Notes under the pieces: model-generated
Database searches by the model: none
Told to the model about the DNA's origin: nothing
Seen by the model: only the letters and a program-made list of their open reading frames with translations
Shown here: positions 1 through 64,000 of the stretch, piece by piece
Layout of the letters: every line of letters starts with the position of its first letter
Position numbering within the stretch: position 1 is the first letter of the stretch
Virus record (IMG/VR): IMGVR_UViG_3300027896_000001
Location: 1 to 64,000 of that record
Origin: a virus
Reading direction: 5' to 3' (one strand)
Length of the DNA: 64,000 nt
Position numbers and translations under genes: made by a program

Positions 1-232
1 AATTACCATTGTATTGTATAGGAAAATAAAATCTACAAGAACTTATAAAACGTTTTCCAATTTGCATACTTTCAGGAAACAATCCTGATCTTTCAATTAC
101 AGGATCTTGAGGAATTTCTGTTGCTGAACATCGTTGAATTCGACCGCAAAACTCCTCTATTCTGAAAGAAGTAATTCTCTTCATTCCACCAACAAATTCT
201 ATAAAATCATTTGCGTTCCTCCTATATCTCAT
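1..232 (-). CDS. Partial hypothetical protein running off the window edge
   Basis: ATG at 232 preceded by AAAGGAG; frame (MRYRRNANDF...) stays open to position 1; not in the ORF track. Confidence 0.45.
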   Translation of the reverse strand, partial: MRYRRNANDFIEFVGGMKRITSFRIEEFCGRIQRCSATEIPQDPVIERSGLFPESMQIGKRFISSCRFYFPIQYNGN

Positions 233-308
233 TTAAGTTCTCCTTTCATGAATCATTTCGTTTGAAAATTTCACTTTTCATTTTTTCCTTAATAGCTCAA
301 CTTAAATT

Positions 309-335
309 AAAAAGGCCGGTTGAGTGCCGGCCTCT
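309..335 (-). terminator. Rho-independent terminator
   Basis: GGCCGG-7nt-CCGGCC stem followed on the minus strand by TTTTT, just downstream of 366..1322. Confidence 0.7.
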
Positions 336-365
336 ATATCCCCTTCCTGATTCATTATTTTACCT

Positions 366-1322
366 TTAAACTTTTTTCCAGACGCCGTATTTATAAATAT
401 GCGTCTGTTTGTTTTCAAACGAGATCATCGGAAGTCCTGAAACAATAGACGCCACCTTGAACGCTCCGTTCGGCAATGGTAGCAGATATTTTGTGTTGTT
501 AACGCTCACGAAGGCGGTATCCAGATCAACGAAATAATCGGAGACTTGTTTTGTTACAACCTTCGATTCGGATTCGTATTGAACAGTGAATCCGTAAACG
601 CGATACTTCTTGGCATTGTCAGCCTCCGATTCTGACGAGCCCTGTTTGATCTGAAAGCCTTCTTTGCCAGCATCCCCATCCATAGAACTCTTTAAATTGG
701 ATGCTGACTTACTGCTTACCACTCCACCTTCTCTTTCGGAGTCGAGAAGGGCGTTCTGGACTGTACCGGGATTAAAATCGCTTTCACGGTGTCCTATATC
801 GATTTGACCGTTGCCGCCCATCTTTCCTTCCTTCACATCTTCGAATACAGGAACAGCTCCGTCGCCTACGGCCCTGCGAACGCCGCCTTCCTTATCGAAA
901 TCATCAAGGGCATTCTGGCTGGTCGCTGGATTAAACTCAGGCTCAACGTGCTCTGTGGGCACTGGATCCTCAACGACCTTTTTTACATCGATTGGTGCGG
1001 CCGCGGGTTGTTCTACAGGCTGTTCTGTGGCCATGGTGGTCTGCGCCTCCTGAACGATCGTCTGTTCCTCTTCCGGCGCCGACTCGACAGCATCTTCAAT
1101 GCCGGCCACTTTCTCTTCCTCTTTCGCCGGATTTAATTCATCCGCAATAGCTTCGAGGATATCCTGTGGCTTTTCTTTTCCAGGATTGAATTCAACAGCA
1201 TCTTCAGGCTTCGGAGGAAGGTGTATTTCTTCTCCTTTTTCTTTTGTGTCGATCTTTACTTCCCCTTGGCCTTCCAACTCTACGGGGCCTACCTGGCCCA
1301 CGCCTTGCTTTTTTTCCTGCAT
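366..1322 (-). CDS. Acidic, largely disordered hypothetical protein with an internal repeat
   Basis: AGGAG RBS; E/P/A-rich; two copies of H-x3-(E/D)FNP-x2-(S/V)QNAL-x-D-x3-EGGV. Confidence 0.75.
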   Translation of the reverse strand: MQEKKQGVGQVGPVELEGQGEVKIDTKEKGEEIHLPPKPEDAVEFNPGKEKPQDILEAIADELNPAKEEEKVAGIEDAVESAPEEEQTIVQEAQTTMATEQPVEQPAAAPIDVKKVVEDPVPTEHVEPEFNPATSQNALDDFDKEGGVRRAVGDGAVPVFEDVKEGKMGGNGQIDIGHRESDFNPGTVQNALLDSEREGGVVSSKSASNLKSSMDGDAGKEGFQIKQGSSESEADNAKKYRVYGFTVQYESESKVVTKQVSDYFVDLDTAFVSVNNTKYLLPLPNGAFKVASIVSGLPMISFENKQTHIYKYGVWKKV

Positions 1323-1557
1323 GATGTCTCCTTTTGTATTTACGTTTACGTGGTTCCGGTTTATTAAGATACTTTTGAAGCGCGGACAACTGCAAGTCCC
1401 CCATGTCGAGTAACTCCACAGTCGCCGAGAACTTAAGAATTTTATCTTCGTTTTTTGTTATTCCATACGGTATCCTTATGAATCGTCCTTCACTTACACG
1501 GACCAACCTTTCAACCATCGCATTAAGAGTCGCGGCCTCAATAAGGATTGTGTGCAT
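1204..1557 (-). CDS. Hypothetical protein with a basic C-terminal AT-hook-like tail
   Basis: GGGAGG RBS; C-terminus RRGPGRPRRVGRPRGSK has two GRP cores; overlaps 366..1322 by 119 nt. Confidence 0.6.
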   Translation of the reverse strand: MHTILIEAATLNAMVERLVRVSEGRFIRIPYGITKNEDKILKFSATVELLDMGDLQLSALQKYLNKPEPRKRKYKRRHHAGKKARRGPGRPRRVGRPRGSKDRHKRKRRRNTPSSEA

Positions 1558-1623
1558 GTACCTCCCTATTGATTAAATATTCTTTGTTCTATTATTGTTA
1601 TTACAATAAATCACCTTATATAA

Positions 1624-2616
1624 CTATCGCAAATCTACCAGTAATTGCATCGCCAATTCGAATGCTTTTGGTTCATACCGCCTGTCTATATGATTGATAA
1701 AAATGATCCTGTTTTCAAGTTTGTCGGTAATCAGGTTTCTTACTTTCCCCATTAACTGTTTACCCCAAAATCCCATAGATTCTATTCTTAAATCAGGGCC
1801 GGGAAGGATTAAACCTGATTTTTTATCCCGATGCCATTGAAGATGACAGTTACGGCAAAGGGTAATCAGATCTTCAAGCGGTTCATAATACAATCTTACA
1901 TAAGTCAAATGATGAACATTAAGAAACCCACATTTTCCCCTGGAGTTCGGTTCATACTGATGCATGCATTTTTGACATGTATATTTATCTTTTTGAACAC
2001 GATTTCGCGATGTTGTTTTCCAGAATTTAGTGTATTGATATATTTCTTTCATTGTTTTATTCGGAAACTGCCTAACATCAATATAAGGAATCAGGTCGAA
2101 AAACGATTTTATAACAACACCACTCGCATACAAATCATTTAATAATTTATTAAGCTTGTCAGGATAACTGTTTTTTCCAGAAAAAACGAACGGATCTTTT
2201 ACAGCAAAATCATTAATATTAAATGAAGACTCTTTCTCTTTTTTGTTTTTTTCCTGTATCTGCTTCACAACATCTGTTGACAGCCTTAACTGACTTAAAA
2301 AAAGCTCTTCTTCTTCTTTTAATTGGCGCTGCCTGTCCATTTCAATTGCCTCATTAACCTCTTGTACGGCACGATCTATATTTTTTTGCCCATCTGCCTT
2401 AACCACTTCATTAACTCTTGTCTCAGCCTGTTCTATCTCTGCTGTTGATGGATAAGACGCTTCATCAGGATTGAACCCGCATATCTGTTCAGTGGTTATG
2501 CCGAGCGCGGAAGCCACTTCATCCATAGTTTTACAATGTTTTTCAACAGTCATTGTTTCCACCTTACTTGGGATAATACCCCATGTACCAATTAACGAAT
2601 CTCCTGACCCCAACAT
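1624..2616 (-). CDS. Protein with a C-terminal HNH endonuclease domain
   Basis: KDKYTCQKC...LNVHHLTY...EDLITLCRNCHLQWH (CxxC-HH-CxxCH HNH pattern); start uncertain. Confidence 0.75.
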   Translation of the reverse strand: MLGSGDSLIGTWGIIPSKVETMTVEKHCKTMDEVASALGITTEQICGFNPDEASYPSTAEIEQAETRVNEVVKADGQKNIDRAVQEVNEAIEMDRQRQLKEEEELFLSQLRLSTDVVKQIQEKNKKEKESSFNINDFAVKDPFVFSGKNSYPDKLNKLLNDLYASGVVIKSFFDLIPYIDVRQFPNKTMKEIYQYTKFWKTTSRNRVQKDKYTCQKCMHQYEPNSRGKCGFLNVHHLTYVRLYYEPLEDLITLCRNCHLQWHRDKKSGLILPGPDLRIESMGFWGKQLMGKVRNLITDKLENRIIFINHIDRRYEPKAFELAMQLLVDLR

Positions 2617-3514
2617 CTATATTCGTTTCAGGCTTGTATCCAAGCCTCATTATCTTACTGATATCAGCTTCAGTCACTTCAACATCACCAGGCTGCATCG
2701 GTTGATAATCAATAATCGCTCTCATGTTCAAAACAAGCTCTATCTGCTTTATAAAATCCATCAATGTTTCGGTCTTATTGTTTCCAATATTATAGACCTC
2801 ACATGAAGCACAGTTATTAAGCGTTAGAATAATTCCATTCACCACATCATCAATGTAAGTGAAATTACGTTTCATATTCCCATCATTGAACACCTGAATC
2901 GGCTTTTTATTCATTATTCCATCGGTAAATAACGACAACGCCATGTCCGGACGTCCCCATGGTCCGTAAACGGTAAAAAAACGAAGCCCTGAGCAGGGGA
3001 TTCCATAAAGATGATTGTAACAATAAGCGGTCACTTCATTCGCTATCTTCGTCGCCGCATAGAATGAAACAGGTTTGTCGACCTTATCGTTCTCAGAGAA
3101 CGGCAACTTTTCATTATTACCATAGACGGATGATGATGACGCATAAACAAAGTTCTCAACATGGGCTTTATTAGCAAGCTCAATTACATTCAAAAAACCC
3201 TCATTATTCGATCGCTGATACAGGAACGGATCTTCTATAGACACTCTAACGCCTGCCTGACCAGCCAAATGGCATATTTTATTTATTCTAAATCGTTCAG
3301 CAAGCGACATCATTACCTTTCGGTTACAGATGTCCATTTTAATAAAACGAAATGTTTTATATTCCCTCAGTAATCTTAATCTGTCAAGCTTAAGTTCATA
3401 TCCATAATAATGATTTAAATTATCGATTCCAAGGACTTCAACACCATCACTGCACAACTTCTTGGCCGTATGGAACCCTATAAATCCAGCAACACCAGTA
3501 ATAAGAACCATCAT
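2564..3514 (-). CDS. NAD-dependent epimerase, UDP-glucuronate 4-epimerase-like (extended SDR)
   Basis: GVAGFIG Rossmann motif, HLAGQAGVR, ASSSSVYG, YAATK catalytic motif, LRFFTVYGPWGRPDMA. Confidence 0.92.
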   Translation of the reverse strand: MMVLITGVAGFIGFHTAKKLCSDGVEVLGIDNLNHYYGYELKLDRLRLLREYKTFRFIKMDICNRKVMMSLAERFRINKICHLAGQAGVRVSIEDPFLYQRSNNEGFLNVIELANKAHVENFVYASSSSVYGNNEKLPFSENDKVDKPVSFYAATKIANEVTAYCYNHLYGIPCSGLRFFTVYGPWGRPDMALSLFTDGIMNKKPIQVFNDGNMKRNFTYIDDVVNGIILTLNNCASCEVYNIGNNKTETLMDFIKQIELVLNMRAIIDYQPMQPGDVEVTEADISKIMRLGYKPETNIDVGVRRFVNWYMGYYPK

Positions 3515-3523
3515 TTCCTCCTA

Positions 3524-3721
3524 TTAATCTTCTCCATCTATTACAAATACCTTTTGCGGTTTTTCTTTACCATATTGTAAAGTCATTACTATAGCGCTTT
3601 CTACTTCTGGATATTCAAACCCACCATCGTACGATGTTCGAACAGTTAAATCATCATCAACTTTTTCCAATATCTTTTTCAAATCCTTAACCTTCATTAT
3701 CTTCCTCCTGCGGATATACAT
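3524..3721 (-). CDS. Small hypothetical phage protein
   Basis: ORF; likely start is MKVKDL (~3697) after AGGAGG. Confidence 0.6.
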   Translation of the reverse strand: MYIRRRKIMKVKDLKKILEKVDDDLTVRTSYDGGFEYPEVESAIVMTLQYGKEKPQKVFVIDGED

Positions 3722-3975
3722 CCGCCATATTCAGGGCGTCTCCACCCCCATACATGGCAATGAGGACAATTTCTCCAATCACCTGTCGTTTGAGTCATTT
3801 TAGTTCCACATCTGGGGCAGAAGTCGGTTTCAAAAACCATATTATTGAATATAACGGTCGTTTCAGCCTTTTCATCTTCAATCCAGAGTGTCTTCCCATT
3901 TTCCATATCGAGAAGAGCCCAGAAAACATGATTTCCCCTATCATCACAATGCTCAACCAAAACCGGCTTTTTCAT
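3697..3975 (-). CDS. Hypothetical zinc-ribbon protein
   Basis: CPRC...CPHC; coupled to neighbouring genes. Confidence 0.65.
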   Translation of the reverse strand: MKKPVLVEHCDDRGNHVFWALLDMENGKTLWIEDEKAETTVIFNNMVFETDFCPRCGTKMTQTTGDWRNCPHCHVWGWRRPEYGGCISAGGR

Positions 3976-4169
3976 TTTATTTTACATCCTTTCCGCCTGC
4001 TTGGGATGTAATCAGTCCACCATCCTGTCAAAGGAATAATAGGAAACAGGATACCCCATCGGCTTCGAACATTATTTTCATAACAAATACATATACGAAT
4101 AAAGAACCATTGAATAATAAAAAAATTAACAGCACCAAGGACTCTCAACACCTTCTTCTCTTTCATCAC
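3972..4169 (-). CDS. Small hypothetical (possibly membrane) protein
   Basis: AAGGAGGA RBS; hydrophobic segment. Confidence 0.6.
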   Translation of the reverse strand: MMKEKKVLRVLGAVNFFIIQWFFIRICICYENNVRSRWGILFPIIPLTGWWTDYIPSRRKGCKIK

Positions 4170-4276
4170 TTCCTCCTTAAAAATATCCGTGTTACTTGGG
4201 ACTTAATCTAACGACGCTGACCGAGTTCCACTACGGTTAATAAGCCACGGTCATTATATGTCCACGCGCCATGAAA

Positions 4277-4423
4277 TTATTTAGCGGTCACTTCTCTGAT
4301 CGCCTTTTTGACCGCTTTTACCGCATTGGCCAACGTAAGATTGACACGGACCCTGGTGAGCTCAACAGCGTAGTTAAGAATCTGAATTTCTTTCGCTGTC
4401 AATCTCTTCGACGACTTTGCCAT
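4277..4423 (-). CDS. 48-aa basic hypothetical protein
   Basis: AAAGGAGG RBS; MAKSSKRLTAKEIQILNYAVEL...REVTAK*; below the ORF-track cutoff. Confidence 0.6.
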   Translation of the reverse strand: MAKSSKRLTAKEIQILNYAVELTRVRVNLTLANAVKAVKKAIREVTAK

Positions 4424-4450
4424 AAACCCTCCTTTAATAATTATGAATGA

Positions 4451-4759
4451 TCAATAAGCAGTTGTATCAGAAAAAAAATAATCCCACAGCCTTTTAGTCC
4501 ATTTTTCTTTACGCGGTTTCTCTTGCGCCATAAGCTTTTTCCACACTTCAGCGCACTCTTTACTATCACTTCCTGGACGCCAACAGGTGAAAATAGGACA
4601 CGAAAGACAACTTGACGGCATTTTAGGATCAGTTATTTTGAGTAAAGAAAATTTTAATTCTATCCATTCCCAAAATTCTTTTGTTGGGCCGGCCACATGA
4701 GCATATTCAATCCACGGATTTTCCCCTGTTTCTTTTCTATACAATTCATCTATTTTCAT
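4451..4759 (-). CDS. Hypothetical protein
   Basis: AGGAG RBS; Cys cluster CLSCPIFTC. Confidence 0.65.
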   Translation of the reverse strand: MKIDELYRKETGENPWIEYAHVAGPTKEFWEWIELKFSLLKITDPKMPSSCLSCPIFTCWRPGSDSKECAEVWKKLMAQEKPRKEKWTKRLWDYFFSDTTAY

Positions 4760-4970
4760 TTATTTCTCCTTGCTGCTGATCTGGTCCGCAACCCCTCTGT
4801 ATAATTTTAAATCGTTCTTTAGCGCCCTCCCTGAAGATATAATACTTCTCTTTTTGACAATCAATTTTCCTTCCACATACAACGCATTCATGAATACCGA
4901 TCTTCCCAAGTGTTAATGATTCGGTTTCAGCGGTTCTTGCTGCACAACTTTTACAGAAAAACTCCACCAT
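4746..4970 (-). CDS. Hypothetical zinc-finger protein
   Basis: CKSC...CVVC. Confidence 0.6.
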   Translation of the reverse strand: MVEFFCKSCAARTAETESLTLGKIGIHECVVCGRKIDCQKEKYYIFREGAKERFKIIQRGCGPDQQQGEINENR

Positions 4971-5477
4971 TCATTCCCCGCATTCCCCTTTTTGACGCGA
5001 ATCAATTGACGCTTTCCCATCCCTGTTGTTCGAAATGATATTATCAAGCCTTTCCATCGTAGGCATCATGGTTGAAATCTGCAGGAAGTCGGTCGTCTTG
5101 AGATAGATCTGGAACTCGAGGCGCAATTCATTCTCAGGATCGATAACACCAACCTCGCACGTCTTCAGGTATTCCTTAAAGAATAGAATGGCATTTATGA
5201 GCTTCTGCTTCGTGCATGCCGGGATCCTTACATGGTATTCACCATTCGGTTCCCCATTGACGTACACTTCCCTCACGTCGAAGTTATGAAAACGAGCGTT
5301 TCCATACGAAACCCTGTCCACCTTCTTGGCCGGCGACACTCCTATTCCTTCAGGATCAGACGCCATCATGTTTTCCGAGAAGTGTTTCAACCTCTCGTCC
5401 GTCAGAAAAGCCTTCGCGGCTGCTTCGAGGTCGTTTTGAGGAACGAACTCGTACGACCTCATCCTGGGTTCATTCAT
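4971..5477 (-). CDS. Hypothetical protein
   Basis: Track ORF 4971..5600; the more likely start is MNEPR at 5477, with an AGGAG RBS and coupling to the upstream stop. Confidence 0.65.
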   Translation of the reverse strand: MNEPRMRSYEFVPQNDLEAAAKAFLTDERLKHFSENMMASDPEGIGVSPAKKVDRVSYGNARFHNFDVREVYVNGEPNGEYHVRIPACTKQKLINAILFFKEYLKTCEVGVIDPENELRLEFQIYLKTTDFLQISTMMPTMERLDNIISNNRDGKASIDSRQKGECGE

Positions 5478-5718
5478 GAACAACCATCTCCTTTTTAACG
5501 ATGAATTGATCGGGATTTCTGACGTATAATTCGACGAAGGCGCAGAGGACATTCTGCATTGTTGATTTTTTCTTGTGGGTAAGGACTTTAAACTGGTCAC
5601 GGATTTGCTTCTTTAACTTAAAACAGAAAGGCACCATATTGTTCTTCAAAAGTTCAAGAGTCAACTCTGTAGGCGGCTCAGGAGCTTTCGTAGTTGAATC
5701 CGGCATATTCTTCCTCAC
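5470..5718 (-). CDS. Small putative DNA-binding protein (ribbon-helix-helix-like)
   Basis: VPFCFKL strand then IRDQFKVL and TMQNVLCAFVELYV helices fit an RHH pattern; first gene after the divergent promoter region. Confidence 0.45.
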   Translation of the reverse strand: MRKNMPDSTTKAPEPPTELTLELLKNNMVPFCFKLKKQIRDQFKVLTHKKKSTMQNVLCAFVELYVRNPDQFIVKKEMVVHE

Positions 5719-5751
5719 TGTTTGAGATGTGGTTTTTAAGTTTCCCCTAGA

Positions 5752-5781
5752 AATATAATATAAAATATACTAAAGTGTCAA
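5752..5781 (-). promoter_or_regulatory. Sigma70-type promoter for the leftward operon
   Basis: TTGACA (5781-5776), 18-nt spacer, TATATT (5757-5752). Confidence 0.5.
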
Positions 5782-5865
5782 ACTTTCTTTTTAAAGCACC
5801 CTTTTTATGTTCATTTTCATTTAATTGACAAGATGCTACAATATGGTGTTTTTAAACGATTAATT

Positions 5866-6094
5866 AAATTACACTAATGATAGGTTTCACGGCTTTTCCA
5901 TTTTTATCCTGAAGCCTATATAGCGCTTAACTTGAAGAACGCTCTTGAAAAAACTATCATTTCCGTACCATTTTTATGATCAAAAATCAAATTACAAAAA
6001 TGATAGTTTTTGAAAGTGCGTTTTTCGGTTTAATCGATTAAGAAGCACTTTCTGAAAAATGTAAAAGCGATGAAACCTAACATACTCGTAATTT
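5866..6094. repeat. 229-bp imperfect palindrome in the divergent intergenic region
   Basis: Arms 5881-5905/6055-6079 (22/25 complementary), 5934-5962/5998-6026 (25/29) and 5866-5872/6088-6094 all share one centre at 5980. Confidence 0.85.
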
Positions 6095-6538
6095 ATAAAA
6101 ATTCTTTGTAAGTCTATGATGTTTATAGTCTTATCCTATGGTACGATTTTTGCTACGTATATAACATGAAAACCCTATGTAATTCCCGGTAAAATCAAAG
6201 AGTTATTATATATATATATTCTCATGTTATAGGGTTTTACTCTTTTGAATCTGGGATGTATTTTAAAAATAAATTTTTCAAAAGTTTTTTTTAAAAGTAT
6301 GTATTCCGTGTGCACGAAAATCTTTTAGTTTTTTCCAGACCAACTCGAAAAGAGGAAAGCTGGCATCCCTATATATAATAGGTCTTGGAATTAAGTTAAA
6401 AAATAGACAAAAATATTTTTTACACCTGTCCCAAAAACACATTATATTATTTATGTTGTATTTTATAATATTCTAACTTATATTAATAGGGACGCGCGCA
6501 CATGAATACTTTCAGAACAACCCAAGAAAGGAGAAGAT

Positions 6539-7363
6539 ATGGATCAAGCACCGCCCAGTTCAAATGAGAGGAAGCCTGCGCCGGCCGCTGGTATATTCCC
6601 GAAGAAAGAGGCGATCAATATGTCGCCACAGACGAGACCTGCGCCACAGAAGCCTGAGAAGCTTGCCGAGGCGCCGCCGAAGGAAACGTTCCCGGATCCG
6701 TTCAAAGTCCAGGAGCAGATGATGGCGAACCTGAGGAAGGACGCGCCGAAAAAGGACGCGGGGGAAGACGATGTTGAAAGAATCAATGATATGATAAACA
6801 ACCCGATGGCAACTCCGGAGGACGATGATTCAAACATAACGCCGGAGGACATGAAGCTGGCCGAGGAGCTCATCTTCAAGGGATATGCCGAGTATTCTGC
6901 GGAGATGCCGCGGTTCCCGGGAAAGAAATTCGTAATTACTTCCACGAATGCGGAAGAGATGGGAATAATCGATGATATCATATTTGAAAAGATCAGGTCG
7001 GAAAAACAGAATGCGGATGGAACGGTTGAAATGCCGGAGAACGCGGTGAAGGTGTTGAGGAGCGCGCTGTTCGTTGCTCTTTCATATCGAGGGCCTGATG
7101 GAAGGGATTTTGCCGCAGAACCTATCTGTCAATTAAAGACGTTGAAGATGGGGATATTGAAACTGGGCGACCTGATGAGCGAGGGGAATATAAAAAACGC
7201 AGAAGAACTAAAAGACAGTATTAAAAAAGCCCTGATGAAAAGGGCGATAATGGTAAAGAGATTCCCAACAACGCTGATCGACTTTCTTGCCGACGCCAAA
7301 TACAAATTCGACCTCAAAATGCTTCGAATCATGAATGATAAAAATATAATCCCAAAATCCTAA
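6539..7363 (+). CDS. Putative tail assembly chaperone (gpG-like)
   Basis: Ends ATC CCA AAA TCC TAA containing slippery C-CCA-AAA; lies upstream of the tape-measure-like gene. Confidence 0.65.
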   Translation: MDQAPPSSNERKPAPAAGIFPKKEAINMSPQTRPAPQKPEKLAEAPPKETFPDPFKVQEQMMANLRKDAPKKDAGEDDVERINDMINNPMATPEDDDSNITPEDMKLAEELIFKGYAEYSAEMPRFPGKKFVITSTNAEEMGIIDDIIFEKIRSEKQNADGTVEMPENAVKVLRSALFVALSYRGPDGRDFAAEPICQLKTLKMGILKLGDLMSEGNIKNAEELKDSIKKALMKRAIMVKRFPTTLIDFLADAKYKFDLKMLRIMNDKNIIPKS

Positions 7364-7384
7364 GGACCACTACCGGGGTGGCCC
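7351..7384 (+). promoter_or_regulatory. Programmed -1 ribosomal frameshift signal
   Basis: X-XXY-YYZ heptamer CCCAAAA (7351-7357) in frame; the -1 frame (ILRTTTG) is open into 7378..7674; stem GGACCAC/GTGGCCC starts 6 nt downstream. Confidence 0.7.
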
Positions 7385-7674
7385 GCGCGCATTTCCTGAT
7401 AACAGGGATGAAGCATGATTATGGGTCACTCAACGAGGCTATCGCAATACACACCTTCACTCGTCAAAGAAACATAGATTTCATGGCGGCTGTCTTTGCG
7501 GTAGTGGATCCTACATCAACCAGGAAGGCTGTAAACCTGTTCAGAGGCGCGATGTTCCCCGAGGAACGAAATAACGATCTGGAATATATCAAGAAGGCGC
7601 AGGAACTGATGGTAAAGGCAAGGGAATTGACAATTATAATCAGACCAAAAAAACTGGGCAGATACGGTGATTAA
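7378..7674 (+). CDS. Tail chaperone frameshift extension (gpT-like)
   Basis: GTG start; in the -1 frame relative to 6539..7363 with no intervening stop. Confidence 0.65.
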   Translation: MARAHFLITGMKHDYGSLNEAIAIHTFTRQRNIDFMAAVFAVVDPTSTRKAVNLFRGAMFPEERNNDLEYIKKAQELMVKARELTIIIRPKKLGRYGD

Positions 7675-7990
7675 AATGCATTACCTTGTCTGGGTTTTGA
7701 TATCAGCTGTATTTGTATCTATCGCTGATTACTTCTCGAAGAAATACGCCATATCGAGAAGTTTGCTTTTTCTTGCTTTATTTATCGGAATGGACATGAT
7801 TGGAGTTGTTGCCTGGCTGCCGGCTATTGTACAGAAGAACTCACTGTCAATAGCCGGTTCTATTTGGGCGATAATGAACTTTATGGGTTGTGTCCTGATA
7901 GGGGTCTTTATTTTTAATGAGAAATTAAATATATTAGAAATGATCGGTATGGTAACCGCCATAGCATCAATTGTATTATTAAGCCTGTAG
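7667..7990 (+). CDS. Small 4-TM membrane protein, SMR/DMT-like
   Basis: 107 aa with four hydrophobic helices; LSIAGSIW and GVFIFNEKL...IG resemble SMR/EamA signatures. Confidence 0.65.
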   Translation: MIKMHYLVWVLISAVFVSIADYFSKKYAISRSLLFLALFIGMDMIGVVAWLPAIVQKNSLSIAGSIWAIMNFMGCVLIGVFIFNEKLNILEMIGMVTAIASIVLLSL

Positions 7991-7998
7991 GAGGGATT

Positions 7999-8178
7999 AT
8001 GTTCAGAGGGTTCATTATTGAAAGTAAAGAATACATGGATTATCCGGCGTGTGGAAGGTGGTATTTCTGGAGCAGGTTTCCAATCGCGCTGGTGAAATAT
8101 TATTTTTTTGGATTGTGCGATATAATAAGGCTTAAAATCATTTTTTCAAAAACATTCAAGAGAAATAAAAATGGATGA
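7999..8178 (+). CDS. 59-aa hypothetical protein
   Basis: GGAGG RBS; stop overlaps the next ORF; below the track cutoff. Confidence 0.45.
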   Translation: MFRGFIIESKEYMDYPACGRWYFWSRFPIALVKYYFFGLCDIIRLKIIFSKTFKRNKNG

Positions 8179-8374
8179 ACAGGCTGGAAAACCTCTTTTA
8201 GGCCCATGGAGATGTGATGGGTGCGGAGGGATATTTGAAAGCCTGGATGTACCAGGGCAGGCTTCCGCAGGATGGGAAAACGGTAAATATGTGGAGAAAA
8301 CATTCTGCGTCGAATGTGTAAGAAAAAGCCTGCCTATACAGGGGTTGGAAGGGGATAGAAATGAAAAGCCCTAA
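8171..8374 (+). CDS. Small zinc-finger hypothetical protein
   Basis: CDGC...CVEC. Confidence 0.55.
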   Translation: MDEQAGKPLLGPWRCDGCGGIFESLDVPGQASAGWENGKYVEKTFCVECVRKSLPIQGLEGDRNEKP

Positions 8375-8630
8375 GAATATTGACCAAAGAGTAAATCAAA
8401 AGAAATACGGCGATGAGTTTGACAGGATCTTTGGAAAGCGCGACACGATGGAAAGCGCGACCGGAAGATATCAATGGGATAGTGAAAAAAGACGGCTTGT
8501 AAAGGTTGGTCCTGAGTTTTGCGCATGGCATATGCGTGAGACCTATTCTATTCCGCAACTTCTCAGTGATGGTGTGAGGAAAATGGAACCGATTCATTTA
8601 AAAACGAAAGAGGTGATGCATGCTTCTTGA
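8361..8630 (+). CDS. Hypothetical protein
   Basis: ORF coupled to neighbours; YGDEFDRIFGK. Confidence 0.55.
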   Translation: MKSPKNIDQRVNQKKYGDEFDRIFGKRDTMESATGRYQWDSEKRRLVKVGPEFCAWHMRETYSIPQLLSDGVRKMEPIHLKTKEVMHAS

Positions 8631-8946
8631 ATTACCGGTACGGTGGAGTAAAAAACAAGATATCCCTGAAATGCCAGGGGAATCGGTAACGGATGATGTT
8701 GTTTCAAATATAACAGTCAGAATCGATGAAATAATGAGCGTCGGTCACACTGATAAAGACTGCTGTAGTGTGGAGATGCTGAACGGAACATGCTACGAAG
8801 TGATGCTCGCTTACGATAAAATGATCGAAATATGGCAGGACAGCCTCGAAACGATTGGCGGCATTTTCATTGCGCGTCAGCCTAAAATGGCGGCAAAATT
8901 TGTAAGCAAATCCGAACCAGGAAGAGCTGGAAGCGGAATAAATTAG
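8620..8946 (+). CDS. Hypothetical protein
   Basis: GAGG RBS; small beta-rich ORF. Confidence 0.6.
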   Translation: MLLELPVRWSKKQDIPEMPGESVTDDVVSNITVRIDEIMSVGHTDKDCCSVEMLNGTCYEVMLAYDKMIEIWQDSLETIGGIFIARQPKMAAKFVSKSEPGRAGSGIN

Positions 8947-8974
8947 ACAGAACACATTCAAGCAATATATAATT

Positions 8975-9013
8975 AAGGGCAGCAGCCATTGGCTGTTGTC
9001 CTTGTTTTGTTTT
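8975..9013 (+). terminator. Rho-independent terminator
   Basis: AAGGGCAGCAGCC-ATT-GGCTGTTGTCCTT stem followed by a T-rich tail. Confidence 0.7.
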
Positions 9014-9060
9014 ATATTATACATTATAGCACCTCTTTTTTTTACCTCTGAAGGATCATC

Positions 9061-12000
9061 ATGGCGCCTCCAGGTTATGATAATGTTCCTCTAGGCTCCG
9101 ACCAACCTATTACGCCCGGCAGTCAGGACGCAAATCAGATAAGCTATGCTGATATGATGCGGTATCAGATGATATCGCAATACCAGCAGAGGTATGCCGA
9201 CCAGCAGCGTTTTATTCCAACAGCCCCTCGATTCCGCTATGGAGTTAATGATATTCCGGAACGCAGTTTCTTTCAACGCCAGAACGAAGTAAACAGGATG
9301 TCTTTGAGTTCTGGTCTTACAAAAGGCATGGCTGATATGGCCGCGTGGGGAGCGGCTTCTCTTGGATTAACGGCGCTTGGGGTGGGAGGAATGTCTGTCG
9401 CAGGAATAGCCGTTCCAATGATCGCGCCCTTAATTCCAATGCATTTCTTTACAAAAGGCGTCGACATGACTTTCCAGCGGCAGAGAGCCATGCAGGGAAT
9501 GGCGGCCGATATCCAGCAATACAGGGAACAGATTGGAATGCCTGGAATGTCTTATTTTCAGGCAACGCAATTTGGTTCGAATATGGCGGGAGGAATGTTT
9601 GCACAAAGACAGTTCTTCAATCCTCAGCAGCAACAGGAGATTCTTAAGATCGGATTGGCGAACAATCTGATAAGCGCCAAGGGTGTTGGAATGAATACCG
9701 GTGATATAAAAACCCTTGAAACGAATGTAAAAAAATTCACCGAGGTAGTGCAGACTGCAGTTAAGACTTTAAACACGACGATTGTCGGCGGGGCGTCGGT
9801 CATAAAAGAAATGCAGATGCAGGGATTCGGAACGATGAACCAGATACAAACCGGATTACTTACTGCAAAAGCATATGGGAACATGACTGGATTGGGCGCG
9901 CAGAATTTATTACAGATAGGCGCAGCGGGAGCAGCAGCGACTCAGGGAACTCCATGGCAGGCAGCGGCTGGGGCGACGATGTATCAGTCTGGGGCTGCGC
10001 AGGCCGCTTATATGGCTAAGGGATGGAATCCGCAATATCAACAATCAGTAATGATGGCTGGCGGAGTTGCTCGTGCCGGCGCTCTTATTGCTCAGACACA
10101 AATGAATTTCATGCAGTCCGGAATGGGTGCTAGGGCCGCGGCTTTTCTGATGGATGCAAAAGGAAATCTTGATGCAAGACAATTAAACAGGTTGATGACT
10201 GGAGAAGTAACAGGACACGAAATGATGATGAGGGGTTCTGAAATTGCGCATCAGATGGGCCCAGGCGGAAGAGTAATGTTCCAGAGGAGAAGGTCGGAAC
10301 TTTGGAACGAATTGGCGAAAAATAATCCTGAAGTCATTTCTAAAACAATGATGGAAACATTTGCGGCCTGGGGAACGAGCAGGAGAGGGACAGCCGAACA
10401 ACAAGCTCAGGCTTTTGCAAGAATGTATTCTGGTGGGGATGAGAGGGCGGAAAATGCGCTTGCTGACTGGCTGATGGCTCCGAAGGGTTTTTCTGCAATG
10501 GGGGCTGAACGCCAGGTATCTGCAATGTTGGGCCAAAAGGTTGGTCCAGCACAATCCGCCATGCGAACTTTATATAATAGTTTGCTTACTGCGCCTCCAG
10601 ACCAGACTCTTGGTTGGAATTTTGGAGATTTTACCAGGGCTGGAATATCCGCTTTTAATACAGTTGATGCTGCGATGTATTCAACAGGCGGGGCTAAAGG
10701 ATATCTTGGAAGGCGTATCGGGCAGAAACTTGAAGATGTGGTGAACCGTGTTACTGGAAGTAAATACGGAGTATTCAACAGGTATGATATCGGAAATACC
10801 GAAAGGGCTTATAGAAAATTATACGGACTGGCCCCGACGACGCTGACTGAAGAGGATATTGCTCAATATCAAAAATACTCCACTCGGAATAAACCTCCAT
10901 ACGCAAAATCAAATATATACGCAGGAGATATCGGTGAAATTGATTTAAGGAAAGAATACGGGATTAATGTCGAAGCTAATTTCAGGAACATGACGAGAGA
11001 AGACCTTTTAAGAGTTGCACAGACGACGATGACAGGACTTGGTGAAGGAACAATGGTTTCTGTGTTGAAGAACCGCGATTTCTTAAAGTCCGCTAATATC
11101 CCGAAAGAAATCGCGAACCGGATGATTTACAATAAAGACCATATGGCCCCGGAAAAGATCGGGTTGTCATATATAAATCAACTAGCTGACTTTGTATCGA
11201 AAACAAATAAACAGGCCGATGCATTAACCGCTGAGACTGTTAATTTTAAAAAGACGATAGATCAGGAAGGTGGAGTTTCGCATACTGAGTACGCTACAGC
11301 ACAAAGGCATGTTAACTGGCTTCCTGCAGAGGACCAGGATAGACTTGCCATCGCAGACACAAGAGGAATGACCAAACAGCAAAAGATGGAAGTGATGGCG
11401 GCAAAAGAAAATCTGGCGTACAGATTAACGGCGAAAACTCAAGGACTTGACATAGATAAATTAATGGGATTTTCTGATGTAACTGGATTACGAAGAAAAC
11501 AAGTGCAGGATTTTAAAGAAACATTAGGATTAGCCGCAGTAAGAAGGCCCGTTGCTGGAGGTGTGGCTGGCGCTGTATTAAGTCAACTTCCCGGCCCATT
11601 TGGATATGCAGGGGCAGTTGTAGGGGCAGTTGTTGGCCAAGGAGCAATTTTTACTCGTTTTAGTCAGGCTCGTTTGGAAAGAATTGCCGGACTTAAGGGT
11701 GGAATGAACACTGATCCAGCAACAACAATGGCCGCGCTTCTTGATAAAATTCAGGCCGGCGGCGTAATGCAAGGAAAGGTTTCTCAAGCGGATTGGGATT
11801 GGCTTGGTAGGCGTGGTCTTTACAAAAGAACAGATATGGGAGGTGCTAAAAGAAATCTGACTGCTGAGGCTGATGAGATTATAGCTAAGTATGGAAAAAT
11901 GGTTGAAGAAGCTCAAGTAACAATGAAATACGCAAAAACAAAAGAGGCGTTGTCCGGAATCAAGACACAAAAACTGGCTAACATTAAAGGTTACGACGCT

Positions 12001-12453
12001 GCTTCTCTGGAAGCAAAAAGATTTATTGAAAGCACCGGAGTTGGAGCCCAAGGGCTATCAGAAGGTGCTATAAAAGTCCTGGCTGAATCCGAGGGAATGT
12101 CCGCAGCAAACGTAAGAGAATTGGCTAAACAGGGAGGCAACGTTCTTGCCAACAGGATTTTTATTCCGTCAATAACGAAAAGTGAACAGAAGAAAACACA
12201 GGCTTGGGGAGATATATTAAAAACATTAATGGCGCCGACTACTGATAAAAGTCAATTCATGACTTTCTTCAATCCTGATACTCAAAAATTTGAAACTGAA
12301 ACAAGAGAAAAAATATATAAAAAATACCAGAAACAACTGACCGATGCGCAAAGAACCGATCTGACGCCTGAAGAGGCCGCGAAAGGGAAATCACTCTCTT
12401 CCTATGTCGCGGCGCCCATTCTGAATTACTGGTCGAACAGATGGATAATGTAA
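9061..12453 (+). CDS. Tape-measure-like protein
   Basis: 1130 aa, A/G/Q/M-rich and helical with hydrophobic segments; sits between the chaperone pair and the baseplate genes. Confidence 0.6.
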   Translation: MAPPGYDNVPLGSDQPITPGSQDANQISYADMMRYQMISQYQQRYADQQRFIPTAPRFRYGVNDIPERSFFQRQNEVNRMSLSSGLTKGMADMAAWGAASLGLTALGVGGMSVAGIAVPMIAPLIPMHFFTKGVDMTFQRQRAMQGMAADIQQYREQIGMPGMSYFQATQFGSNMAGGMFAQRQFFNPQQQQEILKIGLANNLISAKGVGMNTGDIKTLETNVKKFTEVVQTAVKTLNTTIVGGASVIKEMQMQGFGTMNQIQTGLLTAKAYGNMTGLGAQNLLQIGAAGAAATQGTPWQAAAGATMYQSGAAQAAYMAKGWNPQYQQSVMMAGGVARAGALIAQTQMNFMQSGMGARAAAFLMDAKGNLDARQLNRLMTGEVTGHEMMMRGSEIAHQMGPGGRVMFQRRRSELWNELAKNNPEVISKTMMETFAAWGTSRRGTAEQQAQAFARMYSGGDERAENALADWLMAPKGFSAMGAERQVSAMLGQKVGPAQSAMRTLYNSLLTAPPDQTLGWNFGDFTRAGISAFNTVDAAMYSTGGAKGYLGRRIGQKLEDVVNRVTGSKYGVFNRYDIGNTERAYRKLYGLAPTTLTEEDIAQYQKYSTRNKPPYAKSNIYAGDIGEIDLRKEYGINVEANFRNMTREDLLRVAQTTMTGLGEGTMVSVLKNRDFLKSANIPKEIANRMIYNKDHMAPEKIGLSYINQLADFVSKTNKQADALTAETVNFKKTIDQEGGVSHTEYATAQRHVNWLPAEDQDRLAIADTRGMTKQQKMEVMAAKENLAYRLTAKTQGLDIDKLMGFSDVTGLRRKQVQDFKETLGLAAVRRPVAGGVAGAVLSQLPGPFGYAGAVVGAVVGQGAIFTRFSQARLERIAGLKGGMNTDPATTMAALLDKIQAGGVMQGKVSQADWDWLGRRGLYKRTDMGGAKRNLTAEADEIIAKYGKMVEEAQVTMKYAKTKEALSGIKTQKLANIKGYDAASLEAKRFIESTGVGAQGLSEGAIKVLAESEGMSAANVRELAKQGGNVLANRIFIPSITKSEQKKTQAWGDILKTLMAPTTDKSQFMTFFNPDTQKFETETREKIYKKYQKQLTDAQRTDLTPEEAAKGKSLSSYVAAPILNYWSNRWIM

Positions 12454-12463
12454 GGAGTTAATT

Positions 12464-13522
12464 ATGGCACAATCAACGTTCCAGTCTCCGATCGACACCG
12501 ACGATTCAACGAGCAGACTGCGTCCTTATCTTTCAGGAATTACCAACCACGCAGACCCGATTGCGACCATAATTCTTTTTAAGGAAGGGGAGTCTCCCAA
12601 GATAGACAGCTCTGAATACAAACACGATTATCTCGCTAATTTCGAATTGGTAGTCGAACCTCTCTTTCCTGATTCTTTCAGGACCGGAGTAATCGGGTAT
12701 CCGGAACTTCCTGCGGGAAAAGTCCCGATCCTTACTCTTGACAATAAGAACGATTATTACGGGGTATTCAATAATTTCTCCGTTACCGGCATAAGCGAAT
12801 CGCATGACCAGATCTCGAAAGTGCATATGAATTTCAGCGCCAAATGGAATGTCTTTTTCTTCGGCAACACTCCAAATGTCTATCAGTTCAGAGGGTATTT
12901 TCTTGACACAATGGAATATCCGTATTACCAGGAATTCCTTATAGCGTTTGAAAAATACCTTTCCGGAAGGAAAGCGGTGGAACAGAAGATACATACGAAA
13001 CTCATGGTGTCCGGGCAGATCATTGACGGGTATCTTTTAAGCCTTGGGGTCACCCATAACGCGCAGTTGCCGGCAATGAAAGAGTTTCAGTTTTCCATGC
13101 TTGTGAAGGGTGTTTCCTGGGTGAGATACAATTATGTCGGGATGGGAAAACTAGGCAACACGAAGGATGTTCACAAAACAGTAATCGATATGAATGCGCT
13201 GTCGAATATAGACAGGCTCTCAAACCCGAAATATCTTGGATTGATCGATCATAACATAAGCGAGGATACATCCGGGAAATCGGCTCCATTAAGCCCGTTG
13301 CCGACACAAACTATTCCAGCAGCAAAGAAAACGAAAAAGGCTAATACAGCTAAAAACAATTCTACTGCGGTTAAAGCCGCTGAATTTAATGCTAAACTTG
13401 TGGCATCTTCTACTTCGAATTATTATGACGGAAAAGGATTTAGTGGACCAAAATCAAAACCTGATTCAGATTATATAAAATTTACAACCGCTGTTGCTGA
13501 TAAAACATCGGTTTTTAAATAA
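12464..13522 (+). CDS. Putative tail tube initiator/baseplate hub component
   Basis: Follows the TMP; beta-rich (VFFFGNTPNVYQFRG...IDGYLLSL...EFQFSMLV). Confidence 0.45.
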   Translation: MAQSTFQSPIDTDDSTSRLRPYLSGITNHADPIATIILFKEGESPKIDSSEYKHDYLANFELVVEPLFPDSFRTGVIGYPELPAGKVPILTLDNKNDYYGVFNNFSVTGISESHDQISKVHMNFSAKWNVFFFGNTPNVYQFRGYFLDTMEYPYYQEFLIAFEKYLSGRKAVEQKIHTKLMVSGQIIDGYLLSLGVTHNAQLPAMKEFQFSMLVKGVSWVRYNYVGMGKLGNTKDVHKTVIDMNALSNIDRLSNPKYLGLIDHNISEDTSGKSAPLSPLPTQTIPAAKKTKKANTAKNNSTAVKAAEFNAKLVASSTSNYYDGKGFSGPKSKPDSDYIKFTTAVADKTSVFK

Positions 13523-13531
13523 GGGATAAGG

Positions 13532-16255
13532 ATGCCAAGAGGATATAATCTGTCCTTTAAAATGCACATGGAAGGAATTGAGGTTCCTTTCAAGAGTGCG
13601 AATATTATCTGTACGCCGAACGGAGTGGAAGCCAACATTAACATCTATCACAACAAATATGTTTACGACATAAAACCTAAAACGATGGTGCAGATATTTT
13701 TTAAGGACTGGGCGCCGAACGGAGGAAAACCTGGATGGAGACTGATGTTCGATGGGTTCTTCTCAAGTTACTACAAGGAGGACGAATCCACTCAGGGAAG
13801 AATGATAGGAATCGTCTGCAGAGATTTCAGGATGGACCTTCGTAAAGCTCCGGCAGCGCTTGCATATACCGGGGACTCCGAACGTACATCACGGCATTTA
13901 TTCAACATGCATGGCCTTTATACACGCACGGTTGTTCCTGGAATGAGCACTCCGAAGCATCCTAAGAGCGTGGCGACGAGGGAATACGAAAATCAATTAA
14001 GCCCTTTGTCAAGCGAACTCAGGTACATTGCAGGAACAGCTTACGGGGCAGGGGCAAAACAAGACCCGAAGACAGGGGAATGGTTTTATTCAAAAAAGTA
14101 CGCTGACACTCCAGTTGATAAATGGGGAAAAGCGGATTGTAGATTTTTCCTCGACGCCCTTATTCGTGGGATATGGACTGAGGCTGTCGGCGGCACATCT
14201 GTCGGAGCGTTTCTTAACAAGAGAACGAAATGCGATAAAAGGTTCCTAATCCCTTCAAATAAAGCAGGTTACAACTTCTGGTCAAGACAGTCGGCCGGCC
14301 TTCAGATGGGTTCATATGTCATGATGGATTCGAGATTTGTGAGCCTCGAAGTTGCTATTATGAGAATAGCCGCCTTGTTTTCGGTACGGGTTTATTCATG
14401 CAACACGCCGGCATTGATACCGATAAGTGAAACAGTCAATGGACAACCCAATCCTACAATCGATTACATAATGGATCAGAAGGTAAGAAAATTTCTTGTT
14501 GACAGGGCGAGTGCTGAGTTCGGCGCTCCATACATACTCAACGAAGGCATGCTTCTTCCTCCACTTGAATTCACGGCTCCACCAAACTGCAACCTGTTCC
14601 TTCCTCCCATATGCAACCGCGTTTCCTGGCAATATGATATGGACGCCGATATCACTCGCGGGTATTATTCAGTCGTCAATAGTCTTTCAGGATATGATTC
14701 GACGCAGGGACTCAACATGCTTGGTATCCAGGTTCCGAATCTTTTGTTCGACCTGAATGACCAGGAGGGAAGCAAGAAAGACAAGTATGGAAGACGGAAA
14801 CCACCGATAACACTTGAAGAGAGATACAAAGGGGTTTCACTGACATATGGTCAAGTGAACCTTGATCTTGCAATGAATGAGGCGAACACGGAACAACTCG
14901 ATTCTATTCTAAGAAAAAAACAAGCAAAGATACGGGAGACCAAGACAGAAGAAATTACAAGAGGGGGTTCTGTTACTTCTCCTGCGGTGTTAAACCACCT
15001 TGCCCCAGAATTAAGGGAACAGGCTGAAAAAAATATAAATGACAAATTGGAAAAAATGAAGATAAGCACGCAGGTTCCCGTACAGACCGCTACCACAAAT
15101 GCAATGCGGCGCCATGCTATTCTTAAATACTTAAATGAGAAATATGCTGGCAGGGTCATAACGATCGACATGATGTTCAACCCATATCCCATGTGCGGAT
15201 TTCCCGGAATGTTTGTTGACGATGACGAGGCTGGTGGAGAACAGTCTTCCAAATCGGTACTTGGAATGGTCCAGCAAGTCAAACACATCATTCATATTTC
15301 TTCCGAAGGGGCTGAGGCAAGCACCACGGTAATCATGAACGACGCAAGGTTTATCGATGAGCCGACCGATTTAAGCCCTGATGGAAATGCGTATTATTTA
15401 AAACCGACAGATCCGATTGCCGCTGAGATAGATCCCAAAACTCTTAAATTCGTAAGCGAAATGAAAGCCAACCCGGTGCATCATTATGTCCCGGAACCGA
15501 AACAGGCAACAGAAAGAGTGGTCAACCCGAGGGCTTACGACCTTAATCAAAACAAGGAAATAAAAGACTATATATACGTGAAGGACTTTCTTTCGATAAC
15601 GCAGAGGTGGTCTGAAGGAGGAAAGTCGAATAAACTGTATGTTGATTCGGATTATGAGCCTCAGCGCATATGTAAATTCTACAAGGATGTTCTTCAGCAT
15701 TCAAAACCGCACTTCATGATAGGGACAAGATTTGTAGAAAACAGGAACGTTTTCTTCGTATATGACTCGATGCATGAGGCCCTTGTTGAACTTAAAAACA
15801 CGAAGAAGGAACTGCTTACCGAATACGACAGGGCTATGGAATTCATTTCAAGAGGAATATGTTCCGCCGATGCTTTTTATCAGGGGATACTCGGGGCGTC
15901 GGTACAGGGGGAAATACTTGAACCTGATCCTGCGCATCCTGGAAATTATATATCCAAAGGTTTCGGTTACATATGCAATACAAATAATTTCGACGACACT
16001 AGGATTGAGGACGAATATTTTGGAGTGACAACGGCATTGTGGAACAGCGGAAAAATAGAAGAACTTAAGGCCGCGCCTCAAGCCGCGCTGGCTAAGGGCT
16101 GGACACAATCAAAAGGGTTAATGACGCATGAAGGGCAATGCAGCAGCATCCTTGAGACAATGCCTATTACTGCTTTCATAGAGGAGCGAAAACAGTCTGT
16201 CAAAAAGTATATTACAAGTACAAGCCAGACTGCTCAAGGGATGCGGTTCAAATGA
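13532..16255 (+). CDS. Putative baseplate hub protein
   Basis: 907 aa; N-terminal beta pattern (VQIFF...LMFDG...IVCRD) and ITIDMMFNP...VLGMVQQVKHII resemble hub folds; synteny. Confidence 0.5.
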   Translation: MPRGYNLSFKMHMEGIEVPFKSANIICTPNGVEANINIYHNKYVYDIKPKTMVQIFFKDWAPNGGKPGWRLMFDGFFSSYYKEDESTQGRMIGIVCRDFRMDLRKAPAALAYTGDSERTSRHLFNMHGLYTRTVVPGMSTPKHPKSVATREYENQLSPLSSELRYIAGTAYGAGAKQDPKTGEWFYSKKYADTPVDKWGKADCRFFLDALIRGIWTEAVGGTSVGAFLNKRTKCDKRFLIPSNKAGYNFWSRQSAGLQMGSYVMMDSRFVSLEVAIMRIAALFSVRVYSCNTPALIPISETVNGQPNPTIDYIMDQKVRKFLVDRASAEFGAPYILNEGMLLPPLEFTAPPNCNLFLPPICNRVSWQYDMDADITRGYYSVVNSLSGYDSTQGLNMLGIQVPNLLFDLNDQEGSKKDKYGRRKPPITLEERYKGVSLTYGQVNLDLAMNEANTEQLDSILRKKQAKIRETKTEEITRGGSVTSPAVLNHLAPELREQAEKNINDKLEKMKISTQVPVQTATTNAMRRHAILKYLNEKYAGRVITIDMMFNPYPMCGFPGMFVDDDEAGGEQSSKSVLGMVQQVKHIIHISSEGAEASTTVIMNDARFIDEPTDLSPDGNAYYLKPTDPIAAEIDPKTLKFVSEMKANPVHHYVPEPKQATERVVNPRAYDLNQNKEIKDYIYVKDFLSITQRWSEGGKSNKLYVDSDYEPQRICKFYKDVLQHSKPHFMIGTRFVENRNVFFVYDSMHEALVELKNTKKELLTEYDRAMEFISRGICSADAFYQGILGASVQGEILEPDPAHPGNYISKGFGYICNTNNFDDTRIEDEYFGVTTALWNSGKIEELKAAPQAALAKGWTQSKGLMTHEGQCSSILETMPITAFIEERKQSVKKYITSTSQTAQGMRFK

Positions 16256-16977
16256 ATATACTTGAACAAATTAAAGAATCTGCATTGATTGATGAGCTTG
16301 AAAAAATAGCCCTCAATGCGCTTGAAAAAAGGGAATTGGCTAAAAAGTTCGGACTTATTTTCGAGGGGACGGGAAGAAACTGGGCGTTGAGAAATTTACG
16401 GAAAGGGAAAAACTGGGAACAACTTGGATCGGTGAGCCAAAAACATCTTAATGCCGCAATGCCTTTAATAAAAGAAACAACTCCCAAAGGAGTTGAAATT
16501 GGATTTTCTACATATGGAACTAGAAGGTCTCCGATATTACGCGGAGGAATCGGAATGACTCCGATAGGTACTATTTCAAATAAAATTACGAGGACATTTC
16601 ACACTCATCCGTATATTGGACTCGCAAAAACATCGCCTGATAAACTTTTGAAAGATATATTTCTTTCAACATTAAAGATCACCGGAAAAGGGAATATGGG
16701 TAAAAAAGAAATTAGAGAAGCGACTAAAGCATATGTAAAATCTTCAGTTTTTAAAAAGATGGTTAAACACATGAATAAAGATTCGAAAAGAATGCTGGAA
16801 ATGAGACCTCATTTGATGGCGCATCCTAATCCTGAAAATATCAAAGGCCTTACTGATTTAGCATCAATGCAATTAACTCCTCAAGCATATCATAATATAT
16901 TAAATTCAGATGCTATGATCCTTGGTATTCATAAAATAAGACCTAAAGGATTGCGAGAAGTTTACAGACAATTATAA
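16252..16977 (+). CDS. Tagged basic protein with a possible JAB/MPN-like HTHP motif
   Basis: N-terminal ILEQIKESALIDELEKIA; GVEIGF...TFHTHP. Confidence 0.7.
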   Translation: MNILEQIKESALIDELEKIALNALEKRELAKKFGLIFEGTGRNWALRNLRKGKNWEQLGSVSQKHLNAAMPLIKETTPKGVEIGFSTYGTRRSPILRGGIGMTPIGTISNKITRTFHTHPYIGLAKTSPDKLLKDIFLSTLKITGKGNMGKKEIREATKAYVKSSVFKKMVKHMNKDSKRMLEMRPHLMAHPNPENIKGLTDLASMQLTPQAYHNILNSDAMILGIHKIRPKGLREVYRQL

Positions 16978-16987
16978 GGAGAACACA

Positions 16988-17353
16988 ATGAAAAACTTTA
17001 TCATATTAACAGTATTGGTTATGGCTATCAGTTTTTTATCTTATTCCGATATAGATTCCACAAAAGCGGCCAATCTTGTAAAAGTCACCGAACGCACCAG
17101 CAATACTTCGTTTGGAACACGTTGGGCGTTTTCTCCAGTGGCGGATTATCCTGTAGAGATGATGAAGAAAGTAAAGACTCCGGACCTTTCAAAAGGGAAA
17201 GTGTACTGTTGCAAGGAAGGCGTAGGCGGGGTGATCTGGGTCTATGAGGATACGGCGTGTATTCTGATAAAAACATGGAATTCGAAATCCGACACGACGT
17301 ATAAGTTTTTGTGGTTTATGTATAATAAAAATAAATTTACATATTTAAAGTGA
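16988..17353 (+). CDS. Secreted/membrane-anchored hypothetical protein
   Basis: AGGAG RBS; signal-peptide-like N-terminus MKNFIILTVLVMAISFLSYS. Confidence 0.7.
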   Translation: MKNFIILTVLVMAISFLSYSDIDSTKAANLVKVTERTSNTSFGTRWAFSPVADYPVEMMKKVKTPDLSKGKVYCCKEGVGGVIWVYEDTACILIKTWNSKSDTTYKFLWFMYNKNKFTYLK

Positions 17354-17360
17354 GGGGATT

Positions 17361-17669
17361 ATGGGTTTTTTTAATCAAATAAAAGAAGCCGCCTTTATCG
17401 ATGAAATTGAAAAAATCTCTATGTCATTAAATAAGATCACTTCCGCACTCGCCGTAAGAAGGGTCGGAAAGGTCAGGGGATGGAGTCCGCAACGTTCAAG
17501 AAGGTTTGTCGAAACCCATCCATTATCTCCTGGACAGGAACGTGTTTCGTCGTCAATTCAGGTTGGGCCAGGGTCTCCATGGAGATCGCAAATGAAACGT
17601 GAAGTTGCCGGAGAACAAGGAAGAAAGGGCCTTTCCGGAAAAACTTATTTAAGATCTTTTGAAGAATAA
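17361..17669 (+). CDS. Tagged Arg-rich protein (putative internal virion protein)
   Basis: FFNQIKEAAFIDEIEKIS followed by a basic tail. Confidence 0.75.
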   Translation: MGFFNQIKEAAFIDEIEKISMSLNKITSALAVRRVGKVRGWSPQRSRRFVETHPLSPGQERVSSSIQVGPGSPWRSQMKREVAGEQGRKGLSGKTYLRSFEE

Positions 17670-17679
17670 CGGAGGGAAT

Positions 17680-18087
17680 ATGAATATTTTTGAAGAAATC
17701 AAACAGGCGGCATTTGTAGACGAATTGGAAAAAATAGCCTCAATCACATCGAATGTTAATGCGTATATTTTAAAAGCAAAAGGCGGATTGAAGCCTTTAA
17801 AAACATTCAAGAACAGAACAATGAGGGGAAAACAACTTCCTGATCCAGGACAGGTTAAATATTCAGGTGCGGTTGAAGACATGCAACTCCGAATGTATTT
17901 GGCAAAAAAATCAGAAGAAAAAGCCGCCGCGGCCGCTGCAACCGCCGCCGCTGCAAAACCCGTTACGCAAAGTATACAATCCGTAGCAAAACCGGTCGTA
18001 AAGCGCCCAAGCATATTATCAGGAATTGCGGCTAGAGTAAGAGGGGTTGGAAAAGCACTCAGGCCATTGCGGGCAATAAGGGTTTAA
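17680..18087 (+). CDS. Tagged basic Ala-rich protein
   Basis: GGAGG RBS before ATG 17680; IFEEIKQAAFVDELEKIA. Confidence 0.75.
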   Translation: MNIFEEIKQAAFVDELEKIASITSNVNAYILKAKGGLKPLKTFKNRTMRGKQLPDPGQVKYSGAVEDMQLRMYLAKKSEEKAAAAAATAAAAKPVTQSIQSVAKPVVKRPSILSGIAARVRGVGKALRPLRAIRV

Positions 18088-18110
18088 ACATTGTACTCTA
18101 TTTCGAGCAA

Positions 18111-18623
18111 ATGCTCTCAGAGGTTATTTTCTTAAAAATGAATACATTAAAAAAACTATCATCTTTAATCGATAATCTTTCCGTCATCCAGAAATTTGCC
18201 GACGACCTTGGCGGGGGCGTTCATAAGGAGAAGGAGTTCCGTTTCCATCTTTCAGAACTCCCCCCTGAATGTGACATCGTTAAGCCTATTATCATCAAGC
18301 AGGGGATTTTGAAAGAGATAAAAGATGGCGATAACGTCGTCGCATATTGTAGAATTAGAATGAAGCAGGAACCTGGTAAAGTGCCGAAGTACAGTTTGGG
18401 AGTGAAGAACTTTCAAAAGAACGAGGAGTCTGAAACTGAAATCTCTAAGGATACTTTTGACGCTTTTTATCCGGACAATCTGGAAAAACCGCAGGAGAAA
18501 AAGCGTTACGAAATCAACAACTGGGAGATTGATGAGATTGATGACGGCACAATCATCGCTGAACAGGAATATAAAAACAAACAGAATTTAAACGATATAC
18601 CAGGACACTGGAAAGTTATATAA
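18111..18623 (+). CDS. CYTH / triphosphate tunnel metalloenzyme domain protein
   Basis: EKEFRF (ExE), IKQG, YCRIR, EESETEIS, EKKRYEI, WEIDE and IAEQE match the CYTH motif order; preceded by QKFA; start may be 18138. Confidence 0.7.
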   Translation: MLSEVIFLKMNTLKKLSSLIDNLSVIQKFADDLGGGVHKEKEFRFHLSELPPECDIVKPIIIKQGILKEIKDGDNVVAYCRIRMKQEPGKVPKYSLGVKNFQKNEESETEISKDTFDAFYPDNLEKPQEKKRYEINNWEIDEIDDGTIIAEQEYKNKQNLNDIPGHWKVI

Positions 18624-18637
18624 ATAAAGGAGATTGT

Positions 18638-19063
18638 ATGGAATCAATTCTTGAAAAATTAGCAAAGAAAACTCATCCCGTTTCTGAAGCGCAGAGGCGT
18701 TGGGCTTTTGCGGCTGAAGAACGTGGCCAGCTTCCAAAAGGGAAGGCGCATACATGGTCAAAAAGAGTGGAGGGTGAAAGCCTCCCTGAAAAAACTGCAA
18801 GCCTTTTTGATCAAATTAAAGAAGCGGCGTTTGTTGATGAACTGCAAAAAATTGCTATGCGAATGACGGGCGCAAGAGCCGCTGAGAATGAATTATTCCA
18901 TCGTGTTTCTGCGGCTGGAACTCGTGCTGGAAGAGAAGCGTCGCATATATCGTCTAATGAAAGATGGATTGCCCATAGAACAAGACAGGCTGAAGAAGCT
19001 GAAAGGACCAGAATGCCAGGATGGGCCGGACAAACAAGCAGTTATGATCGGTATGGACAATAA
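18638..19063 (+). CDS. Tagged protein with a SEAQRRW domain
   Basis: EKLA, EKTA, then an internal LFDQIKEAAFVDELQKIA. Confidence 0.75.
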   Translation: MESILEKLAKKTHPVSEAQRRWAFAAEERGQLPKGKAHTWSKRVEGESLPEKTASLFDQIKEAAFVDELQKIAMRMTGARAAENELFHRVSAAGTRAGREASHISSNERWIAHRTRQAEEAERTRMPGWAGQTSSYDRYGQ

Positions 19064-19105
19064 ATAAAAAAACTTGAATTATAAATTTAAATATTGGAGG
19101 GTCGT

Positions 19106-19459
19106 ATGAATATGTTTGATCAAATCAAAGAAGAGGCGATGATTGATGAGTTGCAGAAAATTGCAGACGGAGACGAGTTGGCTGCCGATGTGGGCCGTGG
19201 AACAATGTTGGGTGGTGGATTGGGAGTTGCCGGCGGAGCCGCCCTTGGAGGAATCGCAGTGCATAATGTAAATAAAAGTCTTGCTGAAAGTTCAAAACTG
19301 CTCAGACAAATGGGTCTTGGGCGCATGCCGAAAATAAAAGGAAGTGTCGGCAAAGGGGCTCTTGTCGCAGGTTTGATTGGTGGATTGGTAGGATCCGGAT
19401 TAGGCGCAGGGGCAGGCGCGGGGATAGGCGGATTGCGTCAATTGAGCAAGGAGAAATAA
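19106..19459 (+). CDS. Tagged glycine-zipper membrane protein
   Basis: GGAGG RBS; tag plus two GxxxG-rich hydrophobic segments. Confidence 0.75.
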   Translation: MNMFDQIKEEAMIDELQKIADGDELAADVGRGTMLGGGLGVAGGAALGGIAVHNVNKSLAESSKLLRQMGLGRMPKIKGSVGKGALVAGLIGGLVGSGLGAGAGAGIGGLRQLSKEK

Positions 19460-20227
19460 ATGGAAACAATTTTTGATCAAATAAAAGAAGCGGCTATTGT
19501 TGACGAACTTCAAAAAATAGCCGATGGGGATCTCGGCGAAATGACCGGAGCAGGCGCCGGAATAGGTTCTCTTGCCGGGGCGATCGGGGGAGGAATATAC
19601 GGACGCCATAGGGTGGTCAAGGAAATGAAAGGGTTAAAAAATCTTCTCAGGTCAGCCAGGAAAGGCCTTGGGCCGATGAAAGGAAGACTTCCAACGATAC
19701 GTGGAAAAGGTCCTCTTGGAGAAGGCATGCTTATTGGATCACTGGTCGGCGCGAGCCTTGGCGCGGGCATCGGTGCGGGTGGAGGAGCCACCGTAGGAAC
19801 GCTCAGGCAGGCCCTGACAAAAACTGGAGGAGACATCTCCGAAGGTTCCGGAACGGGCGTTATGCTGGGCGCAGGACTTGGAGGAGTGGGCGGAGCGGCT
19901 TATGGCGTGCATGCGGTACATTCAAATGTTAAAGGGTTAAAAGGTGCCGCCAGCACTCTTAACAAACAACTGAATGCTTTGAAAAGAGTTAAGGGAATGG
20001 GAATACCAAGAAAATTAAAAATCCCGACCATCAGAGGGAGGGGCCCATTGGTAGGAGGAGCTATCGCCGGCGCAGCGCTCGGAACAGCCCTTGGAGCTGG
20101 ATTGGGAGCGGGTATAGGGGCTGGCGCAGGAGCCGCCAGACGGTTTTATCAACCAGAATATATGTATGAGAAATATGAAAGCAAGGACGCTATAGCCGAT
20201 GACAATCGGTTTGAAAAGGTTTATTAA
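19460..20227 (+). CDS. Tagged double glycine-zipper protein (tandem duplicate of the previous unit)
   Basis: Tag plus two units, each with PTIRG(K/R)GPL and G-zippers, separated by KTG. Confidence 0.8.
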   Translation: METIFDQIKEAAIVDELQKIADGDLGEMTGAGAGIGSLAGAIGGGIYGRHRVVKEMKGLKNLLRSARKGLGPMKGRLPTIRGKGPLGEGMLIGSLVGASLGAGIGAGGGATVGTLRQALTKTGGDISEGSGTGVMLGAGLGGVGGAAYGVHAVHSNVKGLKGAASTLNKQLNALKRVKGMGIPRKLKIPTIRGRGPLVGGAIAGAALGTALGAGLGAGIGAGAGAARRFYQPEYMYEKYESKDAIADDNRFEKVY

Positions 20228-20694
20228 TGAATTTTTTTGAGACAGTAAAACAAGGATCATTCATCGACGAGCTTCAGAAGATCGCCTTCAAGGAATCTTT
20301 TGGGCCTAACGGCGAACTGATCACCGATTACATTAAAGGTGATTATGCGGTCAGCAGAGCAAGACAAAAAGAACCTATACCATTCAATGCCGCAAGAGTA
20401 GTTGGAACAGTCGGTGGTGGTTTAGGCGGAGCTGTTATAGGTGGCCTGGCAAACCTTCCAATGCTTGCAATCGGAAGGAAGAAGAAATGGAGTGATAAAC
20501 AAGTATGGGCGGCCATGAAGAGCGCCCAGAGAATAGGAAGCATTGCAGGCGGCGCGCTCGGTCTTGCAACCGCTTTGGAATTTGTCGAATCGCCTTTACT
20601 GAAATCTCGAGGGATTAAAAGAAAAGGTCTCATACATCCGACTTATAAAATCAGCAGGGAAGCGCAGCAGAAATATAGAATTCATCCTGACTAA
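20227..20694 (+). CDS. Tagged glycine-zipper protein
   Basis: FFETVKQGSFIDELQKIA; GTVGGGLGGAVIGG and GSIAGGALG. Confidence 0.75.
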   Translation: MNFFETVKQGSFIDELQKIAFKESFGPNGELITDYIKGDYAVSRARQKEPIPFNAARVVGTVGGGLGGAVIGGLANLPMLAIGRKKKWSDKQVWAAMKSAQRIGSIAGGALGLATALEFVESPLLKSRGIKRKGLIHPTYKISREAQQKYRIHPD

Positions 20695-20702
20695 GCGGTG
20701 CT

Positions 20703-21392
20703 ATGAATGATACCGAACAAATTCTCAAGTGGCAGAAAACGAAAGACCCGAATCTTTTCGCTAATATGGTCATTCGTTATCAACCAGTTATTAATTCAGT
20801 GGTCAATAAATTCCGGACAGTCGGGCTTCCGCCGGCAACACTGCGCGCCCATGCTACCACGCAACTGATAAAATCCTTCGAGTCGTTTGACCCTTCACGG
20901 GGAACGCAACCCACGACGCACATATGGAATAATCTCCAGAAGGTCCAACGCGTCGCCTCGGAAAGCCTAATGTCCGGACACATTCCTGAGAACAGAAATC
21001 TTAAGAGATCTACATACAATATTGTTCAGGATAATTTGACCGAACAACTTGGAAGAGAACCTAACGTTGAGGAAATGAGTGACGAACTTGGTTGGGATAA
21101 AAGAGAAACAGCCAGGATGCAGTCGGAGATGAAGGGCGAAACAACTGCGAGTAATGCCGAATTCGATTTTTACGGGAATAGTACAACATCCAGGTCGAAG
21201 GACAGACAACTTGTAGATTATCTGTATCATGAACTTTCCGGCCCCCAGAAAGTGATATTCGAACACACATTCGGCTACGGCGGAAAGGACATACTTAACA
21301 ATAAAGAAATAGCTAAGAAACTCAACATGAACGAGATGATGGTGCATCGAATGAAAAAGGACATGTCGAGAAGGGTTCAGGAGATGAGATGA
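20703..21392 (+). CDS. Sigma70-family RNA polymerase sigma factor (SigF/FliA-like size)
   Basis: Region 2 LIKSFESFDPSRG, region 3 LGREPNVEEMSDELG, region 4 LSGPQKVIF...NKEIAKKLNM. Confidence 0.85.
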   Translation: MNDTEQILKWQKTKDPNLFANMVIRYQPVINSVVNKFRTVGLPPATLRAHATTQLIKSFESFDPSRGTQPTTHIWNNLQKVQRVASESLMSGHIPENRNLKRSTYNIVQDNLTEQLGREPNVEEMSDELGWDKRETARMQSEMKGETTASNAEFDFYGNSTTSRSKDRQLVDYLYHELSGPQKVIFEHTFGYGGKDILNNKEIAKKLNMNEMMVHRMKKDMSRRVQEMR

Positions 21393-22096
21393 AGAAAAAA
21401 GAATTCGCACCAGGTCTTCCCTCTAAAGAGAAGACGCATAAAATAAGTCAGAAGGGCCAAACTCGTTTGGTCATTCAGGAACATAATGCGTCTCATCATC
21501 ATTATGACATGCGCCTGCAGTCGGGAGATAAAGCGCATAGTTGGGTCATTAGAAGTCTCCCAGGAGAGAAACCTAAAACACTTGCAATAAGGCAACCGAC
21601 TCATACTGCGAAATATATGAACTTCGAGGGAACGATTAAATCTGGATATGGCGCGGGAACAGTCAAGAAGGTTTATGACGAGAAAGTTCATGTCCTTTCT
21701 GCGACGAATGATAAGATAAAAATGCAGACGCCGCAGGGGAATTTTACGATGGTAAAAATTAAAGATCCAAAAGATAGGAATTGGCTTATGATAAAAACAT
21801 CAGTATTGGAGAAAGGTATGTTCGACCAAATTAAAGAAGCGGCGCTCATCGATGAATTAGAAAAAATTTCTGCAGGTCAATATACGAAAGTTTTTCAACA
21901 ATTAAAAGGAACTCCTAAATTTGATATATCAGAGTTATATCCAGCTGTGACGAAAATAAGGCAAAGAATTGGAAAGTTAAGATCATTTCTTCCTTCCGAG
22001 CATATAGGAAGAAAAGCAAAGTTATCTAATTTAGAACGTGATTTGACTACATCTTTACAAGAATATAAAAGTAAAAGACAAAACTTAATGTATTGA
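21389..22096 (+). CDS. LigD-type DNA 3'-phosphoesterase (PE) domain fused to a tag and basic tail
   Basis: LVIQEHNASHHHYDMRL...SWVI...LAI...H...YMNFEGTIKSGYGAGTV is the LigD PE signature; tag at 21818. Confidence 0.88.
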   Translation: MKKKEFAPGLPSKEKTHKISQKGQTRLVIQEHNASHHHYDMRLQSGDKAHSWVIRSLPGEKPKTLAIRQPTHTAKYMNFEGTIKSGYGAGTVKKVYDEKVHVLSATNDKIKMQTPQGNFTMVKIKDPKDRNWLMIKTSVLEKGMFDQIKEAALIDELEKISAGQYTKVFQQLKGTPKFDISELYPAVTKIRQRIGKLRSFLPSEHIGRKAKLSNLERDLTTSLQEYKSKRQNLMY

Positions 22097-22107
22097 TAAA
22101 ATTTAAC

Positions 22108-22535
22108 TATGCTTAAGAATCCTATAACAATGAAATTGGAGAAAGATATGTTCAATCAAATTAAAGAAGCGGCATTTATTAATGAGTTAGAAAAGATATC
22201 AGTTAGAGGTGATTATAATAAAATGTTAAATTTAAAAGGCCGCCTTGCAAAAAGGCTGTATAAAATTTATCATTCACCCGAAAAATTTAATCCTAATACT
22301 GCGAATGTTGTTTCTGAACATTATGGTAAAAAATAGCTCCTTTAGAAAAAAAGTTATTTAATAGAATGGATATATTAAGAAATCGTTTATTTCAAAGGGG
22401 AATAACAGATGTTGGTATGAAAACAAATGATTGGAATAAATTAGAAAGACTTGGCCAAATGCGACAGAACATTGATTTAAGTGTATGGCATTAAAATTGA
22501 TTGATTTAAAAATATGCTTAAGAATCCTATAACAA
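22108..22535 (+). repeat. 23-bp direct repeat TATGCTTAAGAATCCTATAACAA
   Basis: Exact copies at 22108-22130 and 22513-22535, each containing an ORF start (MLKNPIT). Confidence 0.9.
22109..22494 (+). pseudogene. Tagged ORF frameshifted in an A6 run
   Basis: Frame stops at 22336 (GGT AAA AAA TAG); the -1 frame continues IAPLEKKLFNRM...SVWH to TAA at 22494. Confidence 0.5.
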
Positions 22536-23668
22536 CAAAACCTGATTACAAAGAACTTGAAGAGCCTACTGCCTATACGGATGACAGTATCGTTCTTCAG
22601 CCAAAAGTGGATGGTTCTCATTCATTAATTGCATTGCATTCAAACCGCGATAACGATATCTATTCATATCGGATAAGTAAAAGGACTGGTAAATCGATTG
22701 ACCATTCAGCACAGATTCCAAAGATAAGAGATCTTGAAGTTCCGAAGTTTCTTGACAATACAGTTATTCGTGGCGACCTGTTCGGCAAAACGAAACATGG
22801 CGTGATGCCTGCGGAACAGATAGGCGGAATACTGAATGCCAGCCTTGAAAAGAGTTTTGCGAAACAACGGGAATCTGGATGGTTAAGGCCCTATGTATAC
22901 AATATAGAAAAGTTTCACGGAAAAGATGTTTCCAACGAACCTTATGCTGTCAAATTCCAATTGCTGAAAAAAATAGAATCGGCATTGCCGCAATTGGAAG
23001 TGGCTGAAACCGCATTTACTCCTGAAGAGAAAAAGAAACTTGTTGAAAAAGTCAAGAAAGGTAAACATCCTGACACTGTCGAGGGAGTGGTGGAATGGAA
23101 CCTGAACAAACCTGGCGGCGATCCAGCAAAGGTAAAATTCAGAGATAATTTCGAAGTGTACATCCGGAACATATTTCCTGCGGTAAATCAGAAGACGGGA
23201 AGGGAAAAGAAAGAAGCCGGCGGTTTCGAATACAGCCTTACCCCGAAAGGGGAGATCGTAGGAAACGTCGGAACAGGTTTTGATCGTTCTGAAAGAATCG
23301 ATATGCTGAAGCATCCCGAGAAATGGGTGGGAGAGGTGGCGAGGGTGAAATCACAGCAGCAATACGGATCGGGGGCATTGAGGGCCCCATCGTTCTATAC
23401 ACTCCATGTGGAGAAGAACCTGCAGAAAGCGGCATATGATGATTTTTTCAGATATGGATTCGTAGATGAATTGGAAAAAATAGCGGCAACTCTGAAAGAA
23501 TTGAACAAGGCCAGCGTCAAGGTTTATGATAAAAGAGTGGGGCCTCCTCCCGTCCAGCGTCATCATGAAGAGGTCGGTCCGACTCAGATTAAACACAGGG
23601 AAGATGCCGGAGAACAGGGCGGTTCAATATCCACCGGAGGCGGGTCTATAGAAATTTCAGGTATATAA
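22514..23668 (+). CDS. ATP-dependent DNA ligase with C-terminal tag
   Basis: Motif I QPKVDG, III VIRGDL, IV EGVV, V AKVK; OB fold VGNVGTGF...LRAPSF; then GFVDELEKIA. Confidence 0.88.
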   Translation: MLKNPITTKPDYKELEEPTAYTDDSIVLQPKVDGSHSLIALHSNRDNDIYSYRISKRTGKSIDHSAQIPKIRDLEVPKFLDNTVIRGDLFGKTKHGVMPAEQIGGILNASLEKSFAKQRESGWLRPYVYNIEKFHGKDVSNEPYAVKFQLLKKIESALPQLEVAETAFTPEEKKKLVEKVKKGKHPDTVEGVVEWNLNKPGGDPAKVKFRDNFEVYIRNIFPAVNQKTGREKKEAGGFEYSLTPKGEIVGNVGTGFDRSERIDMLKHPEKWVGEVARVKSQQQYGSGALRAPSFYTLHVEKNLQKAAYDDFFRYGFVDELEKIAATLKELNKASVKVYDKRVGPPPVQRHHEEVGPTQIKHREDAGEQGGSISTGGGSIEISGI

Positions 23669-23676
23669 GGACGCAT

Positions 23677-25746
23677 ATGCCACCGACAAAAGAAGCATGC
23701 CAGATCTATGTCGACGCACAAACGGCGAAAGCCAAGATATTAAAACAGTGGTTTAATATCCGTGACGCCATTCAAAAACTTCTGTCTACTAAAATCAAAC
23801 TGCAATTCGGAATTCTTAACATAGCCGACGTGATAGGCGCCGAAGTCCTCTCTGCTGTCGAGACTCTTGCGGCATCCATAGCGCAGGCGGCGCTTGGGGC
23901 GTTATCCCAGGCGGCCACGGCTGTCGTTGAAACTGTGCTGAAGGAATTGCTGAAGATACTGCTCGCGTTCCCAACTGCTGTATTTTCTCTCGTGGCTATT
24001 CCATTAAATCAAGCAAGAGTATCCTGCAACAATGAAAGATTATATCTGATAAAGGCGAGCAACAACATAAGGGCTGTTCTCGGGCTTATCATAAAATGGA
24101 CCGGCGGCCAGGCAGGAGACCAATATTATCAGAAGATGGTAGAAGCGATGCCGTATATTACAAAAGCCCTTTCCTTGATTAAAGACATGATTGTCCAACT
24201 TCAGGGGGAAACATCTGATGAGGCGACACCAAGAAACGCCGTATTTAATGAAGAGAAATTTTTCGAACTGCAGCACAACCTGCGCGCCGCTATAAACATA
24301 ACCATGCCGACATCGGTGATAGAAGATAATCTTCAGATTACCGCAACAGTCGAACAGAACAGGTTGGATATATATAAGGAACTGTCTGAAAATATAAAAA
24401 AGGAATATGCCAGGAAAAGGAGCGATATCTCCACTAAGTTTTCGAAGGACATGGACGGCGCGGAAGGGTTTAACGGGTTGGCAAGGGCCATCAGAAAAGA
24501 ACAGGTAAAAAGCGATTATTCTACGCAACTGAACATGTTGTCAATGTGGAAGAAAGAACAACTGGCAAACGCGCAAATGAAAGCGACAATCCAGTCGGCT
24601 TCCAATGGAAGCAATTACGTTCAGGCTCTTTCAGGATTCGCCGACGCGTTCATGTACGATATGAAATTTCTCATGAGCAATCTCAACGATTTTCATCAGA
24701 ACATGGTTATGGCGTACACTAATTATAAAATGAGTCAGTTGATGTGCAACAGCATTTACAACATAAGAGAGTTGATACGCGGACTGATTAATGAGATAAT
24801 TAACTTAATAAGGGAAAGTTCCAATGTAGCGGGAACCGCTGTTATACAGTCGCTTGCGGTGTCTCAGGCTATGATGGAAATCGTGTATGAAACATTTTCA
24901 AAGGATATAGAACGGTTTAATTCGTCTGATAGCAACATCTCGTCGATTGAATTGTCTCAGGCGCTTTTTCTGGACAATCAGTTATTGGCTGCCGCAGACG
25001 CGAACATTAACGCGACGATAACCGACAGCCTTATAAAACTGATAAACAGTGATGATCTTCTTAAAGATGAGGCTGGGCAATTTGATGCTTTTCTTAACAG
25101 AATTAAGAATATTCCTGACTGGGACGGTACTCTCGGAGTCTGGGCTGTTGATATGCTTCATATTTCTGTCTCTCCTTACGTGCAGGTAATAGCAGACTCC
25201 GTCAATCTTCTTACAAGCGTTCCGACTTTATCAATATCAAAAAGGGGATCAGACCAGCAGACGATAAGGAAACTTTTAGTAAGAGTTGAAAATTCGTTTG
25301 CCGCTATAAAGAAACATAATACACTGGTTTATAATGTCCTTTATTCTTATGAACCATATGTCGGGTCTGAGGCCGGCAACCTGATGAAGATGCTGGCTGG
25401 AACCGGGCTCCTGCAGAATTTCGCTCTCGGAATGAGCATCGCGGGGCTTGTGACAACGATAGGGGCGAATGTCGCGACACGAGGATTCGGATCGGTTTTT
25501 CCAAGCAATTCGGCGTGCAGAAAATTATATCCGGAATTATTCACTGACGCCGACTTGAATCTTGCCGCGGCAAAAGAGGCGCTGAATGTTCAATCGGCTG
25601 AATTAAGTAATGATTTTAATGCCTGGTTGGAGAAGAATAAATTCAATATAAACAAACAAAGACTGGATGTGTCAACATTTGAATTATATCCGTCTGATCT
25701 TCCTTGGGACGCATATAATAATGCCGATGCCGAGCCGGTAACTTAA
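23677..25746 (+). CDS. Large helical hypothetical (probable virion) protein
   Basis: 689-aa ORF within the baseplate cluster; no recognised motif. Confidence 0.75.
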   Translation: MPPTKEACQIYVDAQTAKAKILKQWFNIRDAIQKLLSTKIKLQFGILNIADVIGAEVLSAVETLAASIAQAALGALSQAATAVVETVLKELLKILLAFPTAVFSLVAIPLNQARVSCNNERLYLIKASNNIRAVLGLIIKWTGGQAGDQYYQKMVEAMPYITKALSLIKDMIVQLQGETSDEATPRNAVFNEEKFFELQHNLRAAINITMPTSVIEDNLQITATVEQNRLDIYKELSENIKKEYARKRSDISTKFSKDMDGAEGFNGLARAIRKEQVKSDYSTQLNMLSMWKKEQLANAQMKATIQSASNGSNYVQALSGFADAFMYDMKFLMSNLNDFHQNMVMAYTNYKMSQLMCNSIYNIRELIRGLINEIINLIRESSNVAGTAVIQSLAVSQAMMEIVYETFSKDIERFNSSDSNISSIELSQALFLDNQLLAAADANINATITDSLIKLINSDDLLKDEAGQFDAFLNRIKNIPDWDGTLGVWAVDMLHISVSPYVQVIADSVNLLTSVPTLSISKRGSDQQTIRKLLVRVENSFAAIKKHNTLVYNVLYSYEPYVGSEAGNLMKMLAGTGLLQNFALGMSIAGLVTTIGANVATRGFGSVFPSNSACRKLYPELFTDADLNLAAAKEALNVQSAELSNDFNAWLEKNKFNINKQRLDVSTFELYPSDLPWDAYNNADAEPVT

Positions 25747-25793
25747 TGTGGCTAAAATGGTCAGAAATAAGTATTTTCTTTAAAGGCGCATAA

Positions 25794-26234
25794 ATGGACA
25801 TTGATTTCATAACAGATTTAAGAGAAGGATTCGCAATATCTCTCGGAGACAATCCTCAGGCTGTTTCAGGAAACAGGGCTCTTGTCAATAGATTCGAGCT
25901 TACGTTCCTTACGAAACGAAGACAATTCATACTTGGGAACAAGTATGTTGCCGATACTTATGGCGGGGATGCCAGTAAATTCATAAACAGGCCCCAGGTA
26001 TTGAATGACATGCAAAGCATCTCTGCGTCTATAACAACCGCTATAGACCAGACCGTACAATCAATATTAGACGATCAGCCGGCCGAAATACCGGAGACCG
26101 AAAAACTGGAATCGGCTGAATTGATAAGTCTCGACATTACTGACGATGTAGTAGTGGCAGTGATTCAAGTGAATCCGGTTGAAGTGGAATCATATGATGA
26201 TTTAAGATTTAATCTTCCGATTACAAGGAGTTAG
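25794..26234 (+). CDS. Putative baseplate wedge protein (T4 gp25-like)
   Basis: 146 aa; VSGNRALVNRFELTFLTKR...YGG pattern; upstream of the baseplate-J-like gene. Confidence 0.55.
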   Translation: MDIDFITDLREGFAISLGDNPQAVSGNRALVNRFELTFLTKRRQFILGNKYVADTYGGDASKFINRPQVLNDMQSISASITTAIDQTVQSILDDQPAEIPETEKLESAELISLDITDDVVVAVIQVNPVEVESYDDLRFNLPITRS

Positions 26235-26236
26235 TT

Positions 26237-26635
26237 ATGGAATTGTTTGAACAGATTAAAGAAGCGGCTTTTATTGATGAGTTGGAAAAGATTTCCACAC
26301 CAAGTTTAAAAAGAATTTCTAAAGCACTTAAAGTAAGGGGATTGTTAGGAAACGCTTCTATATACGAAGGAAAGGAAAATCAATATTTAAGAGAATTAAT
26401 TTCGGGAAAACATTCAACAAAAGAAATTAGAAATGCAGCTTTTTCTCCTGAATCAGTATTGGCTGATAAATTAATATCAAAAGGTATAGAGCCATCCAGA
26501 GGAATAAAAAAAACTCTTTTAAGAAGTTTTCCTATTAGAAGAATTACAGAGGCGTCGCCAGAAACTAGAAAATTAGTAAGTCAACTTGATTGGGAACCTG
26601 CAAATATATGGCACAAAGGACAAAGAATATATTAA
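26237..26635 (+). CDS. Tagged basic protein
   Basis: LFEQIKEAAFIDELEKIS; AT-rich cargo. Confidence 0.75.
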   Translation: MELFEQIKEAAFIDELEKISTPSLKRISKALKVRGLLGNASIYEGKENQYLRELISGKHSTKEIRNAAFSPESVLADKLISKGIEPSRGIKKTLLRSFPIRRITEASPETRKLVSQLDWEPANIWHKGQRIY

Positions 26636-26643
26636 GGAGAAAT

Positions 26644-26877
26644 ATGCTAAACACATTCGAACAAATCAAAGAAGCAGCTTTTATTGATGAATTGGAAAAA
26701 ATTGCGGCCAAAGTGCGATTCCCTATGCCTAAAAGAGGAAAACTTCCAAGAGTAGCCACACCTTCAATGAGAAGGGGCGCTCCGATTACTCGTGGAGAAG
26801 CGTGGCAGCCGCCGGCGCGCGCACAATCGTACGCAACACCAAAAGGTAATCCGATGTCATATGGCGAAGCATGGTAA
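26644..26877 (+). CDS. Tagged small Arg/Pro-rich protein
   Basis: AAGGAG RBS before ATG 26644; TFEQIKEAAFIDELEKIA. Confidence 0.75.
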   Translation: MLNTFEQIKEAAFIDELEKIAAKVRFPMPKRGKLPRVATPSMRRGAPITRGEAWQPPARAQSYATPKGNPMSYGEAW

Positions 26878-26891
26878 AGGAAGAATAATCT

Positions 26892-29846
26892 ATGTTTAAT
26901 TTTACAGCATTCATCAGGCGCAGGTGGTCCGAATATTCCAATTCGTCCGGCCAGAAAGGCACGGTTATTGATGAACTTGCTGTAAAACCCACCGGGCTCG
27001 TGCTCGCCGATTTTTATAACACGCTTGTAAGTGAGAAGAGAGTTAATGACGCTTCACAGTGGAAGAATATGAGCGAACCGGAACTTGATATTTTCGGAAA
27101 CAAATTCTTCACTCCGCGCATCTACGGTGATTATGCTTTTGGATACGCAAGAATCTGGTTTGACGAAAAGAAAAATATAGAGATAACTGTTGATGCAAGA
27201 TTCGTTTCCGATGGCGGGCTTCAGTATCGTCCAGTTCAGGCGGGATACGTGAACAGCGGGTCTTTCGTGCGGTCAACGGACCGGTTTGGCTTGTATTACA
27301 TAGACGTCCAAATCATCGCTGTCACGAAAGGTAATGAATACAATATAGACAAGGGAGTGATATCCCAACTCACCGGAATTGATTTTACCTACAAGACAAT
27401 CACCAATCCTGAACCAATCGCAAACGGTTCAAAATTCGAGAATAATGAAACCTATTTCAAACGTCTGAATTACGCGGTAAACGACAGAAGTATGATGAAT
27501 AAACGAAGCATCTTTGCCAAACTGCCTGAATTTTTTCCTGTAGTCCGGTCGATGTATATCTCAAGTCCGGGCGACCGATACATGATGCGCGACCTGGTTG
27601 AGGCCGTTGACCTGTCTGTTCCCATAAAAAGATCGGATTATCTTGGGAAGACACAAGGCGAAAACATGGTTAAGAGCATCGCCTTCAAGCAGATTTTTCC
27701 TTATGAGGCGGGAAACCAAAATGGTTCGAAATGGAATCCGTTTTCAATTCCAACCGATTATAATTATCCTCTGACGATAGAGCCCGTCGATATATTAAGT
27801 TCGGAACCAGCGAAACACGGATACGCACTTAATCAGGAGTTTGACGATGCCGACTATAAAGGTTTGTTTTTTGACGATTATAAGACTTTTATTGAAATTG
27901 CTACACATGATCTTTATAATATTTCTAATGACGCTCTGGGTTATTCTCCTGTTGCTATTCCTAGTATAAACTGGGTTTATGGAGCGCACGGAATGCAGAG
28001 CGGAAATTTCGGACAGCTTGCGGACGGAGTGACTGGGATAGACGTAATTAATTTCAAAACGAACATGCTGTCTCTTGCCGGCGGGGCTTCAAATCCCGTA
28101 TCGGTTGGACTCGATATAAAGAAAAGAATCGGGATCAAAGTGGCAGGATCATTCATATGGCCTGCGGTCTCCGGAGAAAATCCTGCAACAGCAAAAAGCA
28201 ATCTTCAAATAATGGTCGGTGGCATTAACGGGAACCAGATAGACGGATTTACGGGAATAGGCTTCGGTGTCCGTGTTACAAAAGAATTCGTACCTGGCAG
28301 TGCCGATCTTAACGCCATACTTTATTTTGCTCATTCCGAAAGATATCAGTCCGTTCAGGTTTACGGAGATGAAGGAGACATGTCTTCGGTGACTGATACC
28401 GGCGCCCTTGCTGAAACGCAATTCAGGATAGAACCCGGTGTGGAATACGAATTTGAATTTATTGTTTATGACGATTTAAGGTTGACTCTCTATCTTGACA
28501 AATTGACAAACAAGGTCATCAGCGATCCTGATGAAATAGAAAATCAGAAACACTGGATGCTTCCGTCAACAGCCCTGAACATCTTCGGCCAGCAGATATT
28601 CTCCAGTACGACCAATCGTTATGGCACGACAATGAAGGCGACACTTGAAACCTTATCATTAAGCAAGGACGATATATGGACAATCAACAATTTGCGCGCA
28701 TTCGACATTTCGGAAAAAAAGGCCACCGCGTTATTCGCACTTAACATTGAAAACCTGGAGGAACCGATATCGATATTTGCGCGTGCGTCCGGTTCCAGTT
28801 GCGTAGACGGGTTGCAGGGAGACGGATACATAGCGTATATCTGGGACAAAGAACAACCGAATATTGCTGGAGCATCTTCCGAACTCACTACGGGAGGATG
28901 GGTTGAATTGTTTGCGTTGTCGAATCCGGACGGTTCGAGGAATGCGCTTGAGGCTTTGTTTAAGGCCGACATAGATAATCTTGACAGGTATAAAATACAG
29001 AACAGGTTCGGAAAGAACATTTTCATCATGTTTGCCACCACAGGTAATTCAAAGATGAAAAGCCTGTATTCAAATCAGACCGAACAGGATATTCATTCAA
29101 TTTTACACGTTGATTACGTCAAGGCGGAAAGCGGCAATTTCTCATCTTATCATGCGAACAACAAGGCTGACCTATATCTTGCAACCATCAGTAATGCCGA
29201 AGAACTGGACGTTCAAACAATTACGCTTACAAAAGAATCGACCGAAAGCTTTTTCGAAATGAGCGAAGATAGCGGATGCATAATGCCGGTGGTCGATATT
29301 ATTTCAGTCATTATCGGGGAGGCCTCGGCAACGGCGCAGAACCTTGGGCAGAGCGACTATACCGCGGTCAGGGAAGACCCTCTTTATACTGGATCGGCAA
29401 AGGAAAAAATTCGAATCATACTTACAGGATATGACGCCTCCTCGATAACTGTTCAGTATACTTCGTTCCCTCAAATAAGGAGTATACAGAACTTCTTCGA
29501 CAGTTCCGATTATGGTAAAGTATTCGGAGACATTCTCGCCAGACACAAGTATCCGATCAACCTTACCTTCACCATCTATTTCACCGGATCGTCTACGGAG
29601 ACGCAGGTAATCAACACGATCAAACAATATTTCGATGAACATAACGATGGGGTGTTTGTAATCAAGGATCTGATCAGTTATCTTTACAACCAGCAGATTG
29701 TCAATAATGTCCAGGAACCGATAACAATCTCTTATTCAAGATACAACAACCAGAACCAAATAGAAAACGGAGATTTCACTGATCAGATAGAAGCGAGGGA
29801 TATCGATTTCTTCAGAGTTAAATCCATATCCGCCAGCAAACTTTAA
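26892..29846 (+). CDS. Baseplate J / gp6-like wedge protein
   Basis: ELDIFG...R..G.YA.G...F; VQIIAVTKGNEYNI..G.I...; ITNPEPIANGSKFENNETYFKR is a typical baseplate-J pattern. Confidence 0.75.
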   Translation: MFNFTAFIRRRWSEYSNSSGQKGTVIDELAVKPTGLVLADFYNTLVSEKRVNDASQWKNMSEPELDIFGNKFFTPRIYGDYAFGYARIWFDEKKNIEITVDARFVSDGGLQYRPVQAGYVNSGSFVRSTDRFGLYYIDVQIIAVTKGNEYNIDKGVISQLTGIDFTYKTITNPEPIANGSKFENNETYFKRLNYAVNDRSMMNKRSIFAKLPEFFPVVRSMYISSPGDRYMMRDLVEAVDLSVPIKRSDYLGKTQGENMVKSIAFKQIFPYEAGNQNGSKWNPFSIPTDYNYPLTIEPVDILSSEPAKHGYALNQEFDDADYKGLFFDDYKTFIEIATHDLYNISNDALGYSPVAIPSINWVYGAHGMQSGNFGQLADGVTGIDVINFKTNMLSLAGGASNPVSVGLDIKKRIGIKVAGSFIWPAVSGENPATAKSNLQIMVGGINGNQIDGFTGIGFGVRVTKEFVPGSADLNAILYFAHSERYQSVQVYGDEGDMSSVTDTGALAETQFRIEPGVEYEFEFIVYDDLRLTLYLDKLTNKVISDPDEIENQKHWMLPSTALNIFGQQIFSSTTNRYGTTMKATLETLSLSKDDIWTINNLRAFDISEKKATALFALNIENLEEPISIFARASGSSCVDGLQGDGYIAYIWDKEQPNIAGASSELTTGGWVELFALSNPDGSRNALEALFKADIDNLDRYKIQNRFGKNIFIMFATTGNSKMKSLYSNQTEQDIHSILHVDYVKAESGNFSSYHANNKADLYLATISNAEELDVQTITLTKESTESFFEMSEDSGCIMPVVDIISVIIGEASATAQNLGQSDYTAVREDPLYTGSAKEKIRIILTGYDASSITVQYTSFPQIRSIQNFFDSSDYGKVFGDILARHKYPINLTFTIYFTGSSTETQVINTIKQYFDEHNDGVFVIKDLISYLYNQQIVNNVQEPITISYSRYNNQNQIENGDFTDQIEARDIDFFRVKSISASKL

Positions 29847-29857
29847 AGGAGGAACAA

Positions 29858-30010
29858 ATGGGTTCTTTTTTTCAGAAACTCGGAACAGTTGTCGTTAACT
29901 CGGTGATCAAACAGGTTCCAAACCTGGTAGTAGGCATTTTCAAGGCTATTATGAAAAAGAAAACAGACCCAACTCAACCTACGGTCGTTGACAAGCAAAA
30001 ACCGAAATAA
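29858..30010 (+). CDS. 50-aa amphipathic basic peptide
   Basis: AAAGGAGG RBS; MGSFFQKLGTVVVNSVIKQVPNLVVGIFKAIMKKK...; below the track cutoff. Confidence 0.65.
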   Translation: MGSFFQKLGTVVVNSVIKQVPNLVVGIFKAIMKKKTDPTQPTVVDKQKPK

Positions 30011-30019
30011 GGAGACATC

Positions 30020-30286
30020 ATGGGCTTTTTAGACGAAATCAAACAGGCGGCGTTTGAAGACGAATTACTCAAAATCGCCGGAAAAGGGAAAATCATAAAA
30101 GATACGGCCATAGCCTTGCTTAAAAAAAGAAAGCCCATAAAGGCCCTTCATATGTTTGCCCAGCAACATCCTGCAGGATTAACCGCTGGAACCATTGTCG
30201 GAGGGTTCGGCGCTGATGTCGCCGGAGGATATCTTGGAAGCCATAGTGGGGTCAAACACGGCTTGAAGCAAAGCGCAGAAAAATAA
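30020..30286 (+). CDS. Tagged glycine-zipper protein
   Basis: FLDEIKQAAFEDELLKIA; GTIVGGFGADVAGGYLG. Confidence 0.75.
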   Translation: MGFLDEIKQAAFEDELLKIAGKGKIIKDTAIALLKKRKPIKALHMFAQQHPAGLTAGTIVGGFGADVAGGYLGSHSGVKHGLKQSAEK

Positions 30287-30298
30287 AGCGTGGTATAA

Positions 30299-30862
30299 AT
30301 GAGAAACCTATGGGCCAATTATTCAAGTCTTGTTTCAGGAACGGGGTTGTCCAAAGATGACCCTTTAAGTTATCAACAAGTGCGTAACTATTTTAATCCG
30401 CTCATAGGGGATTCATGTCTTATAACGCCGGCTGCAGACGACGTATTGAATTCAACAGGAACAATAGATTTAATAAACGATCCTACAGTATTTAGCATCA
30501 ACAGGCCGCCAATTGATGGGAAAATAATAATCAAGGCCGAATCTGATACGGCCGATCCTTGGAGAATCGAAACTCTTGGGAACGAATCTCTCATAATAAA
30601 TCTTTTAAAAAATGAAGTAGGAAAATATATAAGCGAAATCGAATTGCGTGATTTTGCTATTTTTCAAAACAATCCAGGAAATGTTGTCACAATATTGTCT
30701 AACATGCTTCTTGGAGAAGAAGAGTTCATGAGCATTACATTCAGGGATTTTTTAGTCATCGCAAAAAATAATCTTGATGTTGCGGCGCGGCCAAACAGTG
30801 AAGTAAAATGTTACGGATATTCGTGGTCGGCAAACAAGATATATCTGGTTCCTTCAAACTAA
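30299..30862 (+). CDS. Virion structural domain, paralogous to the N-terminus of 35907..39005
   Basis: SGTGLSKDDPLS / PWRI versus HGDGSEEDPFT / PWRI. Confidence 0.6.
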   Translation: MRNLWANYSSLVSGTGLSKDDPLSYQQVRNYFNPLIGDSCLITPAADDVLNSTGTIDLINDPTVFSINRPPIDGKIIIKAESDTADPWRIETLGNESLIINLLKNEVGKYISEIELRDFAIFQNNPGNVVTILSNMLLGEEEFMSITFRDFLVIAKNNLDVAARPNSEVKCYGYSWSANKIYLVPSN

Positions 30863-30903
30863 CGAGACAACAATGTTGTTCATTTATTCAAAAAGGGGTG
30901 GCA

Positions 30904-31308
30904 ATGAACAAAAAGCCGGAGCAGATAAGACCTTCCGAAAAAAATCAAATCAATGAACCACTTAAAATCGTAGAAGAACTTGGAATATTTTCTGAACGCG
31001 CAAAGACGAAGATAAATTTTCAGAATGTCAATATCTTTGTATGGGACAACGAACCGAATAAATCGTCAACCAAGATCGAGATGGACCATTTTCATGATGG
31101 CGCGAAATGCTGCAAGGTAGTGTGCGGAGAGTGCGAATGGTCCGGTTGGGGAATAAGCGTCAAGGATATTGGATTGATAGCCGGCCTGGGCGCAGACTTA
31201 TCGAAGTTTAAAGGCGGGAAACTTCATCTTTATATCAAAGGAAACGTCCCCAGCCTTGGCATTTCGATAGGATGGTATAATATAGAAAAGGCGGGCGCAC
31301 ACGTATGA
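30904..31308 (+). CDS. N-terminal half of a carbohydrate-binding (galactose-binding-like) domain
   Basis: WSGWGI...DLSKFKGGKLHLYIKG; RBS before ATG 30904. Confidence 0.55.
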   Translation: MNKKPEQIRPSEKNQINEPLKIVEELGIFSERAKTKINFQNVNIFVWDNEPNKSSTKIEMDHFHDGAKCCKVVCGECEWSGWGISVKDIGLIAGLGADLSKFKGGKLHLYIKGNVPSLGISIGWYNIEKAGAHV

Positions 31309-32309
31309 AAAATGTGACGCTCACCTGCATAATTGGAGTAGACCCATTAAAATACGATCTTAATCTGATTGCTCATTTTATTAAACATTACAGGGATATG
31401 GGAATTGAAAAATTCCTTATCGCTGCCAATGCGGAAAGTGAAGAAAGAACAACCGAAGGCGTCAGAATATTGCGGGAATTAGGCATAGAGCCTGTTTTGT
31501 GGATCGGGGAGTTTTTTGAGTTTACAAAATGCAATATTCTTCATCAATTGCAAAAGAAAGTAAAAACCAAATGGACGTTCGTTGTTGATAGTGATGAGTT
31601 TGTCCAAATAAGCAATCTCAAGGCTTTACTTCATACATGCGAGAAAGAGGGTTACATAGCGGTAAGGGGAAACTTCGTAGACAGGATAGCCGCATCGAAT
31701 AAACTTGAACCTGTGAAATCAGATGTCTCGATATGGGAACAGTTCCCGAAGGAAATGGATGTTATAAAACTCTTGGGAGGGGTGACTGAAAAAGCATTCC
31801 TGTTCAAGACCGGACAACACCTGTCTTCTCATGGAGCTCATGGAATATATGATAAAAGATCGACTAAGTTCTGGGGAAAAAAATGGCTTCTCGAAGACAA
31901 GTATTATCATCCTATCTGGTTCAGGGTCGCTCACTTCAAATGGACATTTACCTGTCAAGTAAGATTATCGGCGCGAGTAACGTCGTTTTTAAAGGATTCC
32001 AGGCATTCATGGGTCGGGGAAATAAAAGCGATATGTAAAGCCATAACCGGGGGCAATCTTAATTTTGAGCAACTGGATCAAAGTAAGAAGCCAATAAAAC
32101 TTGATCTTACAAAATACGGATACGTTCCTGGAGACGATAAATGGCACAAAATAGAAATACCGCTTGCTGATTTTGGGAACGTTGATTTTGAGCATATATC
32201 TTATTTTATTTCATTCGGGTCTCCTGCGAAAAATAACAATCCCGAGGATTATGTTCCCGGGTCTTCATACATGATAAGAGACGTGACGTGGGTGACAGAA
32301 GATGAGTAA
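31305..32309 (+). CDS. GT-A (family 2-like) glycosyltransferase fused to a C-terminal carbohydrate-binding half-domain
   Basis: FIKHYRDMGIEKF, WTFVVDSDEF (DxD), VAHFKW; tail KYG...DDKWHKIEIPLADF..VDF...IRDVTW. Confidence 0.75.
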   Translation: MKNVTLTCIIGVDPLKYDLNLIAHFIKHYRDMGIEKFLIAANAESEERTTEGVRILRELGIEPVLWIGEFFEFTKCNILHQLQKKVKTKWTFVVDSDEFVQISNLKALLHTCEKEGYIAVRGNFVDRIAASNKLEPVKSDVSIWEQFPKEMDVIKLLGGVTEKAFLFKTGQHLSSHGAHGIYDKRSTKFWGKKWLLEDKYYHPIWFRVAHFKWTFTCQVRLSARVTSFLKDSRHSWVGEIKAICKAITGGNLNFEQLDQSKKPIKLDLTKYGYVPGDDKWHKIEIPLADFGNVDFEHISYFISFGSPAKNNNPEDYVPGSSYMIRDVTWVTEDE

Positions 32310-32988
32310 ACTTGTATGGAACGATGAGTTCAATTACAATGGATCCCTTGACCCCAAGAAATGGAGTTATGAAATAGGGCTTAATCCTTATAATGCCGAA
32401 AAACAATACTATACAAATAGAAAAGAGAACATAAGAGTTGAAGATGGTGTAATGATTATTGAAGCCCTGAAACACATTAATGACTACACGTCTGCGCGCG
32501 TGCATACCAAAAACAAAGGAGATTGGAAATATTGCCGCGTTGAAGTGCGCGCAAAACTTCCAAGCGGAAAAGGAACATGGCCGGCGATATGGATGCTTCC
32601 TACTGATGAAATTTATGGAAAATGGCCAAACAGCGGCGAGATAGACATCGTTGAACACGTTGGATCAGATCAGGGGAATATATTCTGTTCAAATCATACT
32701 GTTCATTCTTCAAGTAAGACGGCAAACATATTGGTAGACGATTGTTCAAAAGCATTCCATAATTATAGTATAGAGTGGGGTCACGACTGCATCAAAACAT
32801 ATATTGATGAACAGTTGTACGGATCTTTTACCAATCCGGGGAAAGGATGGACTTACTGGCCATTTGACCAAAGGTTCCATCTTGTAATCAACCTGGCCTT
32901 GGGCGGAACTCTCGGAGGAGAAATTGACAATGCAATATTTCCGCAAAAATTCGAAATAAAACATGTAAGAATATATTCATTAGATTAA
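32302..32988 (+). CDS. GH16 glycoside hydrolase (laminarinase/beta-glucanase-like)
   Basis: LVWNDEF, YTSAR, GTWPAIWML, catalytic GEIDIVE, WPFDQRFHLVINLALGG; no signal peptide. Confidence 0.93.
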   Translation: MSKLVWNDEFNYNGSLDPKKWSYEIGLNPYNAEKQYYTNRKENIRVEDGVMIIEALKHINDYTSARVHTKNKGDWKYCRVEVRAKLPSGKGTWPAIWMLPTDEIYGKWPNSGEIDIVEHVGSDQGNIFCSNHTVHSSSKTANILVDDCSKAFHNYSIEWGHDCIKTYIDEQLYGSFTNPGKGWTYWPFDQRFHLVINLALGGTLGGEIDNAIFPQKFEIKHVRIYSLD

Positions 32989-32998
32989 GGAGCTTCCA

Positions 32999-33862
32999 AT
33001 GGAAGAAGTATATCGTAATAACGGAGAAGCGACACGCGTTGCTGTGAATCTGGTGGATGCCAATGATTCACCTAATTATATGGACAATCCTGTTTTCAAT
33101 CCTGGATCCGTTATTCTCATGAAGCACAACGGGTCTATATGGGAATACGAGGATATATCCTCAAGTATTGAGTTTGCCGGAATACACAGAAAACAGGTAA
33201 TTGTTCCTCTCAGCGCGGGACAGTTACAGACCGACCATCCTGAATATCCGATCATTATTCAGTTTCAGGATACTGAAGCATCTATAACAACAACTCCGGC
33301 ACCAACAACAACCCCCGCACCAACAACTACTGGAACAACAACACCTGCACCAACGACAACCCCGGCACCAACAACTGGAGGGCCAACCACACAAGCTCCG
33401 ACGACAACTGGAGCCCCTTATGTGAAATTGTGGTACGATCATACCGTAAAAATATGGGTCAATGATATCCCAGCGAACCTGATGCGCATCAATAAAGTTC
33501 CGAACGCATCGGCTGAACTTACTCTTAAGAACCTGCATATCCAGGCCACTGACGGAGACGCTTTTACTCTTTATTCGAAAGAGGGAAGTTGTTTTGTGCT
33601 AAATGGTTTCAGATCGGCAATGACAATCAGGTCTCCAAGCAATGCGATTGATATTGATGCTGGAGACTGCGGTATCAGTATCATCAGCGGATCAGACGGA
33701 ATTCGTTCTAAGGAATTTAAATTCATTGAGGCTATGATAAAAAACCGTATAAGGAGAAATTTCCCTGAAGATGGTGATGTGACTGTTTATGACCGCAATA
33801 GTATTGACGTCTTGTACAGGATGCACGTTACTGAAGAAGAAAGAACAAGAATTCTCGGATAA
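32999..33862 (+). CDS. Putative virion protein with a TTTPAP linker
   Basis: Internal TTTPAP repeats at 33286-33415. Confidence 0.7.
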   Translation: MEEVYRNNGEATRVAVNLVDANDSPNYMDNPVFNPGSVILMKHNGSIWEYEDISSSIEFAGIHRKQVIVPLSAGQLQTDHPEYPIIIQFQDTEASITTTPAPTTTPAPTTTGTTTPAPTTTPAPTTGGPTTQAPTTTGAPYVKLWYDHTVKIWVNDIPANLMRINKVPNASAELTLKNLHIQATDGDAFTLYSKEGSCFVLNGFRSAMTIRSPSNAIDIDAGDCGISIISGSDGIRSKEFKFIEAMIKNRIRRNFPEDGDVTVYDRNSIDVLYRMHVTEEERTRILG

Positions 33863-33869
33863 AAAAAAT

Positions 33870-35375
33870 ATGCCGTATAGTATAAGTTTTGATAATAACA
33901 GCGGATGGTATTTGCCTAATCCAAGAACTCCATCGGATTACGCTTCTATGGCGGCTATACCTTATTCAGGGAATGGCTTTTATACTTTAGATGGTTCTGA
34001 TGTTGCTAATGGGGATTTAACAGCTCTTAAAGGGGGGCCTCCTGCTAAAGGCGACGTATGGTTTCCATCAAATTGGCCGGCATTTTTTGCCGGCATTGAC
34101 GCTGGAGAGTTTGCAACAGTTCAAGAAGCTCTCGATTCTATATTTTTTGGTCCTAGCCATTCTTGGTATGTTTATTATGGAGTCGCTCTTAATACTTCCA
34201 ATGATACAGTGGATAATGGATTTGCAACTATAAAAGGATCCCCATTATCAGCTGGAGATGTTTTCCAGATCAGTTCATATACTCCAGAAGCGCCATGGGA
34301 TATGGATGCAATGGAGTATTCCGGAAAATCCTTTTATCATGGCATGCAGGGTTTCGGATTGTATATCAGTCCTGACGGACTGCATATGTATGTTTTCAAC
34401 AATAGCGGACCTCAACTTCGTCAATATTCTTTAGGCACAGCTTTTGATTTATCTACTGTAACTTATACTGGAAAAACGCTTTCCTGGACGCATGGATCCG
34501 GACCAAGAAATATTTTCTTTTCGACTGACGGAACAAAGATGTACGCGTCTGAGGGAAGCGCGGGCGGTCCGGTTTATCAATATAGTCTCAGCACTCCTTG
34601 GGACATAACCACGGCAACAGATTCATGTTCGTATTCTCCTGCACAAATTTTAGTGTGGTTATATGGATTGACTTTTTCAAATGATGGAACAAAAATGTAT
34701 TGTTGCGATACTGATTATGGAACCAGTACGCCAATTGTTTATGAATATTCGCTTTCAGTTGCCTGGGATTTATCTTCAACAGTAACTTATTTGGGAAAAA
34801 GCCTTAATCTTAGCGGACAATGCGCGCAAGTATACGGGATCTGTATTTCTACCGACGGAACAAAGTTTTATGCAGGCGGTAATGATAATACGATTTTCGA
34901 ATACGTTCTTGGAACACCATTTGATTTAAGTACCGGAGCTTATACCGGAAAATCATGTAGTCTTGGCGCTTCAGGAAGCGTAAAATCGTTTGGCGTGGTC
35001 ATGTCAAATGATGGCGTTCGTATGTATTCGAACTGTGCTGATAGCAAGAATGTTTTTGAATATTCAGTAGAAGAAACGACTACAACAACTACTGCCGGCC
35101 CGACTACAACGTCTGGACCAACAACGACTCCTGGGCCAACAACGACTCCTGGGCCAACATCAACCACAACTCCCGGACCTACGCCACCGGTGGAACTTCC
35201 AGTAATGGAAACATTAGCTTTATATGGATATAAAAGTCCTATAGAAATGCTTGCACTTGCTACTTATGGATGGATGCAGGAAGCCGAACCTGAACCTCCT
35301 ACCGGAGCTGCATTTCTGTATATTTATGACGGGGTGATTAAGACAAATCAACTTATAGATTTGATATTGGCATAA
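33870..35375 (+). CDS. Beta-propeller-containing fibre/decoration protein with a Thr/Pro linker
   Basis: About five repeats of (F/I)SxDGxK(M/F)Y...(Q/E)YSLxxx(W/F)DLST; TTTPGP repeats near the C-terminus; start moved to ATG 33870. Confidence 0.75.
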   Translation: MPYSISFDNNSGWYLPNPRTPSDYASMAAIPYSGNGFYTLDGSDVANGDLTALKGGPPAKGDVWFPSNWPAFFAGIDAGEFATVQEALDSIFFGPSHSWYVYYGVALNTSNDTVDNGFATIKGSPLSAGDVFQISSYTPEAPWDMDAMEYSGKSFYHGMQGFGLYISPDGLHMYVFNNSGPQLRQYSLGTAFDLSTVTYTGKTLSWTHGSGPRNIFFSTDGTKMYASEGSAGGPVYQYSLSTPWDITTATDSCSYSPAQILVWLYGLTFSNDGTKMYCCDTDYGTSTPIVYEYSLSVAWDLSSTVTYLGKSLNLSGQCAQVYGICISTDGTKFYAGGNDNTIFEYVLGTPFDLSTGAYTGKSCSLGASGSVKSFGVVMSNDGVRMYSNCADSKNVFEYSVEETTTTTTAGPTTTSGPTTTPGPTTTPGPTSTTTPGPTPPVELPVMETLALYGYKSPIEMLALATYGWMQEAEPEPPTGAAFLYIYDGVIKTNQLIDLILA

Positions 35376-35386
35376 TAAGGAATTAT

Positions 35387-35905
35387 ATGAAAATTTTTAT
35401 CCCATATTCCAAGGACAGGCCGATCAAACCGGAAGTTCTGTCTTCTATACCATCTCCTTACGATGTAGTAAAAATTAACTGCACTTTTGACAAAAGCATT
35501 ATAAAACCTCAACGGATAATAATGGCGGAGAAAAAGTTTAAAGAAATCGCTTTAAGAGAAGAATATGATTTTTATATATACTTGCAAAGCGATATTGTTT
35601 TTTTAAGAAAAGAAAGTCTTTTAATGATGGAGTTATTTTTAAAAACTCATACCGATTTTGGGGCTGTGGCATTATCTAGAGTAAACATAATAAAAGGCGA
35701 CATAATTTATGATAATGATAAAAAAAATTACATTGTTAGCGGGTGTACGATGTTTACAAGGCATGGACTTGAAAAAGTTAAATTTGAATATCCTGATAAT
35801 AAGAAAAGACCGTCGGCAGCAGCTATTTCAATTTCTCTTTTTGAGGCTGGGTTAAAATACGGATACGTGGGAAGAGCAGCCGTAATAAGACATATTAGAG
35901 GATAA
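35387..35905 (+). CDS. Possible divergent GT-A glycosyltransferase
   Basis: MKIFIPY, YDFYIYLQSDIVF, GCTMFTRHGLEKVKF and a C-terminal H resemble minimal GT2; the DxD is imperfect. Confidence 0.45.
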   Translation: MKIFIPYSKDRPIKPEVLSSIPSPYDVVKINCTFDKSIIKPQRIIMAEKKFKEIALREEYDFYIYLQSDIVFLRKESLLMMELFLKTHTDFGAVALSRVNIIKGDIIYDNDKKNYIVSGCTMFTRHGLEKVKFEYPDNKKRPSAAAISISLFEAGLKYGYVGRAAVIRHIRG

Positions 35906-35906
35906 A

Positions 35907-38900
35907 ATGGCAACTGATATTTTTTATGACATATCGCTTGATGGTCATGGCGACGGAAGTGAAGAAGATCCTTTCACTTGGGACGATGCCATGGATAATG
36001 AGAACGAATACGGATGGATAAATCCGTGGGGTGATACTAATTTTTATATTCGTGGAATCAGACATCTTTCTTCAGGTGATATTCATATTTGTGAGTCATG
36101 CGCGGCTTCCTGCCGTTTGTTGCCATGGGACCTTGAACAATACGGACCATGGAGAATCGGGATAGACTCAGGATCAATAACAATATTTGGTTATGAAACG
36201 CCAGGTTATGAATTGAATGGAGCTGTTCTAAAAGCAACGACAGTAACTATTGACAGTCCATATTATAGTCTTCCTGTTTATCGTACTATTGTAATGGCAG
36301 ACACCATATATCTGAACATTAATTATTACAGTCCAGATTCGTATGTCAATTATATATCCGGATCTTCTTTTATAGCCTCTAATCATATTGGTTTTGATGG
36401 CGCCCCTGATCCTTATACAAGCCGTTTTATGGATTGTATTTTTGAATTTTCTACCGCCTCTATATCATCTTCAAGTTATGTTGACTTTTTTTCATGTGTA
36501 ATGCCTGCCGGCTTGGGCGGCGGTCATCCATCGTTTTCAAATTGTCAAACAGACTGGACTTCGACTGAATGGCCTGAATGGAACGATACGAATTTAGCTC
36601 ATTGGGCACAGAGTCTTCTGTCTGTTGGCATTTCAACTCCTCCTCAACCGGGAACTCCTCCATATTCCAATTATGCAACTGGAATGGCTGGAGAAGCCAG
36701 GACCGGAATCGGATTTCTGTATTTTGACACTCCGACAACAACAACACCAGCTCCGGAATTATATCATATAGAAATACATCATTCTGAGACAAACAGGCCG
36801 TCATCCGACCTTGTGGCGTCCAATGTTTTTGATACCACGTTTGAATCTGAGGCTGTCAATCAACTTCCAAGCGAAATGCTGGCTAAAGATTTTAATATCA
36901 GTGAGTTTATTTACAGCAATTATCAAATCAATAATGAGGGGTCGGGGGAAACATTCTGGCTTGATAATAGCGTTGTTTATGGAATGAAAGGTTTGAGAAG
37001 GTATGGAATCGGTTATTTCTATTTCTATATTGCTGTTCCCAATCCTGATGTGGTAGAGCCTGTTGAAAGCCAGGATTATACTGAAGAACTCCCAACCGAG
37101 ATTAAGTTCTGGGATTGGCTTACGACATTCTGGGATTTTCTTACCGATAAAGATCGCGAGATGTTCGAGAATTACTGGCTGGGAATGAAACTGTGCGGAG
37201 ATTCTCTGCTGAAAAAAGCCAACAGGATGATGAGCGCGTCAGGCCCCGAGAGTTCAACTGAGCATTTATACGAGGATTATTATGAACTTCTCGTGAGCCC
37301 GCTTGTTTCCAAACCGATAAATCTCGATCCTACGAATCAAGGAGAGAACTTCATCATTCGTCCGATATCAAAACTGCTTATTGAGCCGGAATACGGTGAG
37401 GACATGAAGCCTGTATATCATGACATGATAGAAATATCAGCCACGGATTATTACAAAATCAGGTCAATTGGACTTGGCTGTTATGTCGTTCTTCGGGTCA
37501 ATAACCAGGACGTTCCTGACCAGTTCTTTAAAATATACAACCTCATGTCGTCCGAAGAATCGCAATCAAGCGGAAGATATTATCCTCCGGCCGGAAATAT
37601 ATGGCAGATAGACCATTATGTTCCCGACAAAACAAAGTTTAAATACATGATAGTTATTGAAGGAGACCTGTCATATATCGATGATAATTCTTTTATATTT
37701 TATCTCACTACAGGGCGCGCGTACGATGTTGATGCGTGGGTTGTTTCCCTTCCTGTTCTTCATACCCATATTTCAACAGGTTTCCCCATTGAGTTCAAGA
37801 ACGGCAGGGATTACGACCTGAAAGAACACATAGTAGAGTTTAATCACAACATTTTTGAATCCAAAGAAGTAAGCGTCGCTGACATTCTGTATTGCGCCAA
37901 AACCCCGATTATAGAACATTACCTTTACGATATGTTCGGGAAAATAGTAGGCATACCGGATTGGCTGGCCTATAACCACAACAACATCTCAGGTAAAGCT
38001 GCGATTAATGCCGCGCTTCTTTCTCTTCAGAACATCAGCACCGTGACTGATTACTGCAGGGCGTTGAATGTGTTTTACGGGCTTCCGGTGGCGCCAAGGA
38101 ACAGCAAGGTGATCGGGCTTTACGAATCATACGCTTATGAGATTACTGATATTTCTGAAGACCATAACACGATAACCATTTCACTGCCGGCCGGGTCAAG
38201 CCTTCATCCATTCGTTCAGCCGGGCGGACGGTTCATGTGTGAGGGAAAGAAGGATGTCATCATAGACGGGGTTTTGGATCGTGATCTTGGAACAGTGAAA
38301 TTGCGGGACGGGTCTGAACTATCCGTTGGTGATTCGCTGTTTATAAAATTGAGAAATAAATTTATATTGAAAGACGCTGTTGCAGAGACTCTTGAAGACG
38401 CGTCCTATGTTATAATTTACAGTCCAGAGGGGCACGAAGCCATTCAGCATCTTGTAGACTACATAAACACCACATCTGGAGGAAAGAGATATCCGGAGAT
38501 GCTCATTTACGGAACCGAGAAATTGGCACACAATATAAACGGCATTTATCATATAACTAAATCGGAACCGTTGCCGGGTTCAGCTCAAATAGTAAAATTG
38601 ACATTGTATAAAAAGGCTGTATCAGAAGAGCCGTTGTATAATGATTTTATCGGTTACAATCTTTTTGAAGACACGGCTGGAAACAAACATGGTGTTGTGC
38701 ATATTCCCTGGCCGACCCACAAGTTCTTGTATCTGCTCATGGAGGGGAATGAATATTTCAAGGCGTATTTGGACTCTCCTATTGACACCGTTTTTGATGA
38801 AGAAGACTCCGTAATCAAGTATCAGGTTCTTGCCAGAAACGTGTCTGTTTTCACAAAAAACATGTTTCCAAACTGGGATCAGTTCGATCATTTCAAGAGA

Positions 38901-39005
38901 TATAATGGCCTGAGTCTTGAGTCTGATGTGCTTGAGGTTACGAAGTCGCTTCCAGGGGCTTTATACGGAAATTATTTCCCAAGTGGTTATATCGAGACAA
39001 AATAA
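35907..39005 (+). CDS. Baseplate wedge-like protein with an N-terminal accessory domain
   Basis: 1032 aa; FWDWLTTFWDFL and YDMFG..VG...RALNVFYGLPVA resemble wedge proteins; synteny. Confidence 0.55.
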   Translation: MATDIFYDISLDGHGDGSEEDPFTWDDAMDNENEYGWINPWGDTNFYIRGIRHLSSGDIHICESCAASCRLLPWDLEQYGPWRIGIDSGSITIFGYETPGYELNGAVLKATTVTIDSPYYSLPVYRTIVMADTIYLNINYYSPDSYVNYISGSSFIASNHIGFDGAPDPYTSRFMDCIFEFSTASISSSSYVDFFSCVMPAGLGGGHPSFSNCQTDWTSTEWPEWNDTNLAHWAQSLLSVGISTPPQPGTPPYSNYATGMAGEARTGIGFLYFDTPTTTTPAPELYHIEIHHSETNRPSSDLVASNVFDTTFESEAVNQLPSEMLAKDFNISEFIYSNYQINNEGSGETFWLDNSVVYGMKGLRRYGIGYFYFYIAVPNPDVVEPVESQDYTEELPTEIKFWDWLTTFWDFLTDKDREMFENYWLGMKLCGDSLLKKANRMMSASGPESSTEHLYEDYYELLVSPLVSKPINLDPTNQGENFIIRPISKLLIEPEYGEDMKPVYHDMIEISATDYYKIRSIGLGCYVVLRVNNQDVPDQFFKIYNLMSSEESQSSGRYYPPAGNIWQIDHYVPDKTKFKYMIVIEGDLSYIDDNSFIFYLTTGRAYDVDAWVVSLPVLHTHISTGFPIEFKNGRDYDLKEHIVEFNHNIFESKEVSVADILYCAKTPIIEHYLYDMFGKIVGIPDWLAYNHNNISGKAAINAALLSLQNISTVTDYCRALNVFYGLPVAPRNSKVIGLYESYAYEITDISEDHNTITISLPAGSSLHPFVQPGGRFMCEGKKDVIIDGVLDRDLGTVKLRDGSELSVGDSLFIKLRNKFILKDAVAETLEDASYVIIYSPEGHEAIQHLVDYINTTSGGKRYPEMLIYGTEKLAHNINGIYHITKSEPLPGSAQIVKLTLYKKAVSEEPLYNDFIGYNLFEDTAGNKHGVVHIPWPTHKFLYLLMEGNEYFKAYLDSPIDTVFDEEDSVIKYQVLARNVSVFTKNMFPNWDQFDHFKRYNGLSLESDVLEVTKSLPGALYGNYFPSGYIETK

Positions 39006-39041
39006 CTATATTTATAGTATAATAATCGTGAAAGGCCGTTC

Positions 39042-39470
39042 ATGAAAACAAAACCAGAGATACGCAAAAAAATGCTGGAAGTTCTTAAAGACGCTATAAC
39101 GGTCGGTCATGACATTTATGTTCCCGAAAAAATAATAAGGTTTTACGATAATGAGCATCACTGTCTTTGCGAACTTGGTTATAATTCATTGGAACAGAGG
39201 GTTGAGGGTGAAAAAGTATCATACTTATTTTTGGCTTCGGATAACGGATACGTCCTTCGTGGAACCACAATAGCGGCCGGCCGAGTATTAACTTTAGAAA
39301 TTCAAGGAGCAGTTGCTGGAATAAACGAACTTGATGACTCTTTAATAATAGGCACTGTTGGCAATATCATTTCGAAATCTTCCGATCTTAAATTCAATAT
39401 GACCGATTGGCCTAATGAGGCCAATATTACAGTCACAAGAATGGCTATTGTTCTGCCGCAAGGCACCTAA
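39042..39470 (+). CDS. Hypothetical structural protein
   Basis: ORF in the structural cluster. Confidence 0.65.
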   Translation: MKTKPEIRKKMLEVLKDAITVGHDIYVPEKIIRFYDNEHHCLCELGYNSLEQRVEGEKVSYLFLASDNGYVLRGTTIAAGRVLTLEIQGAVAGINELDDSLIIGTVGNIISKSSDLKFNMTDWPNEANITVTRMAIVLPQGT

Positions 39471-39484
39471 AAACGGAGTAGTTT

Positions 39485-40912
39485 ATGCAAACCTCGGTAT
39501 GGCGTGAAATCCTCGATGATTCTATTTCTGGAGATAAAATACACGGTGGCGTTATTGATTATCTTGACAGCCTCGATACTGAGATTCTTCATGTTCCATC
39601 TCAGACAAATCATCAGCGAACAGGCACCGGAACAATAGATGGAGCTGGTTTTTCAATTGGATTTTTACAAAAAATAGGATTTATAGGAGCGCATGATTTC
39701 GTTGCTCAAGGTAATCCCGGTCCGTCTGCAAATTTTATTGTAAATAATACTTCAGGTCTTCCTGTAGCAAAACTTTCAAGCATAGGCAACGCAAGTATTC
39801 TTGAGCTTTTTGATGAAAGTGGTTCTGTTTCAAAAGCAAAATTAACCGGCGCTTCTAATGGAATAAATTATTTAATAAATAGATTGGTTATAGGACAAAC
39901 TACTCCTTTATATCCTGCTGTGTATGGTGCAACCCTTCTTGACGTGGCTGTTGGGATTTATTCTCCAGCTCTTTTATCTGAAGATACAAAATTTCGTCAT
40001 CCATCCTCGTCGGCAGTTGTAAGTTGTCGCGCGTGGTATGCTCAATATTTAGGTTATAAAATTTATTTGGATACTATTGCTGCTCTTGGAATACAAGATG
40101 TTCCGGCAGAAGCGTTTGATTCTCTTTCCAATATGGGAACTGATATTTCGATATCTCATGAGCAATGGGAATTGCTCGGTTTGCTTGATCAAGATGTAAG
40201 TAATGGAGCAGACGTTGCTTTTGGAAGAATAGATTGTAATGAAATGCATGCCACAAGCATATGCTCTGCATATCAGTTTGGAGTTTCCGGAACTGGATGC
40301 TGGATACATTCTAATGAGGATATAACTGCTGACGGTGACATATCGGCAGTTGGCGATGTTAATGGTGATACAGTACATGGTAATTTATTGACAACAGTTA
40401 ATGGAATGAAAGAGCACGGACGAAGCGTCGCGGCCGGTTATTGGGAAGAAACTTATGACATTACTCAACTTAACACTAGCGATTTTTGTTTTAATTTTTA
40501 TACCAATAATACACCATTGGCATTTGAGGATGCAAGCAGAGTCAGTGGAGGATATGCAAAATATACAATAATTGGAAATACTGTTCATCTTTCATTAATG
40601 GTTGATTGTAACAGGGCTGCCGGAGCATGGAACAGGGTTGTAATAAATTTTGGAAGTTCAGCTGCAGGGGTAAAATTAAAACCACTTGAAATTGCATTTG
40701 CTCTTAGTTTTTTTGAAGGATCTGTTCGTTGGAGAAACCCGACTGCATACCTATACGGTGACGGAGTAGCCAGCGTGCCTTGTGAGGTGTGGATCAGAGA
40801 TCAATCAATATGGATTCGTAGATGCGATAATGGTAATTTTACTATAGGCCTTCCTGGAGGCGGATTCAATAATTCATTTAGTCTTTCGTTGACATATCAA
40901 AAAAATCCTTAA
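39485..40912 (+). CDS. Putative tail fibre protein
   Basis: ITADGDISAVGDV fibre-like repeat; C-terminal GYAKYTIIGNTVHL tip domain. Confidence 0.6.
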   Translation: MQTSVWREILDDSISGDKIHGGVIDYLDSLDTEILHVPSQTNHQRTGTGTIDGAGFSIGFLQKIGFIGAHDFVAQGNPGPSANFIVNNTSGLPVAKLSSIGNASILELFDESGSVSKAKLTGASNGINYLINRLVIGQTTPLYPAVYGATLLDVAVGIYSPALLSEDTKFRHPSSSAVVSCRAWYAQYLGYKIYLDTIAALGIQDVPAEAFDSLSNMGTDISISHEQWELLGLLDQDVSNGADVAFGRIDCNEMHATSICSAYQFGVSGTGCWIHSNEDITADGDISAVGDVNGDTVHGNLLTTVNGMKEHGRSVAAGYWEETYDITQLNTSDFCFNFYTNNTPLAFEDASRVSGGYAKYTIIGNTVHLSLMVDCNRAAGAWNRVVINFGSSAAGVKLKPLEIAFALSFFEGSVRWRNPTAYLYGDGVASVPCEVWIRDQSIWIRRCDNGNFTIGLPGGGFNNSFSLSLTYQKNP

Positions 40913-40928
40913 CTTAATAAGGTGAACT

Positions 40929-41489
40929 ATGAAAACACCGCAAGTGATTAATCTGAATGAGGACAAAGTTCTTTGTTTTGACGGCGATAACGTCATCGAT
41001 GACACCGATCAGTTGCCGCTTGGCAAGTCGCATCAAAAGACATCGATTTCGGTTCAGCTCGATGCATGGGACTTGATGTCCAATTCACACGTTGGCCCAA
41101 TAACCGAAGCAATGCTGGAATATCATAGTGAAATAGACTGCTGGACAATGGATGTCAGCACTATATTTGGATTCGCGACTGATCGCCATAAATATGTCAT
41201 GATGATCTCCGCAACCGACGACTCCAACATGAGAGATTTTAAAGTTAATGAATTCTGCATAGACAACGACTCTTTCGAGGCGACACTGATGCGTCTGCCT
41301 TATCAAATAGAAATCGGTGGTGGAGAAGCGTGGATGAGATGGTATGCCACTACTGGTGATTTTGGCAATCCGTCACTTGCGCTCTATGAAGCTAAAGCAT
41401 TTGAAGGCGGAGTTGGAATAACCTACGCGACAGACGTGTCAAGAGTTACTCATAGAGGACCGATTGTCTCAACGAATCAGCCTCAATAA
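40929..41489 (+). CDS. Hypothetical structural protein
   Basis: ORF in the structural cluster. Confidence 0.65.
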   Translation: MKTPQVINLNEDKVLCFDGDNVIDDTDQLPLGKSHQKTSISVQLDAWDLMSNSHVGPITEAMLEYHSEIDCWTMDVSTIFGFATDRHKYVMMISATDDSNMRDFKVNEFCIDNDSFEATLMRLPYQIEIGGGEAWMRWYATTGDFGNPSLALYEAKAFEGGVGITYATDVSRVTHRGPIVSTNQPQ

Positions 41490-41501
41490 TTTAAGGAAAT
41501 C

Positions 41502-42731
41502 ATGCCGGCAATAAGAGCAAACAGTTTCGCCAATCCAATAGGCGATATGGCGGCCTTTGATCATGGGATAAAGGCCGTTGCTTCATCTATTACGTTTTCT
41601 GTCGGAACGCAGGCAGGGACGGAAGAGGGATATTTAAGAAAAAACGTCGCTGGAGATTCCGTTGCCGCTATTGTTACAAACGGCATTCTTGAATTCAGTT
41701 TTCCTCAGACTCATCCATTAATCGGAATAGGAGACCAGGTTCAAACATCGGAAGGCAATTATTATCTGAACAGAAAAATATCTCCGTCAGTATGGGAAGT
41801 ACGGGTTCCAACTGGTGTTCCTGATAGCGCGCCTGTTGAAGCGCTGGTCACTACAATAGATAAAATGTATCCAAGTCTTGCCGCGGCAATGGACCCTGGC
41901 ACCGGAATACTCAATCTTCTTGGAACGTCTGATTTAAAAGCGCTTCGAATGGCTTTACGCATTGCTCTTTATGAAATGACAGAAACAATTTCTTCTCCTA
42001 TAGAAGTGAGTTCCGACTGGGTCACTGATGAAGAACACAATGTCAATATTTTCACTCCTTATGATATAAGAACAGAATGCAATTCCAGACAACGCCATTG
42101 GGGAGTGAAAGGGTCTGGATACAAACTCATTGTTACCAATCCCAGCATGGGAATGATTATAGCGGAACCGTACTGCAGGATCGAGGGCCTTCATATTGAT
42201 GGCGGAAACGGCCATGATAATGTTCTTATTTATCACGGATCGGATGGCCTGTTTAAAACAAAAATTCTTAATAATATCCTGAGTTATGGCAAGACCGGGG
42301 TTTTTGCAGATGAAGAACCGGCGGGAAATCAGGTTGTTGCCGGAAACATTATATATGGAATGTATCAGGCAGGAATTGAAGCTACGCATCGTCGTTTTAA
42401 TATTTATAATAATACGATTGTAAAATGCAATTACGGAATTACCATATCTGGAAACGGCACGCCTTATGTTAAAAACAACCTGGTTCAAGAATGCTCTGTG
42501 GATATAAATGTTTCTGACGAATCAAGTCCTTCATCAAGTGAGAGTCCGTCATCGAGCGAAAGTCCATCGGCAAGCGAGAGTCCGTCTGAGAGCGAAAGTC
42601 CATCATCTAGTGAGAGTCCGTCATCGAGTGAGTCGGAGAGCCCAAGTCCGTCAGCAAGCGAATCATCAACCCCAAGTGCGACTACAACACCGGCACCAAC
42701 CACACCAGCACCAACTACACCGGCACCATAA
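41502..42731 (+). CDS. Beta-helix repeat virion protein ending in a SESP/TTPAP low-complexity tail
   Basis: ECNSRQRHWG, IEGLHID, VAGNII, IYNNTI, VKNNLV; homologous to the repeats of the next gene. Confidence 0.75.
   Translation: MPAIRANSFANPIGDMAAFDHGIKAVASSITFSVGTQAGTEEGYLRKNVAGDSVAAIVTNGILEFSFPQTHPLIGIGDQVQTSEGNYYLNRKISPSVWEVRVPTGVPDSAPVEALVTTIDKMYPSLAAAMDPGTGILNLLGTSDLKALRMALRIALYEMTETISSPIEVSSDWVTDEEHNVNIFTPYDIRTECNSRQRHWGVKGSGYKLIVTNPSMGMIIAEPYCRIEGLHIDGGNGHDNVLIYHGSDGLFKTKILNNILSYGKTGVFADEEPAGNQVVAGNIIYGMYQAGIEATHRRFNIYNNTIVKCNYGITISGNGTPYVKNNLVQECSVDINVSDESSPSSSESPSSSESPSASESPSESESPSSSESPSSSESESPSPSASESSTPSATTTPAPTTPAPTTPAP
42518..42728 (+). repeat. Ser/Glu/Pro and Thr/Pro/Ala coding tandem repeats
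   Basis: SESPSS x~7 then TTPAP x3. Confidence 0.85.
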
Positions 42732-45700
42732 TGAAATATTTAGACTATAATATCACAGACGACGCCACCGCTACCGGAGACAATAGTTATCCGAATACCA
42801 CGATTATATTCAAGGATGCGGATAATGACGACTATAGGCTCGATCCGCGCGCTGATGATGAGGCGGTAAAAAGTGGTGTCGATTTGTCTGCGGATTCCTA
42901 TTACAATTTTGATCACGATGTCGCCGGAAACAAGATAGATGATACATGGCAGATCGGCGCTTATCATTTCACTCGTGAAATAAGGGTCGCTGTCGGAAGC
43001 CCTGTGTCAACTGATTTAAAGACGGCTACAAGTCCCCTGACCGCTTCTGTTGACGAAGGGATAATGACATTCAGCGAAGACCAGGTGGATGAAAGGCTTT
43101 GTGCAGGATGTGTTGTGGCTCTCAGTCCGATAGGTACGACGACAACCGCTGCGCCATTAATCGATGAATTTCTTCTTTATGAAAAGATAGATACAAAGAA
43201 CTGGATAGTCCTGAAAAAATATCAGACCGGGAGTGGAGAATATGAGGACATAGGAAAAGCAAATTTCACTCAAGGCGACATGACTGTTGACAGCATAAAG
43301 CCGCATGATGAATCGTTGTTTTCCGCACTTTACGATAACCTAAGCGGAGAGGCGGGAATCGTTACTGAAAATGGCGACAGAATCAATTTTAAAACGTCCG
43401 ATATTAAAGCAAGCGTTTATTGTTTGTTTGGCAAGGATACGGTTGGCGCAAAAGTAAATGATGAAATGACATTTGACGAAACAAGAAACCTTACCGTTAA
43501 AACCCCTATCGACATCTTAAAAGAGTGCAATTCGAACCTTCGTCATAACGGTGTATTCGACGAATCAAAATGGTGGGTGGAATCTGCCGGCGCCTGTCTT
43601 GATGGTATTCAAATGCCTGTTGATTACATGACTGTGGAAGGCCTTCAACTGAATGCTGTCAATTACGGTATAATAATCACCGGGAAAGAGTTTAAAGCAT
43701 CCAGCAATATCGTTCGAAACGCCGGTCTCGACGGCATACAGGTTGACTCGTCAAATCCCAGTTCATGCGCAGCAGTCGTTAACAACATGATTTATGACCA
43801 TGTAGATAATGCTATTAAAATAAAACATAACGACTATGTTGGAAACAATTCATATATAAACGTTTACAACAACACCATGGTTGGTGGCAAACACGGCATC
43901 AATGTTGAAAGAAGGCCGGACAAGACCTATACGAACGTTGTTCGAATGCGGAATAACCTTGTTCAGGACACTTCAGGCCGCGCTTACATCATAAACGTCT
44001 ACGACCCCCATACAACCCCTCTGGAATCGTGCTGGGGCGGGGATACATCGCTGTCGAGGTATGAGGGCCGGCTGAACAAACACTCGGTTACAGTCAACTT
44101 CAGGGACCGCTATTCCAAGGACTATCATCTGGCGTTTGCGGACTCGATAGCCATGAAGGACGCTCCATCCTTGAGCGCAGATCCAGATTATGCGTTTAAC
44201 CTGGATTATGAGGGAGATGACAGGGCTTGGAGAAAATGGGACATTGGAGCGGATAATTTCCTTATTGGCGCAGACAAGAAAGTGAATTTTTCACTCGGAA
44301 TGTATGAAGGAAATTTGGATGAAACTCCGCAGGATCGCCTAGTTTCTATTTCAGGATCGGTTTTGACTTTCAAAGGCGGCGCGATCGGCTCGAGAATCGG
44401 TGTCGGAGACAAGGTGCTTTATACTGTTCAGACCACGAGCACAACAACAGGGACTGCGTCTCCTGTTTTGTCTGCTTGTTATCTTTCAGAAAAAGGCAAT
44501 TCTGATACGTGGATTGTAAGGACATATGATGGCGGTCTCGTTGACGATACAAATGGTGATGCGCCGGTGACAAGTATTAAAAGAGTTACTCACAATATTA
44601 ATGATGCGCTTGATGTTAACGGATTGGAAGAGATAGCTTGTGAATACAGCGGAAAAACAACTACCACTACCACGTTTTTAACATCGAAAGATCTGGTCTC
44701 TGCAAAAGCAAGCATTTTTGTTTGGTGTTATAATGACGGTGGCGTTGATTCTACTACTGCTGATATAAAAGGATGGACATGTTCTGATGATTATAGGCTT
44801 AATATTCTTACTCCATTCAGCACTATAACTCAATGTGGAAAAAAGCAGCGGGCTTCAGCGAAATGGGATACAGAAAAATATACAATAAGCATTGTTTCCG
44901 GAAGTCCGACTGATGTGATATTGATTGAAGATAAATTTGTAAATGTAATAGGTATTCAATGTTTGGTTTATTTGAATACTATTTACGGAATAAGAATGAA
45001 TAATACTGCTGGATCTAATATTATTTTGAATAATTTTATAAGAAATACTTTGGTTGGCATTGAAGTAGAATCCACTATAACTGATTGTGTCGTGGCGAAT
45101 AATGTGATAATTGGCGGGCAGATAGGAATAAGGGCGTATTCGGGCGTTGCCTATAATAATACAATTGCAGAGTTTACTCAATGCGGTATAAAATCAAATG
45201 ATCCGACTACTTTAAAATTAAGAAATAATATATCTGTTTCGCATTTGAGCCCAACAGAAGGGTGTTATTATCTTGGTAGTGGAGCAGATATAGAATATTG
45301 TCTAAGCAGTGATGCTTCAGCAACAGTAAACGAAGGCTGTGTAATAAACGTATGGATTAAATTTGAAGATCCTACAAATTATGATTATCATTTAAAAAGG
45401 GATGATTGGTATGCGATAAACTTCGGTACTGATCTTTCTTCTGATGCGGATTTTCCGTTTAATTACGATATTGATATGGATATGCTTGATGCGGATTCAT
45501 GGTCATTAGGCGCTGACAGCATTCCTGATCTTGAAACATTGCATTTGTATTTTGCGATTGGAAAAAATACAGATAATTTTTATACAGGGTCTGCAACTTT
45601 TTCAATAATTGGGGGAGTTGCTGTATTTAAAGAAAAACAAGATAATGAGAATTTTGGCATAGGTCAAGTTATTACCTATGATATTAATAAAACCTGTTAT

Positions 45701-48700
45701 CTTGGACATAAAATTTCAGAGGATGAGTGGGAGGTAATGGATCGAAATGGATTGCCTCCTGATGATATACTTAATGCTACTGTAATTTCAGTAAAAAATG
45801 TTTTTAATGAGATTGCGACTGCTATTGGAATAGGAACTGGAAGTATAAGTGAGTTGATTGGTGACTCGAGTACGCCTTTTATGTCGTTAAAAAAGGCAAA
45901 ATATCAGATAAATTTTCCAGTTTATAAAAATTCGACACCTCATTCTGAACAAATTGTAGTAGAACTTTATGAAACTGATGAAGAGAATTTTATCAGAGTT
46001 TACGCGCCATCTGATATAGCGACAGAATGCGTTACGAGACAAAGACATACCGGATGGTGCCCAAGCAGCATTGCTTCCGCGACTCGGATATTGGCAACTC
46101 AGTTTATGATAAATGGAGTGGTATTAATAAACATTCCATATACAGTATTTGAAGGATTGGTAATTGACGGCGGCGGAGATCATGGCGGAAATCATAATAA
46201 TGCAATCGGATGTATTGGCAATCCTGAAAAAGTAAAAATAATCGGATGTATAATTAAAAACTGTGCTGATGGTATTTATAATCTAACAACCTCTTCCGTA
46301 ATTATGGCAAACAATGTTATTTATGAATGTACAAATAATGCAATTGTTACTGGCGGATTCGATATCGTTTATAACAATACAATGACAAAAATTGACCTAA
46401 CATGCCTGATGAATCAGTACAGTGATATTGTCGTAAATAACATTGCCACGGTTCCCTTAATGGGTGGAGTGTATGTTTGTTATAACGATAATTCAAATTT
46501 AAAAAACTGTTTAAGCGAAGATGGTTCAGCAGGGACAATTAATGACTGTCAACCAAATATCACTATTAATTTCACTGATCCTGATAATGAAGATTTTCAT
46601 TTAAAAGACGGGGCGGACTCAGAAGCAAAAGGAACAGGACTGCAACTCGCTTCTGATTCTTATTATCCTTTTAATGTTGATGCACAGAATATTCAACGAA
46701 GAAAACGATGGGATTTGGGCGCACTTGAATTTGAAACAAAGAAAGTTTATTTCGCTGTAGGGTCATCAACAAATGATTTTAAAACAATGCCTTCTTCAGG
46801 AACGCTTGATTTTAATATTACTTTAACAGAAGGAACCAGGCCGGAAGAAATACATAGTGTAATTGAATTTGGAAATGAAGATGGATTGATTGATCAAATA
46901 AATTCGGGATTAGGAGTGGGAAATGAAATTGTCTCTCAAGATATTCCTGATGGGTGTTTGTTAAAAGAGAAAATTGATTATTCACATTGGATTGTGACGG
47001 ATTATCATGGAGACAACATTGCTGCATGTACTGGAAATGTAGATCAAATAAAAAGGCCATTTAACGATCTCGCAACTGCATTGGCAAACGTATGGTTTAA
47101 TTATCTTACAAGTAAAGATTTAATAACCCAAAAAGTCCAACTTAATATAGCGTGCTATAATGATGCGGCCGGTTTTGCTAGTGATCCTGGTCTTGCAAAT
47201 ACCGCATATATTTCATCAGACAATAATTATTATCTTAAAATATATACACCAGTAGATACGCAGAAAGAAGTTAATCTTCCCCAAAGGCATGATGGATACT
47301 TTGGGTGGATAGGTGAAACGTTTCATTCCGGATTTTATATAGACACTGCGGGAGAATACGGTCTGAATTTATGGGCAACGGATTATGTTGAAGTTGAAGG
47401 TTTATCAGTAATGGCGCAGAATGGGATCGCCTCGCATGGAATACAAATTTCAAACAGCAAAAGCTTTGCTATTATTGGAAACATAGTAAAATCGTGTACA
47501 GGAGATGGAATACGCACTCAAGGGTCGCGGATGAATGCCCGTGATTTTATAATAAATAATTTGGTGTATAATTGCGGTGGAGACGGAATAAGAACCGGAT
47601 CATTTGTTCCGGCAACAAATTCGAAAACTTACATTTATAACAATACGGTATATAATTGTAAAAGGGGAATACATTTTTGCAATGTGACAGAAGGAGATTC
47701 AATAATCGGAATCGCTGTGAACAATATATGCCAGAAATCGAAATATCAGGATTATGTTGATGAATATTCAGGAATCAGTGGATTTTTCTCCGTAGATAAT
47801 TGTATAAGCAAAGACGAATCTGTTAAATTTTATGATGGGGATTTGAGTTATAAAAATACAACAATAAAATTCTCAAATCTTTCTTCTGAAAATTTTAATC
47901 TCGATAAAACTGATTATACAGCCGTAGATACAGCAATTGATCTTTCACAAGTTTCTCCATATAATTTCATAGATGATATTGCTCTAAAACCAAGAGAGCC
48001 GGGTTATTGGGACAGAGGAGCTTTTGAAATTATAGAAATTATCGGATCCGGAGAACTTGGAATGGCGCCTATTTTAATGGAAAGGTATGGAGCTTCTGCA
48101 GGAGGAGCGATACCGACACTTGTACTTCATTTAAGAGAGCATCTGTTGGCCGGTGTTGATCCGGATTATCAATTCACAAGCATAAGTGCTTTAAATACAT
48201 TTTTAGATAATAATGATTATTATGATTCTTATAATCTTGAAATAAATGTAGAAAGCAATATAGCATTCAGCGGAATTTTTTCTTTAAGAAATCGCGGGAC
48301 AACGCGGGAAGTCATAATCCAGACTTATGCGGAAGAATTGAAAAATGGGCCGGCTTCACTTAAATATCGTAACGGACCGTTTGTTGATGACGCTTCTGTT
48401 GAAAAGAAAATTGTTTGCAAAAATTTAAAAATATATTCTGATCCTGAGTCTACAACTCCAAACGATTATTTACTTGGTGTTGCCGCGCTTACACGTCAAA
48501 TAGATTTTATTAACTGCATAGTGCAGGTTAATAAAGATGCTGTTGTAAATACAGCGCCAAGTTGCGTAATAAATACAATTAATTCAATAATCGTTTATGC
48601 CAATGGAGATATATCGAACATATTAGTTCTTTCAAAAGAAAATGCTGGAAATTTCATAGGTAATTCCACTATTCTTACTTATACCCATCTTGATGCGATA

Positions 48701-49534
48701 ACATTTAATACTACAACAGCAAACTCTACCGACATGGTAAAAAATACTTTAACTTATAATTATTATTCGCATGGAAACATAACATTTGAAATATCAAATG
48801 TTCGTAAGTATAATTGCAAAGAAAATATTAATCCTTTATTCCGTACATTGTCTATAAGTTTGCCATTTGATATTGAAGAGGTGATGTCGGATAGTTTTAA
48901 GCCAAGTAACGATTCTCCTCTTATCGATTCGGGAGACAATGCGTCTCTTGAGTATTTGCCTTATGTGATAGAAACTGACATTATTGGAAATGAAAGAATA
49001 TATAATTTCGGTGTTGTGGATATCGGTCCGTATGAACTTCAGCTTCATATACTATCTTTTAAAGCACAAAATATTTCTTCTATTTTTCAGGCAAAACTGT
49101 TTCTTGATGAAGAAAGTGATCCAAAGAAATACATTTCTCCTGATTTAAAAATAGTGTTTATCGACCTGTATGATCAATTTTATGATAACCCAGATTACCG
49201 TGAAGAATTTGTAAGAGAATCAAAAATTATTATAATGTTGAAACCTATGAAAAGCGATTATATTATCAAAACAGATAAACAAAATCTTCTGGTAAAAGAA
49301 TTCGAAGCCTATTATGACGCAACACTTGAATCAATAATAATTACGAAAGGCAATGATCTTCTCGGTAATCTTTTTAATAACATATTTACCGACAACAGGT
49401 ATGTTTTTGAATTCAACGAAATAACTCATAAATTTATTGTTTATTTTTATGATACCTATGATAAAGGTGTTTCTGGAGATAAAAATCCAGTGAAAAATGT
49501 GCAATTTGGCGGTACATCTCTTATCTTGAATTGA
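42731..49534 (+). CDS. Giant (2267-aa) multi-repeat right-handed beta-helix tail fibre/adhesin
   Basis: Four ~400-aa modules, each with EC..xRH.G, VEGL, NN(L/M)IY, YNNT and D(Y/F)HL...DLS.D..Y.F..D...W..GA. Confidence 0.8.
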   Translation: MKYLDYNITDDATATGDNSYPNTTIIFKDADNDDYRLDPRADDEAVKSGVDLSADSYYNFDHDVAGNKIDDTWQIGAYHFTREIRVAVGSPVSTDLKTATSPLTASVDEGIMTFSEDQVDERLCAGCVVALSPIGTTTTAAPLIDEFLLYEKIDTKNWIVLKKYQTGSGEYEDIGKANFTQGDMTVDSIKPHDESLFSALYDNLSGEAGIVTENGDRINFKTSDIKASVYCLFGKDTVGAKVNDEMTFDETRNLTVKTPIDILKECNSNLRHNGVFDESKWWVESAGACLDGIQMPVDYMTVEGLQLNAVNYGIIITGKEFKASSNIVRNAGLDGIQVDSSNPSSCAAVVNNMIYDHVDNAIKIKHNDYVGNNSYINVYNNTMVGGKHGINVERRPDKTYTNVVRMRNNLVQDTSGRAYIINVYDPHTTPLESCWGGDTSLSRYEGRLNKHSVTVNFRDRYSKDYHLAFADSIAMKDAPSLSADPDYAFNLDYEGDDRAWRKWDIGADNFLIGADKKVNFSLGMYEGNLDETPQDRLVSISGSVLTFKGGAIGSRIGVGDKVLYTVQTTSTTTGTASPVLSACYLSEKGNSDTWIVRTYDGGLVDDTNGDAPVTSIKRVTHNINDALDVNGLEEIACEYSGKTTTTTTFLTSKDLVSAKASIFVWCYNDGGVDSTTADIKGWTCSDDYRLNILTPFSTITQCGKKQRASAKWDTEKYTISIVSGSPTDVILIEDKFVNVIGIQCLVYLNTIYGIRMNNTAGSNIILNNFIRNTLVGIEVESTITDCVVANNVIIGGQIGIRAYSGVAYNNTIAEFTQCGIKSNDPTTLKLRNNISVSHLSPTEGCYYLGSGADIEYCLSSDASATVNEGCVINVWIKFEDPTNYDYHLKRDDWYAINFGTDLSSDADFPFNYDIDMDMLDADSWSLGADSIPDLETLHLYFAIGKNTDNFYTGSATFSIIGGVAVFKEKQDNENFGIGQVITYDINKTCYLGHKISEDEWEVMDRNGLPPDDILNATVISVKNVFNEIATAIGIGTGSISELIGDSSTPFMSLKKAKYQINFPVYKNSTPHSEQIVVELYETDEENFIRVYAPSDIATECVTRQRHTGWCPSSIASATRILATQFMINGVVLINIPYTVFEGLVIDGGGDHGGNHNNAIGCIGNPEKVKIIGCIIKNCADGIYNLTTSSVIMANNVIYECTNNAIVTGGFDIVYNNTMTKIDLTCLMNQYSDIVVNNIATVPLMGGVYVCYNDNSNLKNCLSEDGSAGTINDCQPNITINFTDPDNEDFHLKDGADSEAKGTGLQLASDSYYPFNVDAQNIQRRKRWDLGALEFETKKVYFAVGSSTNDFKTMPSSGTLDFNITLTEGTRPEEIHSVIEFGNEDGLIDQINSGLGVGNEIVSQDIPDGCLLKEKIDYSHWIVTDYHGDNIAACTGNVDQIKRPFNDLATALANVWFNYLTSKDLITQKVQLNIACYNDAAGFASDPGLANTAYISSDNNYYLKIYTPVDTQKEVNLPQRHDGYFGWIGETFHSGFYIDTAGEYGLNLWATDYVEVEGLSVMAQNGIASHGIQISNSKSFAIIGNIVKSCTGDGIRTQGSRMNARDFIINNLVYNCGGDGIRTGSFVPATNSKTYIYNNTVYNCKRGIHFCNVTEGDSIIGIAVNNICQKSKYQDYVDEYSGISGFFSVDNCISKDESVKFYDGDLSYKNTTIKFSNLSSENFNLDKTDYTAVDTAIDLSQVSPYNFIDDIALKPREPGYWDRGAFEIIEIIGSGELGMAPILMERYGASAGGAIPTLVLHLREHLLAGVDPDYQFTSISALNTFLDNNDYYDSYNLEINVESNIAFSGIFSLRNRGTTREVIIQTYAEELKNGPASLKYRNGPFVDDASVEKKIVCKNLKIYSDPESTTPNDYLLGVAALTRQIDFINCIVQVNKDAVVNTAPSCVINTINSIIVYANGDISNILVLSKENAGNFIGNSTILTYTHLDAITFNTTTANSTDMVKNTLTYNYYSHGNITFEISNVRKYNCKENINPLFRTLSISLPFDIEEVMSDSFKPSNDSPLIDSGDNASLEYLPYVIETDIIGNERIYNFGVVDIGPYELQLHILSFKAQNISSIFQAKLFLDEESDPKKYISPDLKIVFIDLYDQFYDNPDYREEFVRESKIIIMLKPMKSDYIIKTDKQNLLVKEFEAYYDATLESIIITKGNDLLGNLFNNIFTDNRYVFEFNEITHKFIVYFYDTYDKGVSGDKNPVKNVQFGGTSLILN

Positions 49535-49540
49535 GGAATT

Positions 49541-52500
49541 GTGAATTTTGTAAATCCATCAAGATCAACATATCATCACAACGTAATATCAGCGCTATCT
49601 GATGAAAACAGATTTGTGGCCAGTGGGCGTGCAAAAGGATATGCTGTTGACAGTTATTCGTGGCTGGCTGATTTTCTTTTTAAATATTCAGTAAACAAAA
49701 GTGTTAATCCTCACGTAGCGTATGTTTCTTTTTTCAGCGACAGGGAAATAATGTATGAGGAATTTGGAAATGTAGAACATTTATATATCGCTTATCCTTT
49801 TTTAACTTCTTATTCCAGGCAAAAACTTCCTTCAAATAGTTATGAATTGACAAAACAACAATATTCTGCAATAAGTAATAGAGGCGCGGAATTCGATATA
49901 ATAGAATACCTGAACATTTCTGATCAAAAAAAAGTAAAAGAAGAAACTAATCCAACTTCATTGAGTTACAATCATGGTTTTTGGAGGGCGCCGGCTTTAA
50001 TTGCCTCTGGGCGACGAATGAAACTTGACCACGTTATTGACCAGGGGGCCAGCGCTTTATACAACAAAGCTGAAAATTATAATCGTTATTTCTGGGCATA
50101 TCAATGGGCAAATTCATCCCATATTGAATTAACCAATGCCGATATTATTCTTGGAACATACGATGAAGATCTGCTGCAAATGTATCCTAACGCCGCCTGG
50201 GATGAAATCAATACTTATACATCTTTTGATGCGGGGCATACAGAAGAAATAAGAAAACTGATTGATGTTAAATTCAACGTGGCAAATCAAAAATATTTCT
50301 ATTTTGATAAAATGATTGAATGGGTTGCATATTACAACGATACTGTGCATTATTATGAACAACAATTTATGCCATATTATGGATTTGTGAATTTTTACAG
50401 TATTGACTGGGCAGAAATACACCCGTTTACATATTTGGGAACATCCGAATATGGGCAAATGGTAAGTTTTTTTCCTGAAATAATAAGAAAAGGGATTGTG
50501 GAGCCCGCAAAAGTCATAGCGAATTGGGGAAACCGATCAACCCCTGATGGCGGTCAACTTGTTTTTAATAACGGCGTCCACATGAACGATCCTTCAGATC
50601 AATCGCGTATTGTTTATAATGCATGCCGGCATATGTTGAATAAACCGCAATTCACTAATTATACCACAGATTTCCAGGTATTCAAGAAAGATCTGGCTGG
50701 AAATATCTTATACTCTGGAATAGATATTGACACTGAACGTAACAGAAGATATTCAGCCGTTGTCATGACTGAACCTTATTTTGTCACTGTGCCAGTCGGA
50801 AACGGTGAAATAGTAAATTACATGTTTGTCACTAAAGATAATTCTCCAATGACTATTAATAATGACCCCACTTCAATGTTTTTAAAAATTAAAACAACAA
50901 AAAGCATGATTGCAAAAATAGACCAACTTCTTCAAACAGCTGATTTTAATACCGACATCATAGAGACATTAACAATTAATGATCCAAGAAACGTATCAAA
51001 AATATCTAAATTTCTGGGTTATTCAACATCCGAACAATATTATTGTGATTTTGCAAGCAGTGATGAGCAGTTCATAAAAAGGCAGGATGATTGTCTTGAC
51101 GATTTGATAGGAGGAGACGGCACAACTCGAGGAATTGCCGGACAAGGAAAGCATGTTACTTTTACGGTATCTGACGGTTCAGAGCAATACAGCGGCGCAC
51201 TAAGAAAAATATGCGGACTTGGCTGGATAGCGAAGACCGTGATAAATAATAAAAATCAGATATCAGGAGTTAAAAACGAACTTGTTTTGTATTGTACGAA
51301 TTATGAGGCTGTAAATTCTCCTGGAGAAACACCTATAACGAATATTTCGAAAGAACTTATTTCAGATTATACCATAATTGATAAAACTGTTCCGTATGAA
51401 ACTTTTAAGCCAATGCTTAAGCTCCCTGGAATCAATGGATATGTTAAAATAATCGAACGAAACCGCCATTTTAAAATTACCAGAGCAAGCGATGGAATGT
51501 ATGAAGTCGTCTATAACGTAGAATTTCCGTATTGCCCGGGGTCTTACACTGAGCGCGTTACAATGAATTTTGCTGGAGATAATTGGTATAATAATCCTGT
51601 TCCAACTTATAAACAAACATGGATTTTAAAAAAACTGTCATATATACCAGCCGGTTCCCAAGAAGTGTTTTTATCAGACGAAGATTCCAGACAAGATATC
51701 AGCAATGACCGTTATGCCCCATTTGCCGATGATTCGTTTTGTGTTCATAGTGTTCTGGCTCAGCGCGCAGCATCAGGTTTAATAATTACGGAACCATTTC
51801 AACTTGGCGGCGGAGAGGAAGACGTAATAGAGACTCAAAAGAATCTTGTTGAATATCCGGCTGATTTGGTCTGGATGCTTGAAAAATTTAAAATGCTTTC
51901 TTTAATCAAATCGAGGGTTCCAGGATTTGAAAGATATGGAACATACGACGTTATGCTTGTTGATGATCCTGACAACAACCATTATTCAAAAGATATTAAA
52001 CTTTTGGGTTTAGTGGATAACAGGCAATGGAGATTTGCAAAAGAAAAATTCAGTTCATATATTAATAGGGAAAATCCATCGTATGTATGTGAAATAGATG
52101 TTTCTGCATTATTCAATGATTTCAAACAGTATCAGAAAACAGATTCCGGAGTTCCGGATGTAAAACGCTGGTTATACGGATATCTTGCCGGATTTGCGCA
52201 TACAATGGCCGACGCCGATGTTTCTGTTGATCATTCTGTAGAGATAATTGATGACTTTCCGGTTACCGAAAAAATATCAACAATGCAAAACAATGATTTG
52301 GAGTCAACCTTATCCGAATCAGATATAGCAATAGAAATATGGGACAATAAATCATTATTAGGCATCGAAGAAGAAACCAATATATATGGCGGAAACTGGC
52401 GCCCATTTTCTCCTATAAGTTCTGATACCCAAAAAGCTCCTGGAAAACTTATTATTGAGGGATTGCAGATAAGCCATATAGACGGCAGCGCTGTTGACGG

Positions 52501-53251
52501 CGTGACGAATATTTTTGGAAACATATATTCTGTTTCCATTGGTTATCTTGATAGTTCTTTCAGCCTCATGTTTCCGGATTTTGTCAATTTTAATAAACCT
52601 TCAAATATTTTGGAAGGCAGATCCAATCTTGCCCTTTCAATCGGGAATTCGGTTAATGGAATTAAATCATATCATATAATTTACATAACAAAGTTAACGG
52701 ATGATCTTGGAGTAAGACAGCTTTTCAGGGCATATATTTACTGTGATGATCCGGACGATCTTCCTGTATTTGATCCTGAAAATCCTTCAGGAAATCCCGG
52801 TCCATTCAGTATTTATGAACCTAAAAAACAAATAAGCAAAAACGTCACATTTGATTTATATACCAGCCAAGTAATTCAAAATCTAGCTGATAATATTATT
52901 GTAAGATATATTGACATGCAATCAACTCTTGAAAATGAAGATCTTTCTTTGCCTGATCGTGAAAAATATATTGATAATAATAAAAAAATATTCTTTCGAA
53001 TTCGTGTTATTAAAAAGAAGAATTATTCAGCATCCAACGATTCGAAAGACATAAGCTCCATTCAGTATAAGGGCCCGGCTATAGACGATGAAGATTTAAC
53101 GGTTACTCAAAAAGAATGGAGTAATTTTCCATGGGCTACCGTAACCGGCGATACCGTAATTATAGATGAAAAATTTGACTGGAGAAAAATTTTAACTCAG
53201 GAAATTGTAAGAAAACTTGGAATGACTTATTTCAAATGTTCATCTAAGTAA
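49541..53251 (+). CDS. Large hypothetical virion protein
   Basis: 1236-aa ORF with GTG start and GAGG RBS. Confidence 0.75.
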   Translation: MNFVNPSRSTYHHNVISALSDENRFVASGRAKGYAVDSYSWLADFLFKYSVNKSVNPHVAYVSFFSDREIMYEEFGNVEHLYIAYPFLTSYSRQKLPSNSYELTKQQYSAISNRGAEFDIIEYLNISDQKKVKEETNPTSLSYNHGFWRAPALIASGRRMKLDHVIDQGASALYNKAENYNRYFWAYQWANSSHIELTNADIILGTYDEDLLQMYPNAAWDEINTYTSFDAGHTEEIRKLIDVKFNVANQKYFYFDKMIEWVAYYNDTVHYYEQQFMPYYGFVNFYSIDWAEIHPFTYLGTSEYGQMVSFFPEIIRKGIVEPAKVIANWGNRSTPDGGQLVFNNGVHMNDPSDQSRIVYNACRHMLNKPQFTNYTTDFQVFKKDLAGNILYSGIDIDTERNRRYSAVVMTEPYFVTVPVGNGEIVNYMFVTKDNSPMTINNDPTSMFLKIKTTKSMIAKIDQLLQTADFNTDIIETLTINDPRNVSKISKFLGYSTSEQYYCDFASSDEQFIKRQDDCLDDLIGGDGTTRGIAGQGKHVTFTVSDGSEQYSGALRKICGLGWIAKTVINNKNQISGVKNELVLYCTNYEAVNSPGETPITNISKELISDYTIIDKTVPYETFKPMLKLPGINGYVKIIERNRHFKITRASDGMYEVVYNVEFPYCPGSYTERVTMNFAGDNWYNNPVPTYKQTWILKKLSYIPAGSQEVFLSDEDSRQDISNDRYAPFADDSFCVHSVLAQRAASGLIITEPFQLGGGEEDVIETQKNLVEYPADLVWMLEKFKMLSLIKSRVPGFERYGTYDVMLVDDPDNNHYSKDIKLLGLVDNRQWRFAKEKFSSYINRENPSYVCEIDVSALFNDFKQYQKTDSGVPDVKRWLYGYLAGFAHTMADADVSVDHSVEIIDDFPVTEKISTMQNNDLESTLSESDIAIEIWDNKSLLGIEEETNIYGGNWRPFSPISSDTQKAPGKLIIEGLQISHIDGSAVDGVTNIFGNIYSVSIGYLDSSFSLMFPDFVNFNKPSNILEGRSNLALSIGNSVNGIKSYHIIYITKLTDDLGVRQLFRAYIYCDDPDDLPVFDPENPSGNPGPFSIYEPKKQISKNVTFDLYTSQVIQNLADNIIVRYIDMQSTLENEDLSLPDREKYIDNNKKIFFRIRVIKKKNYSASNDSKDISSIQYKGPAIDDEDLTVTQKEWSNFPWATVTGDTVIIDEKFDWRKILTQEIVRKLGMTYFKCSSK

Positions 53252-53286
53252 GTTGATTAAATAAGGCAAACATTGTATTTTGAAGT

Positions 53287-54396
53287 ATGGAGGACCCGAT
53301 GGTCGCAAATTTAAGGGCTGAACCAATAGAAGGCCATGTTACCGACAGCGCCGGGAATGTATTAAGAAATGCCGTAGTGGTAATTAAACAACTTACCCCC
53401 ACAGGCAGTTACGTTGTTGATACGGTTCAATCGGACGATGACGGGTATTTCATTTCAAAACCAATTCCGGCAGGCGTTTATGATATATACGAATCAGGCA
53501 TTAAAATTTCCAGAGTAATCCATCAAACAATTGGTGGCGGAATTCAATGTTTTAAAGCTGATACAGAAAATTATGATCTTACAAAAATAGGGAATTTTCA
53601 AACCCTTGCCGAAACAACACCTCCGACATTACAAAAGTATAAAGCATTTATTCAACTTGAGCCTGGTTATATTGATGTTGCTCATTATGGCAGCATATTC
53701 CCTATTTACGATCAGAATATTTTAGCAGCCCCTGAAGCACAAACACTAAATGAATTAAATGAAATTGCGAAATTTTTTGATTTTTCAGACAAATCAAGAA
53801 TAACTGTAAGTCGTTTTGACGTGGAGTATTTTTCTCCTTTAACAGCACTGTCATCTTCGTATAAACGAATACGCTGGGCCGGCGTTCCGGCAATACGACT
53901 TTATGGAGATTCAAAACTTATAATTCCGCTCGATTATTTTTCAATTGTTCCAAATCTTCCAAAGATCACCCGGCCAACAAGCGATAGTTTTGGCGCAACC
54001 GATATAACGGTTACATCCTATGACCCAAATTACATAACAATTACCGAAGGTACAGGTAGCCAATTATCAGAATTGGTGCAATTGATTTCGCAAGGAGACA
54101 TTATAAAATTAAGAATGAAAGACAACACAACGCCGTGGTATTGGTATGGAATTGTTGTCAGCATGTCTTCTAATAATGGCGTTGAAAGTATCACTCTTGA
54201 AAAATGGAAAAGTTCGCGATTTTTGTCTGATGATTCAATGGCGGCAGGAAAGATTGTAGATAAGCTTTTTGTATTCGATGGGTTATTTCCCAACATCATG
54301 AATATTGATGAAGAAATCAATCAAAGATTTACTATTATAGAAAATATTTTTGCACAAGACAGCGATACCGAATTGTATAATTATAATAATCAATAA
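53287..54396 (+). CDS. Protein with an N-terminal carboxypeptidase-regulatory-like (prealbumin-fold) domain
   Basis: IEGHVTDSAGNVLRNAVV...SDDDGYF...IPAGVYDI. Confidence 0.65.
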   Translation: MEDPMVANLRAEPIEGHVTDSAGNVLRNAVVVIKQLTPTGSYVVDTVQSDDDGYFISKPIPAGVYDIYESGIKISRVIHQTIGGGIQCFKADTENYDLTKIGNFQTLAETTPPTLQKYKAFIQLEPGYIDVAHYGSIFPIYDQNILAAPEAQTLNELNEIAKFFDFSDKSRITVSRFDVEYFSPLTALSSSYKRIRWAGVPAIRLYGDSKLIIPLDYFSIVPNLPKITRPTSDSFGATDITVTSYDPNYITITEGTGSQLSELVQLISQGDIIKLRMKDNTTPWYWYGIVVSMSSNNGVESITLEKWKSSRFLSDDSMAAGKIVDKLFVFDGLFPNIMNIDEEINQRFTIIENIFAQDSDTELYNYNNQ

Positions 54397-54435
54397 ACAT
54401 AATGGGTGGCCTTTTAACATTAAAAGAGGAGGAAA

Positions 54436-54864
54436 GTGTTTATGAAAAAGGAAGAATTAGCAGAAGTTGACAAGGAACAAAAATCAATAATTGCGGTTGC
54501 GTATCTTCTGCGCCATGTAGAACTACAACCCGAAGAAACAAAATCTTTATTCAAAAAGCTTGAAGAATACGATAAGGGCGCACGAAACATTCAAGCAACA
54601 ATCAGAGAAGCTCAAAAATCCATCACTGAACTGAGATCAAACATGGACCAGGTTATCGGTTCCATAACTGCCGTTTCAGAATTGATTTCAGAAAAAATTC
54701 CACCTGAAAAAATAGATGAATTCTGTCTTGCTTATACCCCGCCAATGGAAGTTCAAACTGCAATGAGGCGTCCTGTTCCAAGGCCTTCTGCAGAACCCGA
54801 CATGGCCGGGTCGACGGCAAAAAAACTTCCTCCTATGCAGCCTCTTAAAGGAGACATTAAATGA
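54436..54864 (+). CDS. Coiled-coil hypothetical protein
   Basis: GAGGAGG RBS; heptad-rich. Confidence 0.7.
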   Translation: MFMKKEELAEVDKEQKSIIAVAYLLRHVELQPEETKSLFKKLEEYDKGARNIQATIREAQKSITELRSNMDQVIGSITAVSELISEKIPPEKIDEFCLAYTPPMEVQTAMRRPVPRPSAEPDMAGSTAKKLPPMQPLKGDIK

Positions 54865-55865
54865 GGAGAGTAAACATAAAAAGCGGTCTGAAACAACGTC
54901 TTCCTGATATTCTGGGAACTGACGGCGCTTTTGTTGCTAATGACGCCGTGGCAGAACAGGATATCTTTGAACTTAATCCATGGTCAATTCAGGCCGCGTT
55001 GCTTTCCAATATTGAAAGACTTGTAAAAGCAGTTGTTGGAGATTCATCTACGGGCAGGCCCATGCAGGGCCTGCTTTTATCAAAAGTTACAGCGTATCAG
55101 TATCAAGTAAGCGCAGGATATGGATTCACTCCTGATGGAAAAATCATAACAATTGGATCGTCATTTACTATGTCTGTTCCAATACCATCAGGTGATTTTT
55201 ATGTTTATTTAAAACATTCTTTAGCAATAGCGCCGGAAGCAAACCATGTTTATGGAAAAAATACCACATTTGTAGCAGAGACAACCAGAAAAGAACTTGT
55301 CATAGATGATTTCGGCGAAGTACATAAAACAGACATTGTAAATTATTTGAACGATATAGTTGAAGCTGGAGATGAAAAACAGGATTGTACCGGATATGTT
55401 TATCTTGGAAAAATAACTGTAGCAGGAGGACAAGGAATAGTAGCAGATTCTGACATCATAAACAATCCCAATAGAGGATTGCAAAATGATGTTGTAAATA
55501 CCGTCGCTGCACAAGTAATTTCTGAACTTGGAGAAACAATATTATCCGGAAATTTTTCAGCCACTTCTCACACTTCAGAAGAGATTAATTTACCTTCTGG
55601 ATATTATTTTACCAATTGTATTATTATTGCCGCTCATGTCGTTCTTCCAAGTTATGATGTAGATAATCCAGGTGATACCACGGCAAAAAAAAGAATGCTT
55701 CCCTTTTTATGGACTGATTATGAAGATACAGGATCTCTTGTAATTGTTTCTGCAACATTATTAGATACCGATAAAATACGAATTTATGCAAATAAGCACA
55801 ATGGGAGCACTAATATAGACCTTAATGGTGGATCATATACTTTTGTTTTAAAGAAAATTTCTTAA
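54861..55865 (+). CDS. Putative tail/baseplate-associated protein
   Basis: YQVSAGYGFTPDGKII and YVYLGKITV patterns seen in tail-collar proteins. Confidence 0.55.
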   Translation: MRRVNIKSGLKQRLPDILGTDGAFVANDAVAEQDIFELNPWSIQAALLSNIERLVKAVVGDSSTGRPMQGLLLSKVTAYQYQVSAGYGFTPDGKIITIGSSFTMSVPIPSGDFYVYLKHSLAIAPEANHVYGKNTTFVAETTRKELVIDDFGEVHKTDIVNYLNDIVEAGDEKQDCTGYVYLGKITVAGGQGIVADSDIINNPNRGLQNDVVNTVAAQVISELGETILSGNFSATSHTSEEINLPSGYYFTNCIIIAAHVVLPSYDVDNPGDTTAKKRMLPFLWTDYEDTGSLVIVSATLLDTDKIRIYANKHNGSTNIDLNGGSYTFVLKKIS

Positions 55866-55892
55866 TATAAACGTTAACGACGGAGCAAACCA

Positions 55893-56570
55893 ATGAAATA
55901 CGCCATTGATGGAAAGTATCCTATTGAGACCAAAGATCAGCTGGAAAAAACAGCTGCCTATTTTGACAAGTTTCTTCCAAGATTTCATCCAAAAGACAGA
56001 ATTAAAATAGCCTCAACGATGGAAAAGCGCGCGGAAGAACTTGGTGTAAACCTGACTCGTGACTGGATAACAAATTATTCAAGGCCGTTAAGAGGAACGG
56101 CCACGGTGTCTCCGGATTTCGAACGCAATATTGAAATGCGAAAACAGGCATGCGCAGGAAAAACACTTACAATTTCAGGGCAACCGGTTAAAGCTGAAGT
56201 GCTACTGGAAAAAATCGCAACCAGCATAAACGAGCATGGTACTTTTGTCATTGTCGATGAATTGTTCAGTTTTGACAAATTGGCCGGCCTCGAATATCAA
56301 TGGGACAAATCCATTGTCGACCCGGTAATGACGGTTTTCGGAAGCCTTTCCAATCCCGAGTATGATGCGGTTAAAATATTCGATAATATAACAAATTACG
56401 GAATAAAGAAACTGGCAGTAATGGGCGGCGAAGTTGCCAGAGTTCTCACACAACGCCTGGGTAAAGACACGACAAAAGCCTTCCTTAGAGATCCCGAAGA
56501 AGCAATGCACAAACTCAACGATGATCAAAAAACAGTCGCAAGAGACGTATTGCACCATTACGGAATGTAA
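55893..56570 (+). CDS. Putative head-associated protein rich in K-x-A sites
   Basis: YPIETKDQLEKTAAYF; KTA, KIA, KRA, KQA, KIA, KLA, KLA; two genes upstream of the portal. Confidence 0.65.
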   Translation: MKYAIDGKYPIETKDQLEKTAAYFDKFLPRFHPKDRIKIASTMEKRAEELGVNLTRDWITNYSRPLRGTATVSPDFERNIEMRKQACAGKTLTISGQPVKAEVLLEKIATSINEHGTFVIVDELFSFDKLAGLEYQWDKSIVDPVMTVFGSLSNPEYDAVKIFDNITNYGIKKLAVMGGEVARVLTQRLGKDTTKAFLRDPEEAMHKLNDDQKTVARDVLHHYGM

Positions 56571-56572
56571 TA

Positions 56573-57316
56573 ATGCAAAAATTATCTCAGTCTTTATTAG
56601 ATGCCCAAATTATCGGCAATAAAGAAGAAGCCGATAAAATAAAGGCACAAATAGACGAAAGATTCAAGGGCGCTCTTCCTAAGCCAAAAGAAAATATTGT
56701 CCGTTTCAATACTATTTTAAATGACGACAGAGCCCCGGCAAAAAAAGTATATATCTTTTTAAACAGCGAACTCGGAACAAACTGGTGGGAATGGGAGATG
56801 GAGACGGTCGATAGATTGCTCTGGATGAAATTCGGAATAGCTATTGAAGATATTAACCGGGATAAAATTTTTGCAATAAGACATCTGTGTCGAAGCGATC
56901 TTGCTTTTAATGATTGGTGGGAATTCAATCAACTTGCTCTTTCATTTTCAGGAAGTATTGCTGATTTTGATATGATACGAAAGCCATCAATCGGAATGGT
57001 TATCAATGCCGTCAAAACCATGAACATGATACGCCCTGAAAGACAATGGGTTTTCGGAAAAGATGTCATTTCTTATATTTGTATTCTTTTAAAAGAAGAT
57101 GGAATTTACGCTCCTCCTCCATCACTTGTAAACTTAATAGAAGAAAAATTTGTAACAATGATTTCTACGGAACTGCAACAAAAGTGGCCGCTTATTAAGG
57201 CCCGTTATATGGAACTTGTTGAAGAAAAAAATACCGATATTAAAGAAGATGTTGTTGATATACAGGCTCGCAGGATTTTTTCTGCTGAAGCCGCATCTGT
57301 TTCTTATGGCGCATAG
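56573..57316 (+). CDS. Hypothetical head-module protein
   Basis: ORF directly upstream of the portal-like gene. Confidence 0.7.
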   Translation: MQKLSQSLLDAQIIGNKEEADKIKAQIDERFKGALPKPKENIVRFNTILNDDRAPAKKVYIFLNSELGTNWWEWEMETVDRLLWMKFGIAIEDINRDKIFAIRHLCRSDLAFNDWWEFNQLALSFSGSIADFDMIRKPSIGMVINAVKTMNMIRPERQWVFGKDVISYICILLKEDGIYAPPPSLVNLIEEKFVTMISTELQQKWPLIKARYMELVEEKNTDIKEDVVDIQARRIFSAEAASVSYGA

Positions 57317-57324
57317 GGGATTAT

Positions 57325-59439
57325 ATGTATGAAGATGTAGGCGGCGGTACTATAATATCTCCTGCTACTGGAACGGGATTGCAGGGTGGAGGAAACATTC
57401 AGGTTTCTTTTTCCCGTGGCAGCATCCGTTACGACAGCCCTTTTCTGGACATGACGTCTACATTTATTCCAAGAACAATTAAAGGAATTCTTAAATTTAT
57501 TGCCGCTTATGTATGCAGTGACGGATTGTTAAGTCAATGCATAGCAAAAATGAGTGAATATCCAATTACGAATCTTATTTATAAAGATGATGACCCCTCT
57601 GCGCTTAATGATGATGAAACAATAAAAAAATGGAAAAATATTCTTGAAAATTCGATGGGAATTCTTCGTTCTCTTAAACAGGCGGGAATGGATTATCATG
57701 CATATGGAAATTCAATTGTTTCCATAAATTATCCTTTTAAAAGAATGCTGCTATGTCCAAGATGCAAGAAAAAGCATACCGCGGACGGCTTAAAAGTTAA
57801 ATTTGAAATGTTTAAATTTAAAGCGAAATGTCCAAATTTGAAATGCGGATATGAAGGAGAAATGGATGCAACCGATCTTAATACAAAAGAAATCAGCAAA
57901 CTCGGGATTGTACATTGGGATATTCTTTACATAGATATTAAATACAATTCAATTACCGGAGACCATTTTTATTACTATACAATTCCTGCCGATCTTCAAT
58001 TTGCGATTCGGCGCGGAGATATGGACATTGTAAACGGAACACGTCTTGAAATTATTCGAGCTGTTGAAAAGCGAAAACAATTAAAATTGATGGCTGATAA
58101 TGTGTTCCATCTTAAACGTCCGGCGCCACAATACATCGTGCCTGGTGAAAGAGGATGGGGAATTCCTGCCGTCATGCCTGTGCTCAAGGATGTATTTCAT
58201 ACGAAGGTTCTGAAAAAAGGAAACGAGATGATCGCATTTGATCATATCGTTCCGCTTCGTATTTTGTTTCCGGAAGGCACTGGAGACGTAAGCCCTCATG
58301 CGACAATTAATCTTTCCGATTGGCGCGCGAAAATTGAACAAGAAATACGTCGATGGAGAAGTGACCCCAACTACATATCGATAGTTCCCATTCCTCTTGG
58401 AATGCAAAATTTCAGTGGGGACGCTCGCTTGTTAATGGTGACGCCTGAAATAAAAGCAACAGAAGATACAATAATCACTGGTATGGGTGTAATACCTGAG
58501 ATTATTCGTGGAGGAGCATCGTGGTCTGGAAGTAATGTATCCCTTCGAGTGATTGAAAACAGTTTTATCAATCATCGTACCGATATGCACAGCATGATAG
58601 ATTTTATTGTTAAAAATGTATCCAGTTTTATGGGGATACCGAAAATCAGCATCAAGATGGCTGATTTTAAAATGGCAGACGATCTTGAAAAGAAAAAGTT
58701 GATGATTCAAATAGCCAGTCAAAGTGGAGCTGATTCTCTTGTTTCGAAAACTTCAGTCATGCGGGAACTTGATCTCGATCCTGATCAGGAATATAAAAAT
58801 ATTCAGGAAGACCTGAAACGCAGATTGGAATTGAAAGTTCAGGAAGCTGAAGGACAAGCAGAGGCTCAAGGAGCAGCCACGATCATTCAGGCCCTATATG
58901 CTGCCGACGCCCAGATAGAACAAAACAAACGGATGGAAATGAACCAGAATGAAGCTCTGCGGAAGCGTGATGAAGCCAACGCTAAACAAAGCCAGCAAAA
59001 TGCTCCTGGAGTACAACAGGATGTGGCTGCATTATCTCAAAAACGTGGACAAGACCCATCCATGGTATCCATACCGAACCTGATTCTTATCATTACTCAA
59101 AGGTTCGCAAAACTGGCACAATTTGATGTTGGTGAGTTTAAAATACGCATGCTGGCAATGAAAGCTGCGACTCCAAGTCTTTATGCAGAGGTTTATAAGA
59201 ACCTTAAAGAGATGAATCTTATAGCTTTAGATACATTACCTCAAGAACAAATAGAACAAATGGCTAAAAATCCCGCAGCTCAAGAGGGCGCCTTACCAAC
59301 TCACTCTCAAGGGGCAGACAACGCAGAAACGCCTGCAAGCCCTGCAGAAGCCGGGGCAGACCCAAACGTAGTTGCTGCTGAACCTGTTAGACAACTGCCT
59401 GAATCAAGGCCTCCACGTTCTTCTAAAGCCCCAATTTAG
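57325..59439 (+). CDS. Portal-like protein with an inserted Zn-ribbon
   Basis: CIAKMSEYPIT, DYHAYGNSIV, NVFHLKR, GWGIP, IITGMGVIPEII.GG.SWS, VSKTSVMREL follow the portal motif order; CPRC...CPNLKC insert. Confidence 0.7.
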   Translation: MYEDVGGGTIISPATGTGLQGGGNIQVSFSRGSIRYDSPFLDMTSTFIPRTIKGILKFIAAYVCSDGLLSQCIAKMSEYPITNLIYKDDDPSALNDDETIKKWKNILENSMGILRSLKQAGMDYHAYGNSIVSINYPFKRMLLCPRCKKKHTADGLKVKFEMFKFKAKCPNLKCGYEGEMDATDLNTKEISKLGIVHWDILYIDIKYNSITGDHFYYYTIPADLQFAIRRGDMDIVNGTRLEIIRAVEKRKQLKLMADNVFHLKRPAPQYIVPGERGWGIPAVMPVLKDVFHTKVLKKGNEMIAFDHIVPLRILFPEGTGDVSPHATINLSDWRAKIEQEIRRWRSDPNYISIVPIPLGMQNFSGDARLLMVTPEIKATEDTIITGMGVIPEIIRGGASWSGSNVSLRVIENSFINHRTDMHSMIDFIVKNVSSFMGIPKISIKMADFKMADDLEKKKLMIQIASQSGADSLVSKTSVMRELDLDPDQEYKNIQEDLKRRLELKVQEAEGQAEAQGAATIIQALYAADAQIEQNKRMEMNQNEALRKRDEANAKQSQQNAPGVQQDVAALSQKRGQDPSMVSIPNLILIITQRFAKLAQFDVGEFKIRMLAMKAATPSLYAEVYKNLKEMNLIALDTLPQEQIEQMAKNPAAQEGALPTHSQGADNAETPASPAEAGADPNVVAAEPVRQLPESRPPRSSKAPI

Positions 59440-59479
59440 GGTTGCGGCCGCCACCCAGTCCTCCGCCGCGATCCGTGCG

Positions 59480-59596
59480 GTGGCCCAAAGTGGAGAAATC
59501 CATCTGGGCCACCCATTTATGTTCTAAATTGAGACATGATAGGTAAAAAAAAGTTCTGATGATGGGTAAAAACAGGAACCCTTTCGGGTTCCTTTT
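59480..59596. terminator. Hairpins between convergent transcription units
   Basis: GTGGCCCA...TGGGCCAC (59480-59512) and GGAACCC-TTTC-GGGTTCC flanked by AAAA and TTTT (bidirectional). Confidence 0.7.
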
Positions 59597-59623
59597 CCGG
59601 AATACGAAAATGGTTAGAAGACA

Positions 59624-59959
59624 TTATCCCACCGGCGTTCCCACCGACTGTTCCGACTGATACGGGTCAGAGTTCATTAACGCTTCGAGAACCGATTTTT
59701 CAAATGCTTTCAGAGAATTTGTCTCCAAAACCACACCGGTCTCATCGAGAATTCTGAACAATGTTTTAGGGTCAACCTCCAGATTACACACCTTTCCACC
59801 ATAACACGAATGAATAATAACTTCATTTGTTTTCTGGCCTCCAGGTTTTCCTCCGGCAGAAGGTTTACCATACCTGCAATCAATCGAGCCAATCGATGAA
59901 AATGGGACTATGAATGTCTTCATACCATTTTCGCCCAATTGGATTATGTGCAGTACCAT
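59624..59959 (-). CDS. Hypothetical protein
   Basis: ORF downstream of the Ubl operon; start uncertain. Confidence 0.55.
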   Translation of the reverse strand: MVLHIIQLGENGMKTFIVPFSSIGSIDCRYGKPSAGGKPGGQKTNEVIIHSCYGGKVCNLEVDPKTLFRILDETGVVLETNSLKAFEKSVLEALMNSDPYQSEQSVGTPVG

Positions 59960-59985
59960 ACATGTTCTTCTTTCCTTTTTTGGTT

Positions 59986-60018
59986 AAATCAAGGGAGAAT
60001 TTCTTCTCCCTTGATTTT
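59986..60018 (-). terminator. Stem-loop closing the Ubl operon
   Basis: 14-bp perfect stem AAATCAAGGGAGAA-TTTC-TTCTCCCTTGATTT, ~35 nt after the Ubl stop. Confidence 0.7.
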
Positions 60019-60051
60019 CTTTACACTCGATTGATAGAAACGCTCGGAAGA

Positions 60052-60528
60052 TCAGTTGCCTTTGACGACTTGGCTGCAAATGACGCGTACTTTGCCACTC
60101 GACGGCCTTTGCAGAACGTAATCGATTTTTACAGGCTCGTTAACGCCGGCAATCCTGAATTCGAAAGCAGGATCGCCGTTGGCCCGGAAAAACGATGAAC
60201 GGTCAGCGTCGGGAAGCTGATCAAGAGTTTGTTTGATGGTATACCCGTCCATGGCGGGGAGGGTTATCCCCCTCCCTCCGCCAAGACGGAGAATTTCGAC
60301 CTCGAACGGGTCCAGGTTGCCCTTGACCATTTTGGAGATATAGATCACATCGCCATCGTACAAGGTCGTGTCAAGGTAAACGCGTTCCTGCCGGCGAGTT
60401 ACCTCGCCTTCGACGAATTCCCGTTCAGCCTGTTCGAAGAGTTTTTCCACCGTCGAATTCGGTTCGAGGGCGAAACTTTGAATCTCCGTATTCAGCTGAA
60501 CAATTTTTACTACGATATGATTTGGCAT
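60052..60528 (-). CDS. Tandem ubiquitin-like (beta-grasp) protein
   Basis: Domain 1 VKIV...STVEKLF...LYDGDVIYISKMVKGN (ThiS/MoaD-like LxDGDxI); domain 2 ends VICSQVVKGN. Confidence 0.8.
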   Translation of the reverse strand: MPNHIVVKIVQLNTEIQSFALEPNSTVEKLFEQAEREFVEGEVTRRQERVYLDTTLYDGDVIYISKMVKGNLDPFEVEILRLGGGRGITLPAMDGYTIKQTLDQLPDADRSSFFRANGDPAFEFRIAGVNEPVKIDYVLQRPSSGKVRVICSQVVKGN

Positions 60529-60564
60529 GATTTAATACCCTTTCCAGTATTTTGTTGTTATTAA

Positions 60565-61347
60565 TTACATCACTTCTGTTGAAATTGGCATAGCTAATAC
60601 TGGTTCTTCGCCGAAACATCGTAGATAGAACGTTTCAGGATATAGAGAGAATTGAACTTCATTCCACTGCATATAACCCTGATCTTTTCCACCTCTGATA
60701 TTATCGTCTCCGTACCGCATATTAAAATGTTGAATTATTCTTCCAACTGCAAGACTTGACAAAAAACTTACAGTTGAAACTATTGACTGACTTGTTCCGC
60801 ATAAGGAATTTTCAGCGACGTCATCGGAATACAACGTCTTTTTCCACTCTTCAACGTGCGCACCATTGTTCGGGTTAAACGAATAGATCCGACCATCTTT
60901 CAAACCCATTCTCGTTTCTACCAACAAATCAGTATTAAACGGGAATCGCAAGTGTTTGTCGAAGATTTCCTTCCTGCTCGACATTGTGTCAGTTAGCAAG
61001 AAAACGTAAGTGGATCTTAATAGATCCGAGTTGGTTTTGTCATCAACCATCTGATTGTAAGCCTCGATTTTGAAGCCGCATTTTCTTAAAATTATTTCAT
61101 TAAGGGCCTCAACTTTGGGCTTTCCTATGTGGCCTTCCTCATAAATCTGATTGGCTAGATTGTGAGGCTCGACCTTATCTCCATCGAACACACGTAATAC
61201 TCCCTGGCCATGGGCGGCGTCTCCCCAACCCATTTGGGCAAGAAGTAGCGCGACATACGAACCGGTCGCGCCGACCCCAATCAAGGAAATTGATTTATCT
61301 TTAATTTGTTTAGGATCGAGGAGCCCAGATTGGCGTGAATAATCCAT
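60565..61347 (-). CDS. E1-like ThiF/MoeB family adenylating enzyme
   Basis: YSRQ, IGVGATGS, FDGDKVEPHNLANQ, IGKPKVEAL, LTDTMSSR; candidate catalytic Cys in SLCG. Confidence 0.92.
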   Translation of the reverse strand: MDYSRQSGLLDPKQIKDKSISLIGVGATGSYVALLLAQMGWGDAAHGQGVLRVFDGDKVEPHNLANQIYEEGHIGKPKVEALNEIILRKCGFKIEAYNQMVDDKTNSDLLRSTYVFLLTDTMSSRKEIFDKHLRFPFNTDLLVETRMGLKDGRIYSFNPNNGAHVEEWKKTLYSDDVAENSLCGTSQSIVSTVSFLSSLAVGRIIQHFNMRYGDDNIRGGKDQGYMQWNEVQFSLYPETFYLRCFGEEPVLAMPISTEVM

Positions 61348-61348
61348 G

Positions 61349-62230
61349 TCAGAACTCCTCGTACCGTTCCATCATTCGTTTTACTTCTGCTTCCGTGGCT
61401 TCCGGGTGCAAGCCACGGTACATTTCATCTTCTTCATCCATCGCTCCTCCATTAAATTGTGGAGGTGTAGCTCCCGGAAACACCTTCGGAAGAGGAGCGC
61501 GATAATCATCACGATGATAAACAAATGGAGCCGTGTAACTTGTCGGCTCAGGAGGTATATTAATTTTTTTAAGTTCTTCGATTTTTTCTTTTATTTTTTC
61601 AGATTCCGGATCAGCTGTGCATGCTTCCATGATTTTTGCAAGTTTCAATCCATGGGCAAGGTTTGAATCCAGAACTCCTTTAATTTCTGTAAGCTTTTGT
61701 GTTAATAATGTTTCGTTGTCGAATTCCTCGGCAGACCAAACAATATTGTCAAATCTTATTTGTTTTGCATAGTCAAAGAATGAAACCGACATTAATCCGT
61801 CATTGTTAACGATAACCCTGATAACATCGGCTTTTGTCGAAGACATTCTTTCCAATGCTTGTGTATCGTCTTGACCTGAAGCGAACACTCCCATTGAATG
61901 ATGGGAATGTCCCCATAACATCATTTTACTTATATCTTCTTCGCGGCCATGTGAAAGAAGCCATTCTATTAATTTCGCTTCTCCCTCAGAGGATATCTCA
62001 CACGTAGCGGCTGACGCTAATTGGTGTTTGGGATAGAAAATATCTCTGACAAAATAAGAATATTCCGCAACCTTGTCGACAACCCCATAAAACCCAATTT
62101 CATGGGCATGTAAATCGACAAGGTTTTCAATCCATTTCAGGGAAAGCCGTGAGAAAACGATCGTCGGGGGAGTCTTTCTCTCAGGCTTTAAAATTATATA
62201 TGTTGGTGCTGTTTGCGTGTTCTTCATCAT
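61349..62230 (-). CDS. JAB/MPN+ metallopeptidase (deubiquitinase-like)
   Basis: EIGFYG plus WGHSHHSMGVFASGQD = E...HxH-x7-S-x2-D. Confidence 0.88.
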   Translation of the reverse strand: MMKNTQTAPTYIILKPERKTPPTIVFSRLSLKWIENLVDLHAHEIGFYGVVDKVAEYSYFVRDIFYPKHQLASAATCEISSEGEAKLIEWLLSHGREEDISKMMLWGHSHHSMGVFASGQDDTQALERMSSTKADVIRVIVNNDGLMSVSFFDYAKQIRFDNIVWSAEEFDNETLLTQKLTEIKGVLDSNLAHGLKLAKIMEACTADPESEKIKEKIEELKKINIPPEPTSYTAPFVYHRDDYRAPLPKVFPGATPPQFNGGAMDEEDEMYRGLHPEATEAEVKRMMERYEEF

Positions 62231-63453
62231 TGTGCGGCCGCCACTTCAACCTGTTCATGATAAAGTGGAAAATATTTTGCATGGCATCCCCACCCGTCAT
62301 CAAGATCAGGATTTTTGATAAATCTGATTAATATTTCTGAAGCCATGACAATGTCTTTTTTAGAAAAAGCGGTAAACAGTTGTTCAAACGCTTTTCCAAA
62401 ACAAACATCTCCACCATGTATGATATGACCGCCGTCCCAAGCTTCGCCGCCATATTCAATGTGGCGAGTCCTGTTTTTGATCTTTATCAGATCATGAGGG
62501 ATTTGTCCTGAGGAAAGTTCGCACAATAGGATGTTTGAATTTATTAGGATTTCGTATTTTCCAAGGTCGTATCGATTGCCGTTATTCAACACCTCTGTTA
62601 TCATATTTTTAGTCAGCAAAACGATATTTCCTGTAACATCTACATAGACTTCTTCGAGGAGGTTGTCCTCTGAATTAAGTTGGTTTATTTGTGCCAATAT
62701 TTTTTCTATTTGAGGATTGGCATTAATTGGTTTTGATAATGTTTCTATTTCGTTTTGAAGAACAATCATTCTTGAAGAAAGTTTACTGAGTTCCGCGATT
62801 CTTTCAAATAATATATTGCTTGCTGACGCCATTTGATTACGCATTGCTTTTGCAAGAATAACAGAAACTATTCCTGTGTCAGCCTTTTGATGAGCCGGAA
62901 GCAATGTCGAATATTCTTTAATAACAGCCTCTTCGCTATAATCATCTTCTTCATTGTTTCGTGGGCCATCGTCTTCACGAAGAATTGGACCACGCCGGCG
63001 CACTGTTATCGCAATATTTCCTGGTGGCGGAACAGGATGCGTTCTTTGTAGCGGAACAGGATCTGTTCTTTGTGGCGGAACAGGATGTGTTCTGCCCATA
63101 TCCAGGCCTCTTTCACGTACAGGTTCTTCAGGCTGTGGAGGCAATCCTTGCACAGCCACGTACGGGCCTTCATCCATTTCTCTTGCAGGAGCGACTTCTT
63201 CTTGCGGAGCTTCTTGGGGAGCTACATTAATATAAAAAGTATCTCCTTCTCCGCCGCTAAGAACTAATGCGCCATCTGCATGAGACGAATATTGGTTTTC
63301 AATTATGTCAGCAACCTCGTCTATATGAGCACTATCAATATCAATAACAAGATCGCTGCCGATTTGTTGCATTCCTTTCGAATATTGGAAAATATCGGAA
63401 GTTACATTGTTTATGTTAATTCCTGTATTTCCCTTAATCATTAATATGGCCAT
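62227..63453 (-). CDS. Coiled-coil protein with a C-terminal E2 (UBC)-like domain
   Basis: DLGKYEI...GHIIHGGDVCFG followed by two helices and D..G; paralogous to 63470..63988. Confidence 0.6.
   Translation of the reverse strand: MAILMIKGNTGININNVTSDIFQYSKGMQQIGSDLVIDIDSAHIDEVADIIENQYSSHADGALVLSGGEGDTFYINVAPQEAPQEEVAPAREMDEGPYVAVQGLPPQPEEPVRERGLDMGRTHPVPPQRTDPVPLQRTHPVPPPGNIAITVRRRGPILREDDGPRNNEEDDYSEEAVIKEYSTLLPAHQKADTGIVSVILAKAMRNQMASASNILFERIAELSKLSSRMIVLQNEIETLSKPINANPQIEKILAQINQLNSEDNLLEEVYVDVTGNIVLLTKNMITEVLNNGNRYDLGKYEILINSNILLCELSSGQIPHDLIKIKNRTRHIEYGGEAWDGGHIIHGGDVCFGKAFEQLFTAFSKKDIVMASEILIRFIKNPDLDDGWGCHAKYFPLYHEQVEVAAAQ
63024..63093. repeat. 24-bp tandem repeat x3 encoding RT(H/D)PVP(P/L)(Q/P)
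   Basis: GTGGCGGAACAGGATGCGTTCTTT units in the linker of 62227..63453. Confidence 0.9.
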
Positions 63454-63469
63454 GCAGACTCCTTTGCAG

Positions 63470-63988
63470 TTAAATGGTCACTCTCACCGGCAGCGCATCT
63501 GCCAGCAAATCATCAAACTTCTTTTCTGTTTCTTTTTTCTTTTCGTAAATTAAAAACTCTTCATGATCTTCGCCCAAAGCTACGGATTCAGGGACTTCGG
63601 GCCATGTATTGACATGTTGTCCGGCCCCATCAGACGTGTTTGCCGTCTGAAGGAATATGAGAATTTGATAAACCAAATCAAATAGATTTCTTTGTCTGTA
63701 TGCTTCAACCATGCCTGTTGCAAGGTTGCCATGACAAGCGTGCCCGTCTTCAAATACATGGGGCGCGTGAAATCCTGTATTCATTCCCATACCGCCGGTA
63801 AATTTTGTATTGAAAATTCGCACAGTGTTATTCGTGTTATAGGAAAAATCAAGCATACCAATGGTGATATGAAAAGTTCCAATATCGTGCCATTTTTTGC
63901 TTCTTTCATCCTTCACGTATAAATTTTTCGTATATACATGAACGGTTCCTTCACGAATATAAATTGCTGAAACTTTATTAATAGCCAT
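63470..63988 (-). CDS. E2 (UBC)-like protein, probably 5'-truncated by the window edge
   Basis: FHAPHVFEDGHACHGN resembles the HPN/H...G.IC E2 active site; frame is open to 64000. Confidence 0.65.
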   Translation of the reverse strand: MAINKVSAIYIREGTVHVYTKNLYVKDERSKKWHDIGTFHITIGMLDFSYNTNNTVRIFNTKFTGGMGMNTGFHAPHVFEDGHACHGNLATGMVEAYRQRNLFDLVYQILIFLQTANTSDGAGQHVNTWPEVPESVALGEDHEEFLIYEKKKETEKKFDDLLADALPVRVTI

Positions 63989-64000
63989 AGTGTCATTATA

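Follow-up and report, generated by a model that had tools for sequence, protein, structure and literature searches.

The 64,000-nucleotide window analyzed here (positions 1 to 64,000 of IMG/VR record IMGVR_UViG_3300027896_000001) comes from a 175-kb uncultured phage, in which a 17-residue peptide, F(D/E)QIKEAAF(I/V)DEL(E/Q)KI(A/S), referred to below as the tag, is borne by 13 mostly unrelated proteins. The tag is present in exactly 13 copies, all on the + strand between 16.2 and 30.1 kb, and it is N-terminal in 10 of the 13 proteins and internal or C-proximal in the remaining three (ORF 18638, the phosphoesterase, and the ligase). The tagged open reading frames (ORFs) and their untagged neighbors are as follows.

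16252..16977, + strand: tagged ORF of 241 aa; tag at 16261-16311 (residues 4-20), then a basic cargo with an H-x-H...T-x-x-D string
17361..17669, + strand: tagged ORF of 102 aa; tag at 17370-17420, very basic cargo (pI 11.6)
17680..18087, + strand: tagged ORF with a probable ATG at 17680; tag at 17689-17739, basic Ala-rich cargo
18638..19063, + strand: ORF of 141 aa with an internal tag at 18806-18856 (residues 57-73)
19106..19459, + strand: tagged glycine-zipper protein of one unit; tag at 19115-19165
19460..20227, + strand: tagged glycine-zipper protein of two homologous units; tag at 19472-19522
20227..20694, + strand: tagged ORF of 155 aa; tag at 20236-20286, basic Gly-rich cargo
20703..21392, + strand: untagged sigma-70-like factor within the block, a homologue of phage Arash Gp10
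21389..22096, + strand: LigD-type 3'-phosphoesterase domain, then the tag at 21821-21871 (residues 145-161), then a 74-aa basic tail
22109..22336, + strand: tagged ORF of 75 aa; tag at 22151-22201
22514..23668, + strand: ATP-dependent DNA ligase (nucleotidyltransferase plus OB fold); tag at 23435-23485 (residues 308-324), after the OB domain
26237..26635, + strand: tagged ORF of 132 aa; tag at 26246-26296, basic cargo
26644..26877, + strand: tagged ORF with a probable ATG at 26644; tag at 26656-26706, very basic cargo (pI 11.6)
26892..29846, + strand: untagged baseplate wedge (gp6-like) protein, listed for context (phrog_6, 5.6e-14)
30020..30286, + strand: tagged ORF of 88 aa; tag at 30029-30079, Gly-rich basic cargo

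When a 17-position HMM of the tag was scanned against 3770 six-frame ORFs of the whole 174,649-bp genome, the 13 copies scored 30-40 bits compared to 9.9 bits for the runner-up, and the original prediction of a ~20-aa tag ending in K-I-A/S on 13 proteins was confirmed copy by copy, each in its place. Similarity between the tagged proteins ends at KIA or KIS, as had been proposed, both in the alignment of the 13 copies, in which the lysine at tag position 15 is invariant, and in 64 foreign proteins. Pairwise DNA identity within the tag was 91% at codon position 2 versus 46% at position 3, with the flanks at ~30%, and 48% of the identical tag residues are encoded by different codons; the difference between the codon positions indicates selection on the protein sequence of the tag, in agreement with the synonymous codon differences noted originally. 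A degenerate 14th copy, FFRNELEKIA, is found at the start of a head-module protein of 84 aa that lies outside the window, at ~111.06 kb. The view of the tag as a single amphipathic helix had to be abandoned, as the helical hydrophobic moment of the whole tag is 0.10 compared to a shuffled mean of 0.23; the two halves taken separately reach 0.44 and 0.70, on different faces.

BLAST detected no similarity between the cargos outside the tag except between ORFs 19094 and 19460, which are glycine-zipper paralogues (z 11-20); the earlier description of thirteen unrelated proteins thus holds for the rest and fails for this pair. After the tag, the cargo has a pI of 10-11.6 in 12 of the 13 proteins, and that of ORF 16252..16977 had no Pfam match and no PDB sequence match. 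The two units of ORF 19460 align with z = 20, with LQKIA preceding unit 1 and LTKTG (19814-19828), a candidate second cut site, preceding unit 2. Homologues of ORF 18638 in relatives retain the tag, and in one relative the gene sits immediately upstream of the head protease gene. Gp10 of Arash, the homologue of the untagged sigma-like factor, has been detected in Arash particles (PMC10585845). The phosphoesterase domain of 21389..22096 matches PF13298 (1.1e-14), and its domain-plus-tag arrangement is also found in L002 and P0092. The start of ORF 22109..22336 is a 22-23-bp duplicate of the ligase start, a footprint of the insertion of a tag cassette into a once-fused phosphoesterase-ligase gene. 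Many of the 84 ligase homologues have PF01068 and PF13298; the tag is at the same place in 11 of the 84, and in some homologues it lies at the extreme C-terminus.

Outside this genome, the tag core F-x-D-E-h-x-K-I was found 1-9 times, on the gene strand only, in 10 of 10 large viral records, compared to 0-1 matches for the reversed pattern used as a control; 9 of these 10 tag-bearing records have the capsid protein and the fused RNA polymerase of this phage. Among 1.84 billion representative proteins, the full tag was present in 76 protein clusters (E <= 1e-3), and 44 of the 106 tag copies in these significant matches are internal and 3 are C-terminal. The foreign cargos include SNF2 helicases, a GNAT-plus-glyoxalase protein, an NlpC/P60-C92 amidase, and a polyprotein with the order phosphoesterase, tag, ligase, tag, His-phosphatase; in polyproteins the tags sit exactly at the enzyme-domain boundaries, and multi-tag proteins carry up to four tags spaced about 57 aa apart. 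The tag is a clade trait, with changing cargos. All 13 tagged genes of our phage are within the late structural strand block, in its tail/baseplate part and outside the head block. This location among baseplate genes, which the original prediction had emphasized, proved specific to this genome: in relatives, the tagged genes are near those for the RNA polymerase, a portal candidate, or the protease, in some cases immediately ahead of the protease gene or flanked by those for scaffold and capsid. Mass spectrometry of Arash particles revealed RNA polymerase, sigma factor, helicase, ligases, and phosphoesterase, with the authors' caution that abundant enzymes may be carry-over (PMC10585845). As the full tag is absent from both cultured relatives, Arash and D69, their proteomes are uninformative on the tag.

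It had further been predicted that the motif would return in capsid and scaffold propeptides and in late genes only. The terminal pentapeptide, h-[EDQ]-K-[IVL]-[AS], indeed occurs 8 times in the 13 head-module proteins versus 0.38 expected (~20-fold enrichment; 0 of 1000 shuffles), compared to 7 occurrences versus 4.1 expected in the remaining genome. The head modules of 8 relatives contain 3-11 occurrences versus about 0.4 expected, and the cultured distant relatives Arash and D69 have 10 and 9, respectively, versus 0.5-0.7 expected. The sites are located at the capsid N-terminus, where F-x-E/Q-K-I/V/L-A/G/S at residues 15-19 is kept in 8 of the 9 lineages compared, in the acidic scaffold-like protein, which has four of them, and at both flanks of the head protease domain. 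By itself, this enrichment would fit a repeated binding motif and a cleavage site equally well.

The protease gene is followed by the scaffold-like and capsid genes and lies at the following position.

112216-114177 of the genome, outside the window: putative head maturation protease of 653 aa, matching phrog_18299 'head maturation protease' at 5e-8

Residues H109 and S160 of this protein are invariant, h-x-K-x-A is conserved at residues 26-30, and K245/A247 (K-x-A), just past the protease domain, is invariant in all lineages compared; both K-x-A sites are in segments modelled as disordered. The proposed cut rule K-x-A/S/G fits the site at the end of the protease domain as well as the K-T-G boundary in ORF 19460. 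No match to PF03420 or PF04586 (including S77, the gp21 family) was found in the genome, and gp19 of phage G is a sequence homologue of the protease. The closest of 48,161 PDB chains was T4 gp21 (5jbl), a weak match (Z 5.3, rmsd 3.4, 102 aligned residues) to a model with a mean pLDDT of 45, and the herpesvirus proteases of VZV and HCMV were also among the structural matches.

In phage T4, a capsid-targeting sequence (CTS) on the internal proteins IPI-III and Alt is removed by the prohead protease gp21 (PMC5694885), and T-even phages have many variable ip genes, recognized via a common signal (PMC5694885; PMC12373910). We lean, a little beyond an even chance, toward the tag being a T4-style capsid-targeting and maturation-cleavage signal with a new sequence and Ala/Ser-type cutting. 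The front of the tag, F-D/E-Q-I-K-E-A-A-F-I/V-D-E, would dock the protein on the interior of the assembling prohead, with the scaffold, the protease, or the inner capsid surface as candidate partners, and its end, L-E/Q-K-I-A/S, would be cleaved by the head maturation protease that the phage encodes, after the small residue, as would the corresponding sites of the capsid N-terminus, scaffold, portal candidate, and two flanks of the protease itself. The released cargo (here basic peptides, glycine-zipper proteins, a 3'-phosphoesterase, and a DNA ligase; in relatives also helicases, a phosphatase, an acetyltransferase, and an amidase) would stay inside the head alongside the DNA and pass into the host upon infection. 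Binding, cutting, packaging, and injection are steps that we infer. That unit 2 of ORF 19460 starts after K-T-G just as unit 1 starts after K-I-A supports cutting. For tags at the extreme C-terminus, cutting would take off almost nothing; docking therefore cannot require the tag to be N-terminal, and some tags may remain uncut.

The likeness to the T4 CTS lies, at the sequence level, in a short common leader on otherwise unrelated and mostly small basic proteins, the T4 internal proteins being basic like the tagged cargos, and in the ending of this leader in a motif, the head protease cut site in T4 and its putative cut site here, that is also present in capsid and scaffold. The differences are several: the tag has 17 residues of another sequence compared to about 10 aa in T4; the putative cut is after Ala or Ser preceded by Lys-Ile/Val/Leu rather than after Leu/Ile-x-Glu; the protease is without a Pfam S77 match and its fold resembles gp21 only weakly; the tag is also internal, C-terminal, or between enzyme domains, whereas the T4 CTS is strictly N-terminal; and enzymes such as ligase, phosphoesterase, phosphatase, and helicases are among the cargos. 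In phiKZ-like giant phages, gp245 of SPN3US removes propeptides of ejection or inner-body proteins by cleavage at A-X-E and cleaves itself C-terminally; as in our proposal, a single motif serves for the processing of many head proteins, the protease shortens itself at the C-terminus, and enzymes are packaged, in those phages among others the virion RNA polymerase (PMC5694885). Their propeptides, however, are long (often >100 aa) and share no single conserved tag, and cleavage follows Glu. Herpesvirus assemblin, which cuts Ala|Ser at its maturational and release sites, resembles the protease, as proposed here, in the small P1 residue (Ala) and in cutting both itself and the scaffold, and its fold class may be related; it differs in belonging to a eukaryotic virus without a cargo-tag system and in its P3/P2 preferences. 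Encapsulin cargo-loading peptides and the encapsulation peptides of bacterial microcompartments are, like the tag, short and position-flexible and address diverse enzymes into a protein shell, but they operate without a maturation protease and in shells other than DNA-filled virions.

Such peptides are the model for an uncut tag, which we regard as unlikely but as the alternative that survives best. The tag would then only hold its cargo at the interior of the capsid or scaffold, in the manner of encapsulin cargo-loading peptides or of the C-terminus of the P22 scaffold, and the pentapeptide would be a binding motif common to scaffold, capsid N-arm, and cargo. The occurrence of the tag at N-terminal, internal, and extreme C-terminal positions is in line with this, as are its place in an exposed helix (residues 299-338; AF2 model, pLDDT 88) ahead of a disordered tail in the ligase, tag-like strings such as VDALEKIAS in the scaffold-like protein, and the capsid protein, where conservation extends beyond the pentapeptide, so that this copy could be a structural element rather than a cut site. 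Against docking alone stand the K-x-A motifs at both disordered flanks of the protease domain, invariant in all lineages and typical of autoprocessing, the tags exactly at the domain boundaries of polyproteins, the constant end of similarity at the small residue, and the K-T-G at the repeat-unit boundary of ORF 19460, which suggests cutting.

Less probable still is an interaction module for a hub outside the virion: within the infected cell, the tag would bring DNA enzymes and small proteins to, e.g., the replisome, a membrane site, or the RNA polymerase of the phage. This would suit the several DNA enzymes among the cargos and relative G002, in which the tagged genes come right after the RNA polymerase gene; however, the tag end is common to capsid, scaffold, and protease and unenriched in other parts of the genome, glycine-zipper and tiny basic cargos are ill-suited to an enzyme hub, and none of the 13 genes is outside the late structural strand block. 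We give little credence to a signal that directs cargo to the baseplate or the lumen of the tail, comparable to the N-terminal packaging signals known from extracellular contractile injection systems: the tagged genes here are between hub-like and wedge genes, in a region syntenic with the structural genes gp4-gp15 of Arash, but those of relatives occur within the head module or next to the genes for the RNA polymerase and the portal candidate, and the terminal motif is common to head proteins, not tail proteins. Least credible is that the tag is read by a modifying or exporting enzyme, as the leaders of RiPPs or double-glycine bacteriocins are, or that its invariant lysine is a target of ubiquitin-like conjugation by the phage itself. 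In favor are the E-L-x-x-I spacing, which is like that of double-glycine leaders, the Gly-rich peptides among the cargos, and precursors with several tags. Against it, the genome has no C39 peptidase (PF03412) match and no radical-SAM enzyme, and Gly-Gly never follows the tag; the lack of both Gly-Gly and a C39 peptidase led us to reject a double-glycine leader with PCAT export. The cargos also include folded enzymes of 300-700 aa, and an E1 is found in only 3 of the 10 tag-bearing relatives.

Returning to capsid targeting with cleavage, the principle of a targeting tag is already established in T4; what is new here is the tag sequence and the proposed Ala/Ser-type cutting. A broader version, which we offer tentatively and with some doubt, is that the tag is a position-independent docking-and-cutting module that loads enzyme polyproteins (3'-phosphoesterase, DNA ligase, and histidine phosphatase; also helicases, amidase, and acetyltransferase) into heads throughout the clade, where proteolysis would yield the active pieces, to be injected along with the genome as a virion-borne kit for healing and sealing DNA ends together with anti-defence effectors, new cargo being gained by recombination at the tag-coding DNA. 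If the targeting and cleavage signal is real, a Lys-Ile/Val/Leu-Ala/Ser specificity would be defined for a little-known branch of head maturation proteases, to which those of cultured Arash, Vibrio phage D69, and Bacillus phage G belong, and the tag would be a candidate protein-packaging tag for phage engineering. A 17-residue peptide would then suffice to send arbitrary proteins, multi-domain enzymes included, into the heads of a large and so far uncultured phage clade and to set them free inside; a kit for DNA end repair would be indicated as packaged cargo, which is unusual, and the injected proteome of the clade would be readable from genomes alone.

The 13 tag copies of the original prediction were all recovered by ORF listing and by a regular-expression scan of the whole genome in six frames, the record carrying the window being a complete viral genome of 174,649 bp with direct terminal repeats. 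All 13 copies of the tag, F(D/E)QIKEAAF(I/V)DEL(E/Q)KI(A/S), lie on the + strand, from 16,261 to 30,079. A 17-position hidden Markov model (HMM) built from them scored its own copies at 30 to 40 bits among the 3770 six-frame ORFs of the genome, with the runner-up at 9.9 bits. Ten of the 13 begin at ORF residues 4 to 23; one lies mid-protein in ORF 18638 (tagged ORFs are named by their window start), one is C-terminal to a LigD-type 3'-phosphoesterase domain (PF13298, 1.1e-14), and one is C-terminal to the OB domain of an ATP-dependent ligase. Pairwise DNA identity within the tags was 91% at codon position 2 versus 46% at position 3, with about 30% in the flanks; the proposed conservation at the protein level is thus upheld, and the repeat therefore owes its persistence to selection acting on the peptide rather than to recent duplication of the DNA.

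The cargos, i.e., the proteins minus their tags, had been described as unrelated, and no BLAST similarity was found beyond the tag, except that the glycine-zipper pair 19094/19460 are paralogues. Downstream of the tag the cargo is strongly basic in 12 of 13 proteins (pI 10 to 11.6). Within ORF 19460, the second glycine-zipper unit starts past L-T-K-T-G in the same manner as the first starts past L-Q-K-I-A. Among tagged proteins of unknown family the largest, ORF 16252-16977, carries a string resembling a JAMM/MPN+ metal-binding site (H-T-H-P...T-S-P-D), a resemblance backed by no Pfam or PDB sequence match; PDB sequence searches with this ORF and with the ligase gave nothing useful. The tag itself had been pictured as one amphipathic helix, a reading that proved too simple and was discarded: the helical hydrophobic moment of the whole tag is low (0.10 versus a shuffled mean of 0.23), and the two halves are amphipathic separately, with moments of 0.44 and 0.70 on different faces. 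A clamp-binding (PIP-like) reading was also discarded, as the Gln varies among relatives and position 4 is non-hydrophobic.

The internal proteins of phage T4 have only an N-terminal leader in common, which binds the prohead core; gp21 removes this leader at a motif also used in the capsid, the scaffold, and the protease, and the numerous, variable ip genes of T-even phages are recognised by it (PMC5694885; PMC12373910). Because the overall pattern of the tag in the present phage resembles this T4 capsid-targeting system, we read the tag as a putative targeting helix followed by a site at which the clade's own protease would cut, after Ala or Ser preceded by Lys-Ile/Val/Leu. By this analogy, the tag probably, by a modest balance, serves in both targeting and cutting. 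The candidate protease and its likely fellow substrates are encoded beyond the window.

Head module, about 105-118 kb of the genome
Large terminase (phrog_675, 1.4e-54)
Genome 112216-114177: 653-aa protein, N-terminal part matching 'head maturation protease' (phrog_18299, 5e-8)
Acidic scaffold-like protein
Decoration-like proteins
342-aa capsid protein, homologue of the annotated, abundant major capsid protein of Salmonella phage Arash

When a low-confidence model of the 653-aa protease was compared with 48,161 PDB chains, T4 gp21 came top (Z 5.3, rmsd 3.4, 102 residues), with herpesvirus proteases also among the matches; the Pfam S77 and S78 protease models had no match in the genome, and Bacillus phage G gp19 is a homologue. 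When the protease domain (residues 31-240) and the tag were modelled as a complex, the score was 0.02, which speaks neither for nor against binding. Alignment of the proteases shows K245 and A247, just C-terminal to the catalytic domain, to be invariant within otherwise varied strings (ILGKAAS, VLEKIAS, AMAKLAS, TMMKIAG), and a further h-x-K-x-A at residues 26-30 is conserved; both sites fall in segments modelled as disordered. The protease genes of two relatives, G008 and G004, are interrupted directly after a conserved V-S-M-G, which holds the presumed catalytic serine, by an intein-like sequence of about 300 aa (L061 4386-7235, - strand; L062 6217-8859, + strand). Two decoration-like proteins (genome 115736-116257 and 118754-119470) are paralogues whose long tails of Ser/Ala/Pro repeats sit at the C-terminus of one and the N-terminus of the other, and the relative G002 has three tandem copies of such a protein.

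The pentapeptide that ends the tag, h-[EDQ]-K-[IVL]-[AS], occurs 8 times in the 13 head-module proteins versus 0.38 expected (0 of 1000 shuffles), and 7 times versus 4.1 expected elsewhere in the genome with tagged proteins excluded, so the expected recurrence in capsid and scaffold propeptides, confined to late genes, was borne out. One site lies at capsid residues 15-19 (F-N-E-A-F-L-E-K-I-A, followed by T-I-E-G), four lie in the scaffold-like protein, and others lie in the portal candidate and in small head-module proteins; one of these, of 84 aa, bears a degenerate 14th tag that is kept in two relatives. A capsid N-terminus of the form F-x-E/Q-K-I/V/L-A/G/S was present in eight of nine lineages compared, the ninth having a similar string a few residues deeper. 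Docking without cutting would account for the conservation of the capsid beyond the motif and for a tag placed even at the very C-terminal end, and we regard it as unlikely but worth keeping in view. Head modules were likewise enriched in all eight relatives examined (3 to 11 sites versus about 0.4), and in the cultured Arash (10) and Vibrio phage D69 (9) versus 0.5 to 0.7 expected, with Thr/Ala also permitted at the second-last position. The tag could instead serve an interaction hub outside the virion, which is improbable given the restriction of the motif to head proteins. Loading into the tail lumen, a still slimmer prospect, is opposed by gene positions in relatives: tagged genes are directly upstream of the protease gene in G002 and G006 and between the scaffold and capsid genes in G007. 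It is very improbable that the tag guides export or modification as a leader, or that the ubiquitin-like system of the phage acts on it: neither a C39 peptidase nor a radical-SAM enzyme was found in the genome, which also disfavours RiPP and bacteriocin-leader readings, no Gly-Gly follows the tag, and of the 10 genomes that bear the tag just 3 had an E1, on which ground the ubiquitin-like link was discarded.

Two of the tagged enzymes are encoded in one region.

Window 21389-23668: phosphoesterase and ligase region, a single fused gene in the relative L003 and in many database homologues

The fusion is ancestral, unbroken in L003 and split by tag-bearing inserts in the present genome. An exact 22-23-bp duplicate of the ligase start, at 22109 and 22514, flanks a tagged ORF of 75 aa and suggests recombination as the means by which tag cassettes spread. 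The ligase was identified from 84 homologues, many with PF01068 and PF13298, and from an AlphaFold model (mean pLDDT 88) that places the tag within an exposed helix (299-338) followed by a disordered tail; in 11 of the 84 homologues a tag is directly C-terminal to the OB domain, in some at the extreme C-terminus. Mobile elements occur in the corresponding block of relatives: a TnpB/IS605-OrfB-like gene in L001 (7117-9989), and two HNH endonuclease genes either side of the phosphoesterase-ligase gene in L003 (12123-12725 and 14099-14524).

A degenerate DNA pattern for the strict core A-F-[IV]-D-E-L-[EQ]-K-I-[AS] matched 26 IMG/VR stretches, mostly in contigs of 130-200 kb, and just 9 in 596 Gb of prokaryotic genomes; most of the latter lie inside unrelated proteins (one, on an Acidobacteriota contig, is N-terminal), and the decapeptide by itself is therefore non-diagnostic. 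An identical 84-aa protein with AFMDELEKIS, on Gastranaerophilales and Bacilli MAG contigs and one viral contig (L032, L034, L036, L037, L017), seems to be a small mobile-element protein in its own right, outside the tag system. The looser F-x-D-E-h-x-K-I occurs 1 to 9 times, on a single strand, in 10 of 10 large viral records tested, versus 0 to 1 for a reversed-pattern control; nine of these, the tenth being incomplete, have homologues (25-78% identity) of this phage's 342-aa capsid protein and of its fused beta-beta' RNA polymerase. When 1.84 billion representative proteins were searched exhaustively with a profile, 76 reached E <= 0.001, 12 of them from this phage, with 59 N-terminal, 44 internal, and 3 C-terminal tags; a word-indexed search with the tag region, covering longer proteins only, was blank owing to the limits of that tool. 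Up to four tags occur per protein, spaced by about 57 residues, and P0085 and P0093 are such multi-tag proteins, the former absent from the viral contigs searched. Cargo types vary freely from phage to phage and include SNF2 helicases (tag at the start in one, between domains in another), a GNAT plus glyoxalase-fold protein, an NlpC/P60-C92-like amidase, and a 751-aa protein ordered phosphoesterase, tag, ligase, tag, histidine phosphatase. In G009 (L071 7252-7617) a Pfam DUF5661 match (1.9e-08) is followed at once by a tag; this family may be a recurrent cargo or may overlap the tag. INPHARED searches with the region DNA and with the baseplate protein gave no match, nor did PHROGs and Pfam for most structural proteins.

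The full tag is absent from Arash and D69, which have the short motif; thus the cut-type motif predates the 17-residue address and has a wider distribution. Mass spectrometry of Arash particle preparations detected RNA polymerase subunits, a sigma factor, a helicase, RNA ligases, and a phosphoesterase, with possible carry-over allowed for by the authors (PMC10585845). The Arash sigma factor is homologous (28% identity, 4e-20) to an untagged, sigma-like gene inside the structural tag block (window 20703-21392). The fused RNA polymerase of the present phage (2110 aa, genome 86824-93156; L042:2824-9156) is conserved in 9 of 10 relatives, and the Arash homologues of both it and the sigma-like factor were detected in those preparations.

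The principle is already known from T4 and phiKZ-like phages. The tag motif strings had no match in searchable literature, and what is new is the tag's sequence and length, its apparent position independence, including placement between enzyme domains, the inferred Lys-x-Ala/Ser specificity, DNA-repair enzymes as predicted cargo, and the broad uncultured clade in which it occurs. The cargo enzymes, namely the 3'-phosphoesterase and ligase here and the phosphatase, helicases, amidase, and acetyltransferase of relatives, suggest a packaged function in DNA end-healing and sealing, and also suggest effectors of anti-defence or entry.

Follow-up and report, generated by a model that had tools for sequence, protein, structure and literature searches.

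A 64,000-nucleotide stretch of viral DNA (the window) raises the question of whether a phage can own a complete machinery for conjugating ubiquitin-like proteins (Ubls), and what such a machinery would do; in the literature searched, Ubl-tagging of this kind in bacteria is described only as anti-phage defence. In this case the predicted tagging genes are built permanently into a viral genome and specify two carrier enzymes, a protease for trimming, an enzyme for activation and a tag of two units. We consider it probable that these form a phage-encoded Ubl protein-conjugation cascade, which runs via cysteine intermediates and belongs to the core gene set of ~175-kb phages of one lineage. An initial annotation had read the locus as a phage-owned E2-E2-JAB-E1-Ubl operon, and this reading is supported by a complete virus genome, conserved synteny, predicted folds and invariant catalytic residues.

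The source record is the complete 174,649-bp genome of an uncultured phage with direct terminal repeats, which places the operon on phage DNA; a location on flanking host chromosome, which would have spoken against phage ownership, was checked and does not apply. All five of the tightly coupled minus-strand genes described earlier were found and are closely spaced, with gaps of 16 nt between the E2-like genes A and B, 1 nt between JAB and E1 and 36 nt between E1 and Ubl, while the last 4 nt of gene B also belong to the JAB gene. The unit does converge on the portal gene (57325..59439, plus strand), which was assigned by tblastn to annotated portals of Salmonella phage Arash and Bacillus phage G. 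Related phages, named by the initial annotation as a place to look, all carry the operon in synteny with this gene: A-B-JAB-E1-Ubl-portal is the gene order in all the relatives fetched (five IMG/VR loci, every long JGI locus and ENA contigs), with a portal identity of 56-76%. As judged from this gene order, the operon is a core module of the lineage of ~175-kb phages rather than a recent acquisition.

Motif residues of A, B, JAB and E1 were checked codon by codon, and the motifs named at the outset (H..H...G..C in both E2-like ORFs, an intact E/HxH-x7-S-x2-D site in JAB, and ATP motifs with an SLCG cysteine in the ThiF/E1) were all verified. Gene B (62227..63453, minus strand) encodes an E2-like protein of 408 aa, paralogue 2, assigned by AF2, Foldseek, VIA and invariant columns. 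Its N-terminal alpha/beta domain (1-79) is followed by a disordered, Pro-rich linker (~89-186), a long helix and a C-terminal domain (244-399) with H343, H346, G348 and C351 (codon 62401-62403); H343, C351 and G353 are family-invariant. Gene A, E2-like paralogue 1, encodes 761 aa at 63470..65755 of the genome (minus strand), of which 63470..64000 lie in the window and specify only the C-terminal 176 residues. These include H663, H666, G671 and C674 (codon 63734-63736) in the motif His666-x7-Cys674-x-Gly676. The start of gene A is preceded by a AAAGGAGG ribosome-binding site and its N-terminus agrees with those of its homologues; the N-terminal ~560 residues are conserved across the family, and no match to known domains was found for them. 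A 172-aa ORF was rejected as gene A because the window end cuts the gene. A and B are paralogues, and all of 79 B-type and 58 A-type sequences have His-x7-Cys-x-Gly without exception.

The AF2 model of B (pLDDT 81 overall, >90 in both domains) bears on whether these proteins have the fold of an E2. For its C-terminal domain, the top Foldseek matches are E2 enzymes (probability 0.96-0.99, E 0.02-0.1) and VIA gave Z 8.0-8.2 to UbcH10/UBE2S (UBE2S: Z 8.2, rmsd 3.8 over 125 residues) and 233 chains at Z of at least 5; the structural neighbours are nearly all E2 enzymes and span the whole UBC core. BFVD matches of B include a phage protein labelled "Type II CBASS E2". In both A and B the C-terminal domain is predicted to adopt the UBC/E2 fold and, going by secondary-structure order and offset arithmetic, C351 appears to occupy the E2 catalytic position. 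The E2-like family, with 1,364 representative clusters, has no Pfam model, and no description of it was found in the literature searched; sequence-profile searches of the PDB found no E2, and the Pfam Prok-E2_D model has no match in the genome. The scores for the E2 assignment, which come from a predicted structure, are middling (best Z 8.2; best Foldseek E 0.02).

RWD proteins (Knl1, FANCL, Ltn1) also occur among the fold matches of B (Z 6-7), and the portal gene always adjoins the operon. Both would suit an aid to morphogenesis without an E2 relay, in which the Ubl and JAB take part in virion assembly and the UBC-like domains serve as non-catalytic RWD/UEV scaffolds, and for which the known tail-assembly Ubl and JAB pairs of phages offer a model (PMC1779556, row 5). 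In the pair of lambda/T1, TAPI (gpI, Ubl) and TAPK (gpK, JAB + NlpC/P60), a phage Ubl with a C-terminal Gly likewise stands beside a phage JAB (PMC1779556, row 5), but lambda has no E1/E2 and its pair lies within the tail module, whereas the operon encodes a full cascade on the non-structural strand. We hold this explanation to be highly improbable: neither paralogue family shows any change at the His or the Cys, a constancy unexpected for non-catalytic UEV/RWD domains, an E1 is present with all adenylation residues, and the operon is opposite in strand to the structural block and has a promoter-like motif of the replication class.

Five relatives conserve this motif, which is placed 37 nt ahead of gene A. 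It occurs ten times genome-wide, always on the minus strand (1.6 copies expected), and is common only to minus-strand operons for replication, RNR and retron functions: other copies precede the nuclease and SNF2 operon, the retron RT and the RNR genes, with a further copy upstream of the MCM/Toprim gene. Since its motif belongs to this class, the operon is probably expressed with the non-structural genes and probably acts inside the infected cell, the timing being read from the motif alone.

The E1 (60565..61347, minus strand, 260 aa) is a minimal, ThiF-type adenylation domain (Pfam ThiF 4.9e-21, above cut-off) and the single ThiF copy in the 174.6-kb genome. It possesses GxGxxG (G24, G26, G29), D55/D57, K78, D120, R125 and Cys183 (codon 60799-60801), and R5, D55, D57, N63, Q67, K78, D120, R125 and C183 are invariant across 16 sequences, including two distant cassettes. 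CxxC zinc pairs, a separate Cys domain and a rhodanese domain or fusion are absent, as is the UFD, which together with the Cys domain recruits E2s in canonical cascades. The best PDB sequence matches, PaaA (9.7e-6), ThiF and MccB (3.5e-4), are weak and confined to the generic Rossmann part.

An E1 this small, with ThiF/MoeB as its top matches in NCBIfam and the PDB (each far short of cut-off), would also suit a sulfur-carrier system, where the Ubl is adenylated and made a thiocarboxylate for a thio-cofactor or tRNA/DNA thiolation, JAB has no task beyond maturation of the carrier and the E2-like proteins have no conjugating activity. Each Ubl domain is MoaD/SAMP1-like, and operons of JAB, E1 and ThiS-like genes for sulfur chemistry are known (PMC1779556, Table 1 rows 4a-4e). 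However, the lack of sulfur-transfer genes remarked upon for the immediate surroundings extends to the entire 174.6-kb genome: rhodanese, Aminotran_5 and ATP_bind_3 gave zero matches, and neither a cysteine desulfurase nor a PP-loop thiolase was found anywhere in it. With no rhodanese fused to the E1, two proteins of predicted UBC fold and invariant His/Cys fixed in the operon in every relative, and a tandem Ubl that is polyubiquitin/ISG15-like, sulfur transfer seems hardly probable at all.

The JAB/JAMM metallopeptidase (61349..62230, minus strand, 293 aa) possesses E44, H108-S-H110, S118 and D121; across 52 homologues W106, H108, S109, H110, S118, Q120 and D121 are invariant and E44 is kept in >90%. 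The Pfam Prok-JAB model has no match in the phage genome, although 21 of the 52 homologues match it below threshold and Atlas neighbours bear Prok-JAB; the protein is a Prok-JAB peptidase that has diverged but whose JAMM motif is complete. Its likely substrate is encoded at 60052..60528 (minus strand), a 158-aa tandem di-Ubl precursor with predicted beta-grasp domains at 1-70 and 73-157, so that the fold first proposed for this gene stands and its single domain becomes a tandem of two. The AF2 model (pLDDT 87.7) matches linear di-ubiquitin, ISG15 and FAT10 in Foldseek (E 1e-6 to 1e-4), and SAMP1 (Z 8.4) and MoaD (Z 8.3) in VIA. An invariant Lys-Gly-Asn closes each domain (K69-G70-N71 and K156-G157-N158). 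After it come tails of 0-40 residues that lack conservation, both in relatives and in distant cassettes with a single-domain Ubl, which is the signature of a processed precursor. The Asn is kept after Gly in 41/41 Ubl sequences, about half of which stop exactly there and none at Gly. A simple "cap" model does not explain this invariance of the terminal Asn.

These counts, and the lack of conservation past Asn, could also mean that in the same cascade the activated C-terminus is the invariant Asn, with JAB or Asn self-cleavage trimming only what follows and the E1 adenylating the Asn carboxylate in an MccB-like manner, possibly via a succinimide. MccB, which is E1-like, adenylates the C-terminal Asn of the microcin C7 peptide, and both it and PaaA, two of the E1's PDB matches, act on Asn-containing peptides. 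However, these matches cover generic Rossmann sequence, and all characterised protein-conjugating E1s that we know of accept a protein whose last residue is small, either Gly or, in some CBASS systems, Ala. Cleavage after Gly is typical of JAMM enzymes, which can take off as little as one residue (Mec+/CysO), and an invariant P1' residue for the protease would account for the Asn equally well; we regard activation at Asn as unlikely.

In the favoured cysteine-based cascade, JAB would cut the precursor at both Lys-Gly-Asn sites, most likely after Gly, removing Asn and any tail and probably separating the two beta-grasp units. JAB/JAMM peptidases are known to lay bare Ubl C-terminal glycines (PMC1779556), and the JAB-like peptidase domain of Bub operons cleaves just past the conserved Gly (PMC11601596). 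The E1, probably a homodimer like ThiF/MoeB, would adenylate the freed C-terminus and take the Ubl onto Cys183, from where it would pass to the invariant Cys of the UBC-fold domains (C674 of A, C351 of B), much as Bil conjugation relays over E1 and E2 cysteines (10.1101/2023.09.04.556158). Outside their E2 domains A and B have large parts that evolve fast, and these may act as built-in substrate selectors (E2/E3 hybrids), with the Ubl finally attached to target lysines and JAB also able to undo the mark. The targets may be host or phage proteins; modification of host proteins, exclusion of competing phages and a decoy for or reversal of host Ubl defence were the possible roles offered by the initial annotation.

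One known operon that resembles this one is Bil (BilABCD, "bacterial ISG15-like", class 6d of Iyer et al. 2006): each encodes Ubl, E2, JAB and E1 as individual genes of a single operon, and they share some Ubls with short extensions past the conserved C-terminal Gly, and a cysteine-based E1 and E2, predicted on the phage side (10.1101/2023.09.04.556158; PMC11601596; PMC1779556). Bil, however, is a host anti-phage system and not a virus-borne core module; BilD has an IAD-AAD-CYS architecture unlike the single 260-aa adenylation domain of the phage E1 (PMC11601596), and class 6d E2s lack the His upstream of Cys that the phage domains keep (PMC1779556). The phage operon further differs in its two E2-like paralogues with large extra regions and in a tag that terminates in an invariant Gly-Asn, and it meets no PADLOC or NCBIfam defence model.

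Host Ubl systems such as Bil attack phage tails (10.1101/2023.09.04.556158), and the phage genes could be a counter-defence device, in which JAB removes Ubl or cGAS conjugates made by the host (Bil, type II CBASS), or in which the phage's own Ubl and E2s are decoys that compete with the host machinery, and specific conjugation is incidental. Residues 13-113 of the E1 find their best PADLOC matches in the Cap2 "E1-E2" models (1e-12 to 1e-13), and sequence change is rapid in B and in the N-terminal parts of A (24-42% identity vs 61-81% for E1), an arms-race-like pattern. Type II CBASS also shares a JAB partner (Cap3) and E2 and E1 cysteines with the operon, but the latter lacks a CD-NTase substrate gene and the E1-E2 fusion of Cap2, encodes a dedicated Ubl, and has a JAB and E2s that do not match Cap models; none of JAB, E2 and Ubl matches a PADLOC defence model. 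Neither a decoy nor a DUB needs a full cascade with invariant E1/E2 cysteines or a processed di-Ubl, and the module is kept vertically as a core block in all relatives, not as a patchy accessory set. Core-gene conservation and the motif common to replication operons make a pure decoy less likely and fit a role in the infected cell; we think counter-defence improbable.

Bub or "6E" operons (class 6e: polyUbl, E2/RWD-like, JAB-E1 fusion) share a multi-domain Ubl precursor and cleavage just past the conserved Gly by the operon's own peptidase, a cut that is proposed for the phage (PMC11601596; PMC1779556). Bub, in contrast, uses Tyr/Ser oxyesters and no catalytic cysteines, where the phage E1 and both E2-like proteins have an invariant Cys; its peptidase is fused to the E1 rather than encoded separately, and its operons additionally encode a distinct Ser-His protease family. 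With eukaryotic polyubiquitin precursors and ISG15/FAT10 the phage Ubl, whose best structural matches are linear di-ubiquitin, ISG15 and FAT10, shares a predicted head-to-tail beta-grasp tandem and a cap residue after the last Gly; yeast UBI4 terminates in an extra Asn. Sequence identity to these proteins is just 8-14%, however, and the phage Ubl has a single Gly instead of Gly-Gly, an invariant cap residue and divergent rather than identical units.

Among phages, the E1 is 26-30% identical (tblastn) to ThiF-like genes of crAss001 (gp76), Xanthomonas/Erwinia jumbo phages and Flavobacterium phages; these genes carry no annotation other than "thiamine biosynthesis protein". In crAss001 the ThiF-like gene and gp77 ("metalloprotease") are neighbours, like E1 and JAB in the operon, and the alignment of gp77 to the JAB family (hhalign probability 72%) takes in the H-S-H...S-G-x-D motif. 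No E2-like domain was detected in gp75 or gp78 with a shallow 4-sequence profile, and a Ubl was not identified at this locus.

The 14-bp hairpin thought to close the unit is real (59986-59999/60004-60017, minus strand, 4-nt loop, 100% complementary, 35 nt 3' of the Ubl stop), but it does not close it. It has no T-run, which makes it a possible attenuator or RNA-stability element, and is followed by a sixth small ORF (59624..59959, minus strand; 111 aa as listed, shorter from an internal ATG). No family match was found for this ORF, which is conserved in position and weakly in sequence, lying between Ubl and portal gene in most relatives that extend that far. Beyond it, a terminator-like stem of eight pairs (five G-C) followed by a T-run (59593-59574, minus strand) is the better candidate and the probable end of the transcription unit.

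The cluster of tightly spaced minus-strand genes that the initial annotation had described as a phage-carried E2-E2-JAB-E1-Ubl operon at 60052–63988 was confirmed overall. The source record (174,649 bp) is a complete virus genome with direct terminal repeats and a completeness rated at 100%, so the operon is phage DNA; a location on flanking host chromosome is thereby ruled out, and phage ownership of the genes stands. The five ORFs follow in the order A, B, JAB, E1 and Ubl (A and B being the two E2-like paralogues); A and B are 16 nt apart, B and JAB overlap by 4 nt, and JAB/E1 and E1/Ubl are spaced by 1 and 36 nt. The first E2-like ORF is real, although the 172 residues ascribed to it reflect a cut at the end of the window: the whole of gene A (63470..65755 in genome coordinates, minus strand) encodes 761 aa, its start is preceded by the ribosome-binding site AAAGGAGG, and the N-terminus of its product aligns with those of homologues. 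The unit converges with the portal gene (57325..59439, plus strand), which ends the window's plus-strand block. The closest match of the portal product is in Vibrio phage D69, and it also matches the annotated portals of Salmonella phage Arash and Bacillus phage G; a crAss-like affiliation of the virus, prompted by ThiF matches, was rejected given these portal relatives. The 14-bp hairpin proposed to close the minus-strand unit exists (59986–60017) but has no T-run and does not close it, being followed by a small ORF (59624..59959, minus strand) and, 3′ of that ORF, by a terminator-like stem with a T-run (59593–59574, minus strand). The small ORF lies between the Ubl and portal genes in most relatives that extend that far and may belong to the unit as its sixth gene; its sequence conservation is weak, and ORFs of comparable size are found at the same place in the related loci L020 and L022.

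In scans of the five proteins against PADLOC, PHROGs, Pfam and NCBIfam, E1 (60565..61347, minus strand, 260 aa) alone was recognised, remaining below every cut-off in NCBIfam. Its Pfam ThiF match scores 75.4 bits, where 28.1 is the cut-off (E = 4.9e-21), and covers residues 12–211; a scan of the genome for ThiF recovered this locus as the sole ThiF domain. Across 16 E1 sequences, two distant cassettes included, the invariant residues are G24, G26 and G29 (GxGxxG), R5, D55, D57, N63, Q67, K78, D120, R125 and Cys183. The nucleotide-binding GxGxxG, the acidic Mg/ATP residues and the conserved Lys/Arg of the ThiF/E1 superfamily are all present, in agreement with the ATP motifs and SLCG cysteine first read from the DNA. 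Cys183 is the candidate thioester cysteine and, judging by the alignment offset, would sit at about the position of ThiF C184. The protein consists of one adenylation domain, with no zinc CxxC pairs, rhodanese, separate Cys domain or UFD domain.

The JAB protein (61349..62230, minus strand) carries a JAB/JAMM (MPN+) zinc-site motif, E44 ... H108-S-H110-x7-S118-x2-D121, in which every residue of the predicted intact site was found; across 52 homologues the His, Ser and Asp positions never vary and the Glu is kept in >90%. Membership of Pfam Prok-JAB or JAB above cut-off was not found: the window protein has no Pfam match, Prok-JAB against the whole genome gave no candidates, and the Prok-JAB matches in 21 of the 52 homologues are all below threshold (best E = 6e-4). 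The family profile found no JAB in the PDB, only coiled-coil or noise. Its Atlas neighbours are viral clusters, 19% of them with Prok-JAB, and the family aligns with gp77 of the phage crAss001, motif included. From these sequence features we read the protein as a divergent Prok-JAB.

Proteins A and B fall outside the UQ_con and Prok-E2_A to Prok-E2_E sequence models. Pfam gave no match for either and none consistent among 137 homologues, Prok-E2_D against the whole genome gave no candidates, the B-type and A-type family profiles retrieved only coiled-coil or noise matches from the PDB, and no match to protein B was obtained by tblastn in 50,697 phage records. Scanning 58 A-type homologues with Pfam and PHROG yielded nothing consistent, and the N-terminal ~560 residues of A matched nothing. 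The two proteins have a C-terminal domain in common (23% identity, pairwise E = 2e-5), whose profile matches 1,364 clusters, counted as representatives at 50% identity, at E ≤ 1e-3 in a library of 1.84 billion proteins. The family comprises two size classes, ~350 aa (B-type) and ~650 aa (A-type).

For B (62227..63453, minus strand, 408 aa), an AlphaFold2 model built on a 79-sequence alignment has pLDDT above 90 at residues 1–80 and about 200–400, including 244–399. Structural neighbours of residues 244–399 are almost exclusively ubiquitin-conjugating enzymes. Foldseek returned UbcH7, UbcH8, Ubc13, UBE2S and UbcH10 with probability 0.96–0.99 and E values of only 0.02–0.1; an exhaustive VIA search gave UbcH10 (Z 8.0, rmsd 3.4, 122 aligned) and UBE2S (Z 7.8), and VIA run on the Foldseek matches gave UBE2S at Z 8.2 and 233 chains at Z ≥ 5 spanning the full UBC core. 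VIA matches of this core to E2 enzymes lie at Z 7–8.2 over 115–128 aligned residues. Such scores are middling; the search tool itself cautions that Z values around 8 may come from a common arrangement. BFVD matches of B include giant-virus E2s and a phage protein named "Type II CBASS E2", and an Atlas structural search contained one row with Prok-E2_D (TM 0.44). Because the match list is homogeneous and covers the full domain, assignment of the modelled C-terminal domain to the UBC fold (N-terminal helix, four-stranded meander, C-terminal helices) is credible, and to that extent the E2-like naming is upheld.

The motif His-x7-Cys-x-Gly is invariant in both families, as H343-x7-C351-x-G353 in 79 B-type and H666-x7-C674-x-G676 in 58 A-type sequences. 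In E2 enzymes the HPN...Cys active site sits between the last strand and the next helix. The motif of B occupies the loop between the last strand (337–341) and the next helix (355–364) of the predicted model, with the conserved Cys after the last strand and an HPN-like His upstream of it. By offset arithmetic (residues 0–140 against 246–397, with one ~18-residue insertion) C351 would fall near Cys85 of UbcH5. The N-terminal alpha/beta domain of B (residues 1–79) is also confidently modelled; in structure it comes closest to a domain of the ribosome-export factor Nmd3 (Z 7.9, rmsd 2.0, 67 aligned) and to the ribosomal protein eL22.

The Ubl protein (60052..60528, minus strand) is predicted by AlphaFold2 (pLDDT 87.7) to form two beta-grasp units, 1–70 and 73–157. 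Searched as one piece, the model retrieves linear di-ubiquitin, polyubiquitin, ISG15 and FAT10 (E 1e-6 to 1e-4, probability 1.00), and each half matches SAMP1 (Z 8.4), MoaD (Z 8.3), FAT10, SUMO and ubiquitin, which supports the beta-grasp Ubl originally proposed. Both units end in Lys-Gly-Asn, invariant in 29 homologues and in 12 more divergent loci (to 33% identity); single-domain Ubls of distant cassettes end in ...AKGN (locus L032) and ...AKGNS (a Pseudohongiella chromosome copy). Some relatives stop at the last Asn and others continue for up to 40 unconserved residues, as expected of a precursor that is cut back to a constant position, and the identical site between the units suggests that both would be released as from polyubiquitin. 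There is no Gly-Gly, and a free C-terminal Gly for E1 would require processing. Because no family member ends at Gly, the invariant Asn needs explaining: either the JAB strictly requires it at P1′, or activation takes place at the Asn itself as the mature C-terminus. That E1 activates the Asn and not a Gly is in our view rather unlikely; the lack of any Gly-ending member favours it and the best PDB sequence matches of E1 (PaaA, ThiF and MccB) hint weakly in the same direction, but an obligatory P1′ residue would account for the Asn equally as an alternative.

The A-B-JAB-E1-Ubl-(small ORF) order, convergent on the portal gene, was found in all relatives examined: five of five from IMG/VR, every sufficiently long JGI metagenome locus, and ENA contigs with the closest homologue, which were compared by gene maps. 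Identities to the window proteins in these loci are 61–81% for E1, 56–76% for the portal protein, 33–68% for Ubl, 37–59% for JAB, 35–52% for A and 24–42% for B; within the operon E1 evolves slowest and the E2-like A and B fastest. The kept order and the identity ranges alongside the portal protein indicate that the module is inherited with the structural core of the phage lineage. A role as pure decoy or as deubiquitinase in counter-defence fits poorly with such core-gene conservation and would not require a full cascade, even if an arms race would be consistent with how fast A and B evolve. A sulfur-carrier system is unlikely: the operon has two UBC-fold proteins with a Cys as constant members, and the initial report of no adjacent sulfur-transfer genes can be extended to the whole phage genome, which encodes no rhodanese, cysteine desulfurase or PP-loop thiolase.

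Upstream of gene A, 37 nt from its start and just outside the window, lies a promoter-like motif, TGWAATAACWATWATRG (genome 65792–65808, minus strand), whose position is kept in five relatives. Allowing up to two mismatches, 10 copies occur in the genome, where 1.6 would be expected over the two strands together; every one of them is on the minus strand. One copy is found at 1589–1605 of the window. Copies of the motif head an operon of an exonuclease/PD-(D/E)XK protein and an SNF2 helicase, lie a few kilobases upstream of an MCM/Toprim primase-helicase gene, and precede genes for a retron-type reverse transcriptase (genome 101518–102588, minus strand, outside the window) and a class II ribonucleotide reductase. 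The motif is probably the promoter of a non-structural gene class, in which we infer the Ubl operon to be transcribed despite adjoining the portal gene. This promoter class and the invariant catalytic residues speak against a lambda-like assembly role without an E2 relay, which does not fit. The class II ribonucleotide reductase gene (genome 148143–151142, minus strand, outside the window) matches LAGLIDADG and intein-splicing domains and so appears to be interrupted by an intein.

In the literature searched, bacterial Ubl conjugation is either a host anti-phage weapon (Bil, type II CBASS) or an orphan pathway (Bub), and phage involvement is limited to the lambda-type Ubl and JAB tail-assembly pair. 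A full-text search, with incomplete coverage, did not find a phage-encoded E1-E2-JAB-Ubl cascade described. Bil is the closest described system, sharing with the operon separate Ubl, E2, JAB and E1 genes and a Cys chemistry that is here inferred from residues; Bil chemistry is Cys-based and some Bil Ubls, like some Ubls of the phage family, extend past the Gly (10.1101/2023.09.04.556158). However, Bil E1 has an IAD-AAD-CYS architecture (PMC11601596), unlike the 260-aa phage protein with its single ThiF domain, and Bil E2 lacks the classical upstream His and has a His C-terminal to the Cys instead (PMC1779556, row 6d), whereas in the A family and the B family alike an invariant His precedes the Cys by 8 residues. 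Type II CBASS (Cap2/Cap3) combines an E1-E2 fusion with an adjacent CD-NTase. In the phage operon E1 and E2 are separate genes and neither feature is found, so it is not type II CBASS; PADLOC gave no matches for operon genes other than E1, whose match to the CBASS Cap2 models is confined to the N-terminal nucleotide-binding part (residues ~13–113). Bub (6E) uses oxyester chemistry, with no catalytic Cys in E1 or E2 and the peptidase fused to E1 (PMC11601596). The operon is not Bub either, given the invariant Cys in E1 and both E2-like proteins and the separate JAB and E1 ORFs.

Predicted folds, catalytic residues that do not vary and the conserved synteny support reading the operon as a new form of Ubl conjugation that belongs to the virus. 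A more detailed scheme, to which we give little credence as a whole, would be a two-channel system in which one precursor yields two Ubls, each with its own E2/E3-hybrid (A or B), expressed with the replication genes and tagging host or phage proteins during takeover, the tag perhaps being activated at the invariant C-terminal Asn by MccB-like chemistry and not at Gly. In either form the virus keeps a full predicted E1-E2-JAB-Ubl cascade as a core module, made of families without a Pfam model, of which the E2-like family alone accounts for the 1,364 representative clusters. If active, the cascade would mean that phages post-translationally tag proteins in the infected cell, raising questions on how hosts are taken over, on counter-defence and on the exclusion of superinfecting phages. 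It would also offer a small orthogonal system for tagging, with a 260-aa E1 and a Gly-Asn tag, and the evolutionary history of ubiquitin signalling would gain a new branch.

More distant relatives have other arrangements. ThiF-like genes occur in crAss-like, Flavobacterium and Xanthomonas/Erwinia jumbo phages, where they are annotated "thiamine biosynthesis protein"; neither Vibrio phage D69 nor Salmonella phage Arash is among the 30 E1 tblastn matches listed out of 81 records. In crAss001 (locus L002, gp75–gp78), gp76, annotated as thiamine biosynthesis protein ThiF, adjoins gp77 ("metalloprotease"), and the two are homologues of E1 and JAB, which suggests a cultured phage where a related E1-JAB pair could be studied. 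An hhalign comparison of the E2-like profile, a shallow one of 4 sequences, with gp78 and gp75 gave no similarity. The L032 cassette has the order Ubl-E1-JAB-E2-like. On the Pseudohongiella sp. chromosome (OZ242251.1, 7065–10639; L038), a 70-aa Ubl is found with a 536-aa protein, an E1 (38% identity) and a JAB; the cassette is flanked by many small ORFs, and the locus may be a prophage. A 4.5-kb contig (L037) from a Methanobacteriota MAG bin of Lac Pavin sediment, probably a mis-binned phage fragment, carries a closely related operon with an E1 about 79–90% identical, the E1 reading frame being broken into pieces of 60 and 168 aa.

Follow-up and report, generated by a model that had tools for sequence, protein, structure and literature searches.

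A phage operon with E1, E2-like and JAB genes encodes a protein of two different ubiquitin-like units, each ending in Lys-Gly-Asn

The operon and its two-unit ubiquitin-like protein

The window analysed here is a stretch of 64,000 nucleotides, positions 1 to 64,000 of the 174,649-bp virus genome IMGVR_UViG_3300027896_000001 from IMG/VR. At its far end lies a minus-strand operon that encodes, in this order, a 761-aa E2-like protein, a 408-aa E2-like protein, a JAB/JAMM metallopeptidase, an E1-like enzyme, a protein with two ubiquitin-like (Ubl) units and a 111-aa protein (Table 1). The Ubl gene is the last enzyme-linked member of the operon, which converges on the gene for a conserved 704-residue protein; this protein has no match in PHROGs.

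Table 1 Features of the ubiquitin-like operon within the window
Feature	Coordinates	Strand	Basis and remarks
Two-unit ubiquitin-like gene (candidate precursor)	60052..60528	(-)	158 aa; stop codon 60052-60054; ORF translation
Unit 1, residues 1-71, the common ~70-residue family unit	60316..60528	(-)	Unit HMM match (235 units); JAB-contacted in the co-fold
Internal tail K69-G70-N71 in the inter-domain coil; candidate internal processing site	60316..60324	(-)	Homologues, AF2 model, co-fold
Unit 2, residues 72-158, diverged longer beta-grasp unit	60055..60315	(-)	AF2 model; hhalign against the unit-1 profile
C-terminal tail K156-G157-N158, Asn as last residue	60055..60063	(-)	Invariant in 29 homologues
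E1-like adenylating enzyme, ThiF family, 260 aa	60565..61347	(-)	Pfam ThiF E 4.9e-21; S-x-C-G cysteine loop
JAB/JAMM metallopeptidase, 293 aa, candidate processing enzyme	61349..62230	(-)	JAMM motif
Shorter E2-like protein, 408 aa	62227..63453	(-)	E2-like domain at the C-terminus, preceded by an N-terminal part and a linker of Pro-rich repeats
C-terminal E2-like domain of the longer E2-like protein	63470..64000	(-)	Whole-genome ORF; AF2 model
Small downstream gene, 111 aa	59624..59959	(-)	Positional conservation in several related phages

The E1-like protein, encoded directly beside the Ubl, has its ThiF domain at residues 12-211 and a cysteine that is invariant in the E1 alignment. It scores below every NCBIfam equivalog cut-off, and its best solved relatives by sequence, PaaA, ThiF and MccB, are all weak (E 1e-5 to 4e-4). 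The JAB protein has no Pfam match and its motif aligns weakly to Rpn11 (E 0.2); the zinc-site motif E...HxH-x7-S-xx-D is intact, with E44, H108, H110, S118 and D121 invariant in 10 orthologues.

The E2-like domains share an invariant cysteine within an H..H...G..C.G motif, as seen in the family collected with an iterated E2-domain HMM. An AF2 model of the domain from the longer protein (pLDDT 87.7) has E2/UBC or RWD folds for almost all of its top structural matches, at weak scores (Foldseek E ≥ 0.075; for UbcH10, VIA-align Z 7.0 and rmsd 3.0 with 109 residues aligned). Motif and fold matches together tentatively suggest an E2-like assignment. The gene of the longer protein reaches position 65755 of the genome, beyond the window end, and the 172-residue ORF within the window represents only its C-terminal E2-like domain; full orthologues have 643-769 residues. 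In the shorter protein, a linker at about residues 120-145 with three 8-residue Pro-rich repeats (THPVPPQR, TDPVPLQR and THPVPPPG) separates the N-terminal part from the coiled-coil and E2-like part.

Searches of Pfam, PHROGs, PADLOC and NCBIfam returned nothing usable for the Ubl, the JAB or the E2-like proteins. A PHROGs match of the Ubl to a major head protein (E 0.005) was short and was taken as chance. The 111-aa gene found no match in the family libraries; orthologues with 27-33% identity lie directly after the Ubl gene in L004-L009, and its product is a possible partner or target of the system.

The translation confirms the feature that drew attention to the Ubl gene, namely that its two domains end alike, in SKMVKGN at residues 65-71 and SQVVKGN at residues 152-158, with Asn as the final residue. 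The accompanying statement that the protein has no Gly-Gly holds for the domain ends only; elsewhere, a nearly invariant GGG occupies residues 83-85, which the alignment and the AF2 model identify as the beta1-beta2 hairpin turn of domain 2. The tail reads K-G-N, in which Gly is present and Asn stands in place of the last Gly of the usual Gly-Gly end. The domains were also described as divergent, and indeed the local alignment score of the two halves was reached by 93 of 1000 shuffles. Profile-profile comparison identifies the two units as homologous (hhalign probability 95%, E 3.9e-8), with their KGN ends aligned. KGN occurs 16 times among the 54,827 ORF residues of the genome, so that by composition the chance of a C-terminal KGN together with a KGN in the 7-residue linker window is ~6e-7.

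The AF2 model of the Ubl, computed with 29 homologues as input (pLDDT 88.3), shows two beta-grasp domains, with linear di-ubiquitin, ISG15 and FAT10 at the top of the Foldseek list (E 7e-7 to 1e-4). A coil at residues 65-74 joins the domains and contains the internal KGN, from which only about 3 residues lead to strand 1 of unit 2; the units are joined directly head to tail. The fold, together with operon neighbours that comprise a ThiF-type E1, a JAMM peptidase with an intact motif and two E2-like proteins, agrees with the two-unit Ubl precursor of the original prediction; its exact cut between Gly and Asn fared less well, as discussed below.

KGN ends in homologues, family members and operons

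By its own terms, the original prediction would have been refuted had the internal KGN lacked conservation in homologues, and it withstands this test. Among 29 close homologues (51-71% identity), KGN is invariant at both sites and accounts for 6 of the 18 invariant columns. It is also invariant at both sites in 19 distant two-unit relatives (27-48% identity), in which the two KGN motifs and one Gly are the sole invariant columns. In near-identical repeats, persistence of an internal motif could stem from recent duplication, an explanation that does not apply to the diverged units here. Since the internal KGN is invariant although these units have diverged, the motif is under selection of its own.

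A profile search of 1.8 billion representatives extended the family to at least 214 relatives, in which the number of tandem units, each of ~70 residues, is one, two, three or four. Almost all of these units close with KGN, at 189 internal and 107 terminal positions; the minor end types are KGG (7 internal and 9 terminal positions), KGA, KGS, RGN, KAN and KSN. The sequence that follows the last KGN is not conserved. Among the 29 homologues, nine have no residue there, 11 have 1-2 and nine have 4-33, and in the wider family the count is zero in 29 proteins, one in 51 and up to 28 in others. An extra domain of at least 100 residues follows the last KGN in ~15 cluster representatives. Where residues or domains lie beyond the last KGN, freeing the tail end needs cutting.

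In these ~15 representatives, which come from P0110, P0116, P0123, P0126, P0128-P0142, P0155 and P0176, two KGN units are followed by a region of ~100-230 residues, often helical. The layout of such proteins resembles that of ubiquitin-extension-protein fusions.

Operons with E2-like, JAB, E1 and Ubl genes recur in phage contigs, with at least 143 IMG/VR loci found by E1 alignment. We retrieved 80 of the 143 E1-found loci and called their genes with profiles of our own: a JAB gene is present in every one, an E2-like gene in most and a Ubl gene in many. Single-unit genes are the commonest Ubl form in these operons, so one unit suffices as a modifier. At the other extreme, L001 carries a four-unit Ubl beside one E2-like, one JAB and one E1 gene; its phage-like contig also encodes a DnaB-type helicase and a primase. 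Loci with unit 1 and unit 2 comprise ~12 distinct sequences of one clade and share their gene order: long E2-like, short E2-like, JAB, E1, Ubl and the convergent gene for the 704-residue protein.

It had been suggested that the two units might serve one E2 each. Every locus with unit 1 and unit 2 does carry two E2-like genes, within that one clade, and two other operons with two E2-like genes, L019 and L057, also encode two divergent units. Against such a pairing, a single E2-like gene stands beside the four-unit gene of L001 and beside the two-unit genes of L018 and L061. The comparative case for one Ubl per E2 is thin and comes largely from one clade.

Unit 2 is fused behind unit 1 in all operon-context loci. 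Of three genes that resembled split unit-2 genes (P0079, P0095 and P0069), P0079 is a genuine stand-alone unit 2 (L096:250-585), the other two being candidates. Its product begins M-K-G-N. The contig that carries the gene is short and rearranged, and no frame upstream encodes a unit 1; the gene may have arisen by a deletion that spared the junction motif.

The constant fusion of the units would fit a protein that is never cut internally but acts as one two-domain modifier, attached by its C-terminal tail only, in the style of ISG15, FAT10 or Type I BilA. The internal KGN would then be a docking site for the JAB, E1 or E2, or would serve linker geometry. Two-domain Ubls that are attached whole are well known, ISG15 and Type I BilA are not cut internally, and bacterial Ubl2 and Ubl3 proteins have been presented as intact (PMC11601603). 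Several observations speak against this explanation, which is the main rival to a cleaved precursor and which we consider unlikely. The internal KGN is invariant between units that are barely alike, a single unit is a sufficient modifier, and unit 2 also occurs on its own, behind an MKGN leader. Moreover, the N-terminal domains of uncut di-Ubls such as ISG15 are not known to retain the conjugation tail.

Predicted JAB docking, position of the cut and the activated residue

When JAB residues 1-190 were co-folded with the whole Ubl, both supplied as alignments, the pair scored 0.71, and the best of three controls scored 0.00. This mark is reached by 58 of 80 solved complexes and by 2 of 110 mismatched pairs, counts that are only rough here because our own alignments were used as co-fold input. 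The runs share at least 91% of their contacts, with a partner pLDDT of at least 84. On the Ubl, the confident interface consists of residues 10-16, 37-47, 61, 63-71 and 74, that is, of unit 1 and the internal tail. On the JAB, it includes residues 44, 108, 110 and 118-121, and residues 63-71 of the Ubl are placed against E44, H108, H110, S118 and D121. The modelled active site is occupied by the internal tail and not by the C-terminal one, a further point against a modifier that stays whole. Structures of JAMM-ubiquitin complexes have been solved, so the co-fold may pass partly through likeness to them or memory of them. It supports binding of unit 1 by the JAB, not cleavage.

The predicted docking, combined with selection on the internal motif in diverged units, makes a precursor that is cut at both tails the best reading. 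We therefore propose, with a probability of roughly 0.6, that the protein is a polyubiquitin-style precursor of two different units. Standing beside its own E1, two E2-like proteins and a candidate trimming peptidase, the gene looks like the viral counterpart of a polyubiquitin gene.

The fold, the conservation of motif and operon, the intact catalytic motifs and the predicted docking of the JAB on unit 1, all from sequence comparison and models, are the ground on which we infer cleavage and its position, activation, transfer and targets, by the following proposed route. The JAB, encoded two genes upstream, would bind each unit, thread its tail through the active site and cut both tails. This would free unit 1 from unit 2 and, in relatives, would also strip the C-terminal extensions. 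The ThiF-type E1 would adenylate the freed C-termini, and the units would be handed on, by way of its conserved cysteine, to the two E2-like proteins, whose long N-terminal parts probably pick the targets; these could be phage or host proteins.

The precursor model leaves a choice of scissile bond. In the original prediction, the tail was a masked single glycine, and the JAB would cut between Gly and Asn at both sites. On this view, Asn would be a removable cap and conserved P1' residue, and the single Gly would be activated. It is one form of the precursor model, set apart by the scissile bond alone, and the family alignment does not favour it. KGN and KGG units have equal length from the DGD motif to the end and align without gaps, residue for residue, so that Asn occupies the position taken by the final Gly in KGG and in ubiquitin RGG (Gly76). 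If the product ended in Gly, its tail would fall one residue short of the tails of the GG-type relatives. Conservation stops after Asn. The next residue at internal junctions is Ala, Ser, Gln, Leu, Val, Thr or others, and in C-terminal tails it is likewise variable, while a mere cap is without conservation in ubiquitin or BilA precursors. The variants KSN and KAN lose the Gly and retain the Asn. Finally, KG is the final end of only 1 in ~137 terminal units, although a gene with such an end needs no processing.

Other evidence points to a cut between Gly and Asn. A C-terminal Gly is used by every characterised beta-grasp Ubl that we know of. Asn directly follows GG in some GG-type relatives (P0143, P0156 and L084), one relative ends K-G-stop, and the tail contacts in the co-fold extend through residue 71, which is compatible with either register. 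The nearest experimental precedent is BilC, which cuts Type II BilA at G97|A98, before a single extra residue (10.1101/2023.09.26.559546). In the K-G-stop case (L095:267-1166), a two-unit relative, the stop codon, TGA, is followed immediately by an ORF in the same frame (164 aa, weak PepSY match). Either the protein is a rare form that ends in Gly, or the stop is recoded or read through, which would give a Ubl-Ubl-X fusion. Judged on the alignment, the end of conservation and the KSN and KAN variants, a cut after Asn is at least as likely as one before it, and we see the two positions as nearly balanced, with a slight tilt towards a cut after Asn. As a complete reading, cutting at Gly-Asn with activation of the single Gly seems to us rather improbable.

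The same three observations, Asn in the place of the last Gly, conservation that ends with it and variants that keep it, suggest that activation may take place at Asn itself. Natural variants of the tail are KSN, KAN, KGA and KGS, and no residues other than Asn, Gly, Ala and Ser occur at its last position. A precedent exists in MccB, an E1-like enzyme whose adenylation target is a C-terminal Asn, for which Ala, Gly, Ser or Thr can stand in (PMC11118369), a set that resembles the residues found at the last position of this family. If Asn rather than Gly were the C-terminal residue activated by the E1, the phages would use the first E1-E2 cascade that acts on an Asn-terminated beta-grasp modifier, and would make such modifiers as hetero- or homopolymeric precursors. 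We regard this as a tentative possibility, short of an even chance; by analogy with MccB, activation could run through a succinimide intermediate.

The E1 sequences offer a suggestive correlation. At Asn-type loci, their motifs are E-[TP]-R-M and C-G-x-S, and at Gly-type loci D-[GS]-R-M-G and C-[TS]-A-[RK], the latter known from four loci only that may form one clade. Co-variation of E1 motifs with the Ubl end type is thus confounded by clade, and L049 is an exception to it. The solved relatives of the E1 were also considered as a guide to its chemistry and set aside: PaaA, ThiF and MccB have similar scores, with matches limited to the nucleotide-binding part, so that they leave Gly versus Asn undecided.

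The likeness to MccB also allows a reading without protein conjugation, in which an MccB-like E1 would act on the C-terminal Asn to give a succinimide or nucleotide adduct, or the Ubl would be a sulphur carrier like ThiS or MoaD, and the E2-like proteins would have another role. PaaA, ThiF and MccB are indeed the best solved relatives of the E1, and MccB works on a C-terminal Asn via a succinimide. Those matches cover the nucleotide-binding part only and do not separate the families, and the candidate substrate in this operon is a beta-grasp protein. MccB instead acts on a heptapeptide; the MccB/MccA microcin C pathway yields a peptide-nucleotide antibiotic and has neither E2 nor JAB. In the present operons, the JAB is always there and an E2-like protein with an invariant cysteine is found in most loci. 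We saw no sulphur-transfer or export genes adjoining the operon. Nor did we find the features typical of MccB, an N-terminal peptide-clamp domain and a short peptide substrate that ends in Asn: the E1 has 260 residues, of which only residues 12-97 match MccB. Taken together, a function outside protein conjugation is very improbable.

Comparison with known systems and distant phage loci

The processed precursor that we favour most closely recalls the polyubiquitin genes (UBB, UBC and yeast UBI4). These likewise encode ubiquitin-fold units head to tail, each with a conjugation tail, need a dedicated peptidase to free the units, as is predicted here, and have a short extra C-terminal piece, as do many members of this family. 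Yeast UBI4 even ends with an extra Asn. Polyubiquitin consists of identical copies with R-G-G ends, whereas the phage protein has two different units with K-G-N ends. Its candidate peptidase is a JAMM metalloenzyme of the same operon, the system is phage-borne, and cleavage is here a prediction.

Among bacterial systems, BilABCD (Hor 2024; Chambers 2024) also has separate Ubl, E2, JAB and E1 genes. Type I BilA has two ubiquitin-like domains, and in Type II the residues that follow a conserved Gly of BilA are removed by BilC, a JAB peptidase (10.1101/2023.09.26.559546). In contrast, the phage E1 is minimal, a ThiF domain of 260 residues, conservation in the Ubl ends with Asn, which recurs at the end of the first domain, and the operon is phage-encoded, beside structural genes, whereas BilABCD is a host-borne defence. 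PADLOC (2023), whose library may predate Bil models, gave no match to the Ubl, the JAB or the E2-like proteins and its only match for the E1 was to CBASS E1-E2 models, over their generic nucleotide-binding region.

In bacteria, Ubls made up of two or three beta-grasp domains have been described without a report of internal processing, and those of Type II Bil and Bub are intact, filament-forming multi-domain units (PMC11601603). In the phage family, by contrast, each unit has its own invariant tail and the unit number varies from 1 to 4. Tandem Ub-like repeats in bacterial E1/E2/JAB operons were likened to polyubiquitin by Iyer, Burroughs and Aravind (2006).

The PRTRC cassettes, or class 6d, carry the same four components on mobile elements as separate genes, namely a small beta-grasp protein with a C-terminal Gly, an E2-like protein, a JAB and an E1 (Iyer et al. 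2006). PRTRC models are among the nearest NCBIfam models for our E1 and JAB. No component of the operon reaches a curated family cut-off, and for PRTRC both proteins score well below it (TIGR03735-03738; E1 35.9 against 144.75 bits, JAB 12.4 against 101.8), and the Ubl has no match to these models. The PRTRC Ubl ends in Gly, compared with K-G-N here.

Tandem bacterial Ub-like repeats, JAB maturation in Bil and multi-domain bacterial Ubls are thus already known. What is new is the ownership by phages, precursors of one to four units in which each unit has its own tail, and a tail that ends in Asn; within the literature library searched in full text, there was no paper on phage-encoded poly-Ubl genes of the KGN type. 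Work on ubiquitin-type tagging in prokaryotes has until now treated it as an anti-phage defence of bacteria, and here a phage owns the full kit, including a modifier gene that follows the logic of eukaryotic polyubiquitin, with one to four tailed units, but with the tail Lys-Gly-Asn. If the units are released and attached, phages own a tagging system, with virion parts or host defence proteins as possible targets. If Asn is activated, the C-terminal-Gly rule for beta-grasp modifiers has an exception, and ubiquitin-type E1s would be linked to the Asn-activating chemistry of MccB.

Among GenBank phages, tblastn gave no match to the Ubl or to its four-unit relative. Distant relatives of the E1 occur in crAss001 and in phages of Flavobacterium, as well as in jumbo phages of Xanthomonas and Erwinia. 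The Bacteroides phage crAss001 carries a distant version of the locus (L094, gp76-gp78), in which the unit profile recognised no KGN-type Ubl. Its gp77, a 'metalloprotease', matches the JAB profile (4.8e-15), the ThiF protein gp76 has a 160-residue N-terminal extension, and the upstream gp78 has an H.HV...C.G-like pattern.

Paired genes or systems were seen in a further group of phage contigs (L047:4434-4974, L023, L028, L056 and L060). Some of these carry two adjacent single-unit Ubl genes with the unusual ends KSAS and KSAA. Others have two full E2/JAB/E1/Ubl systems a few kb apart, which differ in tail type, KSN being paired with QGA or EGA.
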